Shown: piece after piece, positions 1-64,000 of the stretch
Layout: every line of letters begins with the position of its first letter
Position numbering within the stretch: the stretch's first letter is position 1
IMG/VR virus record: IMGVR_UViG_3300021138_000001
DNA from: a virus
Lineage: Duplodnaviria > Heunggongvirae > Uroviricota > Caudoviricetes
Length of the DNA: 64,000 nucleotides
Strand: one strand, 5' to 3'
Program-made: the position numbers and the translations under genes
The notes under the pieces: generated by a model
The model's database searches: none
The model's input: the letters and a program-made list of their open reading frames with translations, nothing else
What the model was told of the DNA's origin: nothing

Positions 1-8989: not shown

Positions 8990-9687
8990 ATGGCAACAAA
9001 TAATAAGCTATCTGCATATATTCTACTAGATCGTTCTAGTTCAATGGCTGGTGCTCGTTGGGAGAATGCAATTGGTTCTATCAATCAGTACGTTAAGTCT
9101 CTAAAGGAAGAAAGGTTTCTGCTGAAGTTACAGTAGCTACTTTTGATTCTAATTACGTTTATACTCCACGTCCTATGTACGTCGGTGGGGGCATTCAGAT
9201 GAATGCTGATGCTTTAACTCCTAAGGAAGTTGTAGACCCAAATTCATTTGACATTATTCGAGATAGTGTTACACTATCAAAGTTCAAGGATCTGAGTCCT
9301 ACAGAAACTAGCCCACGCGGTGGTACTCCTCTATACGACTCTACTGCAAAGCTAATTAATCTTGCGGAAGCAGTTGGTAACGAAAAGACTGTTATTATCA
9401 TCATGACGGATGGTGAAGAAAACTCTTCTAAGGCTTACACACTACAAGCTATTCGTGATCGTATTGTTACCTGTAAGGCTCGTAATTGGGAAGTTCTGTT
9501 CCTTGGTGCTGAGTTTAATGCCGATAATATCGCTACTCAATATGGGCTAAGTAAGGGTAAGGTTATTAACACTACTCTTGAGAATACCTCGCGCTCCATG
9601 GATTTCTACGCTAAGGCTTCAGCCAGTTATGCTGACTTTGGTACTGCTGTTGATACCATGGCAGTCAAGGCTGATCTAGCAAATTAA
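8990..9687 (+). pseudogene. von Willebrand factor A (vWA) domain protein interrupted by a -1 frameshift near 9108-9116 (GAAGAAAGG)
   Basis: Frame 2 (8990-9136) encodes MIDAS LLDRSSSMAG then stops; frame 1 continues VSAEVTVATFDS...IIIMTDGEEN (vWA core) to 9687. Confidence 0.55.
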
Positions 9688-9691
9688 TATC

Positions 9692-9699
9692 TATAAATA
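9692..9699 (+). promoter_or_regulatory. T4-type late promoter box TATAAATA upstream of tmRNA gene
   Basis: Exact TATAAATA. Confidence 0.35.
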
Positions 9700-10035
9700 G
9701 TTTTGTTCGTTGATACGGACTTAAAACCGGGGAAGACAGGGGTGCGATTCCCCTCGCCTCCACCAGTAAACACACGATAACAGGACGCTGGCTCTGTGAA
9801 GCGGGATATCGGGGTAGCTGCCGAGAAGACAGGGAGAGCATCGTGTGTTTTCTCATGGGGGCGTATAGTATCGATTCACGGCTAGTAGGAATGTGGAGAA
9901 CACGGTAAGAAACGACCGCCAATCAGTTCGATAACCTAAATGCAAACGAAAACTTTGTATCTCAAGAATTCGCTCTAGCAGCTTAATTCTTATGCGTATG
10001 GGCTCCACGTGGAAACAGAACGGGCCTACTTTTAT
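9700..10035 (+). ncRNA. ssrA: two-piece (circularly permuted) tmRNA, acceptor piece then excised hairpin then coding piece
   Basis: T-arm AGGGG-TGCGATT-CCCCT 9738-9754; acceptor 3' CGCCTCC + A + CCA 9755-9765; intervening hairpin AAACACACGAT (9768-9778)/ATCGTGTGTTT (9841-9851); coding piece 5' end GGGGGCGUAUAGUAUCGAUUCACGG 9857- (cf. canonical GGGGCUGAUUCUGGAUUCGACGGG) pairs 7/7 with acceptor 3' strand; tag ORF 9942-9986. Confidence 0.75.
9942..9986 (+). other. tmRNA tag reading frame GCA...TAA encoding ANENFVSQEFALAA*
   Basis: Resume codon GCA, 14 codons, C-terminal ALAA followed by TAA (cf. E. coli ANDENYALAA). Confidence 0.7.
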
Positions 10036-10048
10036 AATGGAGAAAACT

Positions 10049-10207
10049 ATGACAGATGCACACAATGCTACTATCAATCAAATTATTCTAAAGCTTGCCA
10101 TCGATTATGAAGAAAATAAACATTCTCAGGAAGAAGGTAAGTATCCTACCACTACACAAATTCTCAAGACTGCATCAAAGTTTAAGGCATTTGTAAATGC
10201 AAATTAA
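10049..10207 (+). CDS. small hypothetical protein (start placed after AATGGAGA ribosome-binding context; upstream part of ORF 9992.. overlaps tmRNA)
   Basis: In-frame ATG 10049 following TAATGGAGAAAACT. Confidence 0.35.
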   Translation: MTDAHNATINQIILKLAIDYEENKHSQEEGKYPTTTQILKTASKFKAFVNAN

Positions 10208-10397
10208 GTCTGCAGTAAAAATTCAAAAAGATCGTTGGGGTACTATTTGGAGCAACACATACGGTAATATGTGGGACACTCAATCCCCACAATCTTATCT
10301 AGTTCCAGAAAATTATAAAGAATCCTCGAAAAAGTATGTGCCAGTTGTTGGACAATCGTCTACTCTTAGGCACGGTAATCAAATAAGCTGGAGCTAA
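10197..10397 (+). CDS. hypothetical protein
   Basis: ORF track. Confidence 0.3.
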   Translation: MQIKSAVKIQKDRWGTIWSNTYGNMWDTQSPQSYLVPENYKESSKKYVPVVGQSSTLRHGNQISWS

Positions 10398-10403
10398 ACT
10401 ATC

Positions 10404-10736
10404 ATGAAGAAAAATAATATTTCTAATTTTAATGGAGAACTTGTCGCTTCTAATCAAATTTTACAGGTTATTAATGACAATTATTTGACACAACTTACTA
10501 TAAATAAAATTGTTGTTCTTCCGTTGCAAAAGCTGCAAGGCAACGTTGACAGTAAGACCAGTAAGGATGTAATTATACTCATTACTTCTGGTTCAGGATC
10601 AATGGAGGTAAATGGCAAGAGCGCACCCATCAATGCGGGTGAAATCATTAGTGTAAAGGCTTCCGAGTCATTTGTTATTATCAATGATGCGCTTGATGCT
10701 ATTTTGGAATTTGTTTCAATACTATCTACGAAATGA
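10404..10736 (+). CDS. hypothetical protein
   Basis: ORF track. Confidence 0.35.
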   Translation: MKKNNISNFNGELVASNQILQVINDNYLTQLTINKIVVLPLQKLQGNVDSKTSKDVIILITSGSGSMEVNGKSAPINAGEIISVKASESFVIINDALDAILEFVSILSTK

Positions 10737-10768
10737 ATTTGACTTCCTCCCTATAAAGGAGAAGCCAT

Positions 10769-11317
10769 ATGGTTTTCAGATACGACTATAGTAAAGAATT
10801 ATTCGCATTTTTAACTGTGATTAGTTTAATTTTTATACAAAGCCTACAATACACTAAACCAATGCCTGTACCACAGGTAATTTATATTGAAAAGCCTGTG
10901 GTACTACAATCAATTAATCCCGCTGCATTTAATACAGCCCAAGTTAATTGTCTAACTGAAGCGATTTATTATGAGGCTAGAAATCAGCCAGTGAAAGGCC
11001 AAAAGGCCGTAGCACACGTAATTATGAATCGGGTAAAAGATGAAAGTTATCCGAAAAGCGTGTGTGGAGTAGTACATCAGAAGGAACGACATGTGTGTCA
11101 GTTCACTTACTTCTGCGAAAAACATAGATCACCAATAGATATTGTGTCATTAAATACTGCAAAAGAAGCTGCGTTGGTAGTTTTGCAGGGTGAACAAGAT
11201 TTTACTTCTGGTGCATTATATTATCATGCGAAGTATATTCGTCCTCCTTATTGGAGAAAGCATATGAAATTAGCATTTGACATTGGTGACCATATATTCT
11301 ATAATAGGACATCATAA
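10769..11317 (+). CDS. SleB-like cell-wall hydrolase (Hydrolase_2 family) with N-terminal membrane anchor; putative endolysin
   Basis: TEAIYYEARNQPVKGQKAVAHVIMNRV...VVHQKERHVCQFTYF matches SleB/Hydrolase_2 signature; hydrophobic N-terminus. Confidence 0.65.
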   Translation: MVFRYDYSKELFAFLTVISLIFIQSLQYTKPMPVPQVIYIEKPVVLQSINPAAFNTAQVNCLTEAIYYEARNQPVKGQKAVAHVIMNRVKDESYPKSVCGVVHQKERHVCQFTYFCEKHRSPIDIVSLNTAKEAALVVLQGEQDFTSGALYYHAKYIRPPYWRKHMKLAFDIGDHIFYNRTS

Positions 11318-11335
11318 CAACCAACGAGGTCTTTA

Positions 11336-11563
11336 ATGGCGATTACAAATAAAGCAAAAGAATTTTATGAAACCATTGAAGACCTCGTCTGGCAACATGA
11401 TATCGAATATATTGATGCTATTGTCATGCATTGTGAAAAGCACGATATAGAAATTGAAAGTATTGCATCTCTTATTAAGAATAATGAATACTTCAAAAGT
11501 AAGATTCAATTTGAAGCAGAAAAACTAAATTTTCTACCAAAAACCTCACGTCTGGATATATAG
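11336..11563 (+). CDS. hypothetical protein
   Basis: ORF track. Confidence 0.3.
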   Translation: MAITNKAKEFYETIEDLVWQHDIEYIDAIVMHCEKHDIEIESIASLIKNNEYFKSKIQFEAEKLNFLPKTSRLDI

Positions 11564-11565
11564 TC

Positions 11566-12144
11566 ATGGATGCATTTGATGCTTATGTTTTAGCATTGGC
11601 TCTAAAAAGGCATTTTACTCCAAACGGGAATTATGATTATATTAAATATAACGGAAAGATAAAGGCTTCTAAGACGAGTTTTGATACTAGAAGCGATAAG
11701 TACTTTTTTCATAAGTTATCTAAGAAATCTGATCCAGAAGGATTCCTAATTGCCAATTATGTAAAGCACGGTTCTAATATCTGGATTGGTGATCTTGTGG
11801 GCGATCAAAAATATGATGATACCTATAAAGAATGGCTGAAGAAAAAAGAATCAATTTCATATATATTCAAGAACGATTTTGAACAGATTTCAGAATCTCT
11901 GGATGCTAATCTCAAAGTTGTTGATGGGCAATATCCAAAACTTCTTGAACTTTATATGAGAGGAAAAATTAATATAGAAACGATTATTATTCTTGATAAA
12001 CTTCTACATATTCTGGTACAATGGAAGAATAATATTCAAGATGTGGCTTTGTGGCCAGACATATATAGTATGTGTATAAAGTATACACCATTCGTTTCAT
12101 ATGACGAAAAGAAAATTAAAAAAATTATTTTTGAAACTTTATAA
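11566..12144 (+). CDS. hypothetical protein
   Basis: ORF track. Confidence 0.35.
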   Translation: MDAFDAYVLALALKRHFTPNGNYDYIKYNGKIKASKTSFDTRSDKYFFHKLSKKSDPEGFLIANYVKHGSNIWIGDLVGDQKYDDTYKEWLKKKESISYIFKNDFEQISESLDANLKVVDGQYPKLLELYMRGKINIETIIILDKLLHILVQWKNNIQDVALWPDIYSMCIKYTPFVSYDEKKIKKIIFETL

Positions 12145-12161
12145 AGTTCAATGGAGATATT

Positions 12162-12749
12162 ATGGTAAAACTGATTATTACAGACGAAAACAATCCACTT
12201 CCTTCCCATCTTGGGGGGCATGAAAACGAAACCCATCTAGATGATGGTGCTCTATCTTATATCATTGAGAATTTCAACATTAAGAGTATGGTAGATGTTG
12301 GGTGTGGTCCCGGAGGCATGACTGAACTCGCTCGTTCAAAGGGTCTGGAAGTTCTTGCTGTAGATGGTGATTTTATTGTTGATCGTAATATTTCAGATGT
12401 AGTAATTCATGATTATCAGGCAGCACCCTATAAGCCAGAAAAAGAATATGATCTTGCTTGGTGTGTTGAATTTGTAGAACACATTGAGCCTCGTTATATT
12501 CAGAACTTTATGACTACTTTCCAACAATGTAAGTACGTCATTATGACTCATGCATTCCCAAATCAACCTGGACACCATCATGTAAATTGTCAAACTACTG
12601 AATATTGGGTAGCAATTGTTCAAGCATTTGGTTTTGAAATTGATGTAGAAGCTACAAATGCAATTCGTGCTGCTTCTACTATGAAGGAACGTTATATTCG
12701 CCAGCAATCAATCTTCTTAAAAAACCTTAACTACAATGAAAAAACCTAA
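12162..12749 (+). CDS. class I SAM-dependent methyltransferase
   Basis: Motif I MVDVGCGPGGMT; AATGGAGA ribosome-binding context. Confidence 0.55.
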   Translation: MVKLIITDENNPLPSHLGGHENETHLDDGALSYIIENFNIKSMVDVGCGPGGMTELARSKGLEVLAVDGDFIVDRNISDVVIHDYQAAPYKPEKEYDLAWCVEFVEHIEPRYIQNFMTTFQQCKYVIMTHAFPNQPGHHHVNCQTTEYWVAIVQAFGFEIDVEATNAIRAASTMKERYIRQQSIFLKNLNYNEKT

Positions 12750-12899
12750 ATCTTATATCAAAATAGGAAAAAATACTAGAATTGTAAAAACCAAAACTAA
12801 GGGTACAAGAACCTATACAAAGCAACTATCTGGAACATGGACTTTAGCTGGTTGGAGCCATAGTCCACCAAAAAAAAAAGAAAATAGTAGTTGACTTTA

Positions 12900-12907
12900 T
12901 ATAAATA
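12900..12907 (+). promoter_or_regulatory. T4-type late promoter box TATAAATA
   Basis: Exact TATAAATA upstream of tRNA-like gene and gene 32. Confidence 0.35.
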
Positions 12908-12929
12908 AATGATATATATATAAGAATAT

Positions 12930-13003
12930 GCGGCTTTAGTATACTGGTATTATAATCGCCTTCCAAGCCAAAGAAACGGGTTCGATTCCCGTAAGCCGCT
13001 CCA
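12930..13003 (+). tRNA. tRNA or tRNA-like gene with encoded CCA; canonical acceptor stem and T-arm, non-canonical D/anticodon region
   Basis: Acceptor GCGGCTT/AAGCCGC 7/7; T-arm ACGGG-TTCGATT-CCCGT; discriminator T then CCA; D-loop GG present, but I could not fold a 5-bp anticodon stem by eye. Confidence 0.5.
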
Positions 13004-13037
13004 CTATTTTATTATGAAGTAAATTGAAGCACATACA

Positions 13038-13376
13038 TTGTCATACAAAAACATACGGAGAAATACTATGTCTAATTTTGCTAATCTAAAGCGTTCAAGC
13101 AACGACTCTCTATCAAAGCTAACTCAAGCGGTAGAGGCAATTAATAAGCCAACCTCAAATTCATCTGAAGATACTCGTTTCTGGAAGCCAGAAGTCGATA
13201 AGGCTGGTAATGGTTCTGCTACAATTCGGTTTCTTCCTGCTCCTTCTGGTGAAGAAATGCCATTCATTCGTATTTGGGATCATGGTTTTCAAGGCCCAAC
13301 TGGTAAGTGGTATATCGAAAAGTCCCTAACCACAATCGGCCAAGTCGATCCCGTTAATTTTCTAGCGGCTGCATAA
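13038..13376 (+). CDS. 32: gene 32 ssDNA-binding protein, 5' exon/N-terminal fragment (reads into insertion before stopping)
   Basis: NGSATIRFLPA...IWDHGFQGPTGKWYIE aligns with T4 gp32 (AGNGQAVIRFLPS...HGFKKNGKWYIE); homology ends after WYIEKS. Confidence 0.65.
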   Translation: MSYKNIRRNTMSNFANLKRSSNDSLSKLTQAVEAINKPTSNSSEDTRFWKPEVDKAGNGSATIRFLPAPSGEEMPFIRIWDHGFQGPTGKWYIEKSLTTIGQVDPVNFLAAA

Positions 13377-14560
13377 AGCGATTTATGTAGAAAAAACTGT
13401 TAATTGCTGGAACACCCTTAGAGGTAACAGAACCACAAAGATGTGTTAAACTCAGAAAGTTTATAAATAAAGAATAACCAATATAGGAAATCTTTATGAA
13501 TAACATTTGGGAAATATGTAAAATAACAGGCAAAACTTTTAAAACAGCAAGAGGATTTTTAAATCATCTAAGAACACAAAAAATATCTTCTAAGGAATAT
13601 TATGATAAATTTCATAAAGACCAAAATGAAGGCATTTGCTACTGTGGTAATCCGACTACGTATCATGGATTTAGTTACAAAAAATATTGTAGTGATATAT
13701 GTGCATGTAAATCGGAAGAACATAGATTGGCTGTTTCAGAAAAATTTATAAAAAATCCAAAGGCATTAGATAGTTTTAAAATATCTAGGAAAGGGGTTGA
13801 CACTAACGTAAAGAAAAGAAGAGAAACCATCAAGAAAAAGTGTAATATTCTGAATATATCCACAGAAAAATATTATTCAGAACATAGTAAAAAAGCTTTT
13901 TCTAATATGTCATCAGAACAAGTAAATGCTAGAACTTTAAAAAGCATGAAAACGAAGTTGTCTGTTGGTAATGTTGGGGGTCGATCTGGGTATAAGCCCT
14001 ATCCATTCTTTGATGAAACTTTATCTTTACAAGGTTATGAACCAATAGTTCTTGATTGTTTAATTGAAGATTTTTTCTTTGGTAAAGACGATATTGTTGG
14101 TGGAAAGTCTGGAGTACCTATCATAAAATATGATAATAAAATGTATTTTCCTGATTTTTATCTACCAAAATATAATCTAATAATTGAAGTAAAATCTACA
14201 TATACATACAATCTAAACAAAAATATTGTTCATAAAAAATGTCAAGCCTCTGTTGAATCTGGATATTCTATAGTTTTGCTAGTTTTAAATAAACACGAAG
14301 CGAGAAATCGCAAACTTGACGGTTCTAAGAATCTGTTACATTGGGCAATCAGCAGCCAAGCTCCTAAACCTACGTGGTATGGAGAAGGTTCATCGACTAT
14401 CCCTTAGGGGAGTAGAGAGCAAGCCAATGGCTCTCGAAATGCAGTTACTCTCTCAGAGAGTGTGATATAGTCAGTTCTTTAGGGAAACTTAAAGCAGTTG
14501 AATAGACGGGTATGATTTTGCTGATCATATTGAACAAAAAGTAGTGAATATAATTCAGAA
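13336..14560 (+). mobile_element. ~1.2 kb insertion splitting gene 32: probable group I intron (or non-spliced HEG insertion) carrying a homing-endonuclease-like ORF (boundaries approximate)
   Basis: gp32 homology stops ~13335 and resumes ~14560; ORF in middle preceded by TATAAATA; architecture (~160 nt, ORF, ~150 nt) typical of T4 group I introns. Confidence 0.5.
13496..14407 (+). CDS. PD-(D/E)XK-type homing endonuclease-like protein with N-terminal Cys-rich region
   Basis: C-terminal YFPDFYLPKYNLIIEVKS (PD...E-V-K); CxC clusters near N-terminus; located inside gene 32. Confidence 0.5.
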   Translation: MNNIWEICKITGKTFKTARGFLNHLRTQKISSKEYYDKFHKDQNEGICYCGNPTTYHGFSYKKYCSDICACKSEEHRLAVSEKFIKNPKALDSFKISRKGVDTNVKKRRETIKKKCNILNISTEKYYSEHSKKAFSNMSSEQVNARTLKSMKTKLSVGNVGGRSGYKPYPFFDETLSLQGYEPIVLDCLIEDFFFGKDDIVGGKSGVPIIKYDNKMYFPDFYLPKYNLIIEVKSTYTYNLNKNIVHKKCQASVESGYSIVLLVLNKHEARNRKLDGSKNLLHWAISSQAPKPTWYGEGSSTIP

Positions 14561-15187
14561 CTATGGGCTATCTCAGAGGACGATAACTCCCCAACTCGTA
14601 AGCAAGCGCGGGACCAAAAGCGCCGTCTACACTTTATCTCAAATATTTTGGTTATTAAGGACACTAATCGTCCCGAGAATGAAGGCAAGGTCTTCCTATA
14701 CCAATATGGTAAGAAGATTTTTGATAAGCTTAACGATCTAATGAATCCTCAGTTTGATGATGAAACTGCAATCAATCCATTTGATCTGTGGAATGGTGCT
14801 AACTTCAAGCTACGCATTCGTCAAGATGGGAAGTATCGTAGTTATGATAAGTCGGAGTTTGACTCACCATCAGCTATCCCAGGTTCAGACGAAAAGCTTG
14901 AGGCTATCTGGAATCAAGAATATGCCCTAAAGGAATTTGTTGATCCTGCTAACTTCAAGAGTTATGATGAGCTTAAGAAGCAACTACACCTAGCTCTAGG
15001 TCTTCAATCTGCCTCCGCTCCGGTAAATCGTGCTGAACGTACTGTTCTACCAGAAGCGTCTGCACCAAACTTTAAGGAACGCGCTGCTTCTCCAGCAGCA
15101 GAAAGCGAGACAATTCCTTGGAATACGGATGAAGATGAAGATGCATCATACTTCGAAAAGCTAAAGAGACTAGCTTCAGAAGACTAA
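14534..15187 (+). CDS. 32: gene 32 ssDNA-binding protein, 3' exon/C-terminal part (5' boundary approximate; listed TTG start is not the true start)
   Basis: [35 protein letters not shown]...[11 protein letters not shown] aligns with T4 gp32 [33 protein letters not shown]...EGANFVLKVKQ; acidic C-terminus. Confidence 0.65.
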   Translation, partial: [217 protein letters not shown]

Positions 15188-15192
15188 AATTT

Positions 15193-15225
15193 TAAGAGGG
15201 GGATTTCGGTCCCCCTCTTTTTTAA
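15193..15225. terminator. bidirectional rho-independent terminator between convergent genes
   Basis: AAGAGGGGGA-TTTCG-GTCCCCCTCTT followed by TTTTTT. Confidence 0.7.
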
Positions 15226-17549
15226 TAATTGGCTATATCTAATGATCCTGGTGGACCAGCAGTATGCTGTAATGGTGTTACAGTACTACTACTCTGTACA
15301 ATATTAGTTGGCGCATTGTGATTTGAACTAATAATTGGAGCAGAAGATGTTGCCATCTTTTCCTTAAATTCTGTATTAGTTTGTTGTACTTGATTTAGTG
15401 CTTGGGTTTGTAAAGAAGGCCCATTATTTCTCTGTGGCATTGCTGGTTTAGCTTTACCGAAAATAGAATCTTCGCCCTTAAACTTTTTATATCCTTGATA
15501 ACCTAAGTAACCAACACCACCAATTGCAGCAGCACCAAGCAACCAAGGAGCAGCAGCAGCAGCACCAGCGGCCAAACCACCAGCAGCAAGACCTCCTTCA
15601 GCTAATCCTGCAACCCCAGCAACACCTTCAGCAGCACCAGCTAATCCTTCAGCACCTTCGGCAACACCAGCAACATCTTCGGTCCCTGCTCCCTTTCCTA
15701 GAGATTTTGCAACGTCAGATGCTTTTCTTTCTTTAAGTCTTTCTAGTATACTTTGTTGTTTTGATCCTTCTGACGTGGCTTCTTCTTTATTTTTTGCATA
15801 TGCTCCGGGTTTAAAGGGTTTCCTTTCTGTATTTTTTAGCTGTTCTACTTGCTCATTTTCAATTTCTTTTGATTCTTTATTTGTGTCTTCTTTGTCAGAT
15901 ACAGAATTCTTTATTACTTCAGCTAATTTGCCTATGCTATTTTCATCAAGCTCAACTACAGGAGTAGCGGGTCCATTATTTTCATTATGAAATTTTTCTT
16001 CATAATGGGCTTTTCTTAAAAATGATTGCTCAGCATTTTTAGCATATACTTCTTGTTTACTTGGCATGTTTGGTTCTAACTTCAAACCAAACATATTGTT
16101 AATAAGATTGAATTTATTTTTTGAAGGGAATTTTGGATTTAATCCCAACATATTTTCTTTTAATTGTTGTTTTATAGTTTGCATAGTTGTTAATTCCTCT
16201 GGTACATCTACTAGAGGAATTGTTTCTATAGGCTTTGATTTAGGAATAGCATTAGCTTTTGCAAATTTGCCTGGAGTAAATGGAACTCTTTCTGCAGCAG
16301 CAGCCTTTCTATTCTGATCTCTTATTTGTTCATTTCTGGCTTCTATTTCTTTATTTTTAGCTAAAGCTGTAGCTCTTTCTATTGAAACTTTTTCCATTTT
16401 ATCTTTGACATCATAACCAAATCCACCAATAATTGGTGATGCGGCTTCAGTAGCTTGTCTCAATAAACTTTTATCTATTACATTACCATACTTGTCTCGT
16501 TCAGTAGGTCGTAATTTATAATTCAATACGTCTTTAATATTACCTTCTTTTAATAATCTCTGTTCCTCAGAAATATATTCTCTGTTAGGTCTTGCTTCAG
16601 ATTTTTTTTCGGTACTTAGTTGTGGTTCTGAAGGTTCTGTTTTGAATGATCCAGGAGTAAACGCTTCTGGTCTGGTCTTTGATCCAGGGGTAAATGCTTC
16701 CTTTCTACCGAACATTCCAGGTCTATATGGCTGTCTCTCTTTATCTACACTTTCTTGTTGTGGAACAATTTTGTTAGGAGAGACTCCTTTTACTGTTTCT
16801 CTTCTTGTTCTTTGGGTTTTTGTTTCTCCTTCTAAATTATCTACTAGCTTTCCAATTACTTTAGTTAGCTCTTTGATATCTTTATCAAGAGTATCTAATC
16901 CAGCCTTTGTAATAGTCGTAGGTAATCTTGTTCCACCACCAGCTTCGGCTGTGTCAGTTCTTCCGACAATACTAGAAGTTTTTACATTTTTTACTAATTC
17001 TGGTTTAGCCATCTGTTGTGATTTAAATTCTTGCTCCAGAATAGAAGATAATCCAGCAGCACCTTTACCAGTGTCCTTATCTATCCAACTTCCATCAGAC
17101 GTTTTTACATATTTGCTTTTAACACCGCGCATATTAATTTCAATTGGTTTCATCTTAATGCCTGCGGTTGAGGCACTACCAGAGGAGGATGGTGTAGCAG
17201 CAATTGTTTGTTGTGCTGTATCAGAAGTTTTAGTTGATGAAGATGGTGTAGCAGCAATTGTTTGCGCTGGCTTAGCCACAGTTTTCTTTACTGTTACTTG
17301 TTTTGGTGTAGTAGAAGGTTCAGGCTTCTTAGTTGGCTTTGTTACTGTTGGTTTGACCGCCTGATAATCTTCCAATTCGTCTAAAGCAACTTCTCCAGTA
17401 GTTTCTTTTCCATTATCAACATAGATAATTGTCACCATACCGGCTGATGATGCTGGTTTACTTATAATCTTTACTGGAATTTCTAATTCTTCTCCAGTAT
17501 CATCATCTTCATAAATCCAATTAGCTGTACCTATAACGGTGTTTTGCAT
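15222..17549 (-). CDS. large low-complexity structural protein (Thr/Pro/Lys-rich repeats, Gly/Ala-rich C-terminal segment)
   Basis: 775-aa ORF; repeats AQ(Q)TIAATPSSS; GA-rich AEGVAGVAGLAEGGLAAGG. Confidence 0.45.
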   Translation of the reverse strand: MQNTVIGTANWIYEDDDTGEELEIPVKIISKPASSAGMVTIIYVDNGKETTGEVALDELEDYQAVKPTVTKPTKKPEPSTTPKQVTVKKTVAKPAQTIAATPSSSTKTSDTAQQTIAATPSSSGSASTAGIKMKPIEINMRGVKSKYVKTSDGSWIDKDTGKGAAGLSSILEQEFKSQQMAKPELVKNVKTSSIVGRTDTAEAGGGTRLPTTITKAGLDTLDKDIKELTKVIGKLVDNLEGETKTQRTRRETVKGVSPNKIVPQQESVDKERQPYRPGMFGRKEAFTPGSKTRPEAFTPGSFKTEPSEPQLSTEKKSEARPNREYISEEQRLLKEGNIKDVLNYKLRPTERDKYGNVIDKSLLRQATEAASPIIGGFGYDVKDKMEKVSIERATALAKNKEIEARNEQIRDQNRKAAAAERVPFTPGKFAKANAIPKSKPIETIPLVDVPEELTTMQTIKQQLKENMLGLNPKFPSKNKFNLINNMFGLKLEPNMPSKQEVYAKNAEQSFLRKAHYEEKFHNENNGPATPVVELDENSIGKLAEVIKNSVSDKEDTNKESKEIENEQVEQLKNTERKPFKPGAYAKNKEEATSEGSKQQSILERLKERKASDVAKSLGKGAGTEDVAGVAEGAEGLAGAAEGVAGVAGLAEGGLAAGGLAAGAAAAAPWLLGAAAIGGVGYLGYQGYKKFKGEDSIFGKAKPAMPQRNNGPSLQTQALNQVQQTNTEFKEKMATSSAPIISSNHNAPTNIVQSSSTVTPLQHTAGPPGSLDIANY

Positions 17550-17727
17550 ATCATTTCCTATTGAGCCAATCTAGCGTTTTCTTCTTCTATATGATTTTGT
17601 AACATAGCAACGTAGATATCTCTTTCAAAGGGTATCAATGCTTCAACTTCAGCAATACTATATTTATGATATTGACACAAATTAAAGATAAGCATATAAT
17701 AGTTAGCCAATGAGGTATGACTAACTC

Positions 17728-18432
17728 CTACTGAAAAAAATCGTCTATCCCTTGCAGAGTAATAGTTTTCTCAGTCCCCTCTTGGTCGGTATAAACTAAA
17801 TCGTGTTTAAGAACTGGAATAGTATCAAAGAATTCAATAATTTTTTCAAAGGCTTTACCTGGAATTGATTCTACGAATTCGGAAAGTTCTTGATCTGTAT
17901 GTTCATTAGTATCATAAACCGAATCTTCATCATAAATTGTAGCAATACATGCCTTAACCAAAGATAAAATTGATGCAGGATCTTCCTTATCAATTTGGAT
18001 AGTATCCAACATTTCAATTGTAGGATATCTCATTTGAATTCCAATAATATCTGTTAATTGAATTGTCGATTTATGTTTTTCATTGAATGTTACTTCAATA
18101 TCATTTAGATCAATGGTAAAATCATAAACTCGATTATCTGTATTATCTCTATATCGAAGTTCTACTTGTTCGCCCACAGATTTTGCTCTAATCTTTAGAT
18201 AAGAATATTCAAGGTCAAATGCAGGAAGAAGTCCAATATCGGTATTCAAATTTAACATACAATTGTTTACAATTTGTCGGATTGCACGAAGCTTGTCCTT
18301 AGAATCTTCGCTTTCATTAGCAATAAGAAGAAGTTTTTCTTCTTTTACTGTAAAGGGTCTAAAGTTATATCTTTTTTTATTCGAGGGTAATATCAATTCA
18401 AATATAGGATATGTAATTTTAGGTAACATCAT
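17728..18432 (-). CDS. hypothetical structural protein
   Basis: ORF track; colinear minus-strand operon. Confidence 0.4.
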   Translation of the reverse strand: MMLPKITYPIFELILPSNKKRYNFRPFTVKEEKLLLIANESEDSKDKLRAIRQIVNNCMLNLNTDIGLLPAFDLEYSYLKIRAKSVGEQVELRYRDNTDNRVYDFTIDLNDIEVTFNEKHKSTIQLTDIIGIQMRYPTIEMLDTIQIDKEDPASILSLVKACIATIYDEDSVYDTNEHTDQELSEFVESIPGKAFEKIIEFFDTIPVLKHDLVYTDQEGTEKTITLQGIDDFFQ

Positions 18433-18445
18433 TTACTCCATTATG

Positions 18446-19120
18446 TTAAAAGCTTCCGGTTGCTCCACCACCGCCACTAAAATTACCAACACCGGTAACA
18501 AGGGGTTTTACTGGTAATTGGGTTGTTTTTGCGGGTTGTGGTGTTCCGGTCTTTGCGATTGTTGATGATAAATTCTTTTGTATATAGTATCTATATCTGA
18601 ATGATACTGGAATTGTTACGATTTCGTTGTCCGACCCCCAATTTAATCGAACATCTCCAATACTTTGCGGAAATACATCAAAGAAGGTATATTCGATCAC
18701 AGATTTTCCTTGCCCATCAAAATGTCTTAATGTAACACTTGGTGCTATATAATCGTTTCTATACCCAACTCGAAAGCTGTTTGCATCGTTTCCATCAATA
18801 GAAAAAATGAAGTCTAACCAATCCTTGATCATAGAAAGATTTTGGGCTTTTCCATCAGACAAAAATATTATAGACAATGGAGTGTAGCTCACATTTACTG
18901 GGAAGAATTCTTCATATGTTGTGCCGCCTCTACGAACTGGTGTAACATCTAAAGATATTTGTGGAATGTTTGCTGTACTTGCAGAAAAGGTTAAATCATT
19001 TACGCTATACTTAGAGGCCAAATGAGGAGGAAGAGTAAACACAACTTCAAAGTGGGCTGATCTAGTAAATCCACCTCTTTTTCCTAAGTTTTGTAAAAAT
19101 TCTCTTGCATTAAATGCCAT
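18446..19120 (-). CDS. hypothetical structural protein (possibly tail-tube/baseplate-like)
   Basis: ORF track; beta-rich composition; Gly-rich C-terminus. Confidence 0.35.
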   Translation of the reverse strand: MAFNAREFLQNLGKRGGFTRSAHFEVVFTLPPHLASKYSVNDLTFSASTANIPQISLDVTPVRRGGTTYEEFFPVNVSYTPLSIIFLSDGKAQNLSMIKDWLDFIFSIDGNDANSFRVGYRNDYIAPSVTLRHFDGQGKSVIEYTFFDVFPQSIGDVRLNWGSDNEIVTIPVSFRYRYYIQKNLSSTIAKTGTPQPAKTTQLPVKPLVTGVGNFSGGGGATGSF

Positions 19121-19710
19121 TAGGATATCTTTCTTGTACTATCTGCCCAAACTTTTTGGTTTGATGCTTTTTGGAATTGTTCTGTTGGAAGCCATAGTGC
19201 AATATCCCAAGTATCGGGGGAGATCAAAATTAGATTGGATCTCATTTGAGATGGTAAATATTGCTTCAGACAAGGTTTAAAGAATCTTGAATCCGCAATA
19301 TTTTGTACTTTTATTCTTGCTCTATTAGATAGAGTGGGATCTGTAACATCTTCATATAACTCATCCATAGCAGCGGCTCTAAGTGCTGGTGGTAAATAAT
19401 GTAAATTTATTCCATAAAATCCGGTTTTTGCTGATCCTACCATGAATATAACAGGAAATGCGTCCCAATAAGGAAGTTTATCTTTAGTCTTTGCATCATA
19501 AGCAAACATATACATACTTCCAGGTTTTGGTCCAGTTCGAACTTGTGATCGTTCGGCTAAAAGGTCTGCTCTGGATACGTCTCTAGTTCTTCTCGCAGTT
19601 TGTCTAAACCAATCGATTGCTTCTTTGGTTTTACCTGGAACATATCCCTTTTTTATACCTTTATTAAGTATATCTGTAAAAATATACTTTTCTTTTGTGT
19701 TTATCGCCAT
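19120..19710 (-). CDS. hypothetical protein (start placed at internal ATG overlapping upstream stop, TAATG)
   Basis: ORF 19120..19794 trimmed to ATG at 19710 (MAINTKEKY...) coupled to stop of 19710..20147. Confidence 0.4.
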   Translation of the reverse strand: MAINTKEKYIFTDILNKGIKKGYVPGKTKEAIDWFRQTARRTRDVSRADLLAERSQVRTGPKPGSMYMFAYDAKTKDKLPYWDAFPVIFMVGSAKTGFYGINLHYLPPALRAAAMDELYEDVTDPTLSNRARIKVQNIADSRFFKPCLKQYLPSQMRSNLILISPDTWDIALWLPTEQFQKASNQKVWADSTRKIS

Positions 19711-20147
19711 TAAAAGTTTAATCCTAAATCTTTTTCGGTTACGATTATAAATTTCCAACCCTTTTGATCGCAGTAGGCTTGGGCATATCGCCATTTACTA
19801 CTATTTATCATATAAGTTTTAACTTCGGTTAGATATCTATTCTTATTTTTATTGGGTTTTGGCTCTTTTGTTTGGTATAATGGTTTGATTTCTATTACAG
19901 ATTCTACTATAGTTCCATCAGAAGATTTTGTTTTAACATAAAAATCTGGAAAGTATCTATGAACTCGACCATCTATCGGAGATTTATAAGGTATTGAAAA
20001 TTCTTCAGATGCCCATTCAATTACTTCTGTATGTGAATCTAGATATGACATGAATCTGGATTCCCAGCGAGAACGATAAATTATATTAGTCGGGTCGCCT
20101 CTGTATTTCTTTGGATTATTTGGTTTGAATTTTCCTGAATATGCCAT
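19710..20147 (-). CDS. free-standing PD-(D/E)XK homing-endonuclease-like protein (paralog of the gene-32 insertion ORF nuclease domain)
   Basis: RYFPDFYVKTKSSDGTIVESVIEIKPLY vs YFPDFYLPKYNLIIEVKSTY in 13496..14407. Confidence 0.45.
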   Translation of the reverse strand: MAYSGKFKPNNPKKYRGDPTNIIYRSRWESRFMSYLDSHTEVIEWASEEFSIPYKSPIDGRVHRYFPDFYVKTKSSDGTIVESVIEIKPLYQTKEPKPNKNKNRYLTEVKTYMINSSKWRYAQAYCDQKGWKFIIVTEKDLGLNF

Positions 20148-20155
20148 GACTTCTC

Positions 20156-20163
20156 TATAAATA
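20156..20163 (+). promoter_or_regulatory. T4-type late promoter box TATAAATA
   Basis: Exact TATAAATA ~40 nt upstream of 20200 start. Confidence 0.4.
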
Positions 20164-20199
20164 TAATGTTATTCCTACACTCTATTTACTGGAAAAAAA

Positions 20200-21081
20200 A
20201 TGGCATCAAACGATCCGAATGTAGTAGTTCAAAGAAGAAGAGAAAGTGTTCAAAAGGGGGTTATGTCGGAAAGACTTCAATTTCCAATGAACAATTCTGG
20301 AAATGAAATTGAATCAAACTATACAATAATTTCATTTTATGAGTATACTCGTGTAAATCCCTTGGCAGTTCCTAAAGAAGAGCCAAATGGACATATCATA
20401 TTACCAATTCCGTTTAGTGGGTTAGTAGATAATACAAATGTTGATTTTAGCGAAATGGAACTCGGTGTTATTGGTGGAACACTTAAGACTTTAGGTAGCG
20501 GTTCTGCTGCAACACAAAAAGCAGGAGGTCTTCTTGCTGGTCTTGGTATTGCGGGAGCCGGTGCTATTGCAAAAACTGTTGCTCAAAATTTAGGAGAATT
20601 TGCCGCAACCAAACTTGGAGCAACATCTAGGTCGGCGGCTGGTGCTGGAAAACAAGCTGGTGAATTTGTTGACAAGTATAAAGGTCTTGTTTCTGGTGAA
20701 GCCATTAATCCAAATATAACTCTTAACTTTAAAGGAGTTAAACTTCGTGAACATACATTTACTTGGAGATTGATTGCAAAAGATGCAGATGAGAGTAAAG
20801 CTATAGAAAATATACTTATTAAATTAAGACAAATGGCTCTTCCAAAAATGCAAGGCGGTGGTGCTATTGCATTATCTTATCCTTATATTGCATCAATCGA
20901 ATTCTTTCCAGCCATTATCAAAATTAGTGATTTGAAATGTTTCATATCAGATATTAGAATTTCCTATGATGGTGTTGGTCATCCATCATTTTATAGAGAT
21001 ACAAGTGCTCCAGTAGTAATTGATTTGTCTATTACATTTAAAGAGCGTGCAATTCTTACTTCAGATGATTACGGAAGATAA
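20200..21081 (+). CDS. putative baseplate/tail structural protein
   Basis: ORF; late promoter; Gly/Ala-rich central segment. Confidence 0.4.
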   Translation: MASNDPNVVVQRRRESVQKGVMSERLQFPMNNSGNEIESNYTIISFYEYTRVNPLAVPKEEPNGHIILPIPFSGLVDNTNVDFSEMELGVIGGTLKTLGSGSAATQKAGGLLAGLGIAGAGAIAKTVAQNLGEFAATKLGATSRSAAGAGKQAGEFVDKYKGLVSGEAINPNITLNFKGVKLREHTFTWRLIAKDADESKAIENILIKLRQMALPKMQGGGAIALSYPYIASIEFFPAIIKISDLKCFISDIRISYDGVGHPSFYRDTSAPVVIDLSITFKERAILTSDDYGR

Positions 21082-21084
21082 TAT

Positions 21085-21681
21085 ATGTCTCAATATTTTA
21101 ATGCTTTTCCGCTAATAAATTATAACAATGTTGATGCAATTAATCTTACTCTGCGCGCATCTGTTGTAGATAATTTTAAACAAAATATAACAAACTTTTA
21201 TCCTTATACACTAAAGGATAATGAAACTGCAACATCTCTTGCATATGATTATTATGGCGATCCTAACTATGCTTGGGTTATCTATTATACCAATAATATA
21301 ATTGATCCATATTATGATTGGTTTTTAAATGTTAATGATTTTCAAAACTTTATAATTCAGAAATATGGAAGTATTGCTGCGGCTTCATCGCAGATTGTTT
21401 ACTATCAACAATTCCCACAACAATATTATACGAATAATATAACAAATCAATTTGTGCCTGCTTCAAATCCTCCATCAGATTTATCCAATTGGACATTAAC
21501 TACGATTGACAATCAATTAAAAATTTCAAGTGTTACTTCACCAAATCCGGCTATTTGGTTTCCTGTATATGCATATGATGATGAGCATAATAAAAATGAA
21601 GCAAAAAGAAATATTATTCTATTAAATAGAGTATTAATTCCATCATTGGATTCGCAATTGAAAGATATTTTGAATGGTTAG
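21085..21681 (+). CDS. hypothetical structural protein
   Basis: ORF track. Confidence 0.35.
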   Translation: MSQYFNAFPLINYNNVDAINLTLRASVVDNFKQNITNFYPYTLKDNETATSLAYDYYGDPNYAWVIYYTNNIIDPYYDWFLNVNDFQNFIIQKYGSIAAASSQIVYYQQFPQQYYTNNITNQFVPASNPPSDLSNWTLTTIDNQLKISSVTSPNPAIWFPVYAYDDEHNKNEAKRNIILLNRVLIPSLDSQLKDILNG

Positions 21682-23206
21682 TAATGTTAATGGACCCAAA
21701 AGTTATAGAGGTCCAGGCTCTGTAGAATCCTTTAAGATTATACTCAAAAACGTAGATAGTTCAAAGTCTTACGATATTACTTCTATGGTTACTGACGTTT
21801 CTCTTTATGAAGATATCTTCAAGAAGGCTATCTATGGTGTTATTGCTATAAAAGACGGTATCAATCTTATGAATGGTATGACACAAGATAAACAAAATGG
21901 AACCTCTTCGTTTCCTATTGTAGGCGAAGAATTCATAGAGATGTCTTATACTGTAAGTGGGTTTGAACAAGTTAATAGAAGATTTGCTGTTAATGCAATA
22001 AAACAAGTAACTATTGATAAGACATTAAAGTCTAGAAATTATGTAATCGATATTTGTTCCGAAGAATATTTAATTGATGCTACAACTCTTGTTCAAAAAA
22101 GCTATCAAGATCAAATTAGTAATATGGTCGAAGATATTCTTAAAAAGTATCTTAAGGTAGATAAAGAAATTCCTAATGCTAAACGAAAGAAAGCATATGA
22201 TATTCAAGCAACAAAGGGACAACAAAATTTAGTAATTCCAAGATTAACACCATTTGAAACTTTAGATTTTTTGGCTAAGCGATCTCTTGCTGAGACTGTA
22301 TTCCAATCTGGAAGTTATCTGTTCTTTGAAAATAAAGATGGATTTAATTTTTGCGATATTGAATATCTAATTCGTCGCGGTAAGCAAAGATACAGTAAAG
22401 ATATTACTAGATATCAATATTATTACCAAGACCCGAATCTACCAAATCCGACACATGAGGGTAGTGGTGTTCAAGATGATTCTAAAACTTTTAAGACAGT
22501 CATTTCTATGGTACAAAAGCATAAGTTTGATACTATTGAGAAACTTAGACGTGGATATTTTGAAAATGATGTGTTAGTATATGACTTTGTTGCTAAGCGA
22601 GTAAAAGAAACAGTATTTAAATTTTTAGATCACTACCAAGATTTGAACACCCTTGGTGCCTCAAAGGTTGAATCTGTATCTGAAGCCTCGTATCCAGAAA
22701 ACAGCATCGATTTTATCAGAACAGTAACTAAGGATGCAGAAAAACCACAAGGAATTCTTGGATTTTTAGGTTTAACAAAAGATTTTCCGAGTACAGATAA
22801 ACACACAAAACTATTCTTTATTCCTAAAGATTCTACTCAGCCCGATACATATCTAGAAACTATCTATTCAAATAGAGCGTCTTATATGACCAGACTTGCT
22901 CAGAATATGTTTACCGTAGAAGTTATTGGCGATCCTTTGATTGCGGCTGGTGATGTTATTACAATCAATCTACCAGAAATTATTGGTACCACAATAGATA
23001 GAAAAATTTATGACGTATTCCTATCTGGATACTTTATGGTAACTACTATTCACCATAGAATAAACTCTGATAGTTATATGTGTACTTATGATCTATATAA
23101 GAATGGCTTTTCGAATCCAGTTATTACTACAGATAAGGGTGAAGCACCGCAGCCATCTAGCTCTGCGTTCTTAAATAATACGACACAGCTTGGAGTCAAC
23201 AAATAA
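21674..23206 (+). CDS. putative baseplate hub protein (gp27-like position; unverified)
   Basis: 510-aa ORF immediately upstream of gp5-like gene. Confidence 0.3.
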   Translation: MVSNVNGPKSYRGPGSVESFKIILKNVDSSKSYDITSMVTDVSLYEDIFKKAIYGVIAIKDGINLMNGMTQDKQNGTSSFPIVGEEFIEMSYTVSGFEQVNRRFAVNAIKQVTIDKTLKSRNYVIDICSEEYLIDATTLVQKSYQDQISNMVEDILKKYLKVDKEIPNAKRKKAYDIQATKGQQNLVIPRLTPFETLDFLAKRSLAETVFQSGSYLFFENKDGFNFCDIEYLIRRGKQRYSKDITRYQYYYQDPNLPNPTHEGSGVQDDSKTFKTVISMVQKHKFDTIEKLRRGYFENDVLVYDFVAKRVKETVFKFLDHYQDLNTLGASKVESVSEASYPENSIDFIRTVTKDAEKPQGILGFLGLTKDFPSTDKHTKLFFIPKDSTQPDTYLETIYSNRASYMTRLAQNMFTVEVIGDPLIAAGDVITINLPEIIGTTIDRKIYDVFLSGYFMVTTIHHRINSDSYMCTYDLYKNGFSNPVITTDKGEAPQPSSSAFLNNTTQLGVNK

Positions 23207-24141
23207 TGAATAACTTTATGGGTAAAGATGGCTTTCATTGGTTCTTTGGGAAAGTTGTTGATAGATTTGATCCATTGATGCTTGGTCGTGTTCGGGTTCG
23301 TGTTTATGGTATTCATCCTGATGATGAAACTTTAGTTCCCAATGACCATCTGCCTTGGGCAATGCCTATTCAACCTATCAACTCGGCGGGCATCTTTGGT
23401 GTCGGCCATTCTCCTGTAGGACCGATTGAAGGAACGCAAGTATTTGGATTTTTTGCTGATGGTAAAGATTGTCAAATTCCCTTTATTCTTGGTACAGTAG
23501 CAACTGGTCTTGGGCATTTTGCATTGAATGTTATTTCTACAGCTTCTGATGCATTAAAAGCAGTAACAGATGCAACATCTCCTGTGCAGACCTTAGGACA
23601 ACTCTCTAAATCCTTTGTAGTAAAGGCTGGACCAATCGGTCAAAGACTTATGGCAGACCTAAGTCTTCACGATTATCAAGCTGCCGCTATTTTGGGTAAT
23701 GTTGCGCATGAATCTGGTGGAATGTTCTGTGATATTCGAGAAGGGGGTAGCCACGGTCCATGCTGGCCTATAGATACTAAATCAAAAGGTTATGGTTGGG
23801 TTCAGTGGACCAATAGTCGAATGAATGACTTTGTGCATTTTGTTAAGACGAACTTTAATGGTTATGATATTACACAAAATGCAGCAACGGATGATCATAA
23901 TTATTCGTTTCTATTATATGAATTAAAAAATACTCCTAGATATACTAAGAATCTTAAGGCTGCATCAACCATCGAATCTGCAACCGCAGCATTTATGAAT
24001 GATTTTGAAAAGCCTAAAGCGGAATACGCATTCCTTGATAGAAGAATTGGATATGCTAAGCAAGCATTAGCATCAATGAATGGTTCTGGACCACCAACCA
24101 GAGCAACAGGAAAGAATCTGGAAACAACTAAAAATGGCTAA
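23206..24141 (+). CDS. 5: gp5-like baseplate hub protein: N-terminal OB-fold plus phage tail lysozyme domain
   Basis: FFGKVVDRFDPLMLGRVRVRVYGIHPDDE (gp5 OB-fold N-terminus); YQAAAILGNVAHESGG (tail-lysozyme signature). Confidence 0.55.
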   Translation: MNNFMGKDGFHWFFGKVVDRFDPLMLGRVRVRVYGIHPDDETLVPNDHLPWAMPIQPINSAGIFGVGHSPVGPIEGTQVFGFFADGKDCQIPFILGTVATGLGHFALNVISTASDALKAVTDATSPVQTLGQLSKSFVVKAGPIGQRLMADLSLHDYQAAAILGNVAHESGGMFCDIREGGSHGPCWPIDTKSKGYGWVQWTNSRMNDFVHFVKTNFNGYDITQNAATDDHNYSFLLYELKNTPRYTKNLKAASTIESATAAFMNDFEKPKAEYAFLDRRIGYAKQALASMNGSGPPTRATGKNLETTKNG

Positions 24142-26113
24142 TACAACAAACACAATCCCAAATACCTCTATTGTTTCTGTAACTGATTTTATTAGTTCGG
24201 CCGTTGTTTCTAATGATCCAACATTAACTATAATAACTAGCGGGTTACTCTCTGCTACAGATGGTTCTGTTCAAGTAGACCCAGCATTATTAAATCTCAA
24301 TAATGGTATACCCGATACTTTTCTATCGCAATTCTATTCTGGTAATGCATCGGCAAACACTCTAACCTTAAATTATGACCAATTAAACAGTATAGATTCA
24401 GATCAACAAGTTGCTTCTACTGTAGTAGACCCAACAACAGTTCCTATTACGTCTACCCCATCTTCTCCTACATTGGCTAGAGCGGCTTCTAATGTTGTCA
24501 CATCTATTGCTGCAACACAACCTTCAGATATTTCTGTGACTCCGGTTGGTATAGAACCACCCCTTGCCTATAAAGGGCAATATCCATATGTGCATACTCA
24601 AAAGTCGGAGTCTGGTCATATTAAAGAAATAGATGATACGCCTGGAAATGAAAGATTATTTGATTATCACAAGTCCGGTACATATCAAGAAATTGCTGCT
24701 GATGGTCGTAGAGTAACTAAAGTAGTTGGTGATAACTATAGTATCGTTGTTCATGATGATCATGTTTACATCGAAGGTTCTCAGGACGTTTATGTAAAAG
24801 GAAATATAAACATCACATGTCTTAACGATGTTAATATTAATGTTGGGGGCAGATTAGAAATTAATGCAAAAGAAGATGTTCGTATTAGGGGTAGTGCAAT
24901 TTATCTAGAGGCATATGATGGAGACATCAATATGTATTCTTCAGGTAATACAAATATGCATAGTACACAAGACACAAATATTTTTTCTAATGCTAATGTT
25001 CAAGTACAATCAGCAGTAGGAAGCAACTTTACAGCACAATCTTTTGATGTTAAGACTACACAAGATGTGAATTTGTATTCTGGTGCTAATGTACAGATTC
25101 AATCTACTACAGATACTAACATTAAATCTGGTGCTGGAATCTTTTCATCTTCTACACAAGATACTAATATTAAATCTAGTGGAGCATTTGTCGTATCTGC
25201 TACGTCAGCTTCTTCAGTCAAGTCTAGCTCTACTGTAGCTTTCGATGGTTCTCACATTTCCTTAAATGAAGGAATTTCAATTACTGCTACTGATGCAAAT
25301 CCCGCAGCACAAGCAATTGGTGCTACAGATGCAAAAACTTCGGGTCTATCAAACCCACCAAGTAGAGAAGGAACTGTTCCTGCTGTTACAGATTCTATTA
25401 TTCAGGGAACCGATGATGACCAAGAAAACGCACAAGCGCAAATAAATGCGGCTGTGGCTTCTGGAAGAATTACTCAGGCTCAAGCTGATGCTTTAAAGAA
25501 TGAGCCTTCAACTACAGGACAAACTGATACTTCTCCTGCAGCCAATATTGTTCCAACTGGCACAACCGGCGGTATTGAAAATCTTCCAGATACATCTATT
25601 TCTGGCGATTTGAGGTTATCAAAGAATTATAGATTATCTGATCTTACTTATCCTGGTCCGGTATTTCCTTATGCGATTATGTCTCAAGTTGCTGGTGGTT
25701 CTTTAATGAGTAAAGCCAGACTCGCTGCAAATCTAACATTGCTTGCTCAAAATGTTCTAGAACCAATTAGTCAAAAATGGGGACCAATTCGGATCAATTC
25801 TGGATTAAGAACCGGCGCTAATATTGGTGCTGGTCAACATGGAACCGGACAAGCAGTAGATATTACATTTGGTGCAAGATCATCTGACTACAAAACCATG
25901 TACGAAATTGCTCAATGGATCAAAGATCATATTGCATTCGATCAATTAATTCTTGAATATGGCGCATCACAAATTTGGATTCATATATCATTTGCAAGTC
26001 CTGATAGCGGATGTAAGTTTAAGGCAAATAGAAAAATGATATTGACTTGTGCGAATGCTCCAACCGGAGACTATAAACCAGGACTTATTGAATTTGCCTG
26101 GAGTCCTAAGTAA
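24133..26113 (+). CDS. central spike protein: beta-helix repeats (gp5 C-domain-like) fused to C-terminal M15 (VanY/L-Ala-D-Glu) peptidase
   Basis: Repeats TQDTNI(F/K)S..NVQ(V/I)QS; SGLRTGANIGAGQHGTGQAVDI = M15 zinc-peptidase H..D motif; ATG overlaps upstream stop. Confidence 0.55.
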
Positions 26114-26361
26114 TGCCCGGAGTAACAAGAGACAATATTGATCATTGTGGAAGCCACTTAATTCTTGGTGGTGGGCAATTCACAGTTTCTTGTGAGGGGC
26201 AATTAATAACTGTTGTAAATGATCAGTTACAGTCTTGTACTGCTATAATGTCTACTGGTTCTTCTACAATATCAATTGCTGGTAAAGCTATATGTAGAGC
26301 CGGTGATACTGCAACAGATGGTACACATGCCACAGGAAGTTCGACGGTTTCTGCCACATAA
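26113..26361 (+). CDS. PAAR-repeat spike tip protein (gp5.4-like)
   Basis: 82 aa, Gly/Cys/His pattern, immediately after spike gene. Confidence 0.5.
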   Translation: MPGVTRDNIDHCGSHLILGGGQFTVSCEGQLITVVNDQLQSCTAIMSTGSSTISIAGKAICRAGDTATDGTHATGSSTVSAT

Positions 26362-26487
26362 ATATATGAAATTGTTGGGGAGAATTCATTATGAAATTGT
26401 CCTGGAAATTTGTGTGTGCTTTTTTAACAGTCTTTGTGTGGTTATCTTGGGTAATATATATTATAATAAGTGACCTAATTTTACACT

Positions 26488-26495
26488 TATAAATA
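26488..26495 (+). promoter_or_regulatory. T4-type late promoter box TATAAATA
   Basis: Exact TATAAATA upstream of 26524. Confidence 0.35.
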
Positions 26496-26523
26496 AAGAG
26501 TTGTTTTAATTAAGGAAATTATT

Positions 26524-27294
26524 ATGTATAAATTGTTTTTAGCATTACTGTTTGTACCATCTATAGCTCTCGCAAATCCTATAGATGATAAGTGTCCCCA
26601 ATTTTCATTTGAAGGTGCTCCAATATCTTCAATCACAAAGAATGATGATTATCTATGTAAGCAAAATTATGCTATACATTATCGAGAAGATACGAAGACC
26701 CCTGAATATGTTGTAGAACATCCAACAAAGGATGCTGTCAGTGGACCAGCAAAAAGAAAGGACAATTTTCGTCCCGACCCAGCCATTCCAAAGGCAGGAA
26801 GTGCAACCCTTGCAGATTATTCCTCCGAAGGGTCTATCTACGACAGAGGACATATGGTGCCAGCCGGTGATAATACTCAGTCGGTTGCCATTATGTCCGA
26901 ATCTTTCTTTCTCACTAACATGGTCCCGCAAGTGGGTAATAACAACCGTGGAATTTGGAAGCAGTTGGAAACTGCCGTTCGAAACTGGGTTCTAGAAGGT
27001 AAGGATGTTTATGTATCTTCTGGTTCTATATATGATGCTGGATACAAATCTATTGGTCCGGGTAAGGTAGGTGTTCCAACTCGCCTATTTAAAGTCATCT
27101 TTGATGCCACAGATAATAGGGCTATTGGATTTATTTTTCCAAATACGGCTCTTGATGTGAAAGACCTTCCGAAGTATGCTGTATCTGTTGAAGCTGTTGA
27201 ACAGGCTACCGGAATTGAGTTTGCACCAAAGCTCGCTACTGTTGCAGAAAAGACTGCTGCACCAGATTTAACTAAGTGGTCTAGTTTAAAATAA
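26524..27294 (+). CDS. secreted DNA/RNA non-specific endonuclease (Serratia NucA family) with signal peptide
   Basis: Signal peptide MYKLFLALLFVPSIALA; active-site DRGHMVPAGDN. Confidence 0.65.
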   Translation: MYKLFLALLFVPSIALANPIDDKCPQFSFEGAPISSITKNDDYLCKQNYAIHYREDTKTPEYVVEHPTKDAVSGPAKRKDNFRPDPAIPKAGSATLADYSSEGSIYDRGHMVPAGDNTQSVAIMSESFFLTNMVPQVGNNNRGIWKQLETAVRNWVLEGKDVYVSSGSIYDAGYKSIGPGKVGVPTRLFKVIFDATDNRAIGFIFPNTALDVKDLPKYAVSVEAVEQATGIEFAPKLATVAEKTAAPDLTKWSSLK

Positions 27295-27316
27295 TTAATA
27301 ATAACGGAGAAATAAA

Positions 27317-27577
27317 ATGGTTCTATTTGGTGTCTTTTTAGTTGTTGCTGTGCTTGCGGTCGGATTTTTGCTAATCGATAAGCAACGCAAGAAGGAATTG
27401 CAACAAGATTTTGCATTAGAACTTCAACGCATTAGTGAAGATGTTGAAAAGTTTAAGGCTGAAGCTGAAGCTGAAGAAAAGAAGTTAGTAGAAGAAGTCG
27501 CTAAGGCTAAGCAAGCTTTAGAGACTGCGGAAGAGGTTATCGTAAGTAAGGTAAAGCGCAAGCCTGCAAAGAAGTAA
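27317..27577 (+). CDS. small membrane-anchored coiled-coil protein
   Basis: N-terminal transmembrane helix then charged heptad-like region. Confidence 0.35.
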   Translation: MVLFGVFLVVAVLAVGFLLIDKQRKKELQQDFALELQRISEDVEKFKAEAEAEEKKLVEEVAKAKQALETAEEVIVSKVKRKPAKK

Positions 27578-27768
27578 TTTATTTTGGATAAAAGAATCGC
27601 CTATACCTTTATCTTGAATAATAAGACTATGGATGTTTTGACCGAAACGGCAAATCATGCATTATATGTCGTAGGAAATCTGTTCCCACTACCAGAAACA
27701 GGAAATTGGGAACTTTCTAAACAAGATCATACGACATATCATTGGGTCTATTGATCTGATTTAGAAAA

Positions 27769-27807
27769 ATATCCTCGTCCCCTTTTGGGTATGGGGATAT
27801 TTTTTTG
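27769..27807 (+). terminator. rho-independent terminator
   Basis: ATATCC..CCCC-loop-GGGGATAT followed by TTTTTTT. Confidence 0.6.
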
Positions 27808-27828
27808 TCCGTTTGAAAATTTTTATGA

Positions 27829-27856
27829 TTGACATGAATTTTAAATGGCGTATGAT
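27829..27856 (+). promoter_or_regulatory. sigma70-like promoter (-35 TTGACA, 16-nt spacer, -10 TATGAT)
   Basis: Exact TTGACA 27829-27834; TATGAT 27851-27856. Confidence 0.55.
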
Positions 27857-27873
27857 ATCCCTACATTAATTAA

Positions 27874-28146
27874 TTGGAGGGAACTGTGGTCCTAATAACT
27901 GTGTTAACCATTTTCTTTGTAATCAGCCTCTACAACATTTTAAAGATTATCCAGATTTATTATTTTGATAAGCATTTTGCTAAGCGTATTGATGCGTATT
28001 GGGATAGTGTTGAGTCGCGCATAGAGAAGGGTGAGATTATCGATTGGGATAATGAACCTCGATTTGCGGTCCACCAATCTTTCGATAAGTTTTCGAGTTC
28101 TATGCCTTGGGACTATAACTTTGATAGGATGATTATCTATGTCTGA
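27874..28146 (+). CDS. small membrane protein
   Basis: ORF with N-terminal transmembrane helix. Confidence 0.35.
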   Translation: MEGTVVLITVLTIFFVISLYNILKIIQIYYFDKHFAKRIDAYWDSVESRIEKGEIIDWDNEPRFAVHQSFDKFSSSMPWDYNFDRMIIYV

Positions 28147-28927
28147 AATGATTGATTTTGGTTCTGGCCCAGTTCCAGCACATCGACACTCTAATGGAGG
28201 TGGATGGGTTGCCGACACTGCTCTTGTCACCGCCTCCGCTTATATCTCTGGTAGTGCTTGTGTCTATGGCAATGCTCATGTCTCTGGCGATGCTAGAGTC
28301 TATGGCAATGCTAGAGTCTATGGCAATGCTAGAGTCTATGGCAATGCTAAAATCCATGGCGATGCTAATGTCTCTGACAATGCTTATGTCTCTGGCAATG
28401 CTTGTGTCTATGGCAATGCTCATGTCTATGGCGATGCTCATGTCTATGGCGATGCTTATGTCTCTGGCAATGCTCATGTCTCTGGCAATGCTAATGTCTA
28501 TGGCGATGCTAATGTCTCTGGTAGTGCTCGAGTCTATGGCGATGCTAAAATCCATGAGCATATGTGGGTATCATTCTCACATGTAACCACTGATCTCAGT
28601 ACTGATTTAGTGGCTTCACTGCGTACTCAATGCAATCTCATGTTTATGAGAGATGAAGTCATCTGCTTTAAACGTGTTAAAGCTGATCTAAGCTCTGAAT
28701 ACGATGATAACTTCAAGTACGTGATAGGAGAATGGGCCAAAGTCAAAGATCCGGATATGTCTAATAAGTCATGCGCACCTGGCCTCCACTTCTCTCATGC
28801 TACCTATTATGATGTAACACCTTCTAGCAAGACCCTGATATGCAAAGTTCTAAAAGATGACATCATTACTATTCAACAAGGCAAGATTCGAGCCAAGAAA
28901 GCTTTAGTGCTGGGAGTATGTGAGTAA
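28139..28927 (+). CDS. YGNAxV hexapeptide-repeat protein (paralog family member 1, ~45 tandem repeats, distinct C-terminal domain)
   Basis: Protein repeats VYGNA(H/R/K)V / VSGNAxV; underlying near-perfect 18-bp DNA repeats. Confidence 0.6.
   Translation: MSEMIDFGSGPVPAHRHSNGGGWVADTALVTASAYISGSACVYGNAHVSGDARVYGNARVYGNARVYGNAKIHGDANVSDNAYVSGNACVYGNAHVYGDAHVYGDAYVSGNAHVSGNANVYGDANVSGSARVYGDAKIHEHMWVSFSHVTTDLSTDLVASLRTQCNLMFMRDEVICFKRVKADLSSEYDDNFKYVIGEWAKVKDPDMSNKSCAPGLHFSHATYYDVTPSSKTLICKVLKDDIITIQQGKIRAKKALVLGVCE
28255..28550 (+). repeat. tandem 18-bp (6-codon) coding repeats gtctatggcaatgct(a/c)(a/g)(t/a)
   Basis: Visible near-identical 18-mers in tandem. Confidence 0.7.
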
Positions 28928-29196
28928 TGGCTAAACAATATCGACTAAGAGAAACATTCAATTACAATAACACTGGACCTACATACTGGGTTGTAGAAGA
29001 AAAGACGCTTTTTGACTGGAAGAATGTATATGGTGACGCTTGTTCTTATAGGTATGGTGGCCGCGATTCCTTTCCGTATGATGAAGCCAAACAAAGGCTA
29101 GAAAATTGTGTCAAACAAGCAGCACTAGACGAAGAAGCCAGTACATTTAAGCCTCGTATTCTCACTCCACCCCTACCTGAAAGTGAACCGGAATGA
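28927..29196 (+). CDS. small hypothetical protein ending KPRILTPPLPESEPE
   Basis: ORF; C-terminus shared with 31228..31395. Confidence 0.35.
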   Translation: MAKQYRLRETFNYNNTGPTYWVVEEKTLFDWKNVYGDACSYRYGGRDSFPYDEAKQRLENCVKQAALDEEASTFKPRILTPPLPESEPE

Positions 29197-29375
29197 GTAA
29201 GAAAAATCTTCCAACTAAAGTGTATCGTGATCATGCCATTGAAGAAGTCAAACGTTTGCGGTATTGGTTTGCTGGCTTTAAAGCCGCTGGTGGAAAACTA
29301 CCACAATGTATCGAAACTTTAAACTGTTTGGTTAAAATTCAAACCCTTCTAGAAAAGGTAGAAGTATCAGAATGA
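29193..29375 (+). CDS. small hypothetical protein
   Basis: ORF track. Confidence 0.3.
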   Translation: MSKKNLPTKVYRDHAIEEVKRLRYWFAGFKAAGGKLPQCIETLNCLVKIQTLLEKVEVSE

Positions 29376-29548
29376 ATAACCATTATAAAGCTTTTCTATA
29401 TGCCTGTATAATTTGGATAACTATTGCTGCGCTAATAGGCTTGCTGTATATAGCATCAACACATTTTTGGTTGCTATTAGTGCTTGTAGGTATAGGAATA
29501 TTTTGGCTTACCCATACTATTATTATGGATTATCTAGATCATGGATAG
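29372..29548 (+). CDS. small membrane protein (58 aa, two transmembrane helices)
   Basis: ATGA overlap with upstream stop; hydrophobic. Confidence 0.3.
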   Translation: MNNHYKAFLYACIIWITIAALIGLLYIASTHFWLLLVLVGIGIFWLTHTIIMDYLDHG

Positions 29549-29879
29549 CCTATTTCTTTTAATCTGGTTTCATTTCCTAGCAGACTTTCCTTTTCAAGGA
29601 GAATTTCTAGCAAAGGCCAAGAATCGATATAATCCAATCAAAGGATTCAATCCACTCCTTGCTTTATTTGCACATGCATATATTCATGCTGGTGCAGTAT
29701 ACATTATCACAGGCAGTTCCTTACTGTCTCTAATCGAACTGATTACTCATATGTGGATAGACGATCAGAAGTGTAAGGGAGAAATTGATTCAGAAACCGA
29801 TCAATTATACCATATTGTATTGAAGGTACTTTACTTTTTATATATGATTATTTTCCATACGAAAGGAATTATCTCGTGA
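29541..29879 (+). CDS. membrane protein
   Basis: ORF track; hydrophobic. Confidence 0.3.
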   Translation: MDSLFLLIWFHFLADFPFQGEFLAKAKNRYNPIKGFNPLLALFAHAYIHAGAVYIITGSSLLSLIELITHMWIDDQKCKGEIDSETDQLYHIVLKVLYFLYMIIFHTKGIIS

Positions 29880-30223
29880 ATGTAGGATATTCGCCTCTTG
29901 AAGACATTCAATATGAACTACAATACATGCTTGACCCTACGTTTCGAGTTAATGATAATTTTTCTGATTGGCTCGAATTAGTCCCTTGCGTTGTGTGTAA
30001 GAATGGTCTAACATTCTCTATGCAAGCGTCATCTAGCCATTTTTGTACACCCAAGAGCAATGATGGCCCTTGGACGCATGTTGAGATTGGATATCCATCA
30101 GAACACCTTTATGATTTGGAATTGTATCGGGGTGATAATGAAGAGGGTGTTTTTGGTCGAGTTCCTATTGAACTTGTCACACAAATTGTTTATGCTGCTG
30201 GAGGATTGAAAGACGATGCTTAA
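29876..30223 (+). CDS. hypothetical protein
   Basis: ORF track. Confidence 0.3.
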   Translation: MNVGYSPLEDIQYELQYMLDPTFRVNDNFSDWLELVPCVVCKNGLTFSMQASSSHFCTPKSNDGPWTHVEIGYPSEHLYDLELYRGDNEEGVFGRVPIELVTQIVYAAGGLKDDA

Positions 30224-30422
30224 GAGGAATCCTATTAGTGTTCTTGATGTTTCTGATGAAATCAATAACGTCAAGGTCATTCTTATGGTAAGGAATGGTG
30301 TAAAATTGGTTTATTCGCCAAACTATCTTACGATTATGCGTCGAGATAAAATCGACAGCGTTTTTAAAAATGATAGCGAAATCCAACTTGCCGTAGACCG
30401 ATTTAACGATTTGGTGGGCTGA
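30216..30422 (+). CDS. hypothetical protein
   Basis: ORF track. Confidence 0.3.
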   Translation: MLKRNPISVLDVSDEINNVKVILMVRNGVKLVYSPNYLTIMRRDKIDSVFKNDSEIQLAVDRFNDLVG

Positions 30423-30425
30423 CAT

Positions 30426-30599
30426 ATGATAACTACTGATGTTTGTGGAAATTGTATTTATTTTAAGAAAACTACATCTCAATGTCATGGCCTTCCTCCA
30501 ACGACATTTGTTTTTAAGAATAGGAATGATGATCTAATTTTTGAACAGGCTCGGCCTTATGTGTCGGCTAATGATCTCAAATGTTCACTTTTTAATTGA
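30426..30599 (+). CDS. small Cys-rich protein (57 aa; CxxC...C...C)
   Basis: Manual translation, below ORF-track cutoff. Confidence 0.3.
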   Translation: MITTDVCGNCIYFKKTTSQCHGLPPTTFVFKNRNDDLIFEQARPYVSANDLKCSLFN

Positions 30600-30624
30600 C
30601 ACCGATCTGATTCCTGATATTATT
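30596..30624 (+). promoter_or_regulatory. sigma70-like promoter (-35 TTGACA, 17 nt, -10 ATTATT) with TATATAAT just downstream
   Basis: Exact TTGACA 30596-30601. Confidence 0.4.
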
Positions 30625-30650
30625 GCTATATAATAAATTTGGAGAAACCT

Positions 30651-30872
30651 ATGACACGGCCTATCACAATTACCTCGTCTAGTTCTAAGAACGGCACTCA
30701 GATTACTACACGATTTGTAGATGACGGAAGAGTGTCTGAGCATATCGAAATTTATGGTGATGATACCTTTGCCTATGTGGATACAGGGTTTGAATCTACG
30801 GCTATGTTCCAGATCGAATGCATTCCGGCTATTATTAAGGGTCTAAAGCACCTGCAAAGGAAGACGAAGTGA
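30651..30872 (+). CDS. hypothetical protein (start at ATG after TTGGAGAAACCT; ORF-track TTG start 30639 not used)
   Basis: Ribosome-binding context TTGGAGA. Confidence 0.35.
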   Translation: MTRPITITSSSSKNGTQITTRFVDDGRVSEHIEIYGDDTFAYVDTGFESTAMFQIECIPAIIKGLKHLQRKTK

Positions 30873-31060
30873 GCAATTATTATTCGTATCTGTACGTCGT
30901 TATGTGCGAGGATACTGGTGCTAGTGATATGCACCCTGGTGTCTCGGCTGTATTTGAAAGCCGTGAGAAGGCAGACGCATATGTCGAAAAGTGTATGGAT
31001 GCTCAATATCAACTCAGGTATTATATCGATACATCTTTTCTAAACGTTTTTGAGGATTGA
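30869..31060 (+). CDS. hypothetical protein
   Basis: ORF track. Confidence 0.3.
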   Translation: MSNYYSYLYVVMCEDTGASDMHPGVSAVFESREKADAYVEKCMDAQYQLRYYIDTSFLNVFED

Positions 31061-31227
31061 TATCATGATCATTATGAATATTCTAAACATTTTTTTCATT
31101 ATAATTGGTATTTTTTATCTAAACAAAATGGACCTAAATCCTTGTATAAGGGTAGTTTGGTGGCTATCGGTTGTTCTCAGTGCTATGTCTCTAGGTATGC
31201 GCCTGTTTAATTAGGGTAGTTTGGTAT

Positions 31228-31395
31228 ATGAATAAGGTATGGCTAGTTATTGAGAATTATGTCGCTCGTTATGAAGGCGACTATGACAGCACCGATGTAG
31301 ATAAGATTTTTGCGACGAAAGAAGCAGCAGAAGCTTATCTAGAAGGTAAGCCTCGTATCCTGACTCCTCCTCTACCGGATAAGGAACCGGAATAA
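31228..31395 (+). CDS. small hypothetical protein ending KPRILTPPLPDKEPE (paralog of 28927..29196 C-terminus)
   Basis: Manual translation; shared C-terminal 15-mer. Confidence 0.3.
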   Translation: MNKVWLVIENYVARYEGDYDSTDVDKIFATKEAAEAYLEGKPRILTPPLPDKEPE

Positions 31396-31525
31396 TCTCA
31401 TGATTAAAGACCTCTCCTTTAAAGCAATATGTCTAATAGTGGCTTTCTGGTTAGTGGTCATTACTCTAAGTTATGCTGTTAAATGGTTGATGTAATATAT
31501 TCTTTAAAACAGGAAAAAGTAAAAC

Positions 31526-31846
31526 ATGACATATTCTCTTTATAGGGTTTCTGATGGTATGGGGGACTCCGGTCCTATGTCAATGGCTCTTTGGCCATCC
31601 GACAACACAGAGGCTGAGAACTATCACATTTCGGGTGTAGAGTACGAGCATAGTGCTCGTCCTAGAGTGGGTGTAGCCATGAGAGTCGGAAGTATCGGCG
31701 TCAGGACTTTTCTGCAGGACTGGTGGCAGACGACTTTGATTACCGAGATTACTGATGAGTGGAAAGATACCACAGCTAATGGCGACGAAGTCGAATGCGT
31801 TCGATTTAAGACCGGTAACTCAACATATATCTGGAAGAAGTTTTAA
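31526..31846 (+). CDS. hypothetical protein
   Basis: ORF track. Confidence 0.3.
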   Translation: MTYSLYRVSDGMGDSGPMSMALWPSDNTEAENYHISGVEYEHSARPRVGVAMRVGSIGVRTFLQDWWQTTLITEITDEWKDTTANGDEVECVRFKTGNSTYIWKKF

Positions 31847-31904
31847 CTTATAATAATCTTAGATAAATTATTAGTATATTCCTCAATACAGTCGGAGACA
31901 AAAA

Positions 31905-32192
31905 ATGTTTAAGCGAATTATGTTGGGAACTGCTGTTCTCTGTACCATAGGTCTTACTATGGCATTTAGCCAACCTAAGACCAGTAATATCATGCATAAT
32001 ACCTATCACCCACAAGTCGAACGTGAGATCGAGAGTATGCAGCTTGCCTATAGCGGTGTATCTACCAAGGAAGATAAAGCTATGATCCGCACTCTGGCAT
32101 GGAACCTAGTTCGAGATGATGATATCTCGTCTCTTCCTCCTAACCTACAGAATTTCTATAAGACACTAGAAAAGGACGCAGTAAAGCAATGA
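31905..32192 (+). CDS. hypothetical secreted/periplasmic protein
   Basis: N-terminal signal-like MFKRIMLGTAVLCTIGLTMAFS. Confidence 0.3.
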   Translation: MFKRIMLGTAVLCTIGLTMAFSQPKTSNIMHNTYHPQVEREIESMQLAYSGVSTKEDKAMIRTLAWNLVRDDDISSLPPNLQNFYKTLEKDAVKQ

Positions 32193-32395
32193 GTTATTCA
32201 GTTGAACTAACTTATGAAATGGTTGACACGATTATCTTAAAAGAACTTAAGTTGTGTCGGCAGAATTTTGTTGATGATTTGGCTAGGGGTAATGCTCGTG
32301 TCTTCTCTATTGATCCCGAAGAAGATGCTGTAGAAATTCAAAGGATGGTCGATGCTCTTAATCTTATCATTTCTTGGTATAGTGTACCCGAATGA
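32189..32395 (+). CDS. hypothetical protein
   Basis: ORF track. Confidence 0.3.
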   Translation: MSYSVELTYEMVDTIILKELKLCRQNFVDDLARGNARVFSIDPEEDAVEIQRMVDALNLIISWYSVPE

Positions 32396-32539
32396 GCCTA
32401 AATGATGAACCTTTAGATGGTCGTGCAGAATTAGTTCTTGAAATGAGTCGTGAAGAAATCTATAATCTCATGATGATGGCTCATAGGCAAGATATTACTC
32501 TTAACAAGCTTATTGAAAAGCTGATAATCGATTATATAC

Positions 32540-32779
32540 ATGAATGGAGATATGACTGATATGAAGACATATTCTTATAATGAACCAGAATATGATGATG
32601 TCGGCAATATTGTAGGTAATCTGGTATATACTTTAACTGAAGAAGAGATTATCGATTCATATTATGTTCATTGGTCTAGAGAAATGTGCCATCAACGCAA
32701 GGATCATCTAGTTACTAAAGACAATTGTATTGATGATTGGGTTGCGGTTAATTGGGCTTGGGAAGTTAATAATGACTGA
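32540..32779 (+). CDS. hypothetical protein
   Basis: ORF track. Confidence 0.3.
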   Translation: MNGDMTDMKTYSYNEPEYDDVGNIVGNLVYTLTEEEIIDSYYVHWSREMCHQRKDHLVTKDNCIDDWVAVNWAWEVNND

Positions 32780-33113
32780 AGAACCCAAAAAGACGATTGA
32801 TTGGGATGAACTACAAAAACTTTCTGAACACATGAGAGAAAGTACTAATCAATACGAAAAGGACTGTGATACCTATTGGAAGAACCTTTCTTATGATGAT
32901 CAACTAAAGGCTTTCTATTCTGTAGTTAAACGTATACATAAAGGCGAACTTGAAGATCGTGGCTCTTATCGTTGGATTCTTTATGATGTATTTGGATTTG
33001 GTCCAGATTCTTATGTTATAGGTATGGATTGTGGATTTCTAGAGTTGCATAATTCTATCTATGATGAAAAAGACTTAGAAGAATATTCTAAGCGAAAAGT
33101 TATTTACAAATGA
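32772..33113 (+). CDS. hypothetical protein (start trimmed to ATG overlapping upstream stop)
   Basis: ORF track 32730..33113. Confidence 0.3.
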   Translation: MTEEPKKTIDWDELQKLSEHMRESTNQYEKDCDTYWKNLSYDDQLKAFYSVVKRIHKGELEDRGSYRWILYDVFGFGPDSYVIGMDCGFLELHNSIYDEKDLEEYSKRKVIYK

Positions 33114-33261
33114 AAGATCAATATGATCCTAATTCATGGGAAAACAGGTTCTTAATAGCTTGTACTATTTGGGGTATGGGCACTTTACCTATGGCCATTG
33201 TTTGGGTTATCATGTATATTATCTTTTGGATCGTACAACATGTTAGAATTGGAATTATATA

Positions 33262-33681
33262 ATGACTATTTTTGAAACTATCAAAGCTGATGTCCTTCAG
33301 GCTCGTAAGGATCGTGACCAAACTAAGGTGAACGTACTTAATACGCTTATTGCAGAACTATGCCGAGAAACTAAGGAACCGAATGACGACCAAGTTGTAA
33401 AGGTTGTTAGGAAGTTTCTTAAGAATCTTGATATCAGTATGTACGCTGTTGCTAAGGCAATTCATCTTACTCGTGAAAGTGATCTGAATACCCTTTCTCG
33501 TGAATATAAGATTGTGTCGGTATACAATAAGGAAGATGAAGCGGTTGATTTTCACTCCGTCGTTGATCAATTAATTGACGATAACCCTGGCAAGTCTATG
33601 GGTTGGTATCTTGGTCAAACCCTAAAGGCAGTAGGTGGAAATCCAATTGCTATTAAGACATATCTAGAAAGCAAAATTTAA
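33262..33681 (+). CDS. GatB/YqeY-domain-like protein
   Basis: N-terminal pattern resembling YqeY family; weak. Confidence 0.3.
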   Translation: MTIFETIKADVLQARKDRDQTKVNVLNTLIAELCRETKEPNDDQVVKVVRKFLKNLDISMYAVAKAIHLTRESDLNTLSREYKIVSVYNKEDEAVDFHSVVDQLIDDNPGKSMGWYLGQTLKAVGGNPIAIKTYLESKI

Positions 33682-33947
33682 TGAATAAGATTTTAGTACT
33701 AGCTATGGTTCTAACACTTACAGCCTGTCATAAGGTAGAACCACCAAAACAATATGATACCCTAGATAAGGTAAAAGATCGAATTGAAAACGGCGAAGCT
33801 GCAGTTGTGAGGGTGTGTCTTGAAGAAACCTATATCGTTAAGCTAGACGATAAGTATTATGTTCAGCATATTCATAGCGAACATAATATAGTAGGTGTAC
33901 TAGAAGACGGTGTGCCTGTAGATAGCGTTTGTCAGGAAAAGAAGTAA
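33681..33947 (+). CDS. small lipoprotein
   Basis: Signal peptide with lipobox LTAC. Confidence 0.45.
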   Translation: MNKILVLAMVLTLTACHKVEPPKQYDTLDKVKDRIENGEAAVVRVCLEETYIVKLDDKYYVQHIHSEHNIVGVLEDGVPVDSVCQEKK

Positions 33948-34744
33948 TGAAGATTAAACTAGCAAGTGACATACATTTGGAATTTTCTCCACATACAACT
34001 ATTCGGCAAAATGAAACTCCGGTTGATGTATTAGTTCTTGCTGGTGATATTTGTGTTGGTGACTATTTCACACGTCCTGTCGAGAGTCCTTATTATCAAG
34101 TAGCACACAATTTTGATCGGTTCTTTGCTATTGTTTCTGATGAGTTTGAGAATGTAATCTATGTTCCCGGCAACCATGAATATTATCGTGGTTATATTGA
34201 TAGAACGCTAGATGATATCCGCGAAGCTCTGTCCAAGTACAAGAACATTCATATTCTAAATGATCAGTTTGTTGATATTGGTGATACTCGATTTATTGGT
34301 TCTACTTTGTGGACTGATATGCATAGGGGTGATCCTCTTACTATGGAAACTCTTCGACATGGTATGAACGACTTTAAGTTGATTGAGAATAAGGCTACTC
34401 ATCGGAAGTTTCTACCCAAGGATGCTTTAGCGGTTCATATTCAATCAAGAAAGTTTATCTTTGATACTGCTAAGACTCACGATAAGTGTGTGGTAGTTTC
34501 TCATCATGCTCCTTCTGAAATGTCTGTCCATCCTCGGTATCGTCATGATTATCATATGAATGGTGGTTATTATTCTAATATAGAAGACGAGATCATCGAT
34601 CATCCTTCTATTAAAGCCTGGATGCATGGACATATGCACGACTCATTTGTTTATATGTTAGGGTCTACTTCGGTCTATTGTAATCCAAAAGGCTACAATG
34701 ACCAGAATCCACATTATAATAGGAACTTTGTTTATGAGTTATAA
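33947..34744 (+). CDS. calcineurin-like metallophosphoesterase
   Basis: Motifs DIHLE, GDICVGD, GNHEY, HHAP, GHMH. Confidence 0.65.
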   Translation: MKIKLASDIHLEFSPHTTIRQNETPVDVLVLAGDICVGDYFTRPVESPYYQVAHNFDRFFAIVSDEFENVIYVPGNHEYYRGYIDRTLDDIREALSKYKNIHILNDQFVDIGDTRFIGSTLWTDMHRGDPLTMETLRHGMNDFKLIENKATHRKFLPKDALAVHIQSRKFIFDTAKTHDKCVVVSHHAPSEMSVHPRYRHDYHMNGGYYSNIEDEIIDHPSIKAWMHGHMHDSFVYMLGSTSVYCNPKGYNDQNPHYNRNFVYEL

Positions 34745-35006
34745 GGATTTATCTGCTCGTCTTAGAGTACAAGCAGAGAACGTAGAAGAGGACGGGTGGT
34801 TCAATGCTGCTCGTCTAATGCGGGGTGCTGCTGATGAACTTGAAGAACTTAAAGCCAGAAATGCCGAGTTAACAAAACATCTTCTAATTACTACAGAAGA
34901 GTCTTGGCCTTATATTCATCAATGGTGTTCTATTGACCGAGTAAAAAAGAATTGGCTTGATGCCAGAGAATTTTTGCGTGGCAATGATCCAAAGGTTAAC
35001 TATTAA
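34734..35006 (+). CDS. hypothetical protein
   Basis: ORF 34698..35006 trimmed to ATG overlapping upstream stop. Confidence 0.3.
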   Translation: MSYKDLSARLRVQAENVEEDGWFNAARLMRGAADELEELKARNAELTKHLLITTEESWPYIHQWCSIDRVKKNWLDAREFLRGNDPKVNY

Positions 35007-35008
35007 TC

Positions 35009-35755
35009 ATGAATAATGCAGTATTCTATCACTACTTTATTCCTGATGGGTCTATTGTTATGTGGTCATATTGGCTAGATGAACAGGCTCGTCTTATGAT
35101 AGAGAGTGGACTTAAGGATAATGCCAAGGTCTATATGTGTATTACTATGCCAACTCATTATGGTAGTATGCACAATATGGAATTTCATGCAGACAGGAGT
35201 TCTAATAAATTCAACTTTGCTCAAAAAGTAGTAGAGTATATCAATAACAGATATCCTTGGATTATCATTCTTAGTGTGCGGTCTACTCAAGAATTTAATC
35301 TATTTGAGGGACCAACCCTAGAAAAAATGTGGGAATATTCAAAAGTTCACAATGGTTCTGTTCTTTACATTCACAGCAAAGGTTCTCATAGTATTAATCT
35401 TGGCGGTCTTGCTGTAAAAAATTGGTTCGAAGTCCTCAATCACTTTCTAATCACTGAATGGAGAGAATGTCTAAAAGACCTAGAAAAGTTTGACCTTGTT
35501 GGTGTTCAGGATGCTAACCCGGTCAAAATTAAATACTTAAATGATATGAAAACTAACAATTTAGTCTCTGGTAATTTTTACTGGACAACCACCGAATACT
35601 TGGTTAATCTACCAAAACCTAAATTGTTAGAAAGTCGATATGATTTTGAACGATGGGTGTTGACAAACGATCCTGTGGTGGGTTATAGAGTCGATACTAA
35701 AACAAACCACTACCGAGACTATTGTTTCGTGGAAAATCTTTTGGAGATAAAATGA
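35009..35755 (+). CDS. hypothetical protein
   Basis: ORF track. Confidence 0.35.
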   Translation: MNNAVFYHYFIPDGSIVMWSYWLDEQARLMIESGLKDNAKVYMCITMPTHYGSMHNMEFHADRSSNKFNFAQKVVEYINNRYPWIIILSVRSTQEFNLFEGPTLEKMWEYSKVHNGSVLYIHSKGSHSINLGGLAVKNWFEVLNHFLITEWRECLKDLEKFDLVGVQDANPVKIKYLNDMKTNNLVSGNFYWTTTEYLVNLPKPKLLESRYDFERWVLTNDPVVGYRVDTKTNHYRDYCFVENLLEIK

Positions 35756-36330
35756 TTACCGTTCCATTTAAACGAGTTGCCGACCGTCTGATTCTTGATA
35801 CCGACGTTATGAGTATCATTCGTAAGCGTGATGTCTATCTGGCTGGGGGTGCTCTTCGGGGTATCTTCGGTAAGGACGAAACCATTATGGATTATGATGT
35901 TTTCTTTCCTAATGGATTGGTTTCTCATGAAGTTGGTCTTGACCTTGAAGACATTGGATTTGAAGTCATTTTCAAGTGTCCTGAAGGCAAGCTTACTTCC
36001 TATAAGCGCGGTGATCTTAAGGTTCAGCTTATCACCGAAAATTTCTATCCTTCTCCCGAAAATCTGATCGACACCTTTGATATTAATGCCTGCCGCATTG
36101 CATTTTGGGCTGATATGATCTACACTGACCGAAACGCTATTCGAGATATGCGTAGGAAGCGAATTACCCTGCATAAGGTGGATTTTCCTATGGCTACCTT
36201 TAAGCGTATCGTAAAATACACAAAGAAGAATTATGTGCTTGACAATCGAGCCGTACAATTCTATGTTAGCGATATTGTTGATAAGACCCTAAAGGGTATT
36301 CCGGTGGATGGGAGATTTTACATTGACTGA
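35752..36330 (+). CDS. Pol-beta-superfamily nucleotidyltransferase resembling CCA-adding enzyme/poly(A) polymerase head domain
   Basis: VYLAGGALRGIFG...DYDVFF matches GGxxRD..D.D head-domain motif; ribosome-binding context TTGGAGATAAAATG. Confidence 0.45.
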   Translation: MITVPFKRVADRLILDTDVMSIIRKRDVYLAGGALRGIFGKDETIMDYDVFFPNGLVSHEVGLDLEDIGFEVIFKCPEGKLTSYKRGDLKVQLITENFYPSPENLIDTFDINACRIAFWADMIYTDRNAIRDMRRKRITLHKVDFPMATFKRIVKYTKKNYVLDNRAVQFYVSDIVDKTLKGIPVDGRFYID

Positions 36331-36505
36331 CATTGGTCCTGGTGATCTAGTGGAATGTATTGATGCTGATGGATATGTCCCTTATATCGCGGCTATCGGG
36401 GGTGGCGATTATATCGTAATTGATATTGACAACGAAACCGGTAAGGTGGTAGGGTGGGTTCCTCTCACGGAAGATGAACTCCGTGAAGCTGCAAAGGAAA
36501 TGTAA
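36308..36505 (+). CDS. hypothetical protein
   Basis: ORF track. Confidence 0.3.
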   Translation: MGDFTLTDIGPGDLVECIDADGYVPYIAAIGGGDYIVIDIDNETGKVVGWVPLTEDELREAAKEM

Positions 36506-36696
36506 TGAAGGTATCTGAACTGATTGAAGCTCTATCTAAGCTTCCTCCTGATATGGACGTTGTGGTGATTGATGATCTAACTGATGGGACGTATAATAAG
36601 ATCGATGATATCATATACCATACTGTAGAAGAATTAGCTAATTACATGCATCTTTCTGCCGTATATCCCAATGGCGTCGTTTACTTGGATTCATAA
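36505..36696 (+). CDS. hypothetical protein
   Basis: ORF track. Confidence 0.3.
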   Translation: MKVSELIEALSKLPPDMDVVVIDDLTDGTYNKIDDIIYHTVEELANYMHLSAVYPNGVVYLDS

Positions 36697-36952
36697 TATG
36701 GAACATTATATTCTCGAACTAACTAAAGAAGAAGTTGCTACTCTATATGTCGTACTGCGTAATATTTCTGGTAGTCCCACAGAGTCTCCTAGAAAGTATG
36801 TTGATGATATCTATGATGCAGTATGTACTTTGATGGATATGTCAAAAGATGATGGGCGTGGAATCGATTGCTCAGACATCTGTGATGGTGATATACATTT
36901 TAAGAAATTTTATGATGGAAATTTTCATGATGCCGTAAAGGCTGTTAAATAA
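36671..36952 (+). CDS. hypothetical protein
   Basis: ORF track. Confidence 0.3.
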   Translation: MASFTWIHNMEHYILELTKEEVATLYVVLRNISGSPTESPRKYVDDIYDAVCTLMDMSKDDGRGIDCSDICDGDIHFKKFYDGNFHDAVKAVK

Positions 36953-37098
36953 TTGTTATTTGTGGTAAGGAAAGTTCTGTCGTGATGCTCTGGCCAGAGT
37001 CTCGATGGAAAACGGATTGATCTACCGTTAAAAGGAGGATGGGCAAGAGCCGGGCAAGAGCCGGCTCCAGATACCCCACCTGCCACAAGCTTTTTTTG

Positions 37099-37126
37099 TT
37101 GACACCATTTTTTGATCGTATATGAT
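37099..37126 (+). promoter_or_regulatory. sigma70-like promoter (-35 TTGACA, 16 nt, -10 TATGAT) preceded by T-run
   Basis: Exact TTGACA 37099-37104; TATGAT 37121-37126. Confidence 0.55.
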
Positions 37127-37339
37127 GATTTTACGCATTATGGAGAACGAAATGACCACCAATTACGTCCTAACCACGGCTGAAGGCCTTCGCCAATTCT
37201 ATGCCGAGTTTGCCAGCCTTTTGGCCGACATCGACTACCTTGGTCTGACCGAGTACGAGATCGAGGTCGAAACCGCAGATTGACATTAATTCGAGGCCTG
37301 ATAAAATGGTCTTACAAAATCGGAAACAAGGAAACGAAC

Positions 37340-37525
37340 ATGGCTTTTATCGAAAACCCTATGAATGTCTATGGCAATGCTTATGTCTCTGGCCATGCTA
37401 ATGTCTCTGACAATGCTAATGTCTTTGGCGATGCTGTAGTCTCTGGCAATGCTGTAGTCTTTGCTCGCGGTACAGTCTTTGATGCTCCCCAACTATTCTC
37501 TTTTGATGATTCAGGAGTAATGTGA
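37340..37525 (+). CDS. YGNAxV hexapeptide-repeat protein, short paralog (starts MAFIEN)
   Basis: MAFIENPMNVYGNAYVSGHANVSDNANVFGDAVVSGNAVV; N-terminus matches MAYIEN of 43321 and 44001. Confidence 0.5.
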   Translation: MAFIENPMNVYGNAYVSGHANVSDNANVFGDAVVSGNAVVFARGTVFDAPQLFSFDDSGVM

Positions 37526-37743
37526 TGTCTACAAACATTAACGATCATACTTCATACTCATATGTTGTATATGTTAGTGACTATAATAATGGTGATTGTA
37601 CTCTAAATTCAGTCATGTTTCATGAACATCAAGCTAAGGCTTATTGTGAATATATGAATACTAAAGCTGAAAAAAATATCAAATACTCATATGAACGCGC
37701 CATCAATCGTGTATGGCCTATTGAAGGATTTTATGGTGAATAA
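37522..37743 (+). CDS. hypothetical protein
   Basis: ORF track. Confidence 0.3.
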   Translation: MMSTNINDHTSYSYVVYVSDYNNGDCTLNSVMFHEHQAKAYCEYMNTKAEKNIKYSYERAINRVWPIEGFYGE

Positions 37744-37957
37744 AGAAACTGGACTAATTATTAAGGCCGTATGTTATATTACGATCCTTATCACTATTGC
37801 TTATTTTATGTTTCGTGTGGCTATTCCCTTTACTCTGGGTATGCCGTCTGATCTAGTGGTCCTCGCTATTCCTCTGCTTGTCGGTGGAACTATCGTTGGT
37901 CTGTTCTACCTCGGCTCTATCTTTTTCAACGACTTTACTTCTAAGAAGGATCAATAA
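37691..37957 (+). CDS. membrane protein
   Basis: Two predicted transmembrane helices. Confidence 0.3.
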   Translation: MNAPSIVYGLLKDFMVNKETGLIIKAVCYITILITIAYFMFRVAIPFTLGMPSDLVVLAIPLLVGGTIVGLFYLGSIFFNDFTSKKDQ

Positions 37958-37960
37958 TAC

Positions 37961-38791
37961 ATGCAACTTCGTAATGTAATTCTGTCTGTCTCTGCTGCTA
38001 TGCTGCTTACTGCTTGTGGTCCTAATGTACAAGTAGGTAATGTTGGCTTTCTAGTTAAGACTGTTGGTGAAGGTGCTGGTGTTCAACCACAACCGCTTGC
38101 TGTTGGGTATCACTTTACTGGTCCTAATGAGTATATCATCGAATACCCTGCTATCACTCGTACTTATCAGTGGACTAAGCCTGGGGATGGTGATAACAAG
38201 AACGCAAATGAAGAGTTTGCTTTCAATGACTCTACTGGTCTGCCTCTGACTGCTGATGTATCTGTTACTATGCACGTCGATCCTTCCAAGGTTGCAGAAA
38301 TCTATACCAAGTATAAGCTTGACTTTGATGCTCTGCGTGATGGTCCTGTGCGTGCATATGTTCGTACTTCTATTGCTCTGGAAGCTTCCAAGCTGACTTC
38401 AGATCAACTTTATACTGCTGCTCGTCAACAAGTCATTACTAATGCTCTGAAGGACGTTCAACAACACTTTGCTGGTTCTGGTATTGAAATCTCTGATCTA
38501 CAGTGGATCGGGTCTATTCGTTTCCCTGCTGCTGTAACTCAAGCAATTGAGAACAAGACCAAGGCTGACCAGGAAGCACAAGTTGCTGAGCGCCAAGTAC
38601 AAGTTGAAAAGAATCGTGCTGATGCTGCTGTTGCTAAGGCTCGTGGTGAAGCTGATGCTACTCGTATCAAGGGTGAAGCACTGCACGCTAACCCCCAAGT
38701 GCTGCAACAAGAGTGGATTTCCAAGTGGAATGGCGTTCTTCCAACCACTGTGACTGGTAGCAATACTATGATGATGGTAAAGCCCGACTGA
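37961..38791 (+). CDS. SPFH/band-7 (HflK/C-prohibitin-like) lipoprotein
   Basis: Lipobox LLTACG; coiled-coil Ala/Glu/Gln-rich segment typical of SPFH proteins. Confidence 0.45.
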   Translation: MQLRNVILSVSAAMLLTACGPNVQVGNVGFLVKTVGEGAGVQPQPLAVGYHFTGPNEYIIEYPAITRTYQWTKPGDGDNKNANEEFAFNDSTGLPLTADVSVTMHVDPSKVAEIYTKYKLDFDALRDGPVRAYVRTSIALEASKLTSDQLYTAARQQVITNALKDVQQHFAGSGIEISDLQWIGSIRFPAAVTQAIENKTKADQEAQVAERQVQVEKNRADAAVAKARGEADATRIKGEALHANPQVLQQEWISKWNGVLPTTVTGSNTMMMVKPD

Positions 38792-38878
38792 TATATAGTA
38801 AATAGTACATTGAAACAGCGTATTAGTAACCGTAAACCTATTAAACCCACAAAATCTAAGAAGATCGGAAGGTAAAAA

Positions 38879-38992
38879 ATGGAATTTGATGATTATGACT
38901 ATGATGTTGATGCTGATTATGACGACTATGATGATTATGACTATGACATGCAAGAGGATTACCCGGAAGACTTTGGGGATTTCGACTACTAA
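38879..38992 (+). CDS. tiny Asp/Tyr-rich acidic peptide (37 aa)
   Basis: MEFDDYDYDVDADYDDYDDYDYDMQEDYPEDFGDFDY; manual. Confidence 0.25.
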   Translation: MEFDDYDYDVDADYDDYDDYDYDMQEDYPEDFGDFDY

Positions 38993-39004
38993 CCTTTAAC
39001 CAAA

Positions 39005-39041
39005 GGGGATATGGGAAAAATTCCATATCCCCTCATTTTTT
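39005..39041 (+). terminator. rho-independent terminator
   Basis: GGGGATATGG-loop-CCATATCCCC followed by TCATTTTTTT. Confidence 0.6.
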
Positions 39042-39115
39042 TGTTGACGGTCGATTTAGCCTCTGTTAGCTTAGGGTCATAGGCGAAACGGTTTGCCTCC
39101 AAACAAGGGACTAAG

Positions 39116-39301
39116 ATGAAACTTCAGATGTGTTGTTCAGAATGTGGATCAAAAGATGTTTTGGTCGATGCCTGGGCAAGTTGGGATGAAGTAAACCAAG
39201 AATGGGAACTGTCTTCTACTTTTGACCAAGCTTTTTGTGAAGACTATAACAGTGAAACCTCTATTGATGAAATCGAGATTGAAGATGAAGCAAATGTCTA
39301 A
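39116..39301 (+). CDS. small Cys-containing hypothetical protein
   Basis: ORF track. Confidence 0.3.
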   Translation: MKLQMCCSECGSKDVLVDAWASWDEVNQEWELSSTFDQAFCEDYNSETSIDEIEIEDEANV

Positions 39302-39488
39302 TCGTGATTACGGCGTCTATGATGACGATGGTGAATTTTATGCGGCTCTTTTCCTTGACGATAAGGAAGTTGATGGTATGAACTTCTATAAGCGCAAGGA
39401 AGCTAAGGAATTTGGTAAGAAATGGGTCAAGGGTGGATGGAAGTCTATCTATCCTCACACTCCTGAAATGTGGGACAATGCAGAATGA
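39294..39488 (+). CDS. hypothetical protein (start trimmed)
   Basis: ATG overlapping upstream TAA. Confidence 0.3.
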   Translation: MSNRDYGVYDDDGEFYAALFLDDKEVDGMNFYKRKEAKEFGKKWVKGGWKSIYPHTPEMWDNAE

Positions 39489-39736
39489 ATGAAAATGAAA
39501 CGCTGTTCTCATTTAATGTGAACAAGAAAAAGACTAAGATTGTTGCTCTAACTGCTAGTGATGCAATGTATCAGGCTGTTAATCATTTCGATCTAGTCGA
39601 AGACTCTGGTGAATGGCTGATGGTTTCTCCCGGTAATTGGGCTGTTCCTACGGATGGTCCTGAATATACCTGGGTTACTGGTGATAATATTCTTAAGACT
39701 ACAAAGAGTCCTTGGGAAGCCTCCTGGCGTCATTAA
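39470..39736 (+). CDS. hypothetical protein
   Basis: ORF track. Confidence 0.3.
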   Translation: MGQCRMNENETLFSFNVNKKKTKIVALTASDAMYQAVNHFDLVEDSGEWLMVSPGNWAVPTDGPEYTWVTGDNILKTTKSPWEASWRH

Positions 39737-39749
39737 TAGGAAAGTAGTT

Positions 39750-39908
39750 ATGAAAATCTATTGGGTATTGGGATATGACCAATATTATCCCTTGGCTGAT
39801 AACTTTATGGATTCATTTGAAACCTATGAGGAAGCGGCTGAATATGCTGCTAAACGTCCGGGAAATCGTGACCATTACAACGTGATAAACATTTCGGATA
39901 GGCTCTAA
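39750..39908 (+). CDS. small hypothetical protein (52 aa)
   Basis: Ribosome-binding site AGGAAAG upstream. Confidence 0.3.
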   Translation: MKIYWVLGYDQYYPLADNFMDSFETYEEAAEYAAKRPGNRDHYNVINISDRL

Positions 39909-40084
39909 AAAACTTGTTGACGGGGCGATAGGATTGTGAGAGATTGTGGTTATCAAGAAAGGGAACGACATGAAATCGAGAAATCCTATCGCCCGCTTTG
40001 CACACAAATGTAATGTGGCAAAGGCTTTCCCTGCCAAAAAGGGAAAGGGTTCCGTTTTTAAACGCGATAAAAAGGTTGACACCG

Positions 40085-40306
40085 ATGTTTAAAGAATTTA
40101 AGATGCGCGAAGGTCTGGAAATTTTTAATAGGTCTCATGGCGGCGGTGGGTCGTCATGGTCTATGAAGGGATTTAATGACTTGACTGAAGCTGAAGCATA
40201 TGCTAAGTATATCCAGGAATCTCTTTGGGGATATGGTAGTACGGCTAATGTTCACACTAAGCCGGAACTTTATGTTTCGTGCCATTGCTATAATTCTTGT
40301 GATTAG
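40085..40306 (+). CDS. hypothetical protein (start trimmed)
   Basis: ORF 39998..40306 internal ATG. Confidence 0.3.
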   Translation: MFKEFKMREGLEIFNRSHGGGGSSWSMKGFNDLTEAEAYAKYIQESLWGYGSTANVHTKPELYVSCHCYNSCD

Positions 40307-40314
40307 GGGATAGT

Positions 40315-40638
40315 ATGTCGGTTAAGGCTAGGATTGAACTTGAGCAACGTATTGTCAAGATGACTATTGATGCCAGTCTAAAGGCTGGTTATGCTCTAGG
40401 CGTCTATGATGGTGAAGAATTTGTTGTTAAAAATTCCAAAGATGCTGATGAAATCTTTGGTGCTATGTTTAGCACTGATGAGGATACACTTTGCTTTTAC
40501 AATGAATCGAAAAAACGTATCGGCTGGGTTTACTTTATCTATGGCAATGATGGTTATGATGTCATCAGTGATTACACCACTAATCTTGAAGATGTCTTGA
40601 AGCCGATTAACGAATATTGCGATAGCTATATGGATTGA
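40315..40638 (+). CDS. hypothetical protein
   Basis: ORF track. Confidence 0.3.
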   Translation: MSVKARIELEQRIVKMTIDASLKAGYALGVYDGEEFVVKNSKDADEIFGAMFSTDEDTLCFYNESKKRIGWVYFIYGNDGYDVISDYTTNLEDVLKPINEYCDSYMD

Positions 40639-40673
40639 TCTAACTCTCTGATTTTCCCAACGAAATTTTTTTG

Positions 40674-40716
40674 TTGACACCCTGATTGGCCTATGAGATT
40701 ATGGGTCATCGAAACA
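40674..40716 (+). promoter_or_regulatory. sigma70-like promoter (TTGACA, 17 nt, GATTAT) plus conserved leader GGGTCATCGAAAC
   Basis: Exact TTGACA; leader shared with 42435 and 44518 cassettes. Confidence 0.5.
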
Positions 40717-40730
40717 AACGGAGATACCAA

Positions 40731-41042
40731 ATGGCCTACGCTTCTATTAATGTCGAAGTTGATCTGGATCAAGTGATTGAAAATTTCGATGTGTCTGACA
40801 TCCTGTGTGGACTTCTGTCTAACGATATCATTGAATATATCGTGGAAGACGCGCCTAACCGACTGATTGCTGCTTTGCGTGATGCTGGCGAATTGCCCGA
40901 AAATGCTGGAATTTTCTTTGAAATTGAGGAAAAGACTGCTATGCTTCAGGCTCTTGACATTTATGTCGCTGTCCAAAAGGCTACTGGTACGGGAATTATG
41001 ACCCAAAGCGAAATTTCTAGCTTGCGTGAAAAGCTGATCTAG
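40731..41042 (+). CDS. hypothetical protein (start after leader ACGGAGATACCAA)
   Basis: ORF 40686..41042 trimmed. Confidence 0.35.
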   Translation: MAYASINVEVDLDQVIENFDVSDILCGLLSNDIIEYIVEDAPNRLIAALRDAGELPENAGIFFEIEEKTAMLQALDIYVAVQKATGTGIMTQSEISSLREKLI

Positions 41043-41055
41043 GGTATGGTGACTT

Positions 41056-41090
41056 TATGGGAAGGCAATCGCGCCTTCCCATATTTTTCT
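41056..41090 (+). terminator. rho-independent terminator
   Basis: TATGGGAAGGC-AATCGC-GCCTTCCCATA then TTTTTCT. Confidence 0.65.
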
Positions 41091-41279
41091 GAAAAAAGAT
41101 TGTTGACAGATGAAAACTTATCGGTTAGTCTGGGAAATAGATATTGAGGCCGATAGCCCGACTGAAGCGGCTATCATTGCCAGAAATATTCAGCTTGACA
41201 GTGTGTCAACTGCTACTGTATTTGATGTATATGATGGTAATATCTTCGTCGAGTCTGTTGATTTAATCGGATAAGGTCA

Positions 41280-41717
41280 ATGATGAATAACGATCAAAAG
41301 CAAGCGATTGCTCAATATATCAATGCACCTAAGCATATCTATGCTTGCGCTGATGCAATTCGATATGATCTGATGCATGGTCCCTGCTGGTCACTGATTC
41401 CGCAAGGTATCATTGAAGACTTTACTATGGATCATGTTGCAACCTTTTATGATGATCTGGTGGATGCTATCATTGAAGGTGATGTAGTAGAAGAAACCTA
41501 TACCGGAATTGTTGCGGATACTCTGCGACAATATATTGACGAATTGCCTTGCGAACTGTATATTGAATGTGATACCGATTGCGTGATGGACAGTGAGCCG
41601 CAATGGGATTGGGATGAAGAATTGGGCGAAGATATCGAGCCTATGCCTTACTACATTGTGACGCATAAGTCTATTGTTGAAGCGGTGTTTGGTCCTACTA
41701 TTGCAAAGGAATTCTAA
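41280..41717 (+). CDS. hypothetical acidic protein
   Basis: ORF track. Confidence 0.3.
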   Translation: MMNNDQKQAIAQYINAPKHIYACADAIRYDLMHGPCWSLIPQGIIEDFTMDHVATFYDDLVDAIIEGDVVEETYTGIVADTLRQYIDELPCELYIECDTDCVMDSEPQWDWDEELGEDIEPMPYYIVTHKSIVEAVFGPTIAKEF

Positions 41718-41719
41718 TA

Positions 41720-41986
41720 ATGATTGCCTTTACTAAGATTAGTAATATCAAGATTAGCTATAGTGCTGATGATTGGCAATTGTATAATATTGATGGTCGT
41801 GATCGTGCGGCTGATGAATTGAATGCTGGTATGGCTGAGCTTATGTCTAATTGGCCTAGTAAGGCTGATGTAAATTGGAAGGAAATTGAAAATCTTCTGT
41901 TCAGCTATGCTGATTATGGCGCGGCGTATAGTGAAGGTTATCAAATGGTTGACTATATCTTTAGCAAGGTTTATGGAGAATACTAA
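41720..41986 (+). CDS. hypothetical protein
   Basis: ORF track. Confidence 0.3.
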   Translation: MIAFTKISNIKISYSADDWQLYNIDGRDRAADELNAGMAELMSNWPSKADVNWKEIENLLFSYADYGAAYSEGYQMVDYIFSKVYGEY

Positions 41987-42372
41987 TGCGCGCTCAAGAA
42001 ATCTTTGATACTGTAGCGACTCATCTGTTTACTCAAGGTAGACGAGCAATTACTATCGATGAGCAATGTGCGTATAAGACCAATGACGGTCTTAAGTGTG
42101 CTGTCGGTTGTCTTATTCCTGATGATATGTATTCTTCTAAGATGGAAAATACGGATGTTGTGACTCTTTTAGCATTTCAATCTGATTATGGGTATACTAT
42201 TCCTAAGTATTTTGCTCGAAATCAAGACATGCTTTCTCAGCTTCAGACTATTCATGATGATGAGTATTCTTGGTTATCCACTGAAGATATGAAGGATGCA
42301 CTTAAGAAAGTTGCTCGAAATCATCATCTTAAGATGTCTGTACTGAATAACCTTTCCTTCGAGGACCGATAA
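41986..42372 (+). CDS. hypothetical protein
   Basis: ORF track. Confidence 0.3.
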   Translation: MRAQEIFDTVATHLFTQGRRAITIDEQCAYKTNDGLKCAVGCLIPDDMYSSKMENTDVVTLLAFQSDYGYTIPKYFARNQDMLSQLQTIHDDEYSWLSTEDMKDALKKVARNHHLKMSVLNNLSFEDR

Positions 42373-42390
42373 TACTCCACAAATACTTTA

Positions 42391-42431
42391 GCCCATATGT
42401 GAGAGATTTTTTTCACATATGGGCATTTTTT
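42391..42431 (+). terminator. rho-independent terminator
   Basis: GCCCATATGTGAG-loop-CACATATGGGC then TTTTTTC. Confidence 0.65.
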
Positions 42432-42434
42432 CGT

Positions 42435-42492
42435 TTGACATAGTGTTTTAGCTAGTGCATAGTTAGTCCATCGAAACACGGGAAACACGGAT
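42435..42492 (+). promoter_or_regulatory. sigma70-like promoter (TTGACA) plus conserved leader GTCCATCGAAACACGGGAAACACGGATATG
   Basis: Exact TTGACA 42435-42440; leader motif CATCGAAAC. Confidence 0.5.
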
Positions 42493-43131
42493 ATGATCCG
42501 CCTCTCTAAAGCTTCTAAAATGCCGGGTAAGTCGTGGTCATTACAGGCGCGGGAAACATGTCCCGGCTCTATTGATCCGGCGACTAAGACGCTATTGCCG
42601 GTTTGTGCGGGCTGCTATGCCACGCAAGGGAACTATGTTTTTCCTAATGTCAAAGCGCCGCGCGAAGAAAACCGCAAGGATTGGAAACGCGAAGACTGGG
42701 TTTCTGATATGGTTGCTGCTATCGCCAAAGAAAAGTTTTTTCGTTGGTTTGATAGTGGCGACGTGTATCATCCTGGTTTGGCTGAAAAGATTTACTATGT
42801 GATGGAACAAACGCCGCACGTTAGGCATTGGCTCCCTACTAAGTCTTACAATATCCCCAAAATTCGCTTTTGGCTGAATATGATGAAAGAATTGCCTAAT
42901 GTGGCGGTTCGCTTTTCTTCGCCTACGGTAGATGGTATGTTTAGCGCGGAACATGGTTCCTGCGTAGTGCCAAGTTTTGATAGTGACACGCAAGCTAATG
43001 CCGTTTGCGATGCTTATGAACGGGACGGTAAATGCGGCGATTGTCGCGTTTGTTGGGATAAAACGGTTGACGTTGTTGCGTATGTGGCGCATAGTAAGAA
43101 GCTGATTAAGCAATTGAAGGCTGCGGCATAA
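42493..43131 (+). CDS. Cys-rich hypothetical protein
   Basis: ORF; clusters CPGS...C.GC near N-terminus, CGDCRVC near C-terminus. Confidence 0.35.
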   Translation: MIRLSKASKMPGKSWSLQARETCPGSIDPATKTLLPVCAGCYATQGNYVFPNVKAPREENRKDWKREDWVSDMVAAIAKEKFFRWFDSGDVYHPGLAEKIYYVMEQTPHVRHWLPTKSYNIPKIRFWLNMMKELPNVAVRFSSPTVDGMFSAEHGSCVVPSFDSDTQANAVCDAYERDGKCGDCRVCWDKTVDVVAYVAHSKKLIKQLKAAA

Positions 43132-43132
43132 A

Positions 43133-43315
43133 ATGAAAAGCGTTAGCGAACGGTTTGAAGACTTTGTAAATAGCGGCGCGAAGGAACAATATCCTGATGA
43201 TAGGGAAAGGCAATATGCCTATTCATATGGATATATGAATAGTATTATCGAAATACTGTCTGTGCGAGTCCCCGGAGTAGCTGAATACCTCGAAAACTAT
43301 ATTAAGGAAAATTGA
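43133..43315 (+). CDS. hypothetical protein
   Basis: ORF track. Confidence 0.3.
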   Translation: MKSVSERFEDFVNSGAKEQYPDDRERQYAYSYGYMNSIIEILSVRVPGVAEYLENYIKEN

Positions 43316-43320
43316 TAGCT

Positions 43321-43806
43321 ATGGCTTATATTGAAAATTCTAACAAAGTCTCTGGCAATGCTAATGTCTATGGCGATGCTCTAGTCTATGGCGATGCTGT
43401 AGTCTCTGGCAATGCTAATGTCTTTGGCGATGCTAAGATCCATGGCGATGCTCATGTCTATGGCGATGCTCTAGTCTATGGCGATGCTGTAGTCTCTGGC
43501 AATGCTAATGTCTCTGGCAATGCTTTTGTCTCTGGTGAAGCGAATATTTCATCTAATGATGATTGGTTTAGCCTGATCTATAGTGGTAAGACTTTGACTG
43601 GATATCGCTCTCGCAATGCTGATGGTTATGAACTGAATATTGATGGTCTCGCGGTCACTATTGGTGATGTGGCTGATGATCTGACGCCCAATCAATTGAA
43701 TGCGATTGATAAGTGGTCTAAGCCTACAAAGTCTGAGATTGATATTAGGATTGAAGCCCTGAAGACTGAATTGGCTGCTTTGGAACAAGCTATTAAGGAT
43801 CGTTAA
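43321..43806 (+). CDS. YGNAxV hexapeptide-repeat protein, paralog 3 (MAYIEN start; conserved C-terminal domain EANISSNDDWFS..RSRNADGYE)
   Basis: Repeats VYGDA(L/V)V / VSGNANV; C-terminal domain shared with 44001..44324. Confidence 0.55.
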   Translation: MAYIENSNKVSGNANVYGDALVYGDAVVSGNANVFGDAKIHGDAHVYGDALVYGDAVVSGNANVSGNAFVSGEANISSNDDWFSLIYSGKTLTGYRSRNADGYELNIDGLAVTIGDVADDLTPNQLNAIDKWSKPTKSEIDIRIEALKTELAALEQAIKDR

Positions 43807-44000
43807 TACAATGCACCGAGTAGGAATTCCTGATGATCTACTGGAACAAGCTATTGCAATACTGTATAGACTTGAGGAAGATGCCGAAGAACTTGGTTAT
43901 TATAGTAGATCAAACGAAGCGATTAGAATCGCTGATGAACTAAAAGTATATTTTAATGAAAACAAACAATAATCTACTAAAATAACTAAGGAACGCACAA

Positions 44001-44324
44001 ATGGCTTATATTGAAAACGAGAATAAGGTCTATGGCAGTGCTTATGTCTCTGGCAATGCTAAGGTCTATGGCAATGCTAATGTCTATGGCAATGCTGTAG
44101 TCTCTGGCGATGCTAGTGTCTATGGTGAAGCGAATATTTCATCTAATGATGATTGGTTTTCTATTACTATTCAGAATAAGATCATTACTGCCTATAAGTC
44201 TCGTAATGCTGATGGTTACGAAATCAATATCAATGGAATCAATAAAACCCTGGATGAAGTGAAACAATACTTCGGTTCTATTCAATGTGAACTAATCGAA
44301 TCCTGGAATAAACAATTGAACTAA
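44001..44324 (+). CDS. YGNAxV hexapeptide-repeat protein, paralog 4 (MAYIEN start)
   Basis: VYGSAYVSGNAKVYGNANVYGNAVVSGDASVYGEANISSNDDWFS. Confidence 0.55.
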   Translation: MAYIENENKVYGSAYVSGNAKVYGNANVYGNAVVSGDASVYGEANISSNDDWFSITIQNKIITAYKSRNADGYEININGINKTLDEVKQYFGSIQCELIESWNKQLN

Positions 44325-44517
44325 TAATGATATAATAAAGTAGTGTAAACATAAGACTCAATACACACTGAATACACACTGAAATAAAAAACTGTACTAC
44401 ACACCCAATGTGTATAGTGAAAAGTGATGTATTTAGACTTAGAAAAGAATGCCCTTTATTATGGGTTTGGCTTCTGTATGAGGCATGTGATTGATTTCTA
44501 TGGGGAAAAATAATTTA

Positions 44518-44580
44518 TTGACACGCAAACGCTGATAGGCCATTATGGGGACATCGAAACGCGGCTAGGGAATAACGGAT
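44518..44580 (+). promoter_or_regulatory. sigma70-like promoter (TTGACA, 17 nt, CATTAT) plus conserved leader GGGGACATCGAAAC...ACGGATATG
   Basis: Exact TTGACA 44518-44523; CATTAT 44541-44546. Confidence 0.55.
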
Positions 44581-44766
44581 ATGGAATTCGCCTCTGGTGC
44601 TGAAGCTGTGGCCTATTATTATTCCAAAGGTTTTTTCTATCGTGCGGAAGATATCTCTCGCTTAGATTATCGGATCATGTATAATCCCGATACGAATCAG
44701 GCGGTGGAAATCGAGCACAAAGGTTTTCTTTCTTGGGTTGCGGCTGAAATTCAAAATTTTTATTAA
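44581..44766 (+). CDS. hypothetical protein
   Basis: ORF track. Confidence 0.3.
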   Translation: MEFASGAEAVAYYYSKGFFYRAEDISRLDYRIMYNPDTNQAVEIEHKGFLSWVAAEIQNFY

Positions 44767-44775
44767 AAAAAGGTT

Positions 44776-44804
44776 TGACAGACTAAATCGCCTCTGATAC
44801 CTTA
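44776..44804 (+). promoter_or_regulatory. sigma70-like promoter (TTGACA, 17 nt, TACCTT)
   Basis: Exact TTGACA after A/T-run. Confidence 0.4.
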
Positions 44805-44829
44805 GATAAATCGAAGCAAGGAACACAAA

Positions 44830-45105
44830 ATGTCTTACAATGGTTGGACTAATCGCGAGACTTGGTTGGTCAATATCTGGTTTGGTGATGATGATTACCT
44901 TACGGATATGTCTGCGGCTGAAATTCAGAACGTCGTTGCTGAATACGTCGAAGAAAAGATCGGCGAAAGCGGCGGTTTCATCTATGATATGATCAATTTT
45001 GAATGTATTGATTGGGATGAGCTCGCCGACCATCACAAGTCTGATGATGAACTGGAAGATGATGACGATACTATTCAAGACGAAGATGATGAAATCGAAG
45101 AATAA
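44830..45105 (+). CDS. highly acidic hypothetical protein
   Basis: ORF; C-terminal DDELEDDDDTIQDEDDEIEE. Confidence 0.3.
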   Translation: MSYNGWTNRETWLVNIWFGDDDYLTDMSAAEIQNVVAEYVEEKIGESGGFIYDMINFECIDWDELADHHKSDDELEDDDDTIQDEDDEIEE

Positions 45106-45310
45106 CTAAATAGAATTAGAATTAAAGCTTGGTCTAAGCCTTACCAACCTACGGGAATTTGGAGTAGCTTAGACCAAGCGGATATTCTAGACTAATCTAG
45201 TGCTCCCCGGCAGGTATATCCTAGGCCATGATAGGGCACTACAGGAACAATAGAACAAAAGAGAACTGCGGTCTTTGACAATTAAATAGAAATTCTTCTA
45301 TCAGAAACAA

Positions 45311-45535
45311 ATGCGTTTCATGATATACTTTTTTTTGTTTGAAAGGTGTGGATCAATGCTTGGTTATATTGCGGGATATAATGGTAAAACTGTTGAAATA
45401 ACTGCGAGTAGTTTATATGCGGCCAAAATTGCTGCGACCATGCTACTAAATGCGCCTAAGTCTAAGGTGCATATGGTATGGGTTGCTTTGGCTGAAAAGG
45501 ATGGTGAGCCCGTTATACACATGGCGGTTGATTAA
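45311..45535 (+). CDS. hypothetical protein
   Basis: ORF track. Confidence 0.3.
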   Translation: MRFMIYFFLFERCGSMLGYIAGYNGKTVEITASSLYAAKIAATMLLNAPKSKVHMVWVALAEKDGEPVIHMAVD

Positions 45536-45657
45536 AGGTGCGGCAATGAAGCAAAAAAGTCTCTTGACACGCGCTGAAAGACAAGCTATCTTACGTGAGT
45601 ACTTAGGCAAGCGCAACGTGCTCTCGCCTATTCCCAAAGCGGCTTAAGGATCACAAG

Positions 45658-45894
45658 ATGAATCGCCCTCTCTATACTATCGCCTCGGATATCCGCAAGG
45701 CTTGGCCCAAGGTTAACTTTGCAGCTAAACCTTACCTTGACGCAATGTCTTCTCTGAATACTATGCAAGATGACTATTATTGCGACTCTGCTAAGTCTGT
45801 TGTTCTCTATTTCCTTTCCAACGCTTCGACCTTTCGCGGCGAACAAGCAAAGTCGCTGAAGGATGAACTAAAGGCAATGCTTAAGAGCGCCTAA
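45658..45894 (+). CDS. hypothetical protein
   Basis: ORF track. Confidence 0.3.
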   Translation: MNRPLYTIASDIRKAWPKVNFAAKPYLDAMSSLNTMQDDYYCDSAKSVVLYFLSNASTFRGEQAKSLKDELKAMLKSA

Positions 45895-46149
45895 TACTTG
45901 AACCGGAGGGGATTAGACTTGATCTAATCCCCTCTATACTTTGGAGCAAATACAAATGGCCCGTTTGATTGTTGAATTTGCAGTATTGACGATTTTTTTG
46001 ATCGTTCTTACTTGCCTATATATGACCTATACCTAACTAGACTGTATAGAGCAAAGCAGATTAAGGTTAAATTTTCGCGATTTCCCCATTGTTCCCTAAC
46101 CCATTGAAATTGCAGAGAAAAATAATTTTTCGGAGCATGTATTGAAGGG

Positions 46150-46178
46150 TTGACACCAAGTATTGTTATTGATAAGGT
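46150..46178 (+). promoter_or_regulatory. sigma70-like promoter (TTGACA, 17 nt, TAAGGT) leading into GC-rich hairpin cluster
   Basis: Exact TTGACA 46150-46155. Confidence 0.4.
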
Positions 46179-46290
46179 GGCTTCGCCACCGGGGGATTCG
46201 CCCCCGGCCGGCGGGGACGGACTCCCCGGCGATCTTTGACATTGTGAACCCCTAACCAAGGCGCGCGGCATTCCGTTGCGCGCCTAATCC
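46175..46290 (+). other. cluster of four consecutive GC-rich stem-loops
   Basis: GGTGGC-TTC-GCCACC; GGGGG-ATTCG-CCCCC; CGGGGA-CGGA-CTCCCCG; GGCGCGC-GGCATTCCGTT-GCGCGCC; GC content far above the rest of the window. Confidence 0.5.
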
Positions 46291-46319
46291 TTCACATCAC
46301 ATCAAAAGGAACTAAACAA

Positions 46320-46580
46320 ATGTTCGCTTCTCTCAATATCGGTTACGGCGCTACCTTCGCCCTCTCGATCGCCGATGCCGCCAAGGTTATGGAAATACTC
46401 GGCAAGGCGAAGCGCATCGAGTCAACCTATGTCGGCGGCGAAGACTATCGCACGGTTACTTATGAAATCGAGCCGGCTAATATTGAAATGCGCGTGTTGA
46501 ACGGTGAAATCTACTCGAAAGAGCAAGTTGAACAATTCAAGGCGGAAGATAAGGCGCGAAAGGAACAAGAGCAAGCCTAG
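46320..46580 (+). CDS. GC-rich hypothetical protein
   Basis: ORF track; codon composition differs from surroundings. Confidence 0.35.
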   Translation: MFASLNIGYGATFALSIADAAKVMEILGKAKRIESTYVGGEDYRTVTYEIEPANIEMRVLNGEIYSKEQVEQFKAEDKARKEQEQA

Positions 46581-46592
46581 TCGAAAGCAATA

Positions 46593-46626
46593 CAGAGGCG
46601 GATTAAACCCCGCCTCTGTTCTTTTC
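46593..46626 (+). terminator. rho-independent terminator
   Basis: CAGAGGCGG-ATTAAACC-CCGCCTCTG then TTCTTTTC. Confidence 0.6.
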
Positions 46627-46649
46627 AATACAACAAAAGGTCAAAGCAA

Positions 46650-46835
46650 ATGCAACAAACGACGCTCGCCCAAAGCATTCGCCACGGTTTCTTTAGCGAA
46701 CGCGAGACTTTAAAAGACGCTATGCAGTACGCCTACAGTATTGCGCAAGCGTCGAATTCGCCTATTCATGTAATGACGGCAATACATGTCGTCATGAATA
46801 CTCTAGCTAATGAAATGGAGAAGCAAACGGCCTAG
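46650..46835 (+). CDS. GC-rich hypothetical protein
   Basis: ORF track. Confidence 0.35.
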   Translation: MQQTTLAQSIRHGFFSERETLKDAMQYAYSIAQASNSPIHVMTAIHVVMNTLANEMEKQTA

Positions 46836-46846
46836 TATCTGTCAAG

Positions 46847-46886
46847 TATAGAGCAAGTCTAGTTTGGCGATTAGACTTGCTCTATA
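46847..46886. other. 15-bp perfect hairpin TATAGAGCAAGTCTA-(10 nt)-TAGACTTGCTCTATA without U-tract
   Basis: Seen directly; followed by CTTCCGAAAAAAA. Confidence 0.5.
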
Positions 46887-46957
46887 CTTCCGAAAAAAAC
46901 AGTTCTATTTGGCTATATTGTATTGGGTTCCCATACGAGATGCTTCGAGCGGTTTAG

Positions 46958-47215
46958 TTTTTCCATTTTTCCTTTTTCTATGGGTCCCCCCCAGGAAAAT
47001 ATAGGATTTCAATTTTCCATTTTTCCTTTTTCTATGGGTCCCTTTCAGAAAAGTATAGGGTCCCCCCTTTTCGTATACGGGTCCCTTTCAGAAAAGTATA
47101 GGGTCCCCCCCCACCTTATATTGGGTCCCCTTACGGGTCCCTTTCAGAAAAGTATAGGGTCCCTTTGATCCGTTCTACGGGTCCCTTTGATCCGTTTCAC
47201 GGGTCCCTCTCTCAG
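46958..47215. repeat. array of at least 10 GGGTCCC-core repeats organised as 30-bp x2, 29-bp x3 and 18-bp x2 direct repeats
   Basis: ttttccatttttcctttttctatgggtccc at 46959 and 47013; gggtccctttcagaaaagtatagggtccc at 47036/47079/47135; gggtccctttgatccgtt at 47157/47179. Confidence 0.7.
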
Positions 47216-47223
47216 GGTTTTAC

Positions 47224-47231
47224 TATAAATA
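47224..47231 (+). promoter_or_regulatory. T4-type late promoter box TATAAATA upstream of gp25
   Basis: Exact TATAAATA ~35 nt upstream of 47266. Confidence 0.45.
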
Positions 47232-47265
47232 AATACAGATTTCCTTTTCTCATCGGAGAACTTTA

Positions 47266-47676
47266 TTGTCTGTTTCTGCATTACAAGCAAATACCATATA
47301 TTCTGATTTTAACACAAACTTTAATGTTCATCCCATTAAGAAAGACTTAACACGTTTTACTAATGAGGAAGCCGTTAAGCGTTCTATCAAGAATATCATA
47401 CAGACAAATTTTTATGAGCGACCTTTTCAGCCTATGTTTGGATGTAATATACGAGCATACCTATTTGAGCTTATTACACCTATTACACTACAGCTTATTA
47501 AAAAAGATGTAACCGCAGCAATCAATAACTATGAACCCAGAGCAAATATTTTGGATGTAATTGTTTCAGTTGCTCCAGATAATAATCAGATTGCCGTATC
47601 AGTTACATTTTCTATCATAAATAGTCTACAGCCAACTACAGTAAATGCTACTGTTGCACTGAACGGGGTTCGTTAA
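47266..47676 (+). CDS. 25: gp25-like baseplate wedge protein (GPW/gp25 lysozyme-like family)
   Basis: 136 aa; pattern FYERPFQPMFGCNIRAYLFE typical of gp25/GPW. Confidence 0.6.
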   Translation: MSVSALQANTIYSDFNTNFNVHPIKKDLTRFTNEEAVKRSIKNIIQTNFYERPFQPMFGCNIRAYLFELITPITLQLIKKDVTAAINNYEPRANILDVIVSVAPDNNQIAVSVTFSIINSLQPTTVNATVALNGVR

Positions 47677-49433
47677 TGTCATCAAATTCTGCTCTTGTCG
47701 TATCTTCTCTAGATTTCGATACAATAAAAAATAATTTAAAGACTTTTCTCAAATCTCAAAATCAATTTGCCGATTACGATTTTGATGGTTCAAATTTATC
47801 AGTACTGATTGATTTGCTTTCATATAATACCTATATGAATAACTTCTATACCAATATGGCAATCTCTGAATCATTTTTGGATTCTGCACAGATTATGGAT
47901 TCCGTGGTATCACGAGCCAAAGAGCTTAACTATACTCCCAGATCATACTCATCAGCAGTAGCCTATATCGATTTTACAATTCAAGCAAATGATAGTCCCT
48001 CTGTAATTGTAGTACCAAAGGGAACAGCTTTTAATGCTCGTCTTGATAATAACATCTATACCTTTACCACAGATCAGAGCGTCCTAGTATATGATCACAA
48101 TAATTACTCAGCAGCCAATGTGGCAATCTATGAAGGCGTATACGTAACAGAAAGCTTTACAGTAGATTCATCAGTAACCCAACCACACTACATTCTGAAT
48201 AATTCACAGATTGATACATCCTCTCTCTCCGTCACAATTCAAAATTCTCAATCAGATACAACTACTGTGAATTTTGCACAGGCAACATCAATGCTTGGTT
48301 ATAATTCTACATCAACAATCTACTTTGTGCAAGCCACAAACAATGGAAAATATGAATTAGTATTTGGTGATGGAAATGTCGGCAAGGCCCTACTAAACGG
48401 TAATATAATTCAAGCAACATATAGAGTTGCTTCTGGATCAGATGCTACTAAGGCGATTAACTTTTCACCAGCATCTAGTATTGCTGGATATAGTACCGTA
48501 ACTGTTACTAGCAATACAGCAGCATTTGGTGGTGCAAATTCTGAATCAATTTCTTCTATCAAGTATAATGCACCTCGCCATTATCAAACACAAGATAGAG
48601 CTATTATTCCAGAAGATTATAAAACTATTCTTAAGGCACATTATCCAGACATTCGTGCTTTAAACGTATATGGTGGAGAAAAGATTTATCCTCCTCAGTT
48701 TGGTAAAGTATTCATCTCTATTGATTTTAGTAGTTTTGTAGGAATTCCTAATGTAATTGCTGCAGACGTAGTATCATTCATTAAAACTAAAATGCCTGTA
48801 GAAATGAATCCTGTTATTGTATCTCCAGATTATCTTTATGTTTCAGTTGTTGCTACAGCAGAATATAATATTAATATATCAGCATTAAGTCCGTCTGATA
48901 TTAAAGCAGAAATGATTTCTGCTATCAATGGATATAACAATGCAAGCCTAAACAATTTTGATATTACATTTAGACACAGTAAGTTGGCTGCAACAATTGA
49001 TAACGCAGATACATCAATTGTAAGTTCAAACCTAACAACTAATATGATTAAAAGAATTGTTCCTGCATTAAATACTACAGAACTATATACCATTAATTAT
49101 AACAATCCAATTGTTCCAAAAACTATGTACTCTTCACTTCTGACCTATAACAACATATCATCAATGTTGCAGGATCAAAATGGATTGGGTTATTTAGACC
49201 TTATTACAGTTTCGTCCGGGGGAAATATAACAACGGTACTTAGCTCAATTGGTACAATTGATTATTCATCAGGAATAGTTAATTTATCTTTACCAGCACT
49301 TTCAGATTATGTAGGAAATTACATCAGTCTTTATGTACAACCAACAATTTTGGATTTTGCTGCAATTAATAATACAGTTTTATTAATCGATCCTGCCGAT
49401 ATCAACGTATCAGTTACCGCAGTAAGAGCATAA
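47676..49433 (+). CDS. baseplate wedge protein (gp6/J-like)
   Basis: 585-aa ORF coupled directly after gp25-like gene. Confidence 0.45.
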   Translation: MSSNSALVVSSLDFDTIKNNLKTFLKSQNQFADYDFDGSNLSVLIDLLSYNTYMNNFYTNMAISESFLDSAQIMDSVVSRAKELNYTPRSYSSAVAYIDFTIQANDSPSVIVVPKGTAFNARLDNNIYTFTTDQSVLVYDHNNYSAANVAIYEGVYVTESFTVDSSVTQPHYILNNSQIDTSSLSVTIQNSQSDTTTVNFAQATSMLGYNSTSTIYFVQATNNGKYELVFGDGNVGKALLNGNIIQATYRVASGSDATKAINFSPASSIAGYSTVTVTSNTAAFGGANSESISSIKYNAPRHYQTQDRAIIPEDYKTILKAHYPDIRALNVYGGEKIYPPQFGKVFISIDFSSFVGIPNVIAADVVSFIKTKMPVEMNPVIVSPDYLYVSVVATAEYNINISALSPSDIKAEMISAINGYNNASLNNFDITFRHSKLAATIDNADTSIVSSNLTTNMIKRIVPALNTTELYTINYNNPIVPKTMYSSLLTYNNISSMLQDQNGLGYLDLITVSSGGNITTVLSSIGTIDYSSGIVNLSLPALSDYVGNYISLYVQPTILDFAAINNTVLLIDPADINVSVTAVRA

Positions 49434-49434
49434 C

Positions 49435-52395
49435 ATGGCATTAAATATTGAAAAAGATATTGCAAATCTAGTTCAAAGCCAATTTCCTGAGTTTTATTAC
49501 TCGGATGGACCAGAATTTGTTGCATTTGTTAAGGCTTATTATGAATTTTTAGATGCTGGTGGTTCAGAATCTAGAGAAATACTATCTTATAGAGATATAG
49601 ATACTACTTTAGATCAATTTGTATCGAAATTTCAAGCAGAATATTTAACAGGTATTCCAGCAAAGACTGCTGCATCAAAATCAACTCTTGTAAAACACAT
49701 TCAAGATTTATATAAGGCAAAAGGAAGTACAGATTCTTTCAAATTACTATTCAGTCTAGTATTTGGAGATGATATTGAAGTATATAATCCATTTACAGAT
49801 GTTATCAAGCCTTCTGATGGCATATGGCGTATTCCACAATACTTAGAATGTACTGTTTCATATAGAACCGTAGAATTTATTGGTACTCAAATTACTGGTG
49901 CTACTTCTGGAGCTACTGCTTTCGTAGAAAATATTACTCGAAAAAATATTAATGGTAGATTTATTGATGTTGTCTATCTTTCAAATATTGTGGGTGAATT
50001 CCAGACCAATGAATATATCACTAATACAAATAGTTTAATTGATGCTCCACAAGTAACTGGGTCTTTAAATAATATTATTATTACTGAAGGTGGTGCAAAC
50101 AATAAAATTGGTGACTTGTTTAATATTTATGGGCCTGAAGGTCTTGGTGGACAAGCTATTGTAAGAGCCACAATCTCTGGGACCGGAAAAGTTGCGTTTA
50201 ATTTAATTAATGGCGGATATGGTTATGAGACAAACTCTTCAATTCTTATATCTAATGCAGTAATTGGTTATGCCAATAGTACAGGAACAATTATTCCTCT
50301 TATGTCTGTTGTACAACCGCTTCAAAGTATATACTATCAAAATTTAAACGTTGGATCATTTGCAAATCTTTTGCCTGTAACCGGCTATAATTCTAATAAC
50401 CTATCACTTCCAGTAGCTACCGGATATGTTGTAGGCGTTCTTCCTATTAGTAATACAACAGGAAATTTAGTTATTAGTACAACAAGTGGTATCTGGAATA
50501 ATGCAAACGGAACTATTGTTGTTACTAGCAACAACGCAGTAAATGCAACTATTCATACATATTCTAATGTATCTGCTCATGCTACAGTTGTTGGAGCAAA
50601 CGTAGCATTTATGGGACTTTCTAGTATTTCTGGAACACTATACCCAGAGGCTTCATTGCTATTTTATATTGGTCAACCAGTCGGGCTTGTTACTACAAAT
50701 ACAAATACAAATATTGTAATGGGAAATACTGCTAATTTTACTTATCCACAAATAAATGCGGGTGATAATTTATATTTTAGAGCAAATAATGGATTTATTG
50801 GAGTAGTAAATTCAGTAACAAACTCCTCATATCTAACCCTTTTATCTAACTCAAATTATAATGTTTCTAATAATACTGTTTGGCGCACCTTTGTAACAGG
50901 AGCAGCCAATACTGGAGCAGTTTATAATACTGGTTCTGGAGCCACATTTAATATTGGTACATTAATAAACCAAGAAACAATTGTCTCGCAACCAGATGTT
51001 CTTATTGGAAACAATTCTTCTGCTATTGCAATTTTAGACTTACTAATTAGTGGAAGCAATTCTGGACAACCAACAAGAAGATTTTCTACAGCAAGCGGAA
51101 CAATTACTTGCAATACGGCAAATGTTATTGTTACGGGTTCTGGAACTCAATTTACAAACACACAACAAGGATTTGGCATTGGTAGTACGCTTAATGCACC
51201 TAATGGTTCTTCAGTAGGTATCATTAATACTATTGTAAGTAATACTATTTTATATCTATCATCTAATGCTTCTATTAATTTAACATCAAATCAATGTACT
51301 TGTAATACCACAGAATATGGATTTTCTGGAGATGGCACAATTGGTTATTTAAATGGTCTTATTATAGATGCATTAACAACTAATACAACTATTATTGGAA
51401 CTATACAATCTCTATCTGCAGTTAATCCGGGTTCCAATTATAATGCTGCACCATTTACATATATCTATGATAAAAATACCGCTGCATATAATTACAAAGA
51501 TGTATTTTTAGATCTTTCATCTACAAACTTTAATTTTAGTCCTGGCCAAGCAATTTTTGAACAAACAACAGTATCTTCTACATTATTAATATTACATACA
51601 AATAGCGGTGGATCATTTAAGGTTGGTGAAGGCATTATTCAAGCCACTACTGGAGCTACGGGTGTTGTAACAGCAAAAACCACAAATACATTGACTATAA
51701 CAGTATTATCTGGAACATTCTTAACTACATATTCTATTACTGGGCAATCTACACATACTACAGATACTGTAGATACTGTAACAACAACCTCTTCACCAGT
51801 TCTAGCTAAAGGATTGATTAAAAGCGTATCTTCCAATACAATTTCTGTGCGTAGACAATCATTTAATTATGCATTTAGTAATAATTCGCAAGTCTATAGC
51901 CAAGATTCTCTAGGAACTCGATTCGGTAATGGTTATATCAATACAGTTTCATCAGATTATACAAGTAATACTTGGATGGGATTCAATGCTGTAATTACTG
52001 ACAATGTGGTTACCGCTAATGCTATTGCTACTACATTACAAGTATTATCTTCTGGTTATGGATATCCTAATGGTGCTTCTCTAGTTCTTACTGGTGTAAC
52101 AAATGCTAATGCTCAAGATATTTTTGGTACCGCTAGTGTAGAACATCAGGGTATTGCAAATGGATATTGGGAAAATACAAACGGCCAATTAAACTCTAAT
52201 AAATATATTCACGACAACCAATATTATCAAGAGTATTCCTACGAAATTCAAACTAAACTATCATTGAACAAGTATTCTGATATGGTAAAAAAACTTGTTC
52301 ACGTTGCGGGAACCGAATTATTTGGTAAAGCAATTATTAAATCTGAATTAAACGCACCATTAAATACACCGGGGGTTAGTATTACAATATCATGA
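49435..52395 (+). CDS. large baseplate/tail fibre structural protein (gp7-like size)
   Basis: 986-aa Ser/Thr/Asn/Gly-rich beta-type ORF in structural operon. Confidence 0.4.
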   Translation: MALNIEKDIANLVQSQFPEFYYSDGPEFVAFVKAYYEFLDAGGSESREILSYRDIDTTLDQFVSKFQAEYLTGIPAKTAASKSTLVKHIQDLYKAKGSTDSFKLLFSLVFGDDIEVYNPFTDVIKPSDGIWRIPQYLECTVSYRTVEFIGTQITGATSGATAFVENITRKNINGRFIDVVYLSNIVGEFQTNEYITNTNSLIDAPQVTGSLNNIIITEGGANNKIGDLFNIYGPEGLGGQAIVRATISGTGKVAFNLINGGYGYETNSSILISNAVIGYANSTGTIIPLMSVVQPLQSIYYQNLNVGSFANLLPVTGYNSNNLSLPVATGYVVGVLPISNTTGNLVISTTSGIWNNANGTIVVTSNNAVNATIHTYSNVSAHATVVGANVAFMGLSSISGTLYPEASLLFYIGQPVGLVTTNTNTNIVMGNTANFTYPQINAGDNLYFRANNGFIGVVNSVTNSSYLTLLSNSNYNVSNNTVWRTFVTGAANTGAVYNTGSGATFNIGTLINQETIVSQPDVLIGNNSSAIAILDLLISGSNSGQPTRRFSTASGTITCNTANVIVTGSGTQFTNTQQGFGIGSTLNAPNGSSVGIINTIVSNTILYLSSNASINLTSNQCTCNTTEYGFSGDGTIGYLNGLIIDALTTNTTIIGTIQSLSAVNPGSNYNAAPFTYIYDKNTAAYNYKDVFLDLSSTNFNFSPGQAIFEQTTVSSTLLILHTNSGGSFKVGEGIIQATTGATGVVTAKTTNTLTITVLSGTFLTTYSITGQSTHTTDTVDTVTTTSSPVLAKGLIKSVSSNTISVRRQSFNYAFSNNSQVYSQDSLGTRFGNGYINTVSSDYTSNTWMGFNAVITDNVVTANAIATTLQVLSSGYGYPNGASLVLTGVTNANAQDIFGTASVEHQGIANGYWENTNGQLNSNKYIHDNQYYQEYSYEIQTKLSLNKYSDMVKKLVHVAGTELFGKAIIKSELNAPLNTPGVSITIS

Positions 52396-55100
52396 CTGTA
52401 GTCAGCAATACAAAATTATTTAATGTTAGAACCTCTATTGATTATTACAATCCTATTAAGGATATAGCGAATACTCAATATTACGTTTTTGCGGCAACTC
52501 CTGGTTCAGGTCTTGCACTAAACAAACTTTCTGGAACAGTAACTTGTAATACAGCAAATAATTTGGTAGCAACATCGGTCGATGTGTCTTCAAATATTTC
52601 AAATGGATATTATCTGTATCAGACTGATGCTGTATTATTAGGAACTGTCTTAACTGTCAATAGTACATTTATTACTCTTACTACACCAGCAACATCAAAT
52701 TTAATTACAAATAGCATATATTATGCAGTATCATCTCCAGCATTAATAAATGAATCAGTTAATAACGTAGAATATAATTTGTTTGAACAAATGATTTTTG
52801 GTAAAATTATTACACCATCAAATTTATCTATGATGATTAATAGATATGATTGGATATCTGGCACAGTTTATGCAAAATATGATGATAAAGATAATGATTT
52901 ATATTCAAAGAACTTTTTTGTATCATCATTTGATGGTACAAATTATAATATTTTTAAATGCATTGATAATGCTGGCGGTTCTCCTTCTACACATAAACCA
53001 TTACTTGTAGAAACTTCTGCTGTTGATGATTTATATACAAATCCTACAGATGGCTATACTTGGAAGTATATGTATACTGTAGATGGTACAACATATAATA
53101 ATTTTACTACAGCATCTTACATTCCAATCGTCGCTAATAGTATTGTTACTCAATTTGCTGTCAATGGCGCATTAGACTCGATTACTATAGATATTGGTGG
53201 TAATAATTATGTTTCTTATGCAACAGGATATTTTAATTCAGTTTCTGTTGGTGGTAATACGCAAGTATTAGCTCTAGCTAACGGGTCATCTGGTAATGTT
53301 GGATTCTATACTGGTTCTGCACTTTATATTAATTCTGGAACTGGTGCTGGTCAAATTCAGCCAATCATTAACTACCAAGTAACTCCAGACCAATATCTAG
53401 TAACAACACAAAATGCATTTAATCCTTTACCAGATTTTACTTCAAATTATACAATTGCACCAAATGTAGTTATTCTTGGGGATGGAACTGGCGCTAAAGC
53501 AATTTCTGTGGTTAATACTCAAAGCCAATCTATTTCTAATATTAAAATTATAGATAGAGGTTCTGGATATACCTACGCAAATGTAAATGTAATTGGTAAT
53601 ACAGGAAGTCTTGTTGCAAATAGTGCAGTTGCTAGAGCGATTATTTCACCCAGAGGTGGACATGGGGCAAATGTATATTCAGAATTAAATGCGAATAAAG
53701 TTGGTATCAGTGTTACCTTTTCCAATAATGAGAATGGTACAATTTCTACTAATAATGAATATTCTACAGTTGGTGTTTTAAAGGCTCCTTTATTTGCAAA
53801 TGTTCAATTGACTTATAATACTGCAAATGGAGCATTTAGTCCTGGCGAAAATGTAATTGAATATATTGGTTCCGTAAATACTTCTATGGACACTTACACA
53901 AGCCTTCTAAAACAATTTACCTATAATATAGGAAATTACATTACTATTAAAACAAATGAAAATTCTGTGGCCTTTGCAGTAAATACACAAATTTATCAAG
54001 TAACGCCTGCTGCAAATGGAACTGTTATTTTTGTAAATGCTAATACTGCAATCATAAGGCAAGATGTTGGAAATTTTGTTCCTACAGGGTCTATTTTAGC
54101 TTTAGCAAATAATCTACAAAATAATACAATATATTCAACTAATTCAGGATTTACAACTGCAGTATTTGGTTTAGATTCAGCAAACAATTTATTTGCCGCA
54201 AATAGTACAACTACAGTTTCAGTACAAATTAATGGAAAAAGTATTTTAAGTCATACAGTAGTTCCTTCAAATACTACGGCTCAAAACTATACATCAAATT
54301 CTACAGCAATTCAATTTTATAATACAACATTATCTAATACAGACGTTGTATCAATATCAGAATATATTACAACTACAATGTTATCAAATGTACAACATTC
54401 TGCTACCGGAACATTTATCACAAGTAATGGTACTGTTATGCAATTGACTAATGTAAAGGGCCAATTTATATCTAATAATACAATTTTAGGAGCTTTAACT
54501 TCTGCTACAGCAAATGTCACATTAGTATCTCAACCAACAACGGCATTCAACCAGACATTGAAGTTAACTGGGCAATATACAACAGTAAACCAGTTTTCTT
54601 TAAATCAATATGTACAACAAGGTCTTCCTGGAAATGGTGGAGCTTTTGGATACTTACAAGATATCAGACCAACTACTGGTTATGTAACATGTAATACAGT
54701 AAGTAATTTAGTTACTGGAACAAATACAAACTTTACTTCTATTGCAACTGGAAGCAAACTTAAAGTTACTGCAAATTCATTTTTAATTGGAACAGTGTTA
54801 AGTGTATCTAATGATACAACCATCACATTGACCAGTAATGCTACAGCAAACTTAACGAATACTTCTGTTACATTTACAGAATATGATTTCTATTTGATCG
54901 GTGTAAAAGGAACTTTTTATGTTGGACCAAATGACCAACTTCAGTCATCGGATGCAAGTATTATATCCACTGTTACAGGATTGAAAGCACCAGATTTGGT
55001 ACCATATACTGGTGAAATAATATATGCTGAAAATATTGTTCCTATTACTAGATCAAACAACCAAACCGAAACAATTAAATTGGTAATTCAATTTTTTTAA
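52392..55100 (+). CDS. large tail fibre/baseplate structural protein
   Basis: 902-aa ORF, overlapping start. Confidence 0.4.
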   Translation: MTVVSNTKLFNVRTSIDYYNPIKDIANTQYYVFAATPGSGLALNKLSGTVTCNTANNLVATSVDVSSNISNGYYLYQTDAVLLGTVLTVNSTFITLTTPATSNLITNSIYYAVSSPALINESVNNVEYNLFEQMIFGKIITPSNLSMMINRYDWISGTVYAKYDDKDNDLYSKNFFVSSFDGTNYNIFKCIDNAGGSPSTHKPLLVETSAVDDLYTNPTDGYTWKYMYTVDGTTYNNFTTASYIPIVANSIVTQFAVNGALDSITIDIGGNNYVSYATGYFNSVSVGGNTQVLALANGSSGNVGFYTGSALYINSGTGAGQIQPIINYQVTPDQYLVTTQNAFNPLPDFTSNYTIAPNVVILGDGTGAKAISVVNTQSQSISNIKIIDRGSGYTYANVNVIGNTGSLVANSAVARAIISPRGGHGANVYSELNANKVGISVTFSNNENGTISTNNEYSTVGVLKAPLFANVQLTYNTANGAFSPGENVIEYIGSVNTSMDTYTSLLKQFTYNIGNYITIKTNENSVAFAVNTQIYQVTPAANGTVIFVNANTAIIRQDVGNFVPTGSILALANNLQNNTIYSTNSGFTTAVFGLDSANNLFAANSTTTVSVQINGKSILSHTVVPSNTTAQNYTSNSTAIQFYNTTLSNTDVVSISEYITTTMLSNVQHSATGTFITSNGTVMQLTNVKGQFISNNTILGALTSATANVTLVSQPTTAFNQTLKLTGQYTTVNQFSLNQYVQQGLPGNGGAFGYLQDIRPTTGYVTCNTVSNLVTGTNTNFTSIATGSKLKVTANSFLIGTVLSVSNDTTITLTSNATANLTNTSVTFTEYDFYLIGVKGTFYVGPNDQLQSSDASIISTVTGLKAPDLVPYTGEIIYAENIVPITRSNNQTETIKLVIQFF

Positions 55101-55135
55101 TAAATAAATTATAGTTGATATTATAAAGGACCGCC

Positions 55136-58100
55136 ATGCCTCTGGATACTAATTTAAATGTTTCACCATTCTTTGATGATTTTTATGCCGCAAATGGTGC
55201 GCAAAATAACAATTATCATAGAATTTTGTTCAGACCTTCTGTAGCTATACAAGCGCGTGAACTAACACAACTACAAACAATTTTACAAAATCAGGTTGAG
55301 CGTTTTGGTGATAGTATTTTTGTTGAAGGTACGATTATTAAGGGATGCAACTTCCTTTATGATAACCAATACTATTATGCAAAGATTTCTGACACACGTA
55401 TTGATGGAGAACCAACAAATCCAGATCAATATGTTAATACTCGTGTAGTATGCCCAGCATCAAATCTACAAGCTATTGTAGTAAATTCCGTTCAAGGGTT
55501 ACAATCACAAGCACCAGACTTAAATACAATCTTTATTAAGTATATCAATTCGGGTAATGGGCAATCTCAATTTTCACCAACAGATACCTTAAATTTTTAT
55601 ACAAATACAAACCCTAATGATACAGCAAGTATTGTTACAGCATATTCAGTAACAATCGTCAATAATTCTATTTCGGGAAATAGTTCTAGTCCTGCTGTAG
55701 GAACTGGCTATTCCTTTAGAGTAACTGATGGTATTGTTTTCCAAAAAGGATTCTTTATTGATGTCGCAAACTCCACATCAGTAGTCGTATCTAAATATTC
55801 AAATGCACCAAATAATGTAGTAGTTGGATTTGATATCCAAGAGAATATTATTAATGAGTTGCAGGATAATTCATTATATGATAATGCGGCTGGATTTACA
55901 AACCAAAATGCTCCTGGCGCAGAACGCCTACAATTAATTCCAACTCTTGTTGTTGCAAATACAGATGCTCTTCCATCAAACAACTTTTTCTCTCTAGTAG
56001 AATGGCAAAATGGAAGTATTGTTCGTTCATCTCAACAAACCGAATACTCTTCTCTTGGACGCGAACTAGCCCGTAGAACATATGAAGAATCTGGAAATTA
56101 TGTGGTAAATCCGTTCTCATTGTCTACAGAATCTATTGTTGGAAACACAACAAGTCTAAATCTAGTAACCAGTTCTGGACTAGCATATGTAGATGGTTAT
56201 CGCGTAGAATTACTCAACAATCTAAGAATTCCAGTTCGCCAAGGAAATGATACCAGAACGGTATCTAATCAAACTTTGTCAGTATCTTATGGAAATTATG
56301 TTTTAGTTCAAGAATTTGTTGGTAATTTTGCATCAAATATTGGTGCTACAATATCTCTTCGTGATACTGCATTACAAGCATTAACAAATAATACATTTAC
56401 ACCAATATCTGCTGGGTCTGAAATTGGACAGGCTAAACTATTGGCTGTAGAATTAATATCTGGTATTGCTGGAACATATAATGCACAATATGCATTATAT
56501 CTAGGCGATATTACTATGAATTCTGGACAGAATTTTGCAAGTGTAAAATCAATTTATTATAGTGGAGCCACATCTGGTGCTGCGGACACCGTTTTGGTTG
56601 GTGGATTAGCAACATTAAATGAAACAAATTTTAGCAGTTTAGTATTCGACACAACTAAAATAGCACTCAAAACACTTAGAAACAATTCGATTAATAACAA
56701 CCAATATATTTACAGAACTATTTCTACCGGAGTAACTATTGCCAATACTGGTGTTATGGGGTCTATAAACAAAAGTGGCTCTGAGCAATTTGCTTATGGT
56801 TCTGGATCTTTAGATAGTATAGTAAAACAAAATATTTTAGTAATCCCAACTACTTCTGCGAATGTAGTGAATACAGGAATTTCGGGCACAGTTACCGCAT
56901 CAAATACTGCAGGGAATACTCAAGTTGTTGGTTCAAGCACACTTTTCACAACTACATATGCCATTGGTGATTATATTAATGTTAATGGTCAACCAAGACA
57001 AGTCGTTTCTATTTCTAATAATACTCTTTTAAATGTTAATGCACCATTTACTGGTGCGCAACCAACTTCAAATACACACAACAAGTATTATCCTGCTTAC
57101 GTTCCAATCCCAATTGCTTCAAGACCAACTAAAGTAAATATTGCATCATCTAATAGTATGACAATTACTCTTGTATCTGCCAATGGCGCACAAGAAACTC
57201 TGTCTTCAGCATTAACAGGAACAATCGTACACTATGATGTTCGAGTTAGTTCTGCGCCAGAAATCAGTAAGAAAGTAAATAATAATATTGTTGTTCTATT
57301 TGATACTGCATATAATAATCCAGGTTCAGGAACACTTTCATGTAATTTGACAAGCAATACAGTAACTGGAACTAACACATTCTTCCAAAGAGATGTATAC
57401 CCAGGTTATACTTTAAAGTTGGCAAATGGTTCTAGTGTTGGAACTGTCAATAGCGTTATTTCAAATACTTCATTAACATTGTCTACATCAAATGCTGCAA
57501 TTGCTGCAACAACAAATGCGTACACGTATACTGCTGTCAACGTATCAAATACAACTGGGCCTTGGGTTCTAGGTGTTCCCGATGCATATAAGATTAATGC
57601 AGTATATAAAGGTATTACCTTTGCAAATACATTAGTTTCTGGTGTAACAGATTCTACAACTTTATTTAGTCTGGATAGTGGACAAAGGGATGCTGTATAC
57701 GATCTATCGACTATCAATCTACGTCCAGGTTCTGGAGGATTTGTAAAATCGGGCGACAAAATTTCAGTCGTATTTAATGCATTCACTTCAACTACAGGCA
57801 CTGGTCATGGATATTTTTCAGTAGATTCATACCCAATTGATGATGCAAACACAGCTAATACATCAGCTATTCAAACAATTCAAATTCCAAGATATACATC
57901 AACTACTGGTCAAATATTAGATCTACGTGATGCTATCGATTTTAGGCCTGTAGTAAAAAATACTGCAGTATATGCGACTACTGTTGCAACAGCATCAATC
58001 AATCCACAAAATACTCAAACATTTTCTGGATCAGAACTTTATATCGCAACACCAAATCAATTATTCAAATATGACTCTCAATATTATCTTGGTCGTATTG

Positions 58101-59542
58101 ATAAATTAATTATAAACTCTCTAGGAAGTTTCTTGGTTCAAGAAGGAATTTCCTCAGAAAATCCAATAAATAATTCAAACGGATCAATTACATCTATGGC
58201 TTTAGGGACAATTGTGGTTCCTGCATATCCATCTCTCTCTGTTTTAGATGCGCTAAATACTGGAAGAACTGACCACCAAGTAAAGGCAACGACATCACAA
58301 AATCGTCGTTACACAATGAAAGATATTGGAAAGATTGATTCTCGCGTAGCAAATCTAGAATATTATGCAGCATTGAGTCTTCTTGAATCACAAACAACCG
58401 CACTTGCCATCAAATCTGGTGCAAATACTTTCATAAACAGATTTAAGAATGGTATTTTTGTTGATCAGTACAACGATTTTACACTATTAAATACTACTGA
58501 CCCAGAATTTAGTATTGCTTTAGATCCAGTAGAATCTGCCATTATTCCAAGATTTGACCAACGCAATATTAAATTAAAATTTGTATCACAAACTTCTTCT
58601 AATACAATAGTACAAACAAATAGTACCTTATCTTTAGCCTATTCAAATAATCTATTATTCTCACAATCTTCAGCAACACAACAAAGAAATGTTGCAGAAA
58701 GTGTTTGGAATTGGCAAGGTGTTGCATATTGTTTCCCATCATATGACAGCTTTATTGATACTCGTGTTCAAATCCCCCCAACACCAATTGTCAATTATGT
58801 ACCAAATACTACAACCCAAGTAGTACAAGTTGTAGAAAGTTCTACTGGAGTAGTAACCCCACCAGCAGCACCAACTCCAGTACCACAACCACAACCAAAC
58901 CAAATTCAAGGGCGTTTAAAACTTGATTTTTATACTGGATATGAATCATCAACCCCATTAGCGCCTGGATCAGATACATATTATACTCCATATTCTGGAT
59001 ATTTCTTAGGTTCAGTATATACCAGTACTCCATTTTTTAATACAGCAGATACAGCATCATATTTTAATTCTCTATATAACACAGCCGTATCAATTCCACA
59101 TAGTTGTGTATATACTGGTTGGATTGTATTTCCAACAACCGATACATATGCGATTAGTGGTTATAGCGATGATGGAATGGAAGTGTATATTAATGGTCAA
59201 CAAATGTTTGGTGGCAATGGTTGGAATCTAGGAAATGGATTGACTCCACCTAATGGCCATTCTGACCCAATCGGTCCAAGCAATTTTTCTGCAACTGCTG
59301 GAACATTCTATCCAATTACAATATATTACTTTAATGCAATTGCTTTAGGTCATATGAGTTTATCTTGGAATGATAGTTCAAATCTTTATAGTGGAACAAT
59401 TCCAATGTCTGCATTCTATTCCGATAATATAGCACTTCCAGCATTATCACAAGCAGATACAGTACAATATCTATATAATACAGCACTAAGCGAACAATAT
59501 GGACCAGATTATGCATATTATGCAGCTATGGGCTTAATTTAA
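55136..59542 (+). CDS. very large structural (fibre-like) protein with C-terminal PA14-like carbohydrate-binding domain
   Basis: 1468 aa; C-terminal YAISGYSDDGMEVYINGQQMFGGNG...YPITIYYFNAIALGHMSLSWND resembles PA14. Confidence 0.45.
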   Translation: MPLDTNLNVSPFFDDFYAANGAQNNNYHRILFRPSVAIQARELTQLQTILQNQVERFGDSIFVEGTIIKGCNFLYDNQYYYAKISDTRIDGEPTNPDQYVNTRVVCPASNLQAIVVNSVQGLQSQAPDLNTIFIKYINSGNGQSQFSPTDTLNFYTNTNPNDTASIVTAYSVTIVNNSISGNSSSPAVGTGYSFRVTDGIVFQKGFFIDVANSTSVVVSKYSNAPNNVVVGFDIQENIINELQDNSLYDNAAGFTNQNAPGAERLQLIPTLVVANTDALPSNNFFSLVEWQNGSIVRSSQQTEYSSLGRELARRTYEESGNYVVNPFSLSTESIVGNTTSLNLVTSSGLAYVDGYRVELLNNLRIPVRQGNDTRTVSNQTLSVSYGNYVLVQEFVGNFASNIGATISLRDTALQALTNNTFTPISAGSEIGQAKLLAVELISGIAGTYNAQYALYLGDITMNSGQNFASVKSIYYSGATSGAADTVLVGGLATLNETNFSSLVFDTTKIALKTLRNNSINNNQYIYRTISTGVTIANTGVMGSINKSGSEQFAYGSGSLDSIVKQNILVIPTTSANVVNTGISGTVTASNTAGNTQVVGSSTLFTTTYAIGDYINVNGQPRQVVSISNNTLLNVNAPFTGAQPTSNTHNKYYPAYVPIPIASRPTKVNIASSNSMTITLVSANGAQETLSSALTGTIVHYDVRVSSAPEISKKVNNNIVVLFDTAYNNPGSGTLSCNLTSNTVTGTNTFFQRDVYPGYTLKLANGSSVGTVNSVISNTSLTLSTSNAAIAATTNAYTYTAVNVSNTTGPWVLGVPDAYKINAVYKGITFANTLVSGVTDSTTLFSLDSGQRDAVYDLSTINLRPGSGGFVKSGDKISVVFNAFTSTTGTGHGYFSVDSYPIDDANTANTSAIQTIQIPRYTSTTGQILDLRDAIDFRPVVKNTAVYATTVATASINPQNTQTFSGSELYIATPNQLFKYDSQYYLGRIDKLIINSLGSFLVQEGISSENPINNSNGSITSMALGTIVVPAYPSLSVLDALNTGRTDHQVKATTSQNRRYTMKDIGKIDSRVANLEYYAALSLLESQTTALAIKSGANTFINRFKNGIFVDQYNDFTLLNTTDPEFSIALDPVESAIIPRFDQRNIKLKFVSQTSSNTIVQTNSTLSLAYSNNLLFSQSSATQQRNVAESVWNWQGVAYCFPSYDSFIDTRVQIPPTPIVNYVPNTTTQVVQVVESSTGVVTPPAAPTPVPQPQPNQIQGRLKLDFYTGYESSTPLAPGSDTYYTPYSGYFLGSVYTSTPFFNTADTASYFNSLYNTAVSIPHSCVYTGWIVFPTTDTYAISGYSDDGMEVYINGQQMFGGNGWNLGNGLTPPNGHSDPIGPSNFSATAGTFYPITIYYFNAIALGHMSLSWNDSSNLYSGTIPMSAFYSDNIALPALSQADTVQYLYNTALSEQYGPDYAYYAAMGLI

Positions 59543-59565
59543 TTAATTAATAAGAAAGAAAATAT

Positions 59566-62058
59566 ATGACAGACATGATCTCAACCTTTACTGGAGTTGG
59601 TAACTTTGTTACTGATAGTAGAACTCTAGCATTTATTAGAGAACAGGCTATTGGTATATATGCTAATGGACTAAAACCTAATAGTGTGGTACATGTTTAT
59701 TTTGATAATAAAAATGTAGATGCATTTGTTCGTCCTGCTGGGTTTGATCCTACTACATCGAACCCAACAATTGATTCATTCAATCCTACTGGAACTGTAG
59801 GATCTACATTAATTACTAATTCTATCGGCTCTGTTGCTGGCATATTTTATATCCCACCAGGAAAATTTTTCACAGGAGATAGACAAATAGTAATTTCAGA
59901 TGCACCTAGCATCTCATCTTTATCTTCTTCTTCTACCACAAATGCAACTACATTTTTTCATGCATTTAATTATCCGTTGGTAACATCTGATCAATCAATT
60001 GTATCACCACGTCCCGCAGATGCTCCAGTATCAGTAACGTCAAATCGTGGTAGCGGAACTTCCGCTACGGTTGATACTACTAGATTTGACCCATTATGTC
60101 AATCCTTTTATATTGGAACCGATATGGCAAATGGTCAAGATGGGGTATACCTAAGTTATATTAATGTATATTTCCAAGCTAAAGACCTCAATCTTGGAGT
60201 ATCCTTTGATATTAGAACTATGGAAAATGGCACACCAACAACAAAAATTGTTCCATTTTCTAAAACACATTTAACAGCAGCACAAGTTAATATTGATCCA
60301 AATGCATTACTAGCAACACAAATTGTATTTTCAAGTCCAGTATTTCTTCGCTCTGGTTATGAATATGCTTTATCAATTATTCCAGATGGCGCATCTGCAA
60401 ATTATGCAGTATGGACTGCAGTTGTGGGTGGGACTGATGTTGCAACAAACAATTCAGTTGTCAGAAATTGGGGACAAGGCGTATTATTTACATCATCTAC
60501 AGGTTCTACATGGACACCAATTCAAAATGAATACTTGAAATTTGATGTCTATTCTGCACAATTTCAAGCATCAGGAAATGCAACTTTTGTAAATGCTGAT
60601 TATGAATTCTTATCTGTAACAAATACTTCTGCATTTTTTACACAAGGAGAATGGGCATATCAGCAAACCGCAAATTCCACTGGCACAATTTCTATCAATA
60701 CTACAAGTCAAATTGTTACTGGAACTGGAACATCATTCCAAACAACTTTGACTTCTGGTCAATATATCGCAGTAACTAATGGAAGCGTATCCGATGTTCT
60801 ACTAGTACAAAGTGTTGCTAATAACACACAATTTACATCAGCAAATATTCCTGATTTTGCAAGCGCATCAGCAAGTTATCAACTGGCTCCATGCGGAAAA
60901 GTTGAATTGTTTGATGCAAATAAATCAGAACTATTCTTAATCAATTCTACGGCATCAAATTCTAATTTTTGTTTCATTGCAAATTCTATTATAATTGGTG
61001 CTCAAAGTAATGCCAATACTAAAATTGTGGCTGTAAAAGATAAAGTTATTAATAGATTCCAACCACAAATTTATACATCTTCTGTTCACGGTTCAGAAAT
61101 TGTAATGGCTGTTTCTGGTGTAACTTCAAATTATACCTCTATTCAAGCAACATCATATGATTTGGGGTCTACTAATATTGTTCTAGGAAATGAACAAATT
61201 GTTGCATCAAAAACAAATGAAATTTTGAATAATAGTGGAAATAAATCTTTAAATGTAAATTTAAATCTTTCTTCAAATTCATCAACTATTTCACCTATAG
61301 TTGATTTGCAATCTACATCTTTAATTGCCTATAAGAACAAGATCAACAAATCTACAAACAAAGAAAATACAAAAAGCGGAGAATCTTGGTCAAAAGCAAT
61401 TACACAAACTATTACTTTGGCTGAAGGCCAAGATGCAGAAGATATTGTTGTATATATTAATGCATATAGACCAGTTGGCTCTGATATTAAAATTTATGCA
61501 AAGATTCAAAGTTCATTGGATACAAATACATTCGATTCTAAAGATTGGTCGGAATTGGACAAGGCAAATACAACAGCAACAGCATTTTCAGACCCAACCA
61601 ACATTTATGATTATATTGAATATAGTTATACATTTAAAGCATCTCCACCATCATATCTATTAAGTGGGGTTTTAACAACCAATACAACTAATAATTATAT
61701 AACTGGAGTAGGCACTAATTTTGTTACCGACGCCCCAGTAAATAGTATTATTAAAATTTGGTCAGATTCTACAAAAACATCATTCCAAATTGGAAGCGTA
61801 ACTTCAGTAACAAATAGTACAGCATTAACAATCGATAATATTGGATTATCTAATAGTTCTGTTGCCACATACGAATTTGTTACCCAACCAAAAACTGCTT
61901 TCCACAATCCAAGCACAGGTATCGTAAGATATTATGGCTCGGGCGGAAGTCCATATGATAGTTACAGAACATTTGCTATCAAAACTGTATTGACCTCAAA
62001 TTCATCATATCAGGTCCCTCGTGTAATGGATATTAGAGTCATTGCGATGTCTGTATAA
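59566..62058 (+). CDS. large tail fibre/baseplate structural protein
   Basis: 830-aa ORF. Confidence 0.4.
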   Translation: MTDMISTFTGVGNFVTDSRTLAFIREQAIGIYANGLKPNSVVHVYFDNKNVDAFVRPAGFDPTTSNPTIDSFNPTGTVGSTLITNSIGSVAGIFYIPPGKFFTGDRQIVISDAPSISSLSSSSTTNATTFFHAFNYPLVTSDQSIVSPRPADAPVSVTSNRGSGTSATVDTTRFDPLCQSFYIGTDMANGQDGVYLSYINVYFQAKDLNLGVSFDIRTMENGTPTTKIVPFSKTHLTAAQVNIDPNALLATQIVFSSPVFLRSGYEYALSIIPDGASANYAVWTAVVGGTDVATNNSVVRNWGQGVLFTSSTGSTWTPIQNEYLKFDVYSAQFQASGNATFVNADYEFLSVTNTSAFFTQGEWAYQQTANSTGTISINTTSQIVTGTGTSFQTTLTSGQYIAVTNGSVSDVLLVQSVANNTQFTSANIPDFASASASYQLAPCGKVELFDANKSELFLINSTASNSNFCFIANSIIIGAQSNANTKIVAVKDKVINRFQPQIYTSSVHGSEIVMAVSGVTSNYTSIQATSYDLGSTNIVLGNEQIVASKTNEILNNSGNKSLNVNLNLSSNSSTISPIVDLQSTSLIAYKNKINKSTNKENTKSGESWSKAITQTITLAEGQDAEDIVVYINAYRPVGSDIKIYAKIQSSLDTNTFDSKDWSELDKANTTATAFSDPTNIYDYIEYSYTFKASPPSYLLSGVLTTNTTNNYITGVGTNFVTDAPVNSIIKIWSDSTKTSFQIGSVTSVTNSTALTIDNIGLSNSSVATYEFVTQPKTAFHNPSTGIVRYYGSGGSPYDSYRTFAIKTVLTSNSSYQVPRVMDIRVIAMSV

Positions 62059-62273
62059 TGAAATATGCAAAAACTGATAAACAAGATTTAGTCAAAGACC
62101 TTACTACTGGAGCAATTTTAAATATTAATAATGAAGAATATGAAGCATATAAAGCACACCGAGATAAAATGGTACATGCGTTTAAGGCTTCAGATGAACT
62201 TGATGAATTAAAAATTAAATTTTCCAAGTTAGAAAAGATTTTAGAAAGTATCATAAATACTAAAGGTTCTTAG
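62058..62273 (+). CDS. small coiled-coil protein (possible fibre assembly chaperone)
   Basis: 71 aa, charged helical. Confidence 0.3.
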   Translation: MKYAKTDKQDLVKDLTTGAILNINNEEYEAYKAHRDKMVHAFKASDELDELKIKFSKLEKILESIINTKGS

Positions 62274-62287
62274 GAAAGTAAAAGTTA

Positions 62288-64000
62288 ATGGCAATAAATA
62301 CAGCTAATATTCAACCACAATTTGACACTTTTGCTGGTTGGATCACAAAAACAAATATTATAGCATATGATATGTCAACTATTGTAGTAACAACAGATAC
62401 TACAACAAATGGGGCTATTACTACAGGCAATGCTTATGTAAATGGTATTTTTAGTGCTAATACCTTCACTGTATTAAATGATATACGAGGTGGTAATGGA
62501 TCAACTCCAGCGACCTTAACCATTTCGTCAAATGTAGCAATGTCAAATGCCTTGGGTATTTCTATCGGAAATTCTTCAATCAATACGACGATTTCTTCCT
62601 CCAATTTAAATACAACCTCAGTATTTGCAAATACAGCATCAATAATTTCTACTTTAACAGTAGGATCAAATGTTGGTTTAACTACAACTACAGTATTCGT
62701 AGGCAATTCTACAACCAACTCATTTATTAATTCTACGGCATTTTCATCAAATTCGTTTATTGCAAATTCAGCATTAACAGTAGGATCAAATGTTGGTTTA
62801 ACTACAACTACAGTATTCGTAGGCAATTCCACAACAAATACAATTATCAATTCAACTTCAGTTACTACTAATGCTGTAGTTGCTAATGCTTCTGTGAGTG
62901 TCGGCGCTAATGTTGGTTTAACTCCATCTACAATATTTGTAGGTAATGCCACAATTAATACTATTGTAAATGCTACATCATTCTCTGGCACAGCCAATAA
63001 TACAACAAACTTTGCTGGATTATCTTCTTCGACCTGGGCTGGATATATTACAGGTAATGCTGCTAGTGCATACTCTAATGCTGTTACTAATGCTGCATTT
63101 ATGGCTGGTCAAGCTTATTCTAATGCTGTCGCCAATGCTGCTGCCATTTACCAAACTACTGCAGGATTAGCCGCCAACGTATTAACATTAGCCTCAAACT
63201 CAACAACATATCATGGAAATTCTTCTGGTACATTAGCAAATGTTGCATCTTGGATTACCGGTAATGCTGCTAGTGCAGCAGCAACAGCATATTCTAATGC
63301 GATAGCTATTGCAGCAAATGCAAGCAATATAACAAATGGAACAATTCCTACAGCAAGATTACCAGCAACAATTAATGCAACAGCCCAACTTAACGTTGGC
63401 GGAAATGTAAATATTAACACCACAGGAATCAGCATTTCAACTGGAGGATCTATTACACTAATAGATCCGTCAAACGTTTCCAATTTTACAACCATTAGTG
63501 CTGGTGGTCTAACCTTACCGGCTGGAAGTAATAGTGCAGTTACATCATTTAATGGTAGAGCAGGAATTGTAGTATTAACTTCATCTGATATTGTGGGTAA
63601 TACTACAGTCGGTTTAAATTACACACCGTTATCGGCAAACTCTTCTGGCACAATTAATGGATCATTAACTCTAACAGGAAGCGATCTTCTAGCCAGAAGT
63701 GTTGTTGCTAATGGGCAATGTATTGTGGGAAATACCACAACAAATACAACAATTACAGCCACTTTATTCAGTTTAGGAAATAGTACAGCTAATGTAACTA
63801 TTAACTCTACAGCATTTTCTGGCACATCCAACAACTCATTAAATCTTGGCGGATCTTCTTTATCAACTATACAAAGCCAAATTACTGGAAACTCAGCCAC
63901 TGCTTATTCTAACGCAACATCTTATGCTGACACAAAATCTTCTGCGGCTTATTCTAACGCAACATCTTATGCTGACACAAAATCTTCTGCGGCTTATTCT
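62288..64000 (+). CDS. repetitive tail-fibre protein, 3'-truncated at window end
   Basis: Open frame from ATG 62288 to end of window with no stop; Asn/Ser/Thr/Ala-rich; internal DNA repeats. Confidence 0.5.
   Translation, partial: MAINTANIQPQFDTFAGWITKTNIIAYDMSTIVVTTDTTTNGAITTGNAYVNGIFSANTFTVLNDIRGGNGSTPATLTISSNVAMSNALGISIGNSSINTTISSSNLNTTSVFANTASIISTLTVGSNVGLTTTTVFVGNSTTNSFINSTAFSSNSFIANSALTVGSNVGLTTTTVFVGNSTTNTIINSTSVTTNAVVANASVSVGANVGLTPSTIFVGNATINTIVNATSFSGTANNTTNFAGLSSSTWAGYITGNAASAYSNAVTNAAFMAGQAYSNAVANAAAIYQTTAGLAANVLTLASNSTTYHGNSSGTLANVASWITGNAASAAATAYSNAIAIAANASNITNGTIPTARLPATINATAQLNVGGNVNINTTGISISTGGSITLIDPSNVSNFTTISAGGLTLPAGSNSAVTSFNGRAGIVVLTSSDIVGNTTVGLNYTPLSANSSGTINGSLTLTGSDLLARSVVANGQCIVGNTTTNTTITATLFSLGNSTANVTINSTAFSGTSNNSLNLGGSSLSTIQSQITGNSATAYSNATSYADTKSSAAYSNATSYADTKSSAAYS
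62651..62835 (+). repeat. ~64-bp intragenic direct repeat (2 copies, 121 bp apart)
   Basis: ttaacagtaggatcaaatgttggtttaactacaactacagtattcgtaggcaattc at 62651 and 62772. Confidence 0.7.
63902..64000 (+). repeat. perfect 45-bp tandem repeat (at least 2.2 copies, continues past window) encoding AYSNATSYADTKSSA
   Basis: gcttattctaacgcaacatcttatgctgacacaaaatcttctgcg repeated. Confidence 0.8.

What the first reader, a model, noticed from the sequence alone, without database searches (positions are those of the whole stretch)
9700..10035. Two-piece (permuted) tmRNA with tag peptide ANENFVSQEFALAA
An acceptor piece comes first: a T-arm then CGCCTCC-A-CCA, ending at 9765. A ~90-nt excised segment follows, whose ends form an 11-bp hairpin (AAACACACGAT/ATCGTGTGTTT). 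The coding piece then begins GGGGGCGUAUAGUAUCGAUUCACGG, which pairs with the acceptor 3' strand. Downstream is a resume codon GCA and a 14-codon tag ending ALAA-TAA. Permuted tmRNA genes are known from alphaproteobacteria, some cyanobacteria and a few phages. Finding one here suggests a host-lineage signal and phage manipulation of trans-translation. The annotated ORF 9992..10207 overlaps the 3' part of the RNA and should be shortened to 10049.
Basis: partly seen in the sequence, partly recalled or inferred. Interest (0 to 1): 0.8.

Follow-up and report, generated by a model that had tools for sequence, protein, structure and literature searches.

The report
Two-piece tmRNA gene in phage
A T4-like phage carries a complete, circularly permuted ("two-piece") tmRNA gene, the RNA that rescues stalled ribosomes and tags the unfinished protein for destruction; the call is correct, but such genes are already described in related aquatic phages, so it is a new example rather than a new kind of thing.

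Summary
Rfam's permuted-tmRNA model scores 112.5 bits (threshold 47) at 9704-9986. The alphaproteobacterial model scores 79.1 bits (threshold 50) at 9646-10030.

The gene reads: acceptor piece ending in CCA at 9765; a 91-nt intervening hairpin; a coding piece starting at G9857; resume codon GCA at 9942; tag ANENFVSQEFALAA; stop at 9984-9986; and a 3' pseudoknot reaching 10028.

At least 36 distinct relatives occur on viral contigs. They support the P2 helices and the 3' pseudoknot by covariation. ARAGORN misses the gene, but one base change (C9919T) restores the call with this exact tag, so that negative is a near-threshold miss.

The gene lies in a T4-like genome between a PD-(D/E)XK nuclease gene and gp33/gp59/gp32. 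Phage Melnitz has a published two-piece tmRNA in the same position (PMC9004378).

The T-loop UGCGAUU and the nearest cultured phage (Caulobacter phage Cr30) suggest a Caulobacterales host. This is not proven.

Shortening ORF 9992-10207 to start at 10049 is supported.

Verdict: a real feature and a new member of a known kind, of modest interest.

The parts
9692..9699 (+). TATAAATA, a T4-type late-promoter motif about 5 nt upstream of the first paired base of the RNA
   Evidence: Sequence. Seven of the 8 TATAAATA copies in the window are on the + strand. Six of these lie at most 45 nt upstream of a gene start: tmRNA, tRNA-Gly, and the ORFs at 13496, 20200, 26524 and about 47263. The phage encodes the late-transcription coactivator gp33 (PF16805). 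The total count is not enriched (8 found against 11 expected), so promoter use is inferred.
9704..9765 (+). Acceptor piece. It holds the 5' strands of P2 (9704-9708, 9715-9720, 9727-9729, 9732-9734), the T-arm (9738-9742 / 9750-9754, loop UGCGAUU), the acceptor 3' strand (9755-9761), discriminator A9762 and encoded CCA (9763-9765).
   Evidence: Rfam alignment; pair counts on 14 related genes.
9766..9856 (+). Intervening segment of 91 nt, presumably excised. It has an 11-bp basal hairpin (9768-9778 / 9840-9850) and ends in the leader ...UCUCAU just before G9857.
   Evidence: Fold: -28.1 kcal/mol, z = -1.8. All 36 distinct family genes have a basal stem of at least 6 bp, against 38% of shuffles. 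Length in relatives ranges from 24 to 176 nt. No ORF and no Rfam match.
9857..9863 (+). 5' strand of the acceptor stem (GGGGGCG) and the start of the coding piece. G9859.U9759 is the G3:U70 alanine identity pair.
   Evidence: Sequence. The stem is invariant in 14/14 related genes, including the U.G pair.
9875..9902 (+). 3' strands of the P2 helices: 9875-9877, 9879-9881, 9889-9894 and 9898-9902.
   Evidence: 88.5% of cells paired against 41-50% when partners are slid. Nineteen pairs change on both sides. The middle helix contains conserved non-canonical G.A / A.A positions.
9903..9929 (+). Candidate pseudoknot PK1. Stem 1 is CGGU 9903-9906 / ACCG 9915-9918. Stem 2 is GAA(A)C 9909-9913 / GUUC 9926-9929.
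   Evidence: Stem 1 is modelled by Rfam. Stem 2 rests on inspection only. A crude pseudoknot search was not better than shuffles. C9919, just 3' of stem 1, is the base that toggles ARAGORN detection.
9942..9986 (+). Tag reading frame: resume codon GCA 9942-9944, peptide ANENFVSQEFALAA, stop TAA 9984-9986.
   Evidence: Rfam alignment. ARAGORN on the C9919T variant reports the resume consensus and this tag. Relatives keep the ANDN/ANEN...ALAA-stop frame while the codons differ.
9994..10028 (+). 3' H-type pseudoknot. Sa is GCGU 9994-9997 / ACGU 10007-10010. Sb is UGGGCUC 9999-10005 / GGGCCUA 10022-10028. The conserved loop motif GAAACAGAA lies at 10012-10020.
   Evidence: 84.3% of cells paired against 42-62% when slid. 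Eleven of 13 pairs change on both sides, across 19 genes.
10030..10033 (+). U-run after the last helix; the likely 3' end or terminator tail of the coding piece.
   Evidence: Sequence. T-runs follow the same helix in several relatives. Inferred.
10049..10207 (+). Downstream 52-aa ORF at its preferred start, with GGAG at 10039-10042. It is not part of the RNA; it replaces the 9992 start.
   Evidence: Sequence. The ENA gene call gives 52 aa and the JGI call gives 71 aa. No Pfam or PHROG match.

Best explanation
This is a functional ssrA gene of the circularly permuted, alphaproteobacterial type, encoded by a T4-like phage of about 156 kb.

Proposed mechanism:
1. One precursor is transcribed rightward. 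It probably starts at the T4-type late promoter motif TATAAATA (9692-9699) and ends after the last helix and U-run at about 10030.
2. Host tRNA-processing enzymes cut it. RNase P cuts 5' of G9857, and 3' trimming stops at the encoded CCA (9765). This discards the 91-nt intervening hairpin.
3. The acceptor piece (about 9704-9765) and the coding piece (9857 to about 10030) stay together through the 7-bp acceptor stem and the P2 helices.
4. Host AlaRS charges the CCA end with alanine, using G3:U70 and discriminator A.
5. With host SmpB and EF-Tu, the RNA enters ribosomes stalled on broken or stop-less mRNAs.
6. Translation resumes at GCA 9942 and adds ANENFVSQEFALAA. The ALAA end then hands the product to host ClpXP-type proteases.

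Shown here: gene identity, architecture, conservation and covariation. Inferred from established tmRNA biology: transcription start, processing, charging, SmpB use and tagging.

The likely benefit to the phage is to keep ribosomes recycling late in infection, when host RNA is being degraded and host ssrA is no longer made.
For: - Covariance models: Rfam RF04321 gives 112.5 bits and RF01849 gives 79.1 bits, both full-length. The alpha model is the best of the tmRNA clan.
- tRNA-like end: acceptor stem 7/7 with G3:U70, A73 and an encoded CCA.
- Covariation: P2 and the T-arm covary in 14 related genes, with a covariation score of 0.53 against 0.06-0.09 for slid controls. The 3' pseudoknot covaries in 19 genes.
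- Tag frame: preserved while its codons diverge. The window reads ANENFVSQEFALAA and L019 reads ANENDAYEGLALAA on a body that is 97% identical.
- Family size: 54 loci and at least 36 distinct permuted genes on IMG/VR contigs. Eleven were checked with Rfam and all exceed threshold.
- Synteny: Melnitz has the same genomic block order, PhoH, PD-(D/E)XK..., tmRNA, gp33, gp59..., gp32. Its two-piece ssrA is published (PMC9004378).
- ARAGORN calls the gene after one base change.
- The sequence is identical in three other public assemblies.
Against: - ARAGORN does not call the native sequence.
- PK1 stem 2 is weak (4 bp with a bulge) and is not statistically supported.
- No SmpB gene was found in the 64-kb window, so activity would depend on host SmpB.
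- There are no expression, processing or tagging data.
- The overall count of TATAAATA is not enriched, so the promoter assignment rests on position only.
Confidence: 0.88

Rival explanations
1. The RNA is made, but it works mainly as a competitor or re-director of the host system rather than as a plain rescue factor. It might titrate host SmpB away from host tmRNA. Alternatively, it might add a phage-specific tag whose variable middle changes adaptor recognition, and so changes the fate of tagged proteins.
For: - Tag interiors differ among genes whose structural cores are at least 95% identical. One cluster of 7 genes carries 6 different tags, and the window differs from L019 in this way.
- A phage tRNA-like-domain-only tmRNA fragment is reported to inhibit host tmRNA (PMC4131195 and PMC11915505).
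- Buchholz et al. also raise selective tagging as an option (PMC9004378).
Against: - The gene keeps every element needed for complete trans-translation, including the canonical ANxN start and ALAA end of alphaproteobacterial tags.
- Variable tag middles are also normal among bacteria, as the bacterial tags show.
- No phage adaptor or protease partner was identified nearby.
Confidence: 0.08
2. It is a passenger or relic. Either it is a recently captured host ssrA (or a fragment left by an integrative element that targets ssrA), or it is a decaying copy with no function for the phage.
For: - tmRNA genes are common integration sites, and fragments of them occur in prophages (PMC9004378, PMC4383910).
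- The 5' 235 nt are 97% identical to genes on otherwise unrelated viral contigs (L019, L078, L098), which shows recent horizontal movement.
Against: - The gene is complete and all helices are intact.
- It occupies the same syntenic slot as in Melnitz and in relatives L013, L091, L108 and L112, whose tmRNAs have diverged with compensatory changes. This indicates long-term selection.
- No integrase is nearby.
- No bacterial genome holds the 25-nt start of the coding piece, and none of 70 alpha-type bacterial loci is close overall.
Confidence: 0.03
3. It is a chance resemblance inside protein-coding or spacer DNA, and the annotated ORF 9992-10207 is correct as called.
For: One gene caller (JGI) extends an ORF back to 9992. 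ARAGORN is negative on the native sequence.
Against: - E-values of about 1e-20 from two covariance models.
- Covariation in two independent parts of the RNA.
- The 9992 start lacks a ribosome-binding site and lies inside a covarying pseudoknot.
- Another caller starts the ORF at 10049.
Confidence: 0.01

Closest known systems
ssrA of Methylophilales phage Melnitz and related pelagimyophage-like contigs (Buchholz et al. 2022, PMC9004378; MZ577097.1 45984-46436)
   Same: - It is a two-piece, alpha-type tmRNA in a T4-like aquatic myophage.
- It has the same genomic slot, upstream of gp33, gp59 and gp32 and downstream of PhoH and the PD-(D/E)XK nuclease.
- Rfam scores are similar: 113 and 107 bits.
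- The intervening-segment basal stem has the same AAACAC/GUGUUU sequence, and the 3' pseudoknot has the same AAACAGAA loop.
- The tag has the same style: ANDNYVPVDYALAA.
   Different: - Melnitz has the T-loop GGCAGUA, typical of most alphaproteobacteria. The window has UGCGAUU.
- Melnitz has a glutamine riboswitch immediately 3' of the RNA (52.8 bits). The window has none.
- The Melnitz intervening segment is about 140 nt and contains a ribosome-binding site plus ATG. The window's is a 91-nt hairpin without an ORF.
- Melnitz's gene is reported to lie behind an early promoter. The window's lies behind a late-type TATAAATA motif.
- The proteins are only about 36% identical (gp6).
Bacterial two-piece tmRNA of Alphaproteobacteria (Rfam RF01849; Caulobacter crescentus prototype, Keiler, Shapiro and Williams 2000, cited from PMC9004378)
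   Same: - The gene is permuted, with a tRNA-like domain, P2, a resume codon in the UAAAU-GCA-AAC-GA context, and an ANxN...ALAA tag.
- The model matches end to end.
- The T-loop UGCGAUU is shared with Caulobacterales genomes: Caulobacteraceae, Hyphomonadaceae and Phycosocius.
   Different: - The gene is encoded by a virus.
- The intervening segment is longer than the roughly 30 nt of the model consensus.
- The third acceptor-strand base differs: CGCCUCC here against CGGCUCC in the Caulobacterales loci.
- No bacterial locus sampled is close overall.
tmRNA genes of phiCbK-like and giant Caulobacter phages (e.g. CcrBL10, CcrColossus, phiCbK)
   Same: - The T-arm plus acceptor-CCA stretch is 94-97% identical over 36 nt.
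- The gene is permuted and is recognised by RF04321 (L076 = CcrBL10, 82 bits).
   Different: - These are high-GC siphophages or jumbo phages, not T4-like.
- The rest of the RNA and the tag are unrelated in sequence.
- The GenBank records show no annotated feature under the match.
One-piece tmRNAs of mycobacteriophages (Bxz1 group) and the tRNA-like-domain-only RNA of phage DS6A (PMC4131195)
   Same: These are phage-encoded components of trans-translation.
   Different: The gene order is standard, not permuted. DS6A lacks a tag frame, whereas the window gene has a full one.

Membership tests
tmRNA, permuted (two-piece) form, alpha subtype (Rfam RF04321 / RF01849) | Covariance-model score at or above the curated gathering threshold, over the full model length | tested here: met
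   RF04321: 112.5 bits against 47, model positions 1-213/213. RF01849: 79.1 bits against 50, positions 1-355/355. The alpha model is the best of clan CL00001.
tmRNA, permuted (two-piece) form, alpha subtype (Rfam RF04321 / RF01849) | tRNA-like domain: a 7-bp acceptor stem and a 5-bp T-stem with a 7-nt loop | tested here: met
   Acceptor stem 9755-9761 / 9857-9863. T-arm 9738-9742 / 9750-9754. Both are 100% paired in 14 related genes, and two T-stem pairs covary.
tmRNA, permuted (two-piece) form, alpha subtype (Rfam RF04321 / RF01849) | Alanine identity elements: G3:U70, discriminator A and a 3' CCA | tested here: met
   G9859.U9759, A9762 and an encoded CCA at 9763-9765. The U.G pair is invariant in 14/14 genes. 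Actual charging was not tested.
tmRNA, permuted (two-piece) form, alpha subtype (Rfam RF04321 / RF01849) | Circular permutation: the 3' (acceptor) part lies upstream of the 5' (coding) part, separated by an intervening segment | tested here: met
   CCA ends at 9765 and G1 lies at 9857, separated by a 91-nt hairpin. The same order holds in 54 related loci.
tmRNA, permuted (two-piece) form, alpha subtype (Rfam RF04321 / RF01849) | P2 helices joining the two pieces | tested here: met
   The outer and inner helices are 90-93% paired and nearly all pairs covary. The middle helix is 58% paired, with conserved non-canonical positions.
tmRNA, permuted (two-piece) form, alpha subtype (Rfam RF04321 / RF01849) | Pseudoknot PK1 just upstream of the resume codon | tested here: inconclusive
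   Stem 1 (CGGU/ACCG) is modelled by Rfam. Stem 2 (GAA(A)C/GUUC) rests on inspection. A crude search was no better than shuffles: 50% of shuffles scored as well.
tmRNA, permuted (two-piece) form, alpha subtype (Rfam RF04321 / RF01849) | Tag reading frame: an Ala resume codon in the conserved context, a short ORF, a hydrophobic ...LAA end and an in-frame stop | tested here: met
   CCUAAAU-GCA-AAC-GAA..., 14 codons, ALAA-UAA. The frame is conserved across relatives despite divergence.
tmRNA, permuted (two-piece) form, alpha subtype (Rfam RF04321 / RF01849) | Structured 3' region (pseudoknot) after the tag | tested here: met
   H-type pseudoknot at 9994-10028 with loop GAAACAGAA. It is 84% paired against 42-62% when slid, and 11 of 13 pairs covary.
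tmRNA, permuted (two-piece) form, alpha subtype (Rfam RF04321 / RF01849) | Detection by ARAGORN (heuristic tmRNA finder) | tested here: inconclusive
   The native sequence is not called. C9919T alone gives 'tmRNA* permuted, ANENFVSQEFALAA'. The relative L013 is also missed, while 5 other relatives are called.
tmRNA, permuted (two-piece) form, alpha subtype (Rfam RF04321 / RF01849) | Processing into two RNAs, SmpB and EF-Tu binding, and trans-translation activity | not testable with these tools
   This needs RNA end-mapping, charging assays and tag proteomics in infected cells.
ssrA fragment left at an integration (att) site of a mobile element | Only the 3' part of tmRNA is present, next to an integrase | tested here: not met
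   Both pieces, the tag and the pseudoknots are present. The neighbours are a vWA protein, small ORFs, a cell-wall hydrolase, gp33 and gp59, with no integrase.
tRNA-like-domain-only mini-tmRNA (phage DS6A type) | No tag reading frame | tested here: not met
   A complete 14-codon tag frame is present.

The most novel reading that the evidence does not exclude
The tmRNA may be one component of a phage 'RNA damage-control' island rather than an isolated accessory gene. Within 8 kb on one strand lie:
- an RNA ligase (4989-6080);
- two YrlA-like tRNA-mimic RNAs (about 6926-7112 and 7340-7440);
- a Ro60-like DUF2828/vWA protein (7456-8865);
- a second vWA protein;
- the tmRNA;
- a tRNA-Gly.

Several of these lie behind T4-late-type promoter motifs. 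On this reading, the island keeps translation running when host RNase-based defences, or the phage's own nucleases, cut mRNAs and tRNAs late in infection.

On the same reading, the fast-changing tag interior and the swapping of tmRNA 5' modules between unrelated phages reflect selection on how tagged proteins are handled in a particular host.
Probability: 0.15. Interest if true: 0.55.

Novelty: new member of a known kind. Interest (0 to 1): 0.3.

Why it matters
- **Annotation.** The result adds an RNA gene of about 330 nt and corrects the start of a neighbouring ORF.
- **Tool behaviour.** ARAGORN can miss genuine permuted tmRNAs by a single base. The Rfam RF04321 and RF01849 models should therefore be run on phage genomes as well.
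- **Biology.** The result extends the published Melnitz/pelagimyophage observation to a different T4-like lineage, probably one that infects Caulobacterales. Such genes turn out to be common on viral contigs: at least 36 distinct genes came from two pattern scans. They share a constant core but have variable tags and intervening segments.
- **Limits.** The result does not open a new mechanism.

Tried and rejected
1. **Host copy, exact search.** The 25-nt start of the coding piece was searched in 185,579 species genomes and gave no hit. The gene is therefore not a recent capture from a sequenced host.
2. **Host copy, tag pattern.** A scan with TAAATGCAAACGAWAACTTTG found 70 loci, nearly all Alphaproteobacteria. 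None resembles the window gene outside the T-arm or the start of the tag. This gives only a class-level or order-level signal.
3. **Isolated phages, DNA level.** blastn and megablast found only the 36-nt T-arm match to Caulobacter phages and a weak 3' match to Sinorhizobium phage Phosso. No close cultured relative exists.
4. **Glutamine riboswitch as in Melnitz.** It is absent from the window at E up to 1.
5. **A function for the 91-nt intervening segment.** It has no ORF and no Rfam hit, and its fold z-score is only -1.8. Its identity with L019 is no greater than that of the flanking mature parts (2 differences in 91 nt). Nothing beyond a processing hairpin is supported.
6. **Homology of the downstream 52-aa ORF to small ORFs that follow the tmRNA in relatives.** The C-termini look alike by eye, but BLASTP finds no alignment. 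This claim is dropped.
7. **SmpB in the window.** tblastn found nothing (best E = 5.5).
8. **Statistical support for PK1.** The simple search used was not significant.
9. **Intervening-segment length as the cause of ARAGORN's miss.** This is rejected: shortening the segment to between 20 and 80 nt did not help. The cause is C9919.
10. **Caulobacter phage Cr30.** Only its first 50 kb were fetched. No tmRNA is annotated there. The rest was not scanned.

Full report
**1. The observation**

- T-arm: AGGGG-UGCGAUU-CCCCU, 9738-9754.
- Acceptor 3' strand: CGCCUCC, 9755-9761, followed by A9762 and CCA 9763-9765.
- Intervening segment: 9766-9856 (91 nt). AAACACACGAU (9768-9778) pairs with AUCGUGUGUUU (9840-9850). 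The minimum-energy fold keeps this 11-bp stem (-28.1 kcal/mol, z = -1.8).
- Coding piece: GGGGGCG at 9857-9863 pairs 7/7 with the acceptor 3' strand. This includes G9859.U9759, the G3:U70 wobble that marks alanine acceptors.
- Tag: GCA at 9942 opens 14 codons reading ANENFVSQEFALAA, closed by UAA at 9984-9986.

**2. Is it more than chance?**

Yes. Rfam's merged permuted-tmRNA model RF04321 matches 9704-9986 end to end at 112.5 bits (gathering score 47, E = 3.9e-21). The alphaproteobacterial model RF01849 matches 9646-10030 at 79.1 bits (gathering score 50, E = 8.8e-20). RF01849 is the best member of the tmRNA clan.

ARAGORN reports only tRNA-Gly(UCC) at 12930-13003 and no tmRNA.

- The same ARAGORN version calls the 97%-identical gene of locus L019 as 'tmRNA* (permuted)'. 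It also calls four other relatives and misses one, L013.
- Shortening the intervening segment does not help.
- Chimeras map the cause to offsets 40-70 of the coding piece.
- The single change C9919T makes ARAGORN report a permuted tmRNA with resume consensus CCUAAAUGCAAACGAAAA and tag ANENFVSQEFALAA.

The negative is therefore a near-threshold heuristic miss, not evidence against the gene.

**3. Comparative evidence**

Two pattern scans of IMG/VR gave 54 loci with the permuted arrangement. These comprise at least 36 distinct full-length genes. The eleven I passed through Rfam all exceed threshold.

Pair counts for the tRNA-like domain plus P2, on an alignment of 14 diverse members:
- 88.5% of cells are paired, against 41-50% when partners are slid.
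- 19 of 30 pairs change on both sides.
- The covariation score is 0.53, against 0.06-0.09 for the slid controls.
- The acceptor stem, including the U.G pair, is invariant.

After the tag there is an H-type pseudoknot.
- Sa is 9994-9997 / 10007-10010.
- Sb is 9999-10005 / 10022-10028.
- The loop motif GAAACAGAA also appears in the Rfam alpha consensus.
- In 19 genes it is 84% paired, against 42-62% when slid, and 11 of 13 pairs covary.

PK1 is less secure. Its first stem (CGGU/ACCG) is in the Rfam model. Its second stem (GAA(A)C/GUUC) rests on inspection only, and a crude search was no better than shuffles.

The tag frame is conserved as a frame. Relatives read ANDNFAPRLALAA, ANDNFAYGDYALAA, ANDNFAPSESFALAA and so on, always ending ...(L/I)AA-stop.

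All 36 genes have a basal stem of at least 6 bp in the intervening segment (38% of shuffles do). Its length ranges from 24 to 176 nt.

**4. Context**

The window is a T4-like phage. It encodes:
- gp59 and gp32;
- the late-transcription coactivator gp33 at 11336-11563;
- baseplate and tail proteins.

G+C is about 36%. The best cultured match for gp6 is Caulobacter phage Cr30 at 43% amino-acid identity. Rhizobium and Sinorhizobium T4-like phages, Melnitz and Pelagibacter phage HTVC008M follow at 35-36%.

The stretch 4456-11865 is identical in JGI, ENA and Logan assemblies. The ENA contig is 156,302 bp.

The gene order is PhoH, PD-(D/E)XK nuclease..., tmRNA..., gp33, gp59..., gp32. Phage Melnitz has the same order. 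Its two-piece ssrA was described by Buchholz et al. 2022 (PMC9004378). In a database of 18,146 phage genomes, they found 133 unique tmRNA structures (in 402 phages), of which 53 were two-piece; 17 of 47 Melnitz-like contigs carry one.

Melnitz's gene scores 113 and 107 bits. It has a glutamine riboswitch just 3' of it. The window has no such riboswitch.

Immediately upstream of the window's RNA is TATAAATA (9692-9699), the T4 late-promoter consensus. The motif is not enriched overall (8 found, 11 expected). However, 7 of the 8 copies are on the coding strand, and 6 of these lie just upstream of gene starts. Given the presence of gp33, late expression is a reasonable inference.

**5. Mosaic structure**

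Three viral contigs from other metagenomes (L019, L078, L098; contig lengths 25-259 kb) share about 235 nt at 97% identity with the window. The shared block runs from the start of the acceptor piece, through the whole intervening segment, to PK1. Identity then drops abruptly. These contigs have:
- a different tag (ANENDAYEGLALAA);
- a different but isostructural 3' pseudoknot;
- a sigma-70-like promoter instead of TATAAATA;
- no other gene in common with the window.

Conversely, syntenic relatives (L013, L091, L108, L112) have clearly diverged tmRNAs.

Clusters of genes with at least 95% identical cores carry different tags and intervening segments. The structural core therefore moves or is homogenised between phages, while the tag interior and the intervening segment turn over quickly.

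**6. Host signal**

No bacterial genome contains the 25-nt start of the coding piece. A scan with the resume and tag-start pattern found 70 loci, almost all Alphaproteobacteria. None is close overall.

Of the 63 loci in which I could parse a T-arm, only 7 have the window's T-loop UGCGAUU. All the named ones belong to Caulobacterales: Caulobacteraceae, Hyphomonadaceae and Candidatus Phycosocius. The rest, like Melnitz, have GGCAGUA or GGCGGUA.

PhiCbK-like Caulobacter phages share the T-arm and acceptor at 94-97% identity. Together with the Cr30 affinity, this points to a Caulobacterales host.

Two cautions apply. The bacterial sample was chosen by a tag pattern. And Melnitz shows that an alpha-type tmRNA can sit in a phage of a gammaproteobacterium.

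**7. The ORF claim**

The 9992 ATG lies inside the covarying pseudoknot and has no Shine-Dalgarno sequence. The in-frame ATG at 10049 has GGAG 6 nt upstream. The ENA assembly's gene caller already starts the ORF there (52 aa), whereas the JGI caller gives 71 aa. The shortening is supported.

I could not show homology between this small protein and the ORFs that follow the tmRNA in relatives.

**8. Mechanism and rivals**

The best explanation is an ordinary two-piece tmRNA that uses host RNase P, AlaRS, SmpB and proteases, expressed late to keep ribosomes recycling. Identity and architecture are shown here. Processing, charging and tagging are inferred from established tmRNA biology.

- A decoy or re-targeting role cannot be excluded, but nothing specific supports it.
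- A relic or att-fragment reading is contradicted by the gene's completeness, synteny and covariation.
- Chance is excluded.

No smpB was found in the window (weak test).

**9. Verdict**

It is a new member of a known kind: two-piece tmRNAs of aquatic T4-like phages. Interest is modest at 0.3.

The more unusual material nearby is listed under things noticed in passing. It includes the YrlA-like tRNA mimics beside a Ro-like gene and the split gp32.

Noticed in passing
window 6926-7112 and about 7340-7440 (+), upstream of ORF 7456-8865: Two YrlA-like, circularly permuted tRNA mimics lie next to a Ro60-like gene. The gene matches Pfam DUF2828 plus DUF7788 and PHROG 850 'RNA-binding protein'.

Module 1 reads, in order:
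- outer stem AGGUUGU / ACAACCU;
- T-arm GCAGG-UUCGAGU-CCUGC (6968-6984);
- acceptor 3' strand CUUCGCC, then G, then CCA;
- a 72-nt hairpin;
- acceptor 5' strand GGUGAAG (7068-7074);
- a D-arm.

Relatives show covarying acceptor stems (CACCCGC/GCGGGUG, UCUCUCC/GGAGAGA, CCUCCCG/CGGGAGG), closed by 4- to 132-nt loops. The outer stem shows a compensatory change. Nineteen of 52 sequences (the 51 loci encoding the protein, plus the window) have at least one such module. Rfam gives no hit.
   Followed up: partly
window 13038-13376, 13496-14407, 14648-15187 (+): The gp32 single-strand-binding gene is split. The N-terminal part matches PF08804 positions 1-41 and the C-terminal part matches positions 94-204. 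A 303-aa DUF7487 ORF, preceded by TATAAATA (13462-13469), lies between them. This may be an intron or a mobile-element insertion. Rfam found no group I intron at gathering threshold.
   Followed up: partly
window 8990-9136 and 9175-9687 (+): A vWA-domain protein directly upstream of the tmRNA appears as two ORFs in different frames: a DxSxS N-terminus, then a TDGEEN-containing body. The sequence is identical in three other public assemblies, which argues against an error of a single assembly; the samples may be related.
   Followed up: partly
Relatives L021, L025, L028, L085 (intervening segments) and Melnitz L211:11070-11220: In several related phage tmRNA genes, the intervening segment carries a ribosome-binding site plus a small ORF. 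L021 and L025 have a conserved hydrophobic peptide (...YI(L/I)WSI(I/A)ADITL(V/L)SGI(I/V)YL(V/I)FF). L085 has a 52-aa basic ORF that fills the whole segment. The excised spacer seems to serve as a cargo site. The window's segment has no ORF.
   Followed up: partly
window about 9695-9930 against L019:6726-6960, L078 and L098: A 235-nt block comprising the acceptor piece, the intervening segment and the coding-piece 5' end is 97% identical between otherwise unrelated viral contigs. Identity breaks sharply on both sides, and the tags differ. This indicates recombinational exchange of tmRNA modules between phages.
   Followed up: partly
window 9919: ARAGORN v1.2.41 detection of this permuted tmRNA depends on one base. 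The native C, and A or G at that position, give no call; T gives a full call. Surveys of phage tmRNAs based on ARAGORN alone will undercount.
   Followed up: yes
window 12900-13003 (+): tRNA-Gly(UCC) at 12930-13003 is preceded by a TATAAATA motif at 12900-12907. Like the tmRNA, it may be transcribed late.
   Followed up: no
window 4989-6080 to 13003 (+): RNA-related functions are clustered on one strand: an RNA ligase (PF09414 with a PHA02142 OB-fold), Y-like RNAs, a Ro-like protein, vWA protein(s), the tmRNA and a tRNA. This may be an RNA repair and quality-control island.
   Followed up: no
window 7270-7326 (+): A hairpin (GGCUCC...GGAGCC) lies between the two Y-like modules. It is 83% conserved in locus L228. 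Its only Rfam match is a sub-threshold hit to Dictyostelium Class I RNA (25.5 bits, E = 0.24), probably by chance.
   Followed up: no
L040:6046-6110 and L033:5839-5903: Type II hammerhead ribozyme matches (39.7 bits, gathering score 37) lie about 1.4 kb upstream of a short tmRNA-like 3' fragment on two viral contigs unrelated to the window.
   Followed up: no

Follow-up and report, generated by a model that had tools for sequence, protein, structure and literature searches.

Promoter-early stem-loops (PeSLs) were described in the coliphages RB49 and phi1 (Arbiol et al., 2010; PMC2839356). A PeSL consists of an upstream stop codon, an AT-rich tract, sigma-70-like -35/-10 elements, a G/C-tract stem-loop and a Shine-Dalgarno sequence (SD) plus ATG; PeSLs cluster in hyperplastic regions, and mapping placed crossovers in the interval from the -10 to the ATG (PMC2839356; PMC4122927). 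From the genome pairs T4/PST and KVP40/nt-1 it emerged that PeSLs come in a different flavour in each T4-like lineage (Comeau et al., 2014; PMC4122927), the flavours differing in stem consensus and in -35/-10 consensus (PMC4122927). Early promoters of T4-like phages have a phage-specific consensus reaching -3 to -1, and many are located ahead of novel ORFs (Nolan et al., 2006; PMC1524935).

Here, a stretch of 64,000 nucleotides (the window) from a distant T4-like phage of the freshwater Trout Bog Lake was analyzed. The phage has a 156-kb genome, and its gp6 is 43% identical to gp6 of Caulobacter phage Cr30. It was placed in the Cr30/freshwater branch, well away from the T-even, pseudo-T-even and schizo-T-even groups.

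Results

A block of small genes between gp5/PAAR and gp25/gp6

Genes for gp6/gp7/gp8-like proteins, DUF4815, gp25, a gp5-like protein and PAAR flank a block of small genes, which has gp5/PAAR on one side and the baseplate genes gp25/gp6 on the other. The block (27829-46626, + strand; ~19 kb) contains ~50 small accessory ORFs, mostly of unknown function, divided into roughly ten short predicted transcription units. It is bounded on the left by a terminator (27764-27805) with the promoter at 27829 and on the right by a bidirectional terminator (46592-46626). An earlier, sequence-only reading had proposed more than 40 small + strand ORFs; 48 non-overlapping + strand ORFs with an SD-like start were obtained (median 83.5 aa), and an independent gene call yielded 31 + strand genes in 32.56-43.3 kb.

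That reading had also called the region hyperplastic, which comparison with relatives bore out. In L284, L288 and L290 the gp25-like gene and gp6 begin ~0.2-0.4 kb after the gp5-like gene, and in Cr30 only PAAR and ~0.7 kb separate gp5 from gp25/gp6, versus ~21 kb at this locus in the window. Other relatives carry unrelated DNA here, including tRNA genes on the opposite strand. Because gp5/PAAR and gp25/gp6 are adjacent or nearly so in relatives, the region is, on gene order, a lineage-specific hyperplastic region. It would represent the main accessory-gene region of the phage, inserted between gp5/PAAR and gp25/gp6. In the searched collections, no relative nearer than ~60-75% protein identity was found, and all other contigs of this phage were 99.9-100% identical to the window.

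Predicted promoters ahead of the small genes

On the + strand of 27300-46650, TTGACA occurs 20 times versus 5.9±2.3 in simulated sequences, a number reached in 0/500 simulations, while the - strand of the same interval carries 6 versus 6.1 expected. Mere coincidence in an AT-rich genome would be in line with the count over the whole window and both strands (55 vs 49.6±6.5; no enrichment) and with generic scans for promoters (71 vs 60±7 in shuffles) and terminators (15 vs 11±3), both within ~1.5 sd of shuffles and without overall enrichment. The TTGACA excess, however, is specific to strand and region, and the sites consistently occupy intergenic gaps ahead of start codons.

About 11 sigma-70-type promoters were predicted in the region, with a near-perfect -35 (TTGAC[A/G]), a 16-17-nt spacer and a -10 whose second base is A and whose sixth is T. 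T/A runs precede the -35 at most of them, the exception being 37280; on sequence evidence only, these are sigma-70-like promoters with an AT-rich tract. They lie in the gaps between small ORFs of this T4-type hyperplastic region. At nearly all, a GGAG-, GGGA- or AGGA-like block and an ATG follow ~20-60 nt past the -10, the 3' end being the SD and start codon of the downstream small gene; exceptions are P41103 (next called gene at 41280, ~150 nt away) and P46150.

The TTGACA positions read earlier at 27829, 30596, 37099, 40674, 42435, 44518 and 46150 were exact, and the one placed at 44776 lies at 44775. Apart from 46150, all have an upstream T/A tract, a -10-like hexamer after 16-17 nt and, within 20-60 nt, a start codon. 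P46150 (46150-46178; TTGACA-N17-TAAGGT) is doubtful: it has a poor -10 and no T-run, and a GC-rich leader with four hairpins follows (46176-46322). Promoters at 37280 and 41103 (exact TTGACA) and at 39044 and 39917 (both TTGACG) had been missed.

The promoters listed here are on the + strand. Class B, with a 16-nt spacer, a good -10 and no CATC motif, comprises P27829 (27829-27856; TTGACA-N16-TATGAT), P30596 (30596-30623; TTGACA-N16-TATTAT with TG extension) and P37099 (37099-37126; T7-G-TTGACA-N16-TATGAT). P37280 and its leader (37280-37342) read TTGACA-N16-TAAAAT, with ATCGGAAAC at 37319-37327 and the ATG at 37340. P39917 (39917-39945; A6-CTTG-TTGACG-N17-GAGATT) is a probable promoter with a weak -10, and P41103 (41103-41131) reads A6-GATTG-TTGACA-N17-TAGTCT-GGGAAA.

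A subclass is formed by P39044, P40674, P42435, P44518 and P44775, which have a 17-nt spacer, a weak -10 ([G/C]AT[T/A][A/G]T, TAGCTT or TACCTT) and often a GGG discriminator. The 9-mer CATCGAAAC or a close variant spans the predicted start site and is followed by a short A/C-rich leader and an ACGGA(G/T)AT / GGGAA ribosome-binding block. P39044 with its leader (39044-39118) is TTGACG-N17-TAGCTT-agggt-CATAGGCGAAAC with the ATG at 39116, CATAGGCGAAAC being the 9-mer with a 3-nt insertion. The P40674 cassette (40674-40733) is T7-G-TTGACA-N17-GATTAT-GGGT-CATCGAAAC-aaACGGAGATaccaa-ATG. P42435 (42435-42495; TTGACA-N17-CATAGT-tagtc-CATCGAAAC-acGGGAAacACGGAT-ATG) precedes, and is predicted to drive, a GP88-family gene; P44518 (44518-44583; TTGACA-N17-CATTAT-GGGGA-CATCGAAAC-gcggctaGGGAAtaACGGAT-ATG) likewise precedes, and is predicted to drive, a 61-aa ORF. 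The P44775 cassette (44775-44832) is A7-GGT-TTGACA-N17-TACCTT-agata-AATCGAAGC-aaGGAAcacaaa-ATG.

Late promoters of the T4 type (TATAAATA) were absent from 27.8-46.6 kb; all seven + strand sites are elsewhere, most of them preceding a gene or RNA gene by 30-45 nt. From promoter type and this absence only, we infer that the promoters of the region are early. Transcription would most likely be carried out by unmodified host RNA polymerase with the primary sigma factor, early in infection. Which promoters are used, where and when transcription starts, and how efficiently it terminates are predictions throughout.

Predicted terminators and terminator-promoter units

Terminators were called by a scan for a hairpin plus T-run and checked by folding, and those suggested earlier at 27769, 39005, 41056, 42391 and 46593 were recovered by both. 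On the + strand they lie at 27764-27805 (-22.2 kcal/mol, T-run; 32 nt ahead of the P27829 -35), 39004-39042 (-21.0 kcal/mol; 13-bp stem GGGGATATGGGAA/TTCCATATCCCC plus T7), 41056-41089 (-19.6 kcal/mol; 11-bp stem TATGGGAAGGC/GCCTTCCCATA plus T-run; 20 nt before P41103) and 42391-42431 (-23.3 kcal/mol; 15-bp stem starting GCCCATATGTGAGAG, T6; 11 nt before P42435), while the bidirectional terminator at 46592-46626 (-19.3 kcal/mol) closes the region. All five start 12-19 nt past a stop codon, and four of the window's eight ATATGGG/CCCATAT heptamers fall in the stems of three of them. These intrinsic terminators would cut the array into short insulated units.

Four promoters (27829, 39044, 41103 and 42435) directly follow a terminator, within 11-32 nt, and at 39004 and 42391 the T-run of the terminator merges into the upstream A/T tract of the promoter. 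By this arrangement, the predicted terminators and the promoters behind them are composite terminator-promoter units at four places. An adjoining stem-loop with T-run (-19.6 to -23.3 kcal/mol) is thus present at 4 of the ~11 promoters, ~7 being without one.

GP88 homologues were compared in 20 other viral contigs. Most abut the preceding ORF directly, and no terminator-promoter cassette like that of the window was seen upstream of them; in two (L147, L149) a T-run+TTGAC site lies ~115 nt upstream. This comparison supports a local origin of the cassette.

A start-site consensus shared across the phage

A common leader had been proposed at three promoters. The 9-mer CATCGAAAC is indeed exact in all three and occurs in the window only at 40707, 42469 and 44552, each 33-34 nt past TTGACA. 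The sequence proposed ahead of it held for two of the three cassettes, which have ATTATGGG, while at 42458 CATAGTTAGTC is found. In 300 simulated windows, no more than one (297 windows) or two (3) TTGACA sites had a 9-mer in common at that offset, three being reached in 0/300. In each of two assemblies a break falls at 44551, the base just ahead of the 9-mer at 44552, the only hint of cassette-bounded indels.

The pattern TTGACA-N17/18-ANNNT-N4/5-CATC occurs six times on the + strand and not once on the - strand, versus 0 (288/300) or 1 in simulations. Six promoters have CATC 4-5 nt past the -10, and three of these lie beyond the region, at -599, 7126 and 11277. The second of these (7126-7166, + strand; TTGACA-N16-TATTAT-aaat-CATCGAAta) has the same start-site motif, and the third (11277-11318, + strand) reads TTGACA-N17-TATAAT-agga-CATCataAC. 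The regional TTGACA excess and the registers of the 9-mer and of CATC exceed all simulations, and coincidence is scarcely conceivable as their source; it was rejected.

Judged by its distribution, CATC(G/A)(A/T)AA is a start-site consensus of the whole phage, and part of the likeness between cassettes is not duplication. Since it occurs at promoters phage-wide, it is probably a functional core-promoter or initially transcribed element. Alternatively, CATCGAAAC could co-regulate some of the early genes, as an operator or as an RNA signal in the 5' leader; a repressor, RNA-binding protein or RNase of phage or host could act on it. The 9-mer is perfectly conserved while its flanks have diverged, it covers the predicted start site, where operators are typically found, and it goes with weak -10 hexamers, so that these promoters may need something extra. 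Such a role is nevertheless quite improbable: CATCGAAAC lacks dyad symmetry, the analysis brought up no candidate regulator, and no sequence complementary to it was found elsewhere in the window. Moreover, the motif decays gradually (CATCGAAta, CATCataAC, AATCGAAGC), as for a core-promoter preference, and a control 9-mer behaves alike in the viral collection.

Pairwise similarity of the cassettes

The 75 nt after the -35 were compared by pairwise local alignment against shuffled controls for 91 promoter pairs. As the sequence-only reading of a duplicated expression cassette would have it, P42435/P44518 (score 32, 0/4000 shuffles) and P40674/P44518 (score 25, p~0.001) aligned beyond shuffles, as did P37280/P44775 (score 24, p~0.002) and P39044/P44775 (score 22, p~0.0035). 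In total, 5/91 pairs reached p<=0.0035 versus ~0.3 expected, the fifth, P30596/P926, being AT-rich.

Exact shared stretches are at most 9-10 nt long and similar blocks 15-45 nt. P42435 and P44518 share the linker and SD-ATG block GGGAA(A/T)(C/A)ACGGATATG. P39044 and P44775 share the spacer sequence GCCTCTG(T/A)TA(G/C)CTTAG, and the spacer and -10 of P44775 (GCCTCTGATACCTTAG) are related to those of P39044. The entire leader is common to P37280 and P44775. GCCT(C/A)TG(A/T) is found at an identical spacer offset in P39044, P40674 and P44775, and 39035-39065 is 74% identical to 40665-40695. Past the ATG, the alignment of P42435 and P44518 may be coincidence: GP88-family proteins natively begin with MI(R/K)LSK, and the two genes read the common string in different frames. 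Without this part the score is ~25.

The likeness could also reflect only selection of strong early promoters towards one extended consensus (T-run, TTGACA, N17, -10, GGG, CATCGAAAC, SD), without duplication or recombination. The CATC promoters outside the region speak for this, as do the -35/-10 spacers of the three exact-9-mer cassettes, which are unlike each other, and the recurrence of start-site 9-mers in other phages (L079/L010 and L119 for CATCGAAAC; L180 and L206 for a control 9-mer). Selection alone is unlikely, though not negligible, as an explanation: significant likeness extends to positions without known promoter function (linker, spacer, whole leader), more pairs are similar than expected, and in the relatives L043 and L091 the motif is present at only 1 of 4-5 TTGACA promoters.

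The shared leader is best read as two layers, the phage-wide start-site consensus and an additional pairwise similarity between cassettes, and the latter indicates copying or recombination. Because the similarity is mosaic and pairwise and falls on positions without expected function (spacer, linker and possibly first codons), the cassettes would be paralogues, spread and reshuffled through duplication and recombination. Taken together, it is likely that this is the main hyperplastic region of the phage, with early host-type promoters, and that its cassettes are reshuffled paralogous expression modules of PeSL type.

Discussion

As portable expression modules, the cassettes would equip each newly acquired gene with a promoter and ribosome-binding site of its own and, in many cases, a terminator. 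A further probable role, by analogy to the PeSLs, is that of short homology patches for insertion, deletion and exchange of genes.

Integron gene cassettes offer an analogy only: there, too, small, unrelated, horizontally acquired genes form arrays, separated by short repeated recombination-prone elements. Integron cassettes, however, lack promoters, carry attC sites and depend on an integrase, whereas here each unit has a promoter of its own and there is no evident dedicated recombinase.

Like the early promoters of T4-like phages (PMC1524935), those described here have a strong -35 preceded by an A-rich UP-like tract, conserve A-11 and T-7 in the -10, and show a phage-specific preference beside the start site, which in those phages is C at -3 to -1. 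In the phages of Nolan et al. (2006), TATAAATA late promoters are found only at conserved late genes, and here mostly just ahead of late or RNA genes. The -35 differs (TTGACA versus GTTTAC), and the conserved block extends here to ~+8.

The closest resemblance is to the PeSLs. As in RB49 and phi1, intergenic elements that resemble each other lie in a hyperplastic region of a T4-type phage, and they combine an AT-rich tract, a near-consensus TTGACA, a 17-nt spacer, a -10, and the SD plus ATG of a small ORFan; G/C-tract stem-loops (GGGG...CCCC, GCCC...GGGC) occur in both, here as predicted terminators next to four promoters. In contrast to RB49 and phi1, the stem-loop accompanies only some of the promoters and always precedes the -35, the -10 elements are weaker, the CATCGAAAC start-site block is lineage-specific, and conservation spans 15-45-nt blocks instead of ~100 bp. 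The RB49/phi1 elements are associated with indels and mini-circles and were studied with reporter assays and inverse PCR (PMC2839356); the window cassettes were identified from sequence. T4/PST and KVP40/nt-1 PeSLs were defined from pairs of closely related genomes and the present cassettes from a single genome; in both, runs of ORFs carry such an element in the intergenic space, and the window would add one more flavour. The region thus appears to be a clean but ordinary example that fits the PeSL cassettes known in other T4-like phages.

The accessory region occupies a hot spot between structural genes

After 47.2 kb, the large + strand genes encode a T4-type baseplate (gp25, gp6, a gp7-like wedge protein, a gp8-like protein and DUF4815/PA14), and 24080-26113 encodes a gp5-like protein of 677 aa with a PAAR protein next to it. 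The top match of gp6 in the phage collection was that of Caulobacter phage Cr30 (43% identity), and a nucleotide-level (megablast) search of this collection with the window gave no match. By exact-protein look-ups the window was found to be contained in a 156,302-bp contig (ENA ERZ27271863 k141_174784). Ten such look-ups returned only contigs from Trout Bog samples that are 99.9-100% identical, with no diverged variant for indel comparison, a scan of metagenomes with the Band_7 protein recovered an identical fragment only, and no close relative was found in any collection searched. The phage encodes a permuted (two-piece) tmRNA at 9646-10030 (RF04321 112 bits, alpha_tmRNA 79 bits), which hints at an alphaproteobacterial-type host and is also present in the related contigs L064 and L091, where it adjoins tRNA arrays.

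The accessory region (27829-46626, + strand) is HYPERPLASTIC. It had been described as hyperplastic, which was borne out by comparison of the locus: from gp5 to gp25/gp6 the window measures about 21 kb, whereas in the contigs L284, L288 and L290 (gp6 55-60% identical) ~0.2-0.4 kb separates the gp5-like gene from a homologue of 47266-47676 (gp25) and gp6, and Cr30 has just PAAR and two small ORFs there (~0.7 kb). Other relatives (L286, L287, L326 and L327) carry unrelated DNA at this position, including tRNA genes on the opposite strand with TTTACA-N16-TATAAT promoters, which marks the locus as a hot spot for accessory DNA. GC content in the region exceeds that of the flanking structural genes by 4-8 points, and its GC skew is strongly positive.

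The claim of more than 40 small + strand ORFs is upheld by a conservative count of 48 non-overlapping ORFs with an SD-like start (median 83.5 aa); independently of this count, 31 genes had been called in 10.8 kb of an identical contig, + strand throughout. Few of these genes have a recognisable product: a metallophosphoesterase, an SPFH/Band_7 protein, a GP88-family protein, a Gad2-like nucleotidyltransferase, a DUF3307 membrane protein and four paralogous YdcK beta-solenoid proteins. The latter (28139-28927, 37340-37525, 43312-43806 and 44001-44324) are encoded by 18-nt periodic DNA repeats, and contigs of other samples' assemblies end inside them. The nucleotidyltransferase-like protein (35752-36330), with a precomputed Pfam match to Gad2 (anti-Gabija) and PHROG nucleotidyltransferase matches, is a candidate anti-defence protein. 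In addition, 29148-29194 and 31347-31393, the 3' ends of ORFs 28927-29196 and 31228-31395, are 83% identical over 47 nt, which points to paralogous C-termini and thus to further duplication within the region.

Two predicted promoter classes and terminator-promoter units

The promoter and terminator positions reported by the sequence-only reading were all correct to within one base. In 27300-46650, the + strand has 20 copies of TTGACA, compared with 5.9±2.3 in first-order Markov simulations (n=500), none of which reached 20; on the - strand 6 copies were observed and 6.1 expected. Generic consensus scans for promoters and terminators gave no significant enrichment; it is therefore the exact -35 on the coding strand that carries the signal. 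All listed promoter sites are present, but four had been missed: 37280, 39044 (TTGACG), 39917 (TTGACG) and 41103. Of the listed sites, 46150 is a poor promoter, with TAAGGT as -10, no T-run and a GC-rich leader of four hairpins behind it. This leader (46176-46322) is ~70% GC by eye in a phage of 38% GC, lies 5' of an 86-aa ORF (46320-46580), folds with -64.8 kcal/mol (z = -4.6) and has no match in Rfam.

The predicted promoters, named here by the start of their -35 in the window, fall into two classes, both on the + strand. In class B (P27829, P30596, P37099 and P37280), the spacer is 16 nt long and the -10 is good (TATGAT, TATTAT or TAAAAT). Class A (P39044, P40674, P42435, P44518 and P44775) has a 17-nt spacer and a weak -10 (TAGCTT, GATTAT, CATAGT, CATTAT or TACCTT), in most cases a GGG discriminator, and, 4-5 nt 3' of the -10, the 9-mer CATCGAAAC or a variant (CATaggCGAAAC at 39078, AATCGAAGC at 44809). 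The predicted transcription start is the A of CATC, at the usual distance of 6-8 nt from the -10. Sigma-70 promoters benefit from a GGG discriminator and from a C(-1)A(+1)T start, and together these would offset the weak class A -10.

Five strong terminators had been proposed, and each was recovered as a hairpin of -19 to -23 kcal/mol with a T-run, 12-19 nt past a stop codon. Four promoters lie 11-32 nt 3' of a terminator on the + strand (27764-27805/P27829, 39004/P39044, 41056/P41103 and 42391/P42435). At 39004 and 42391 the T-run of the terminator is continuous with the A/T tract upstream of the promoter, and three terminator stems contain ATATGGG/CCCATAT, accounting for four of its eight copies in the entire window. 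An Rfam scan of the cassettes and of 45.85-47.3 kb gave no match. Two long perfect hairpins, at 45905-45935 (-21.4 kcal/mol) and 46845-46888 (-28.5 kcal/mol), both contain GATTAGACTTG...CTCTATACTT and have no clean T-run; between them, 45957-46037 encodes a hydrophobic mini-ORF of 26 codons.

A start-site consensus is shared by promoters throughout the phage

The leader said to be common to three promoters was retained in part: CATCGAAAC is present in the cassettes (promoter plus leader) of P40674, P42435 and P44518, but ATTATGGG precedes it in only two of them. CATCGAAAC has exactly three copies in the window, each 33-34 nt 3' of a TTGACA, and in none of 300 simulated windows did three TTGACA sites have a common 9-mer at this register. 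In the window plus 12 kb of flanking sequence, the + strand has six copies of the extended pattern TTGACA-N17/18-ANNNT-N4/5-CATC and the - strand none, while 288 of 300 simulations contained no copy and the others one. Three of these copies are located well away from the accessory region, at -599 (CATCATAAA), 7126 (CATCGAATA) and 11277 (CATCATAAC), all on the + strand, and CATC(G/A)(A/T)AA at the start site is therefore a general feature of the promoters of this phage. Early promoters of T4-like phages are known to have phage-specific preferences adjoining the start site (PMC1524935). The site at 7126 is a strong promoter (TTGACA-N16-TATTAT-aaat-CATCGAAta) followed by ~300 nt without an ORF (7126-7455 with the promoter). 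This stretch contains the tRNA T-arm-like GGTTCGATTCCGG at 7386-7400 and may be an unrecognised RNA gene; an Rfam scan at gathering threshold and ARAGORN gave no match.

Scanning the viral collection for TTGACA-N27/28-CATCGAAAC yielded at least 120 loci, mostly genuine promoter contexts among the matches listed. A control scan with the composition-matched 9-mer CATAGCAAC likewise yielded at least 120 loci. Among the matches listed, the -10 was in place in 80 of 109 for the control and 56 of 114 for CATCGAAAC, and an SD and start followed in 60 of 109 and 63 of 114, respectively. Since the control performs alike, any A/C-rich 'CA...' 9-mer acts in this way, which rules out CATCGAAAC as a special, widespread start-site motif. 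In loci of gp6 relatives (53-75% identity), no TTGACA/-10 promoters were found on the + strand 5' of gp6, and the contigs L043, L091 and L064 each have one homologous promoter with the 9-mer and other promoters without it.

On the - strand of the viral contig L090 (IMGVR_UViG_3300028146_000026), at offset ~1135, TTGACA-N16-TAGTCT-tacta-CATCGAAACACGGGAACACGGGGAACACGGAAATG includes a leader (CATCGAAACACGGGAACACGG...) nearly the same as window 42469-42495; both the gene behind it and the contig are unrelated. This likeness could result from convergence, a shared host or cassette transfer. L090, L119 and L121 have promoter and leader features like those of the window, but no protein similarity to it. 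It seems very improbable that CATCGAAAC/CATC(G/A)(A/T)AA is a dedicated signal instead of a passive core-promoter preference and that, jointly with this, cassettes are actively mobilised between co-infecting phages. As a dedicated signal, it might enable a phage factor to distinguish the early promoters or mRNA 5' ends of the phage from those of the host, or it might serve the joint switch-off of a subset of accessory genes; mobilised cassettes might pass between co-infecting phages as mini-circles, for example.

Cassettes are probably related by duplication and shuffling

To compare the cassettes, 75 nt 3' of the -35 of 14 promoters were subjected to pairwise local alignment, with 4000 shuffled pairs as reference. 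Alignment beyond chance was obtained for P42435/P44518, with a score of 32 that was reached by none of the 4000 shuffles; it comprises CATCGAAAC, a 5-nt indel, GGGAA(A/T)(C/A)ACGGATATG and then 9/10 positions into the coding sequence. Further pairs were P40674/P44518 (score 25, p~0.001), P37280/P44775 (score 24, p~0.002, covering the entire leader to the ATG), P39044/P44775 (score 22, p~0.0035, via GCCTCTG(T/A)TA(G/C)CTTAG in spacer and -10) and the AT-rich pair P30596/P926 (score 23, p~0.002). Counting the latter, five of 91 pairs had p<=0.0035, where ~0.3 were expected. Moreover, GCCT(C/A)TG(A/T) is found at an identical spacer offset in P39044, P40674 and P44775. This likeness extends to positions for which no promoter role is known and links the cassettes in a mosaic network, a pattern characteristic of paralogues that recombination has reshuffled. 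The proposed cassette duplication is upheld by the alignments, which beat the shuffles, but part of the likeness is the phage-wide start-site consensus; judged from the sequences, the resemblance would be due to both.

Past its ATG, P42435 reads into a native GP88-family N-terminus (MI[R/K]LSK), and the string shared with P44518 lies in another frame in the ORF at 44581. This match may be a coincidence or a copy from the GP88 cassette. A cassette travelling with the GP88 gene is ruled out by the homologue loci: the CATCGAAAC motif is absent from 40 of them, and among 20 upstream regions in other viral contigs most homologues directly abut the preceding ORF and none has a cassette like that of the window, with a T-run+TTGAC site ~115 nt upstream in two (L147 and L149). 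The cassette is therefore local to this phage, and the GP88 gene of the window appears to have been placed behind it.

In two independent assemblies (Logan SRR398181 and JGI 3300021137) a contig starts exactly at 44551, one base before CATCGAAAC, where the exact repeat is far below the size able to break an assembly graph. This break may be a population variant junction at the cassette. Breaks at 37079/37082 adjoin a short tandem duplication (GGGCAAGAGCC x2) and the remaining ones lie in solenoid or GGGTCCC repeats. Repeats account for all but 44551; assembly breaks were rejected as too weak a proxy for population variants.

Late promoters and a GGGTCCC array flank the region

Of the T4-type late promoter TATAAATA, the + strand of the window has seven copies (9692, 10499, 12900, 13462, 20156, 26488 and 47224), mostly 30-45 nt 5' of a gene or RNA gene and none between 27.8 and 46.6 kb. 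The copy at 9692 lies within the longer of the two tmRNA matches (RF04321 and alpha_tmRNA) and directly ahead of the shorter one. That at 13462 belongs to ORF 13496-14407 (DUF7487), which looks like an insertion (13364-14543), the segments on either side being nearly contiguous in L043 and L091.

The most notable by-product of the analysis is an array just outside the cassettes, in the gap that separates the accessory region from the late promoter at 47224. Ten GGGTCCC copies (46982-47207, within 46959-47210; 1.4 expected in the entire window) are all on the + strand, with a period of ~22 nt and a 44-nt super-repeat, TACGGGTCCCTTTCAGAAAAGTATAGGGTCCCCCC. Three GGGTCCC spaced by 21-25 nt were found at 88 loci of the viral collection, some of which are ordinary coding repeats, compared with ~1 expected by our own estimate. 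Non-coding 22-25-nt arrays are present in L121, L357/L384, L359, L369, L382 and L396, and in records that we take to be the phiCbK-like Caulobacter phages Rogue, Karma and Colossus. Two phiCbK-like records (223,720 and 220,934 bp) have the array at two loci, possibly terminal repeats. A word search gave no mention of GGGTCCC arrays in the phiCbK genome paper. The arrays could be iterons or protein-binding sites of some other kind.

Comparison with promoter-early stem-loops

Taken together, the observation is confirmed, and its interpretation as modular duplication of an expression cassette is supported. Portable sigma-70-type promoter/leader modules, some with terminators, would organise the lineage-specific accessory-gene region, and these modules would be paralogues of one another. 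Such a mechanism is ordinary for T4-like phages, and the cassette finding alone opens no new question; the annotated terminators and promoters (two classes) of this uncultured phage could be of use in mapping transcripts or in reusing the parts.

In their hyperplastic regions, T4-type phages have composite elements known as promoter-early stem-loops (PeSLs) (Arbiol et al., 2010, PMC2839356; Comeau et al., 2014, PMC4122927). The parts of a PeSL are an AT-rich tract that contains the upstream stop codon, a sigma-70-like promoter, a terminator stem-loop with G/C tracts, and the SD and start codon (ATG) of a small ORFan, with crossovers mapped between the -10 and the ATG (PMC2839356), and each T4-like lineage has its own PeSL flavour (PMC4122927). 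By analogy, we infer that the cassettes of the window have a role in recombination. Unlike in PeSLs, only four promoters of the window have a stem-loop and the blocks of similarity are shorter. Apart from these two points, the cassettes have the structure by which PeSLs are defined, and they are therefore classed with this known kind. This extends the PeSL picture, in which accessory genes of T4-like phages are self-contained promoter-gene-terminator modules with related regulatory ends, to a freshwater T4-like lineage near Cr30, distant from the enterobacterial and vibrio phages that defined PeSLs.

Follow-up and report, generated by a model that had tools for sequence, protein, structure and literature searches.

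Why should a T4-like phage carry a dense array of one short motif, GGGTCCC, directly in front of its baseplate-wedge genes? The array lies in a 64-kb stretch of DNA (the window) from a T4-like freshwater myovirus, which is represented by a metagenomic contig of ~156 kb. Homologues of gp32, gp59, gp33, gp5 and gp53 and of a PAAR protein are also encoded in the window, and the best named relative, Caulobacter phage Cr30, is just 43% identical in gp6. An earlier sequence-only reading had offered three functions for the array: an origin of replication, a packaging site, or a set of binding sites for a late transcription regulator.

Make-up and confinement of the array

Read directly from the window, GGGTCCC occurs ten times without a mismatch between 46982 and 47207, always on the + strand. 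The boxes start at 46982, 47036, 47058, 47079, 47101, 47123, 47135, 47157, 47179 and 47201, which gives start-to-start spacings of 54, 22, 21, 22, 22, 12, 22, 22 and 22 nt, and TRF finds a period of 22. The earlier count of about 10 copies within 240 bp is therefore accurate: there are 10 exact copies in 226 bp, on one strand. Dinucleotide-preserving shuffles of the window yield a mean of 1.43 and a maximum of 4 copies against the 10 observed, while variants of the box with one mismatch are found in the window at chance level (52 observed, 46.8 expected). A degenerate eleventh box, GGGTTCCC, lies upstream on the same strand (46925–46932), in flanking sequence that matches that of the box at 47123 with 85% identity (repeat family D4).

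The boxes are embedded in longer repeats. A 47-nt repeat is present in two copies 54 nt apart (46959–47067, + strand), each of which opens with the T-rich tract TTTTCCATTTTTCCTTTTTC and continues with TATGGGTCCC. Double-box units of 35 nt, TA(T/C)GGGTCCCTTTCAGAAAAGTATAGGGTCCC, start at 47033, 47076 and 47132; the three are nearly identical and span 47033–47166 on the + strand. Two 22-nt units, GGGTCCCTTTGATCCGTT(CT/TC)AC, occupy 47157–47200 on the same strand, each with a short inverted repeat, ACGGGTC/GATCCGT. Counted as families, the 35-nt repeat has five copies and the 47-nt and 22-nt repeats one pair each. The nested direct repeats described earlier are thus present, but their lengths, given as 18–30 bp, run longer, with a 35-nt family and a 47-nt pair beside the 22-nt pair. 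The near-identical 35-nt units indicate recent internal duplication of the array, and the ten boxes look like recent growth, by such duplication, of an ancestral element of 3–5 boxes. At least three types of repeat unit can be told apart, and all that they have in common is GGGTCCC plus a few T. Because the core alone is common to these types, the comparison suggests a short recognition element, analogous to a DnaA box. The identical 24–48 nt repeats and unique spacers of a CRISPR are absent, the core being 7 nt long and the spacers themselves repeated, and the sole Rfam CRISPR hit is at chance level (E = 4.2). As a separate observation, AAGTATAG is more frequent in the window than expected (8 copies against 3.3), and within the array it reappears as AAGTATAGGGTCCC.

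Outside the array, GGGTCCC does not occur in the rest of the window. Some 12 kb of flanking genome (L436 and L438) extends the view to ~76 kb, overlapping contigs such as L072 included, and contributes no further GGGTCCC and one GGGACCC. The sequence-only reading had called for a search of the whole genome and had named uniform scatter of the motif as the outcome that would speak against a special site; within the ~76 kb examined, of a genome of ~156 kb, the motif is confined to the array, and since the overlapping contigs add no copies there is no such scatter. The flank 5' of the window start (L436, 1–6506) encodes sugar/LPS-type functions (an epimerase, a glycosyltransferase, a GHMP kinase and a SIS-domain protein) as well as a WYL_2 protein and a glutaredoxin.

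The array does not stem from faulty assembly, because two assemblies that disagree on the copy number of tandem repeats near 43.5 kb and at 63.9 kb have exactly the same array. Two further assemblies (L067 and L068) break within it. The L067 break falls at a 32-nt internal repeat and is explained by the length of that repeat, which exceeds the k-mer of 31 that we take to underlie this Logan assembly. The 156,302-bp contig (k141_174784, ENA ERZ27271863) reads straight through the array, as does the window sequence.

The other tandem repeats of the window are of different kinds. Repeats of 18 bp with the consensus GTCTATGGCAATGCTAAT occur at 28261–28548, 37364–37463, 43345–43535 and 44024–44125, and no fewer than three of these sites fall within ORFs. 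Matches to the YdcK beta-solenoid repeat were obtained for the ORFs at 43312–43806 and 44001–44324, and the former also matches bactofilin, weakly. Compared with contig k141_174784 (L066), the window has a 90-bp indel within ~43.2–43.8 kb, a region that includes the repeat array at 43.3–43.5 kb. A 45-bp tandem repeat at 63902–64000, of which the window apparently has at least one copy more than the same contig, lies inside an ORF called in L438 as a 1074-aa Peptidase_S74 protein.

Setting between early-type genes and the baseplate operon

The gene downstream of the array had been read as baseplate-wedge gp25, and this identification holds. The ORF at 47266–47676 (+ strand, TTG start) matches PHROG 261 at 4e-45 and Pfam GPW_gp25, and it heads an operon gp25-gp6-gp7-gp8. 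A T4-type late-promoter box, TATAAATA, lies at 47224–47231 on the + strand, 34 nt before the gp25 TTG and thus at the distance of such boxes, ~30–45 nt 5' of a late gene start. The array had been said to end 10 bp before this box; in fact 16 nt separate the box from the end of the last core at 47207. The window contains eight copies of TATAAATA, seven of them on the + strand and six just 5' of a gene, tmRNA or tRNA, and the motif appears to behave as a late promoter in this phage. The flanks of the copy at 47224 resemble those of the other five promoter-like sites in the window, none of which has a GGGTCCC box, and such boxes form no part of the definition of the T4-type late-promoter family. 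Among these sites, one lies at 9692, just 5' of a two-piece (permuted) tmRNA gene of alpha-proteobacterial type (9646–10030), and another at 12900, just 5' of a tRNA-Gly(TCC) at 12930–13003. The type of the tmRNA hints at an alphaproteobacterial host.

Upstream lies a block of small ORFs of early type, ~21 kb long (26360–46835, + strand), between the PAAR gene and gp25. Most of these ORFs are without annotation. Rightward transcription of the block is predicted from sigma70-type promoters of the form TTGACA-N17-TAnnnT, often with terminator hairpins 5' of them. On the far side of the block are a gp5-like gene (24080–26110) and the PAAR-like ORF (26113–26358), both assigned from family hits. 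Four of the closest sampled relatives have the gp5-like gene directly 5' of gp25-gp6, with a PAAR-like ORF between them in two cases, and four other relatives have a non-coding tRNA/tmRNA-like stretch at this place instead. With the early-type block on its left and gp25 on its right, the array marks the right-hand junction of this inserted block with the late baseplate operon.

The last ORF of the block (46650–46835, + strand, 61 aa) has no family hit, and directly 3' of it stands a perfect 18-bp inverted repeat with a 10-nt loop (46844–46889). Together with the hairpin at 45906–45940 it makes up a small family, with GATTAGACTTG in common and both members ending in CTCTATACTT. The last three small ORFs (45658–46835) have a GC3 of 0.49–0.61, against 0.15–0.35 for most other ORFs measured. 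Among them is an apparently non-coding, GC-rich stretch of ~380 nt (45941–46319) with the stacked GC hairpins GGTGGCTTCGCCACC, GGGGGATTCGCCCCC and GGCGCGC..GCGCGCC, for which Rfam returned no match better than E = 0.2. This stretch and the three ORFs look like recently acquired DNA beside the array. Inside the array itself, a scan for promoters and terminators gave neither a sigma70 promoter nor a + strand terminator.

Conservation and distribution

A second strain from another sample (L440), whose gp25 is 97% identical, carries the array at the same place, with eight exact boxes and one GGGTTCCC at spacings of 22, 12, 23, 22, 12, 22, 22 and 22 nt. The comparison separates boxes from spacers clearly: only 1 of 63 box positions has changed, against 18 of 84 positions in spacers of equal length (Fisher p = 2.8e-4). 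Several spacers have been exchanged or altered in length: TTTCAGAAAAGTATA, for example, has given way to CTTTCTATAATATAC, and two spacers have changed in length, one of them from 14 to 5 nt. Units have been reshuffled between the two strains, while the promoter and leader are nearly unaltered. The sameness of the boxes within one array could partly reflect concerted evolution, through unequal recombination anchored on the boxes, and not selection.

Pattern scans of viral and metagenomic contigs also recovered homologous arrays in distant T4-like phages (L060/L084, L081, L208 and L221/L224/L225). L060 has six genes in common with the window, at 35–52% amino-acid identity, and the other bearers are its syntenic relatives. 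These arrays have 4–5 boxes, often as pairs 21–22 bp apart, and the boxes invariably share the coding strand of the operon 3' of them, though the lattice is looser and spacings of 39, 52, 74 and 107 are also seen. The operon that follows is non-structural, encoding a small cysteine-rich protein and a DUF932 protein (by Pfam hit of the L060 gene). Other sequence is held in common with the window as well: the block CCATTTTTCC, which in L060 lies 5' of the array, GGGTCCCC..TTTTCGTAT(A/T)CGGGTCCC, and TATAGGGTCCC. L060 further has TATAAATA 17 nt past a box. Each of the six array-bearing loci also has a related box, GGGACTCC, 5' of the array and in its orientation; at array-free loci this related box is found only as isolated single copies, in 5 of 75. 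In L060, L081 and L208 it lies in the 17-bp spacer of a conserved promoter-like element, TTGTAA-N17-GATACT, which would be an operator-like position, and the array begins ~150 nt 3' of that element.

The distribution is sporadic. At the DUF932 locus 75 of 80 relatives are without the array, at gp25 it is absent from all relatives at 53–69% identity, and among 44 relatives there is no array of another motif 5' of gp25 either. The array is dispensable, given this sporadic distribution. Clusters of other short motifs occur a few kb 5' of the DUF932 gene in relatives of L060 (L215 2045–2667, L239 2587–2674, L229 2821–3007, L218 1623–1660 and L238 1385–1423); their motifs are TGACCAAC(TAT), AGCAATAG, ACCAACT, and tandem GGTTTCACGAA and AAGTGCGAAAA. 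Such clusters may be general in this group, each phage having a motif of its own.

How common are GGGTCCC clusters outside the T4-like phages? A wide scan for GGGTCCCCTTTT followed by a second box returned 67 contigs in 22 sequence families, 14 of them with at least three boxes; with the central base swapped as a control, the same scan returned 20 contigs in nine families, four with at least three boxes. The enrichment is only ~2.4- to 3.5-fold, and because it is so modest we claim no universal factor. The idea that GGGTCCC arrays are specially widespread in phages was dropped on these numbers, nine families in the matched control against 22. The 14 viral contig families have 3–10 co-oriented boxes per cluster at a GC content of 32% to 67%; the flanks CTTTT and ATAT/ATAAATA recur, and several clusters lie just 5' of operons. 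A triple-box scan of bacterial genomes gave, among the matches listed, only hits in high-GC organisms; judging from their 21-bp spacing, we take these hits to be coding repeats. A literature search for the motif brought up primer sequences only and no description of a GGGTCCC array in phages. A different conserved non-coding element came up in marine viral contigs (L290, L293–L298, L300 and about 25 more; GC about 36–38%). It reads GGGACCC ... GTTTCACGTGAAAC ... TTTAGGGTCCCCTTTT, then the hairpin AAAGCGCGCGAAGCGCGC, then GGGTGGGTCCCGCCCAC, and it is intergenic, just 5' of a terminase-large-subunit-like gene and oriented opposite to that gene.

Competing explanations and a proposed docking site

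A core kept through the turnover of its spacers, in one orientation and on a lattice of 22 and 12 bp, is the signature of a protein-binding array. In this generic form the binding-site suggestion of the sequence-only reading is borne out: core and 22/12-bp spacing persist in the 97% strain with its rewritten spacers, and the core persists in relatives with 35–52% protein identity. Its more specific suggestion of a late transcription regulator is not specifically supported: the arrays of the relatives precede a non-structural operon, and the other five promoter-like TATAAATA sites of the window do without a box. A phased protein-binding array would also fit the sequence better than either a classical iteron origin or a pac site.

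An origin, the main rival to a role in transcription, would have an iteron-like initiator site, where an initiator of the host or from another part of the phage genome oligomerises on the phased boxes and opens the T-rich tract beside them, or would work through an R-loop formed by a transcript that enters the array, as T4 oriF/oriG do; we regard this as rather unlikely. The 22-bp period, the co-orientation, the two copies of TTTTCCATTTTTCCTTTTTC that flank the first boxes and the large palindrome resemble iteron origins, at which Rep-type initiators such as lambda O, RK2 TrfA and R6K pi bind. A true Rep_3 (PF01051/PF21205) replicon even has iterons of 22 bp that open with GGGTCCC (L087, Ga0256404_1012261; 9064–9174 and 10506–10768): six perfect copies of GGGTCCCTTCGTTGATTTTATG flank the rep gene on one side and five looser ones on the other. 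In these iterons, however, all 22 bp are conserved, just as classical Rep iterons are conserved over their whole 17–22 bp and lie beside a rep gene, whereas the units of the window array agree in 7 of 22 bp. (By its ORF translations, this replicon sits beside Suf-like iron-sulfur cluster assembly genes and sugar-metabolism-like genes, in an unrelated organism.) Other phages carry DnaA-box arrays with 11/22 spacing in similar positions, and several dispensable origins in T4-type phages would fit the sporadic distribution; but among the 79 window ORFs no initiator family was found, and the DnaA box TT(A/G)TCCACA is absent from the array, its matches elsewhere in the window being scattered without a cluster. 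Given the core-only conservation, the lack of a Rep or helix-turn-helix family among these ORFs and the lack of a DnaA-box cluster, a classical iteron origin is not supported, and the origin option of the earlier reading is possible but weak. In its proposed check by GC skew, the cumulative skew has a maximum, not a minimum, at the array (~46 kb), which is the sign of a terminus. The skew also flips at the third codon positions of the very low-GC baseplate genes, and because it is confounded by their codon composition we do not use it as evidence. The nearest T4 precedent is oriE, in the baseplate region from gene 5 to gene 6, with evenly spaced 12-nt iterons and similar ones in syntenic regions of close relatives (PMC3016281). 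Even there a role in replication has not been demonstrated, and that of the iterons "remains ill defined" (PMC3016281). The two share evenly spaced direct repeats in a T4-type genome and a baseplate gene neighbourhood, but oriE has no sequence similarity to the window array, its repeats are of 12 nt and the oriE point lies inside the coding region of gene 5, whereas the window array is non-coding and 5' of gp25.

The remaining explanations differ in what the repeats are for. As an RNA-level element, the array would be a transcribed leader whose GGGUCCC repeats serve as protein sites, as a processing target or as a C-rich loading region for Rho. In every T4-like example the boxes do share the coding strand of the genes 3' of them, the arrays of L060, L081 and L208 follow a conserved promoter-like element at ~150 nt, and the + strand of the array region is pyrimidine-rich (GC skew -0.17 over 47001–48000). 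Yet the predicted folding is only marginally more favourable than in shuffles, with z = -2.1 for the + strand and -0.6 for the - strand. Identical direct repeats could form a duplex only across a U-U mismatch, and the GGGACCC/GGGUCCC pairs that selection for hairpins would favour do not occur. Rfam gives no match in or near the array at gathering or permissive thresholds, there is no + strand intrinsic terminator, and no promoter is evident in the window between the upstream hairpin and the array. Because of the weak folding, the pairing by U-U mismatch only and the empty Rfam search, a role as RNA is unlikely. The array could also be a functionless by-product, a short sequence expanded by slippage or unequal recombination at a recombination-prone module junction. 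The near-identical 35-nt and 47-nt internal duplicates, the reshuffling of units between strains, the absence from most relatives and the position at the edge of an inserted, compositionally odd block all agree with recent expansion of this kind, to which we nonetheless assign a low probability: the core is kept while spacers diverge, phages with 35–52% identity in their common proteins retain it at a different locus with its orientation unchanged, and other tandem repeats vary between two assemblies in which the array does not. A packaging recognition (pac) site or genome terminus, the second function in the earlier reading, is very improbable. Arrays of short repeats do flank the termini of T7-type phages, two assemblies end within the array, and an unrelated contig (L348) has a GGGTCCC cluster just 5' of terS-terL-like genes; but T4-type phages package by headful, with no unique pac site, terminase genes are absent for about 20 kb in both directions, long contigs (the 156,302-bp contig and the window) run through the array, and the L067 end is accounted for by the 32-nt repeat, although the L068 start is not.

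We therefore return to the docking of a protein on the DNA, which we favour while holding it tentatively: the array may be a cis-acting site for a putative sequence-specific DNA-binding protein, one that likely controls transcription at the early/late junction. This protein would recognise the asymmetric 7-bp box and bind head to tail on a lattice of ~11 bp, which accommodates the 22- and 12-bp spacings, so that a multi-protomer complex would be built over about 225 bp. The array occupies a long stretch between genes, where a transcription unit begins, and its boxes are always co-oriented with the downstream operon. Control of transcription across the junction is suggested by position: the early genes read toward the array, the late promoter follows it at a distance of 16 nt, and the centre of the last box falls close to -33 relative to the predicted late start. 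Most plausibly the complex would act as a roadblock or insulator that stops read-through from the early genes; instead or in addition, it might modulate the adjacent late promoter.

The array would work like a phased binding-site array and yet be neither a DnaA-box cluster, nor a set of iterons, nor one of stoperators, because the defining features that we tested were not all found. The strongest architectural parallel is with the DnaA-box arrays of other environmental phages (TTATCCACA; L403, L405, L412, L421 and L426–L430), which are likewise co-oriented, intergenic, 5' of an operon and variable in their spacers, with a core of 7–9 bp repeated 4–7 times or more at spacings of 11, 12 and 22 bp; the motif, however, is a different one. 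The stoperators of cluster A mycobacteriophages (sites for L5 gp71) are short asymmetric sites at which the bound repressor blocks elongating RNA polymerase. Their orientation follows transcription, as does that of GGGTCCC, and by analogy the same mechanism may insulate the late operon here; but stoperators are single sites dispersed in temperate phages, whereas the GGGTCCC sites form a single cluster, and their phage is lytic and T4-like. The promoter-early stem-loop (PeSL) cassettes of T4-type phages, reportedly described by Arbiol et al. in 2010, are again repeated intergenic regulatory sequences at module boundaries in plastic regions, and PeSL-like units of a terminator hairpin plus a TTGACA promoter do occur in the window. 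The GGGTCCC array differs from them in lacking a TTGACA promoter or a strong stem-loop and in being tandem at a single site.

The sequence-only reading had also asked for a protein of matching DNA-binding specificity, and here the search came back empty: 25 of the 26 Pfam families listed for the 79 window ORFs include no Rep_3, other initiator or helix-turn-helix family, and precomputed Pfam hits for 37–58 kb likewise contain no initiator family. A gene of the GP88 family (PF17338/DUF7227; 42493–43131), whose product carries conserved Cys clusters, lies within a few kb of GGGTCCC clusters in four lineages. We ruled it out as the cognate binder, since boxes are found at only 3 of 80 GP88 loci; its confident AlphaFold model, moreover, shows an enzyme-like alpha/beta fold for which the PDB offers no significant match. 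Of 80 phage contigs (L356–L435), roughly 33 have the GP88 gene 0.3–1.6 kb 3' of a short-motif array, and many of these arrays consist of co-oriented DnaA boxes at 11/22-bp spacing. The "Gp88" of ICP1 (Odn), an iteron-directed nuclease (PMC8263062), is alike in name only, having a T5orf172 domain and no link to Pfam GP88.

A bolder variant, to which we give only a slim chance, would make GGGTCCC a mobile cis-element of unrelated environmental phages, bound by a protein that polymerises head to tail and, in T4-like phages, couples DNA metabolism to the neighbouring operon. Polymerisation on the ~11-bp lattice would resemble that of DnaA on its box arrays, and the complex would create the entry point for this coupling. 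Such an entry point might take the form of a local origin or of a nick at a specific site; a clamp-loading site is a third option, and it would act as a fixed enhancer for late transcription dependent on gp45, gp55 and gp33.

On the prevailing view, T4-type phages need no sequence-specific DNA-binding regulators for the timing of their late genes, and apart from the oriE repeats we know of no iteron-like repeats in T4. An apparently selected, helix-phased box at the early/late boundary, and before another operon elsewhere, points to an unrecognised site-specific factor in a large and environmentally abundant group of phages. If the docking site is an insulator, or a fixed origin or enhancer, it would help explain how a block of early genes could be inserted into the structural module with late timing undisturbed.
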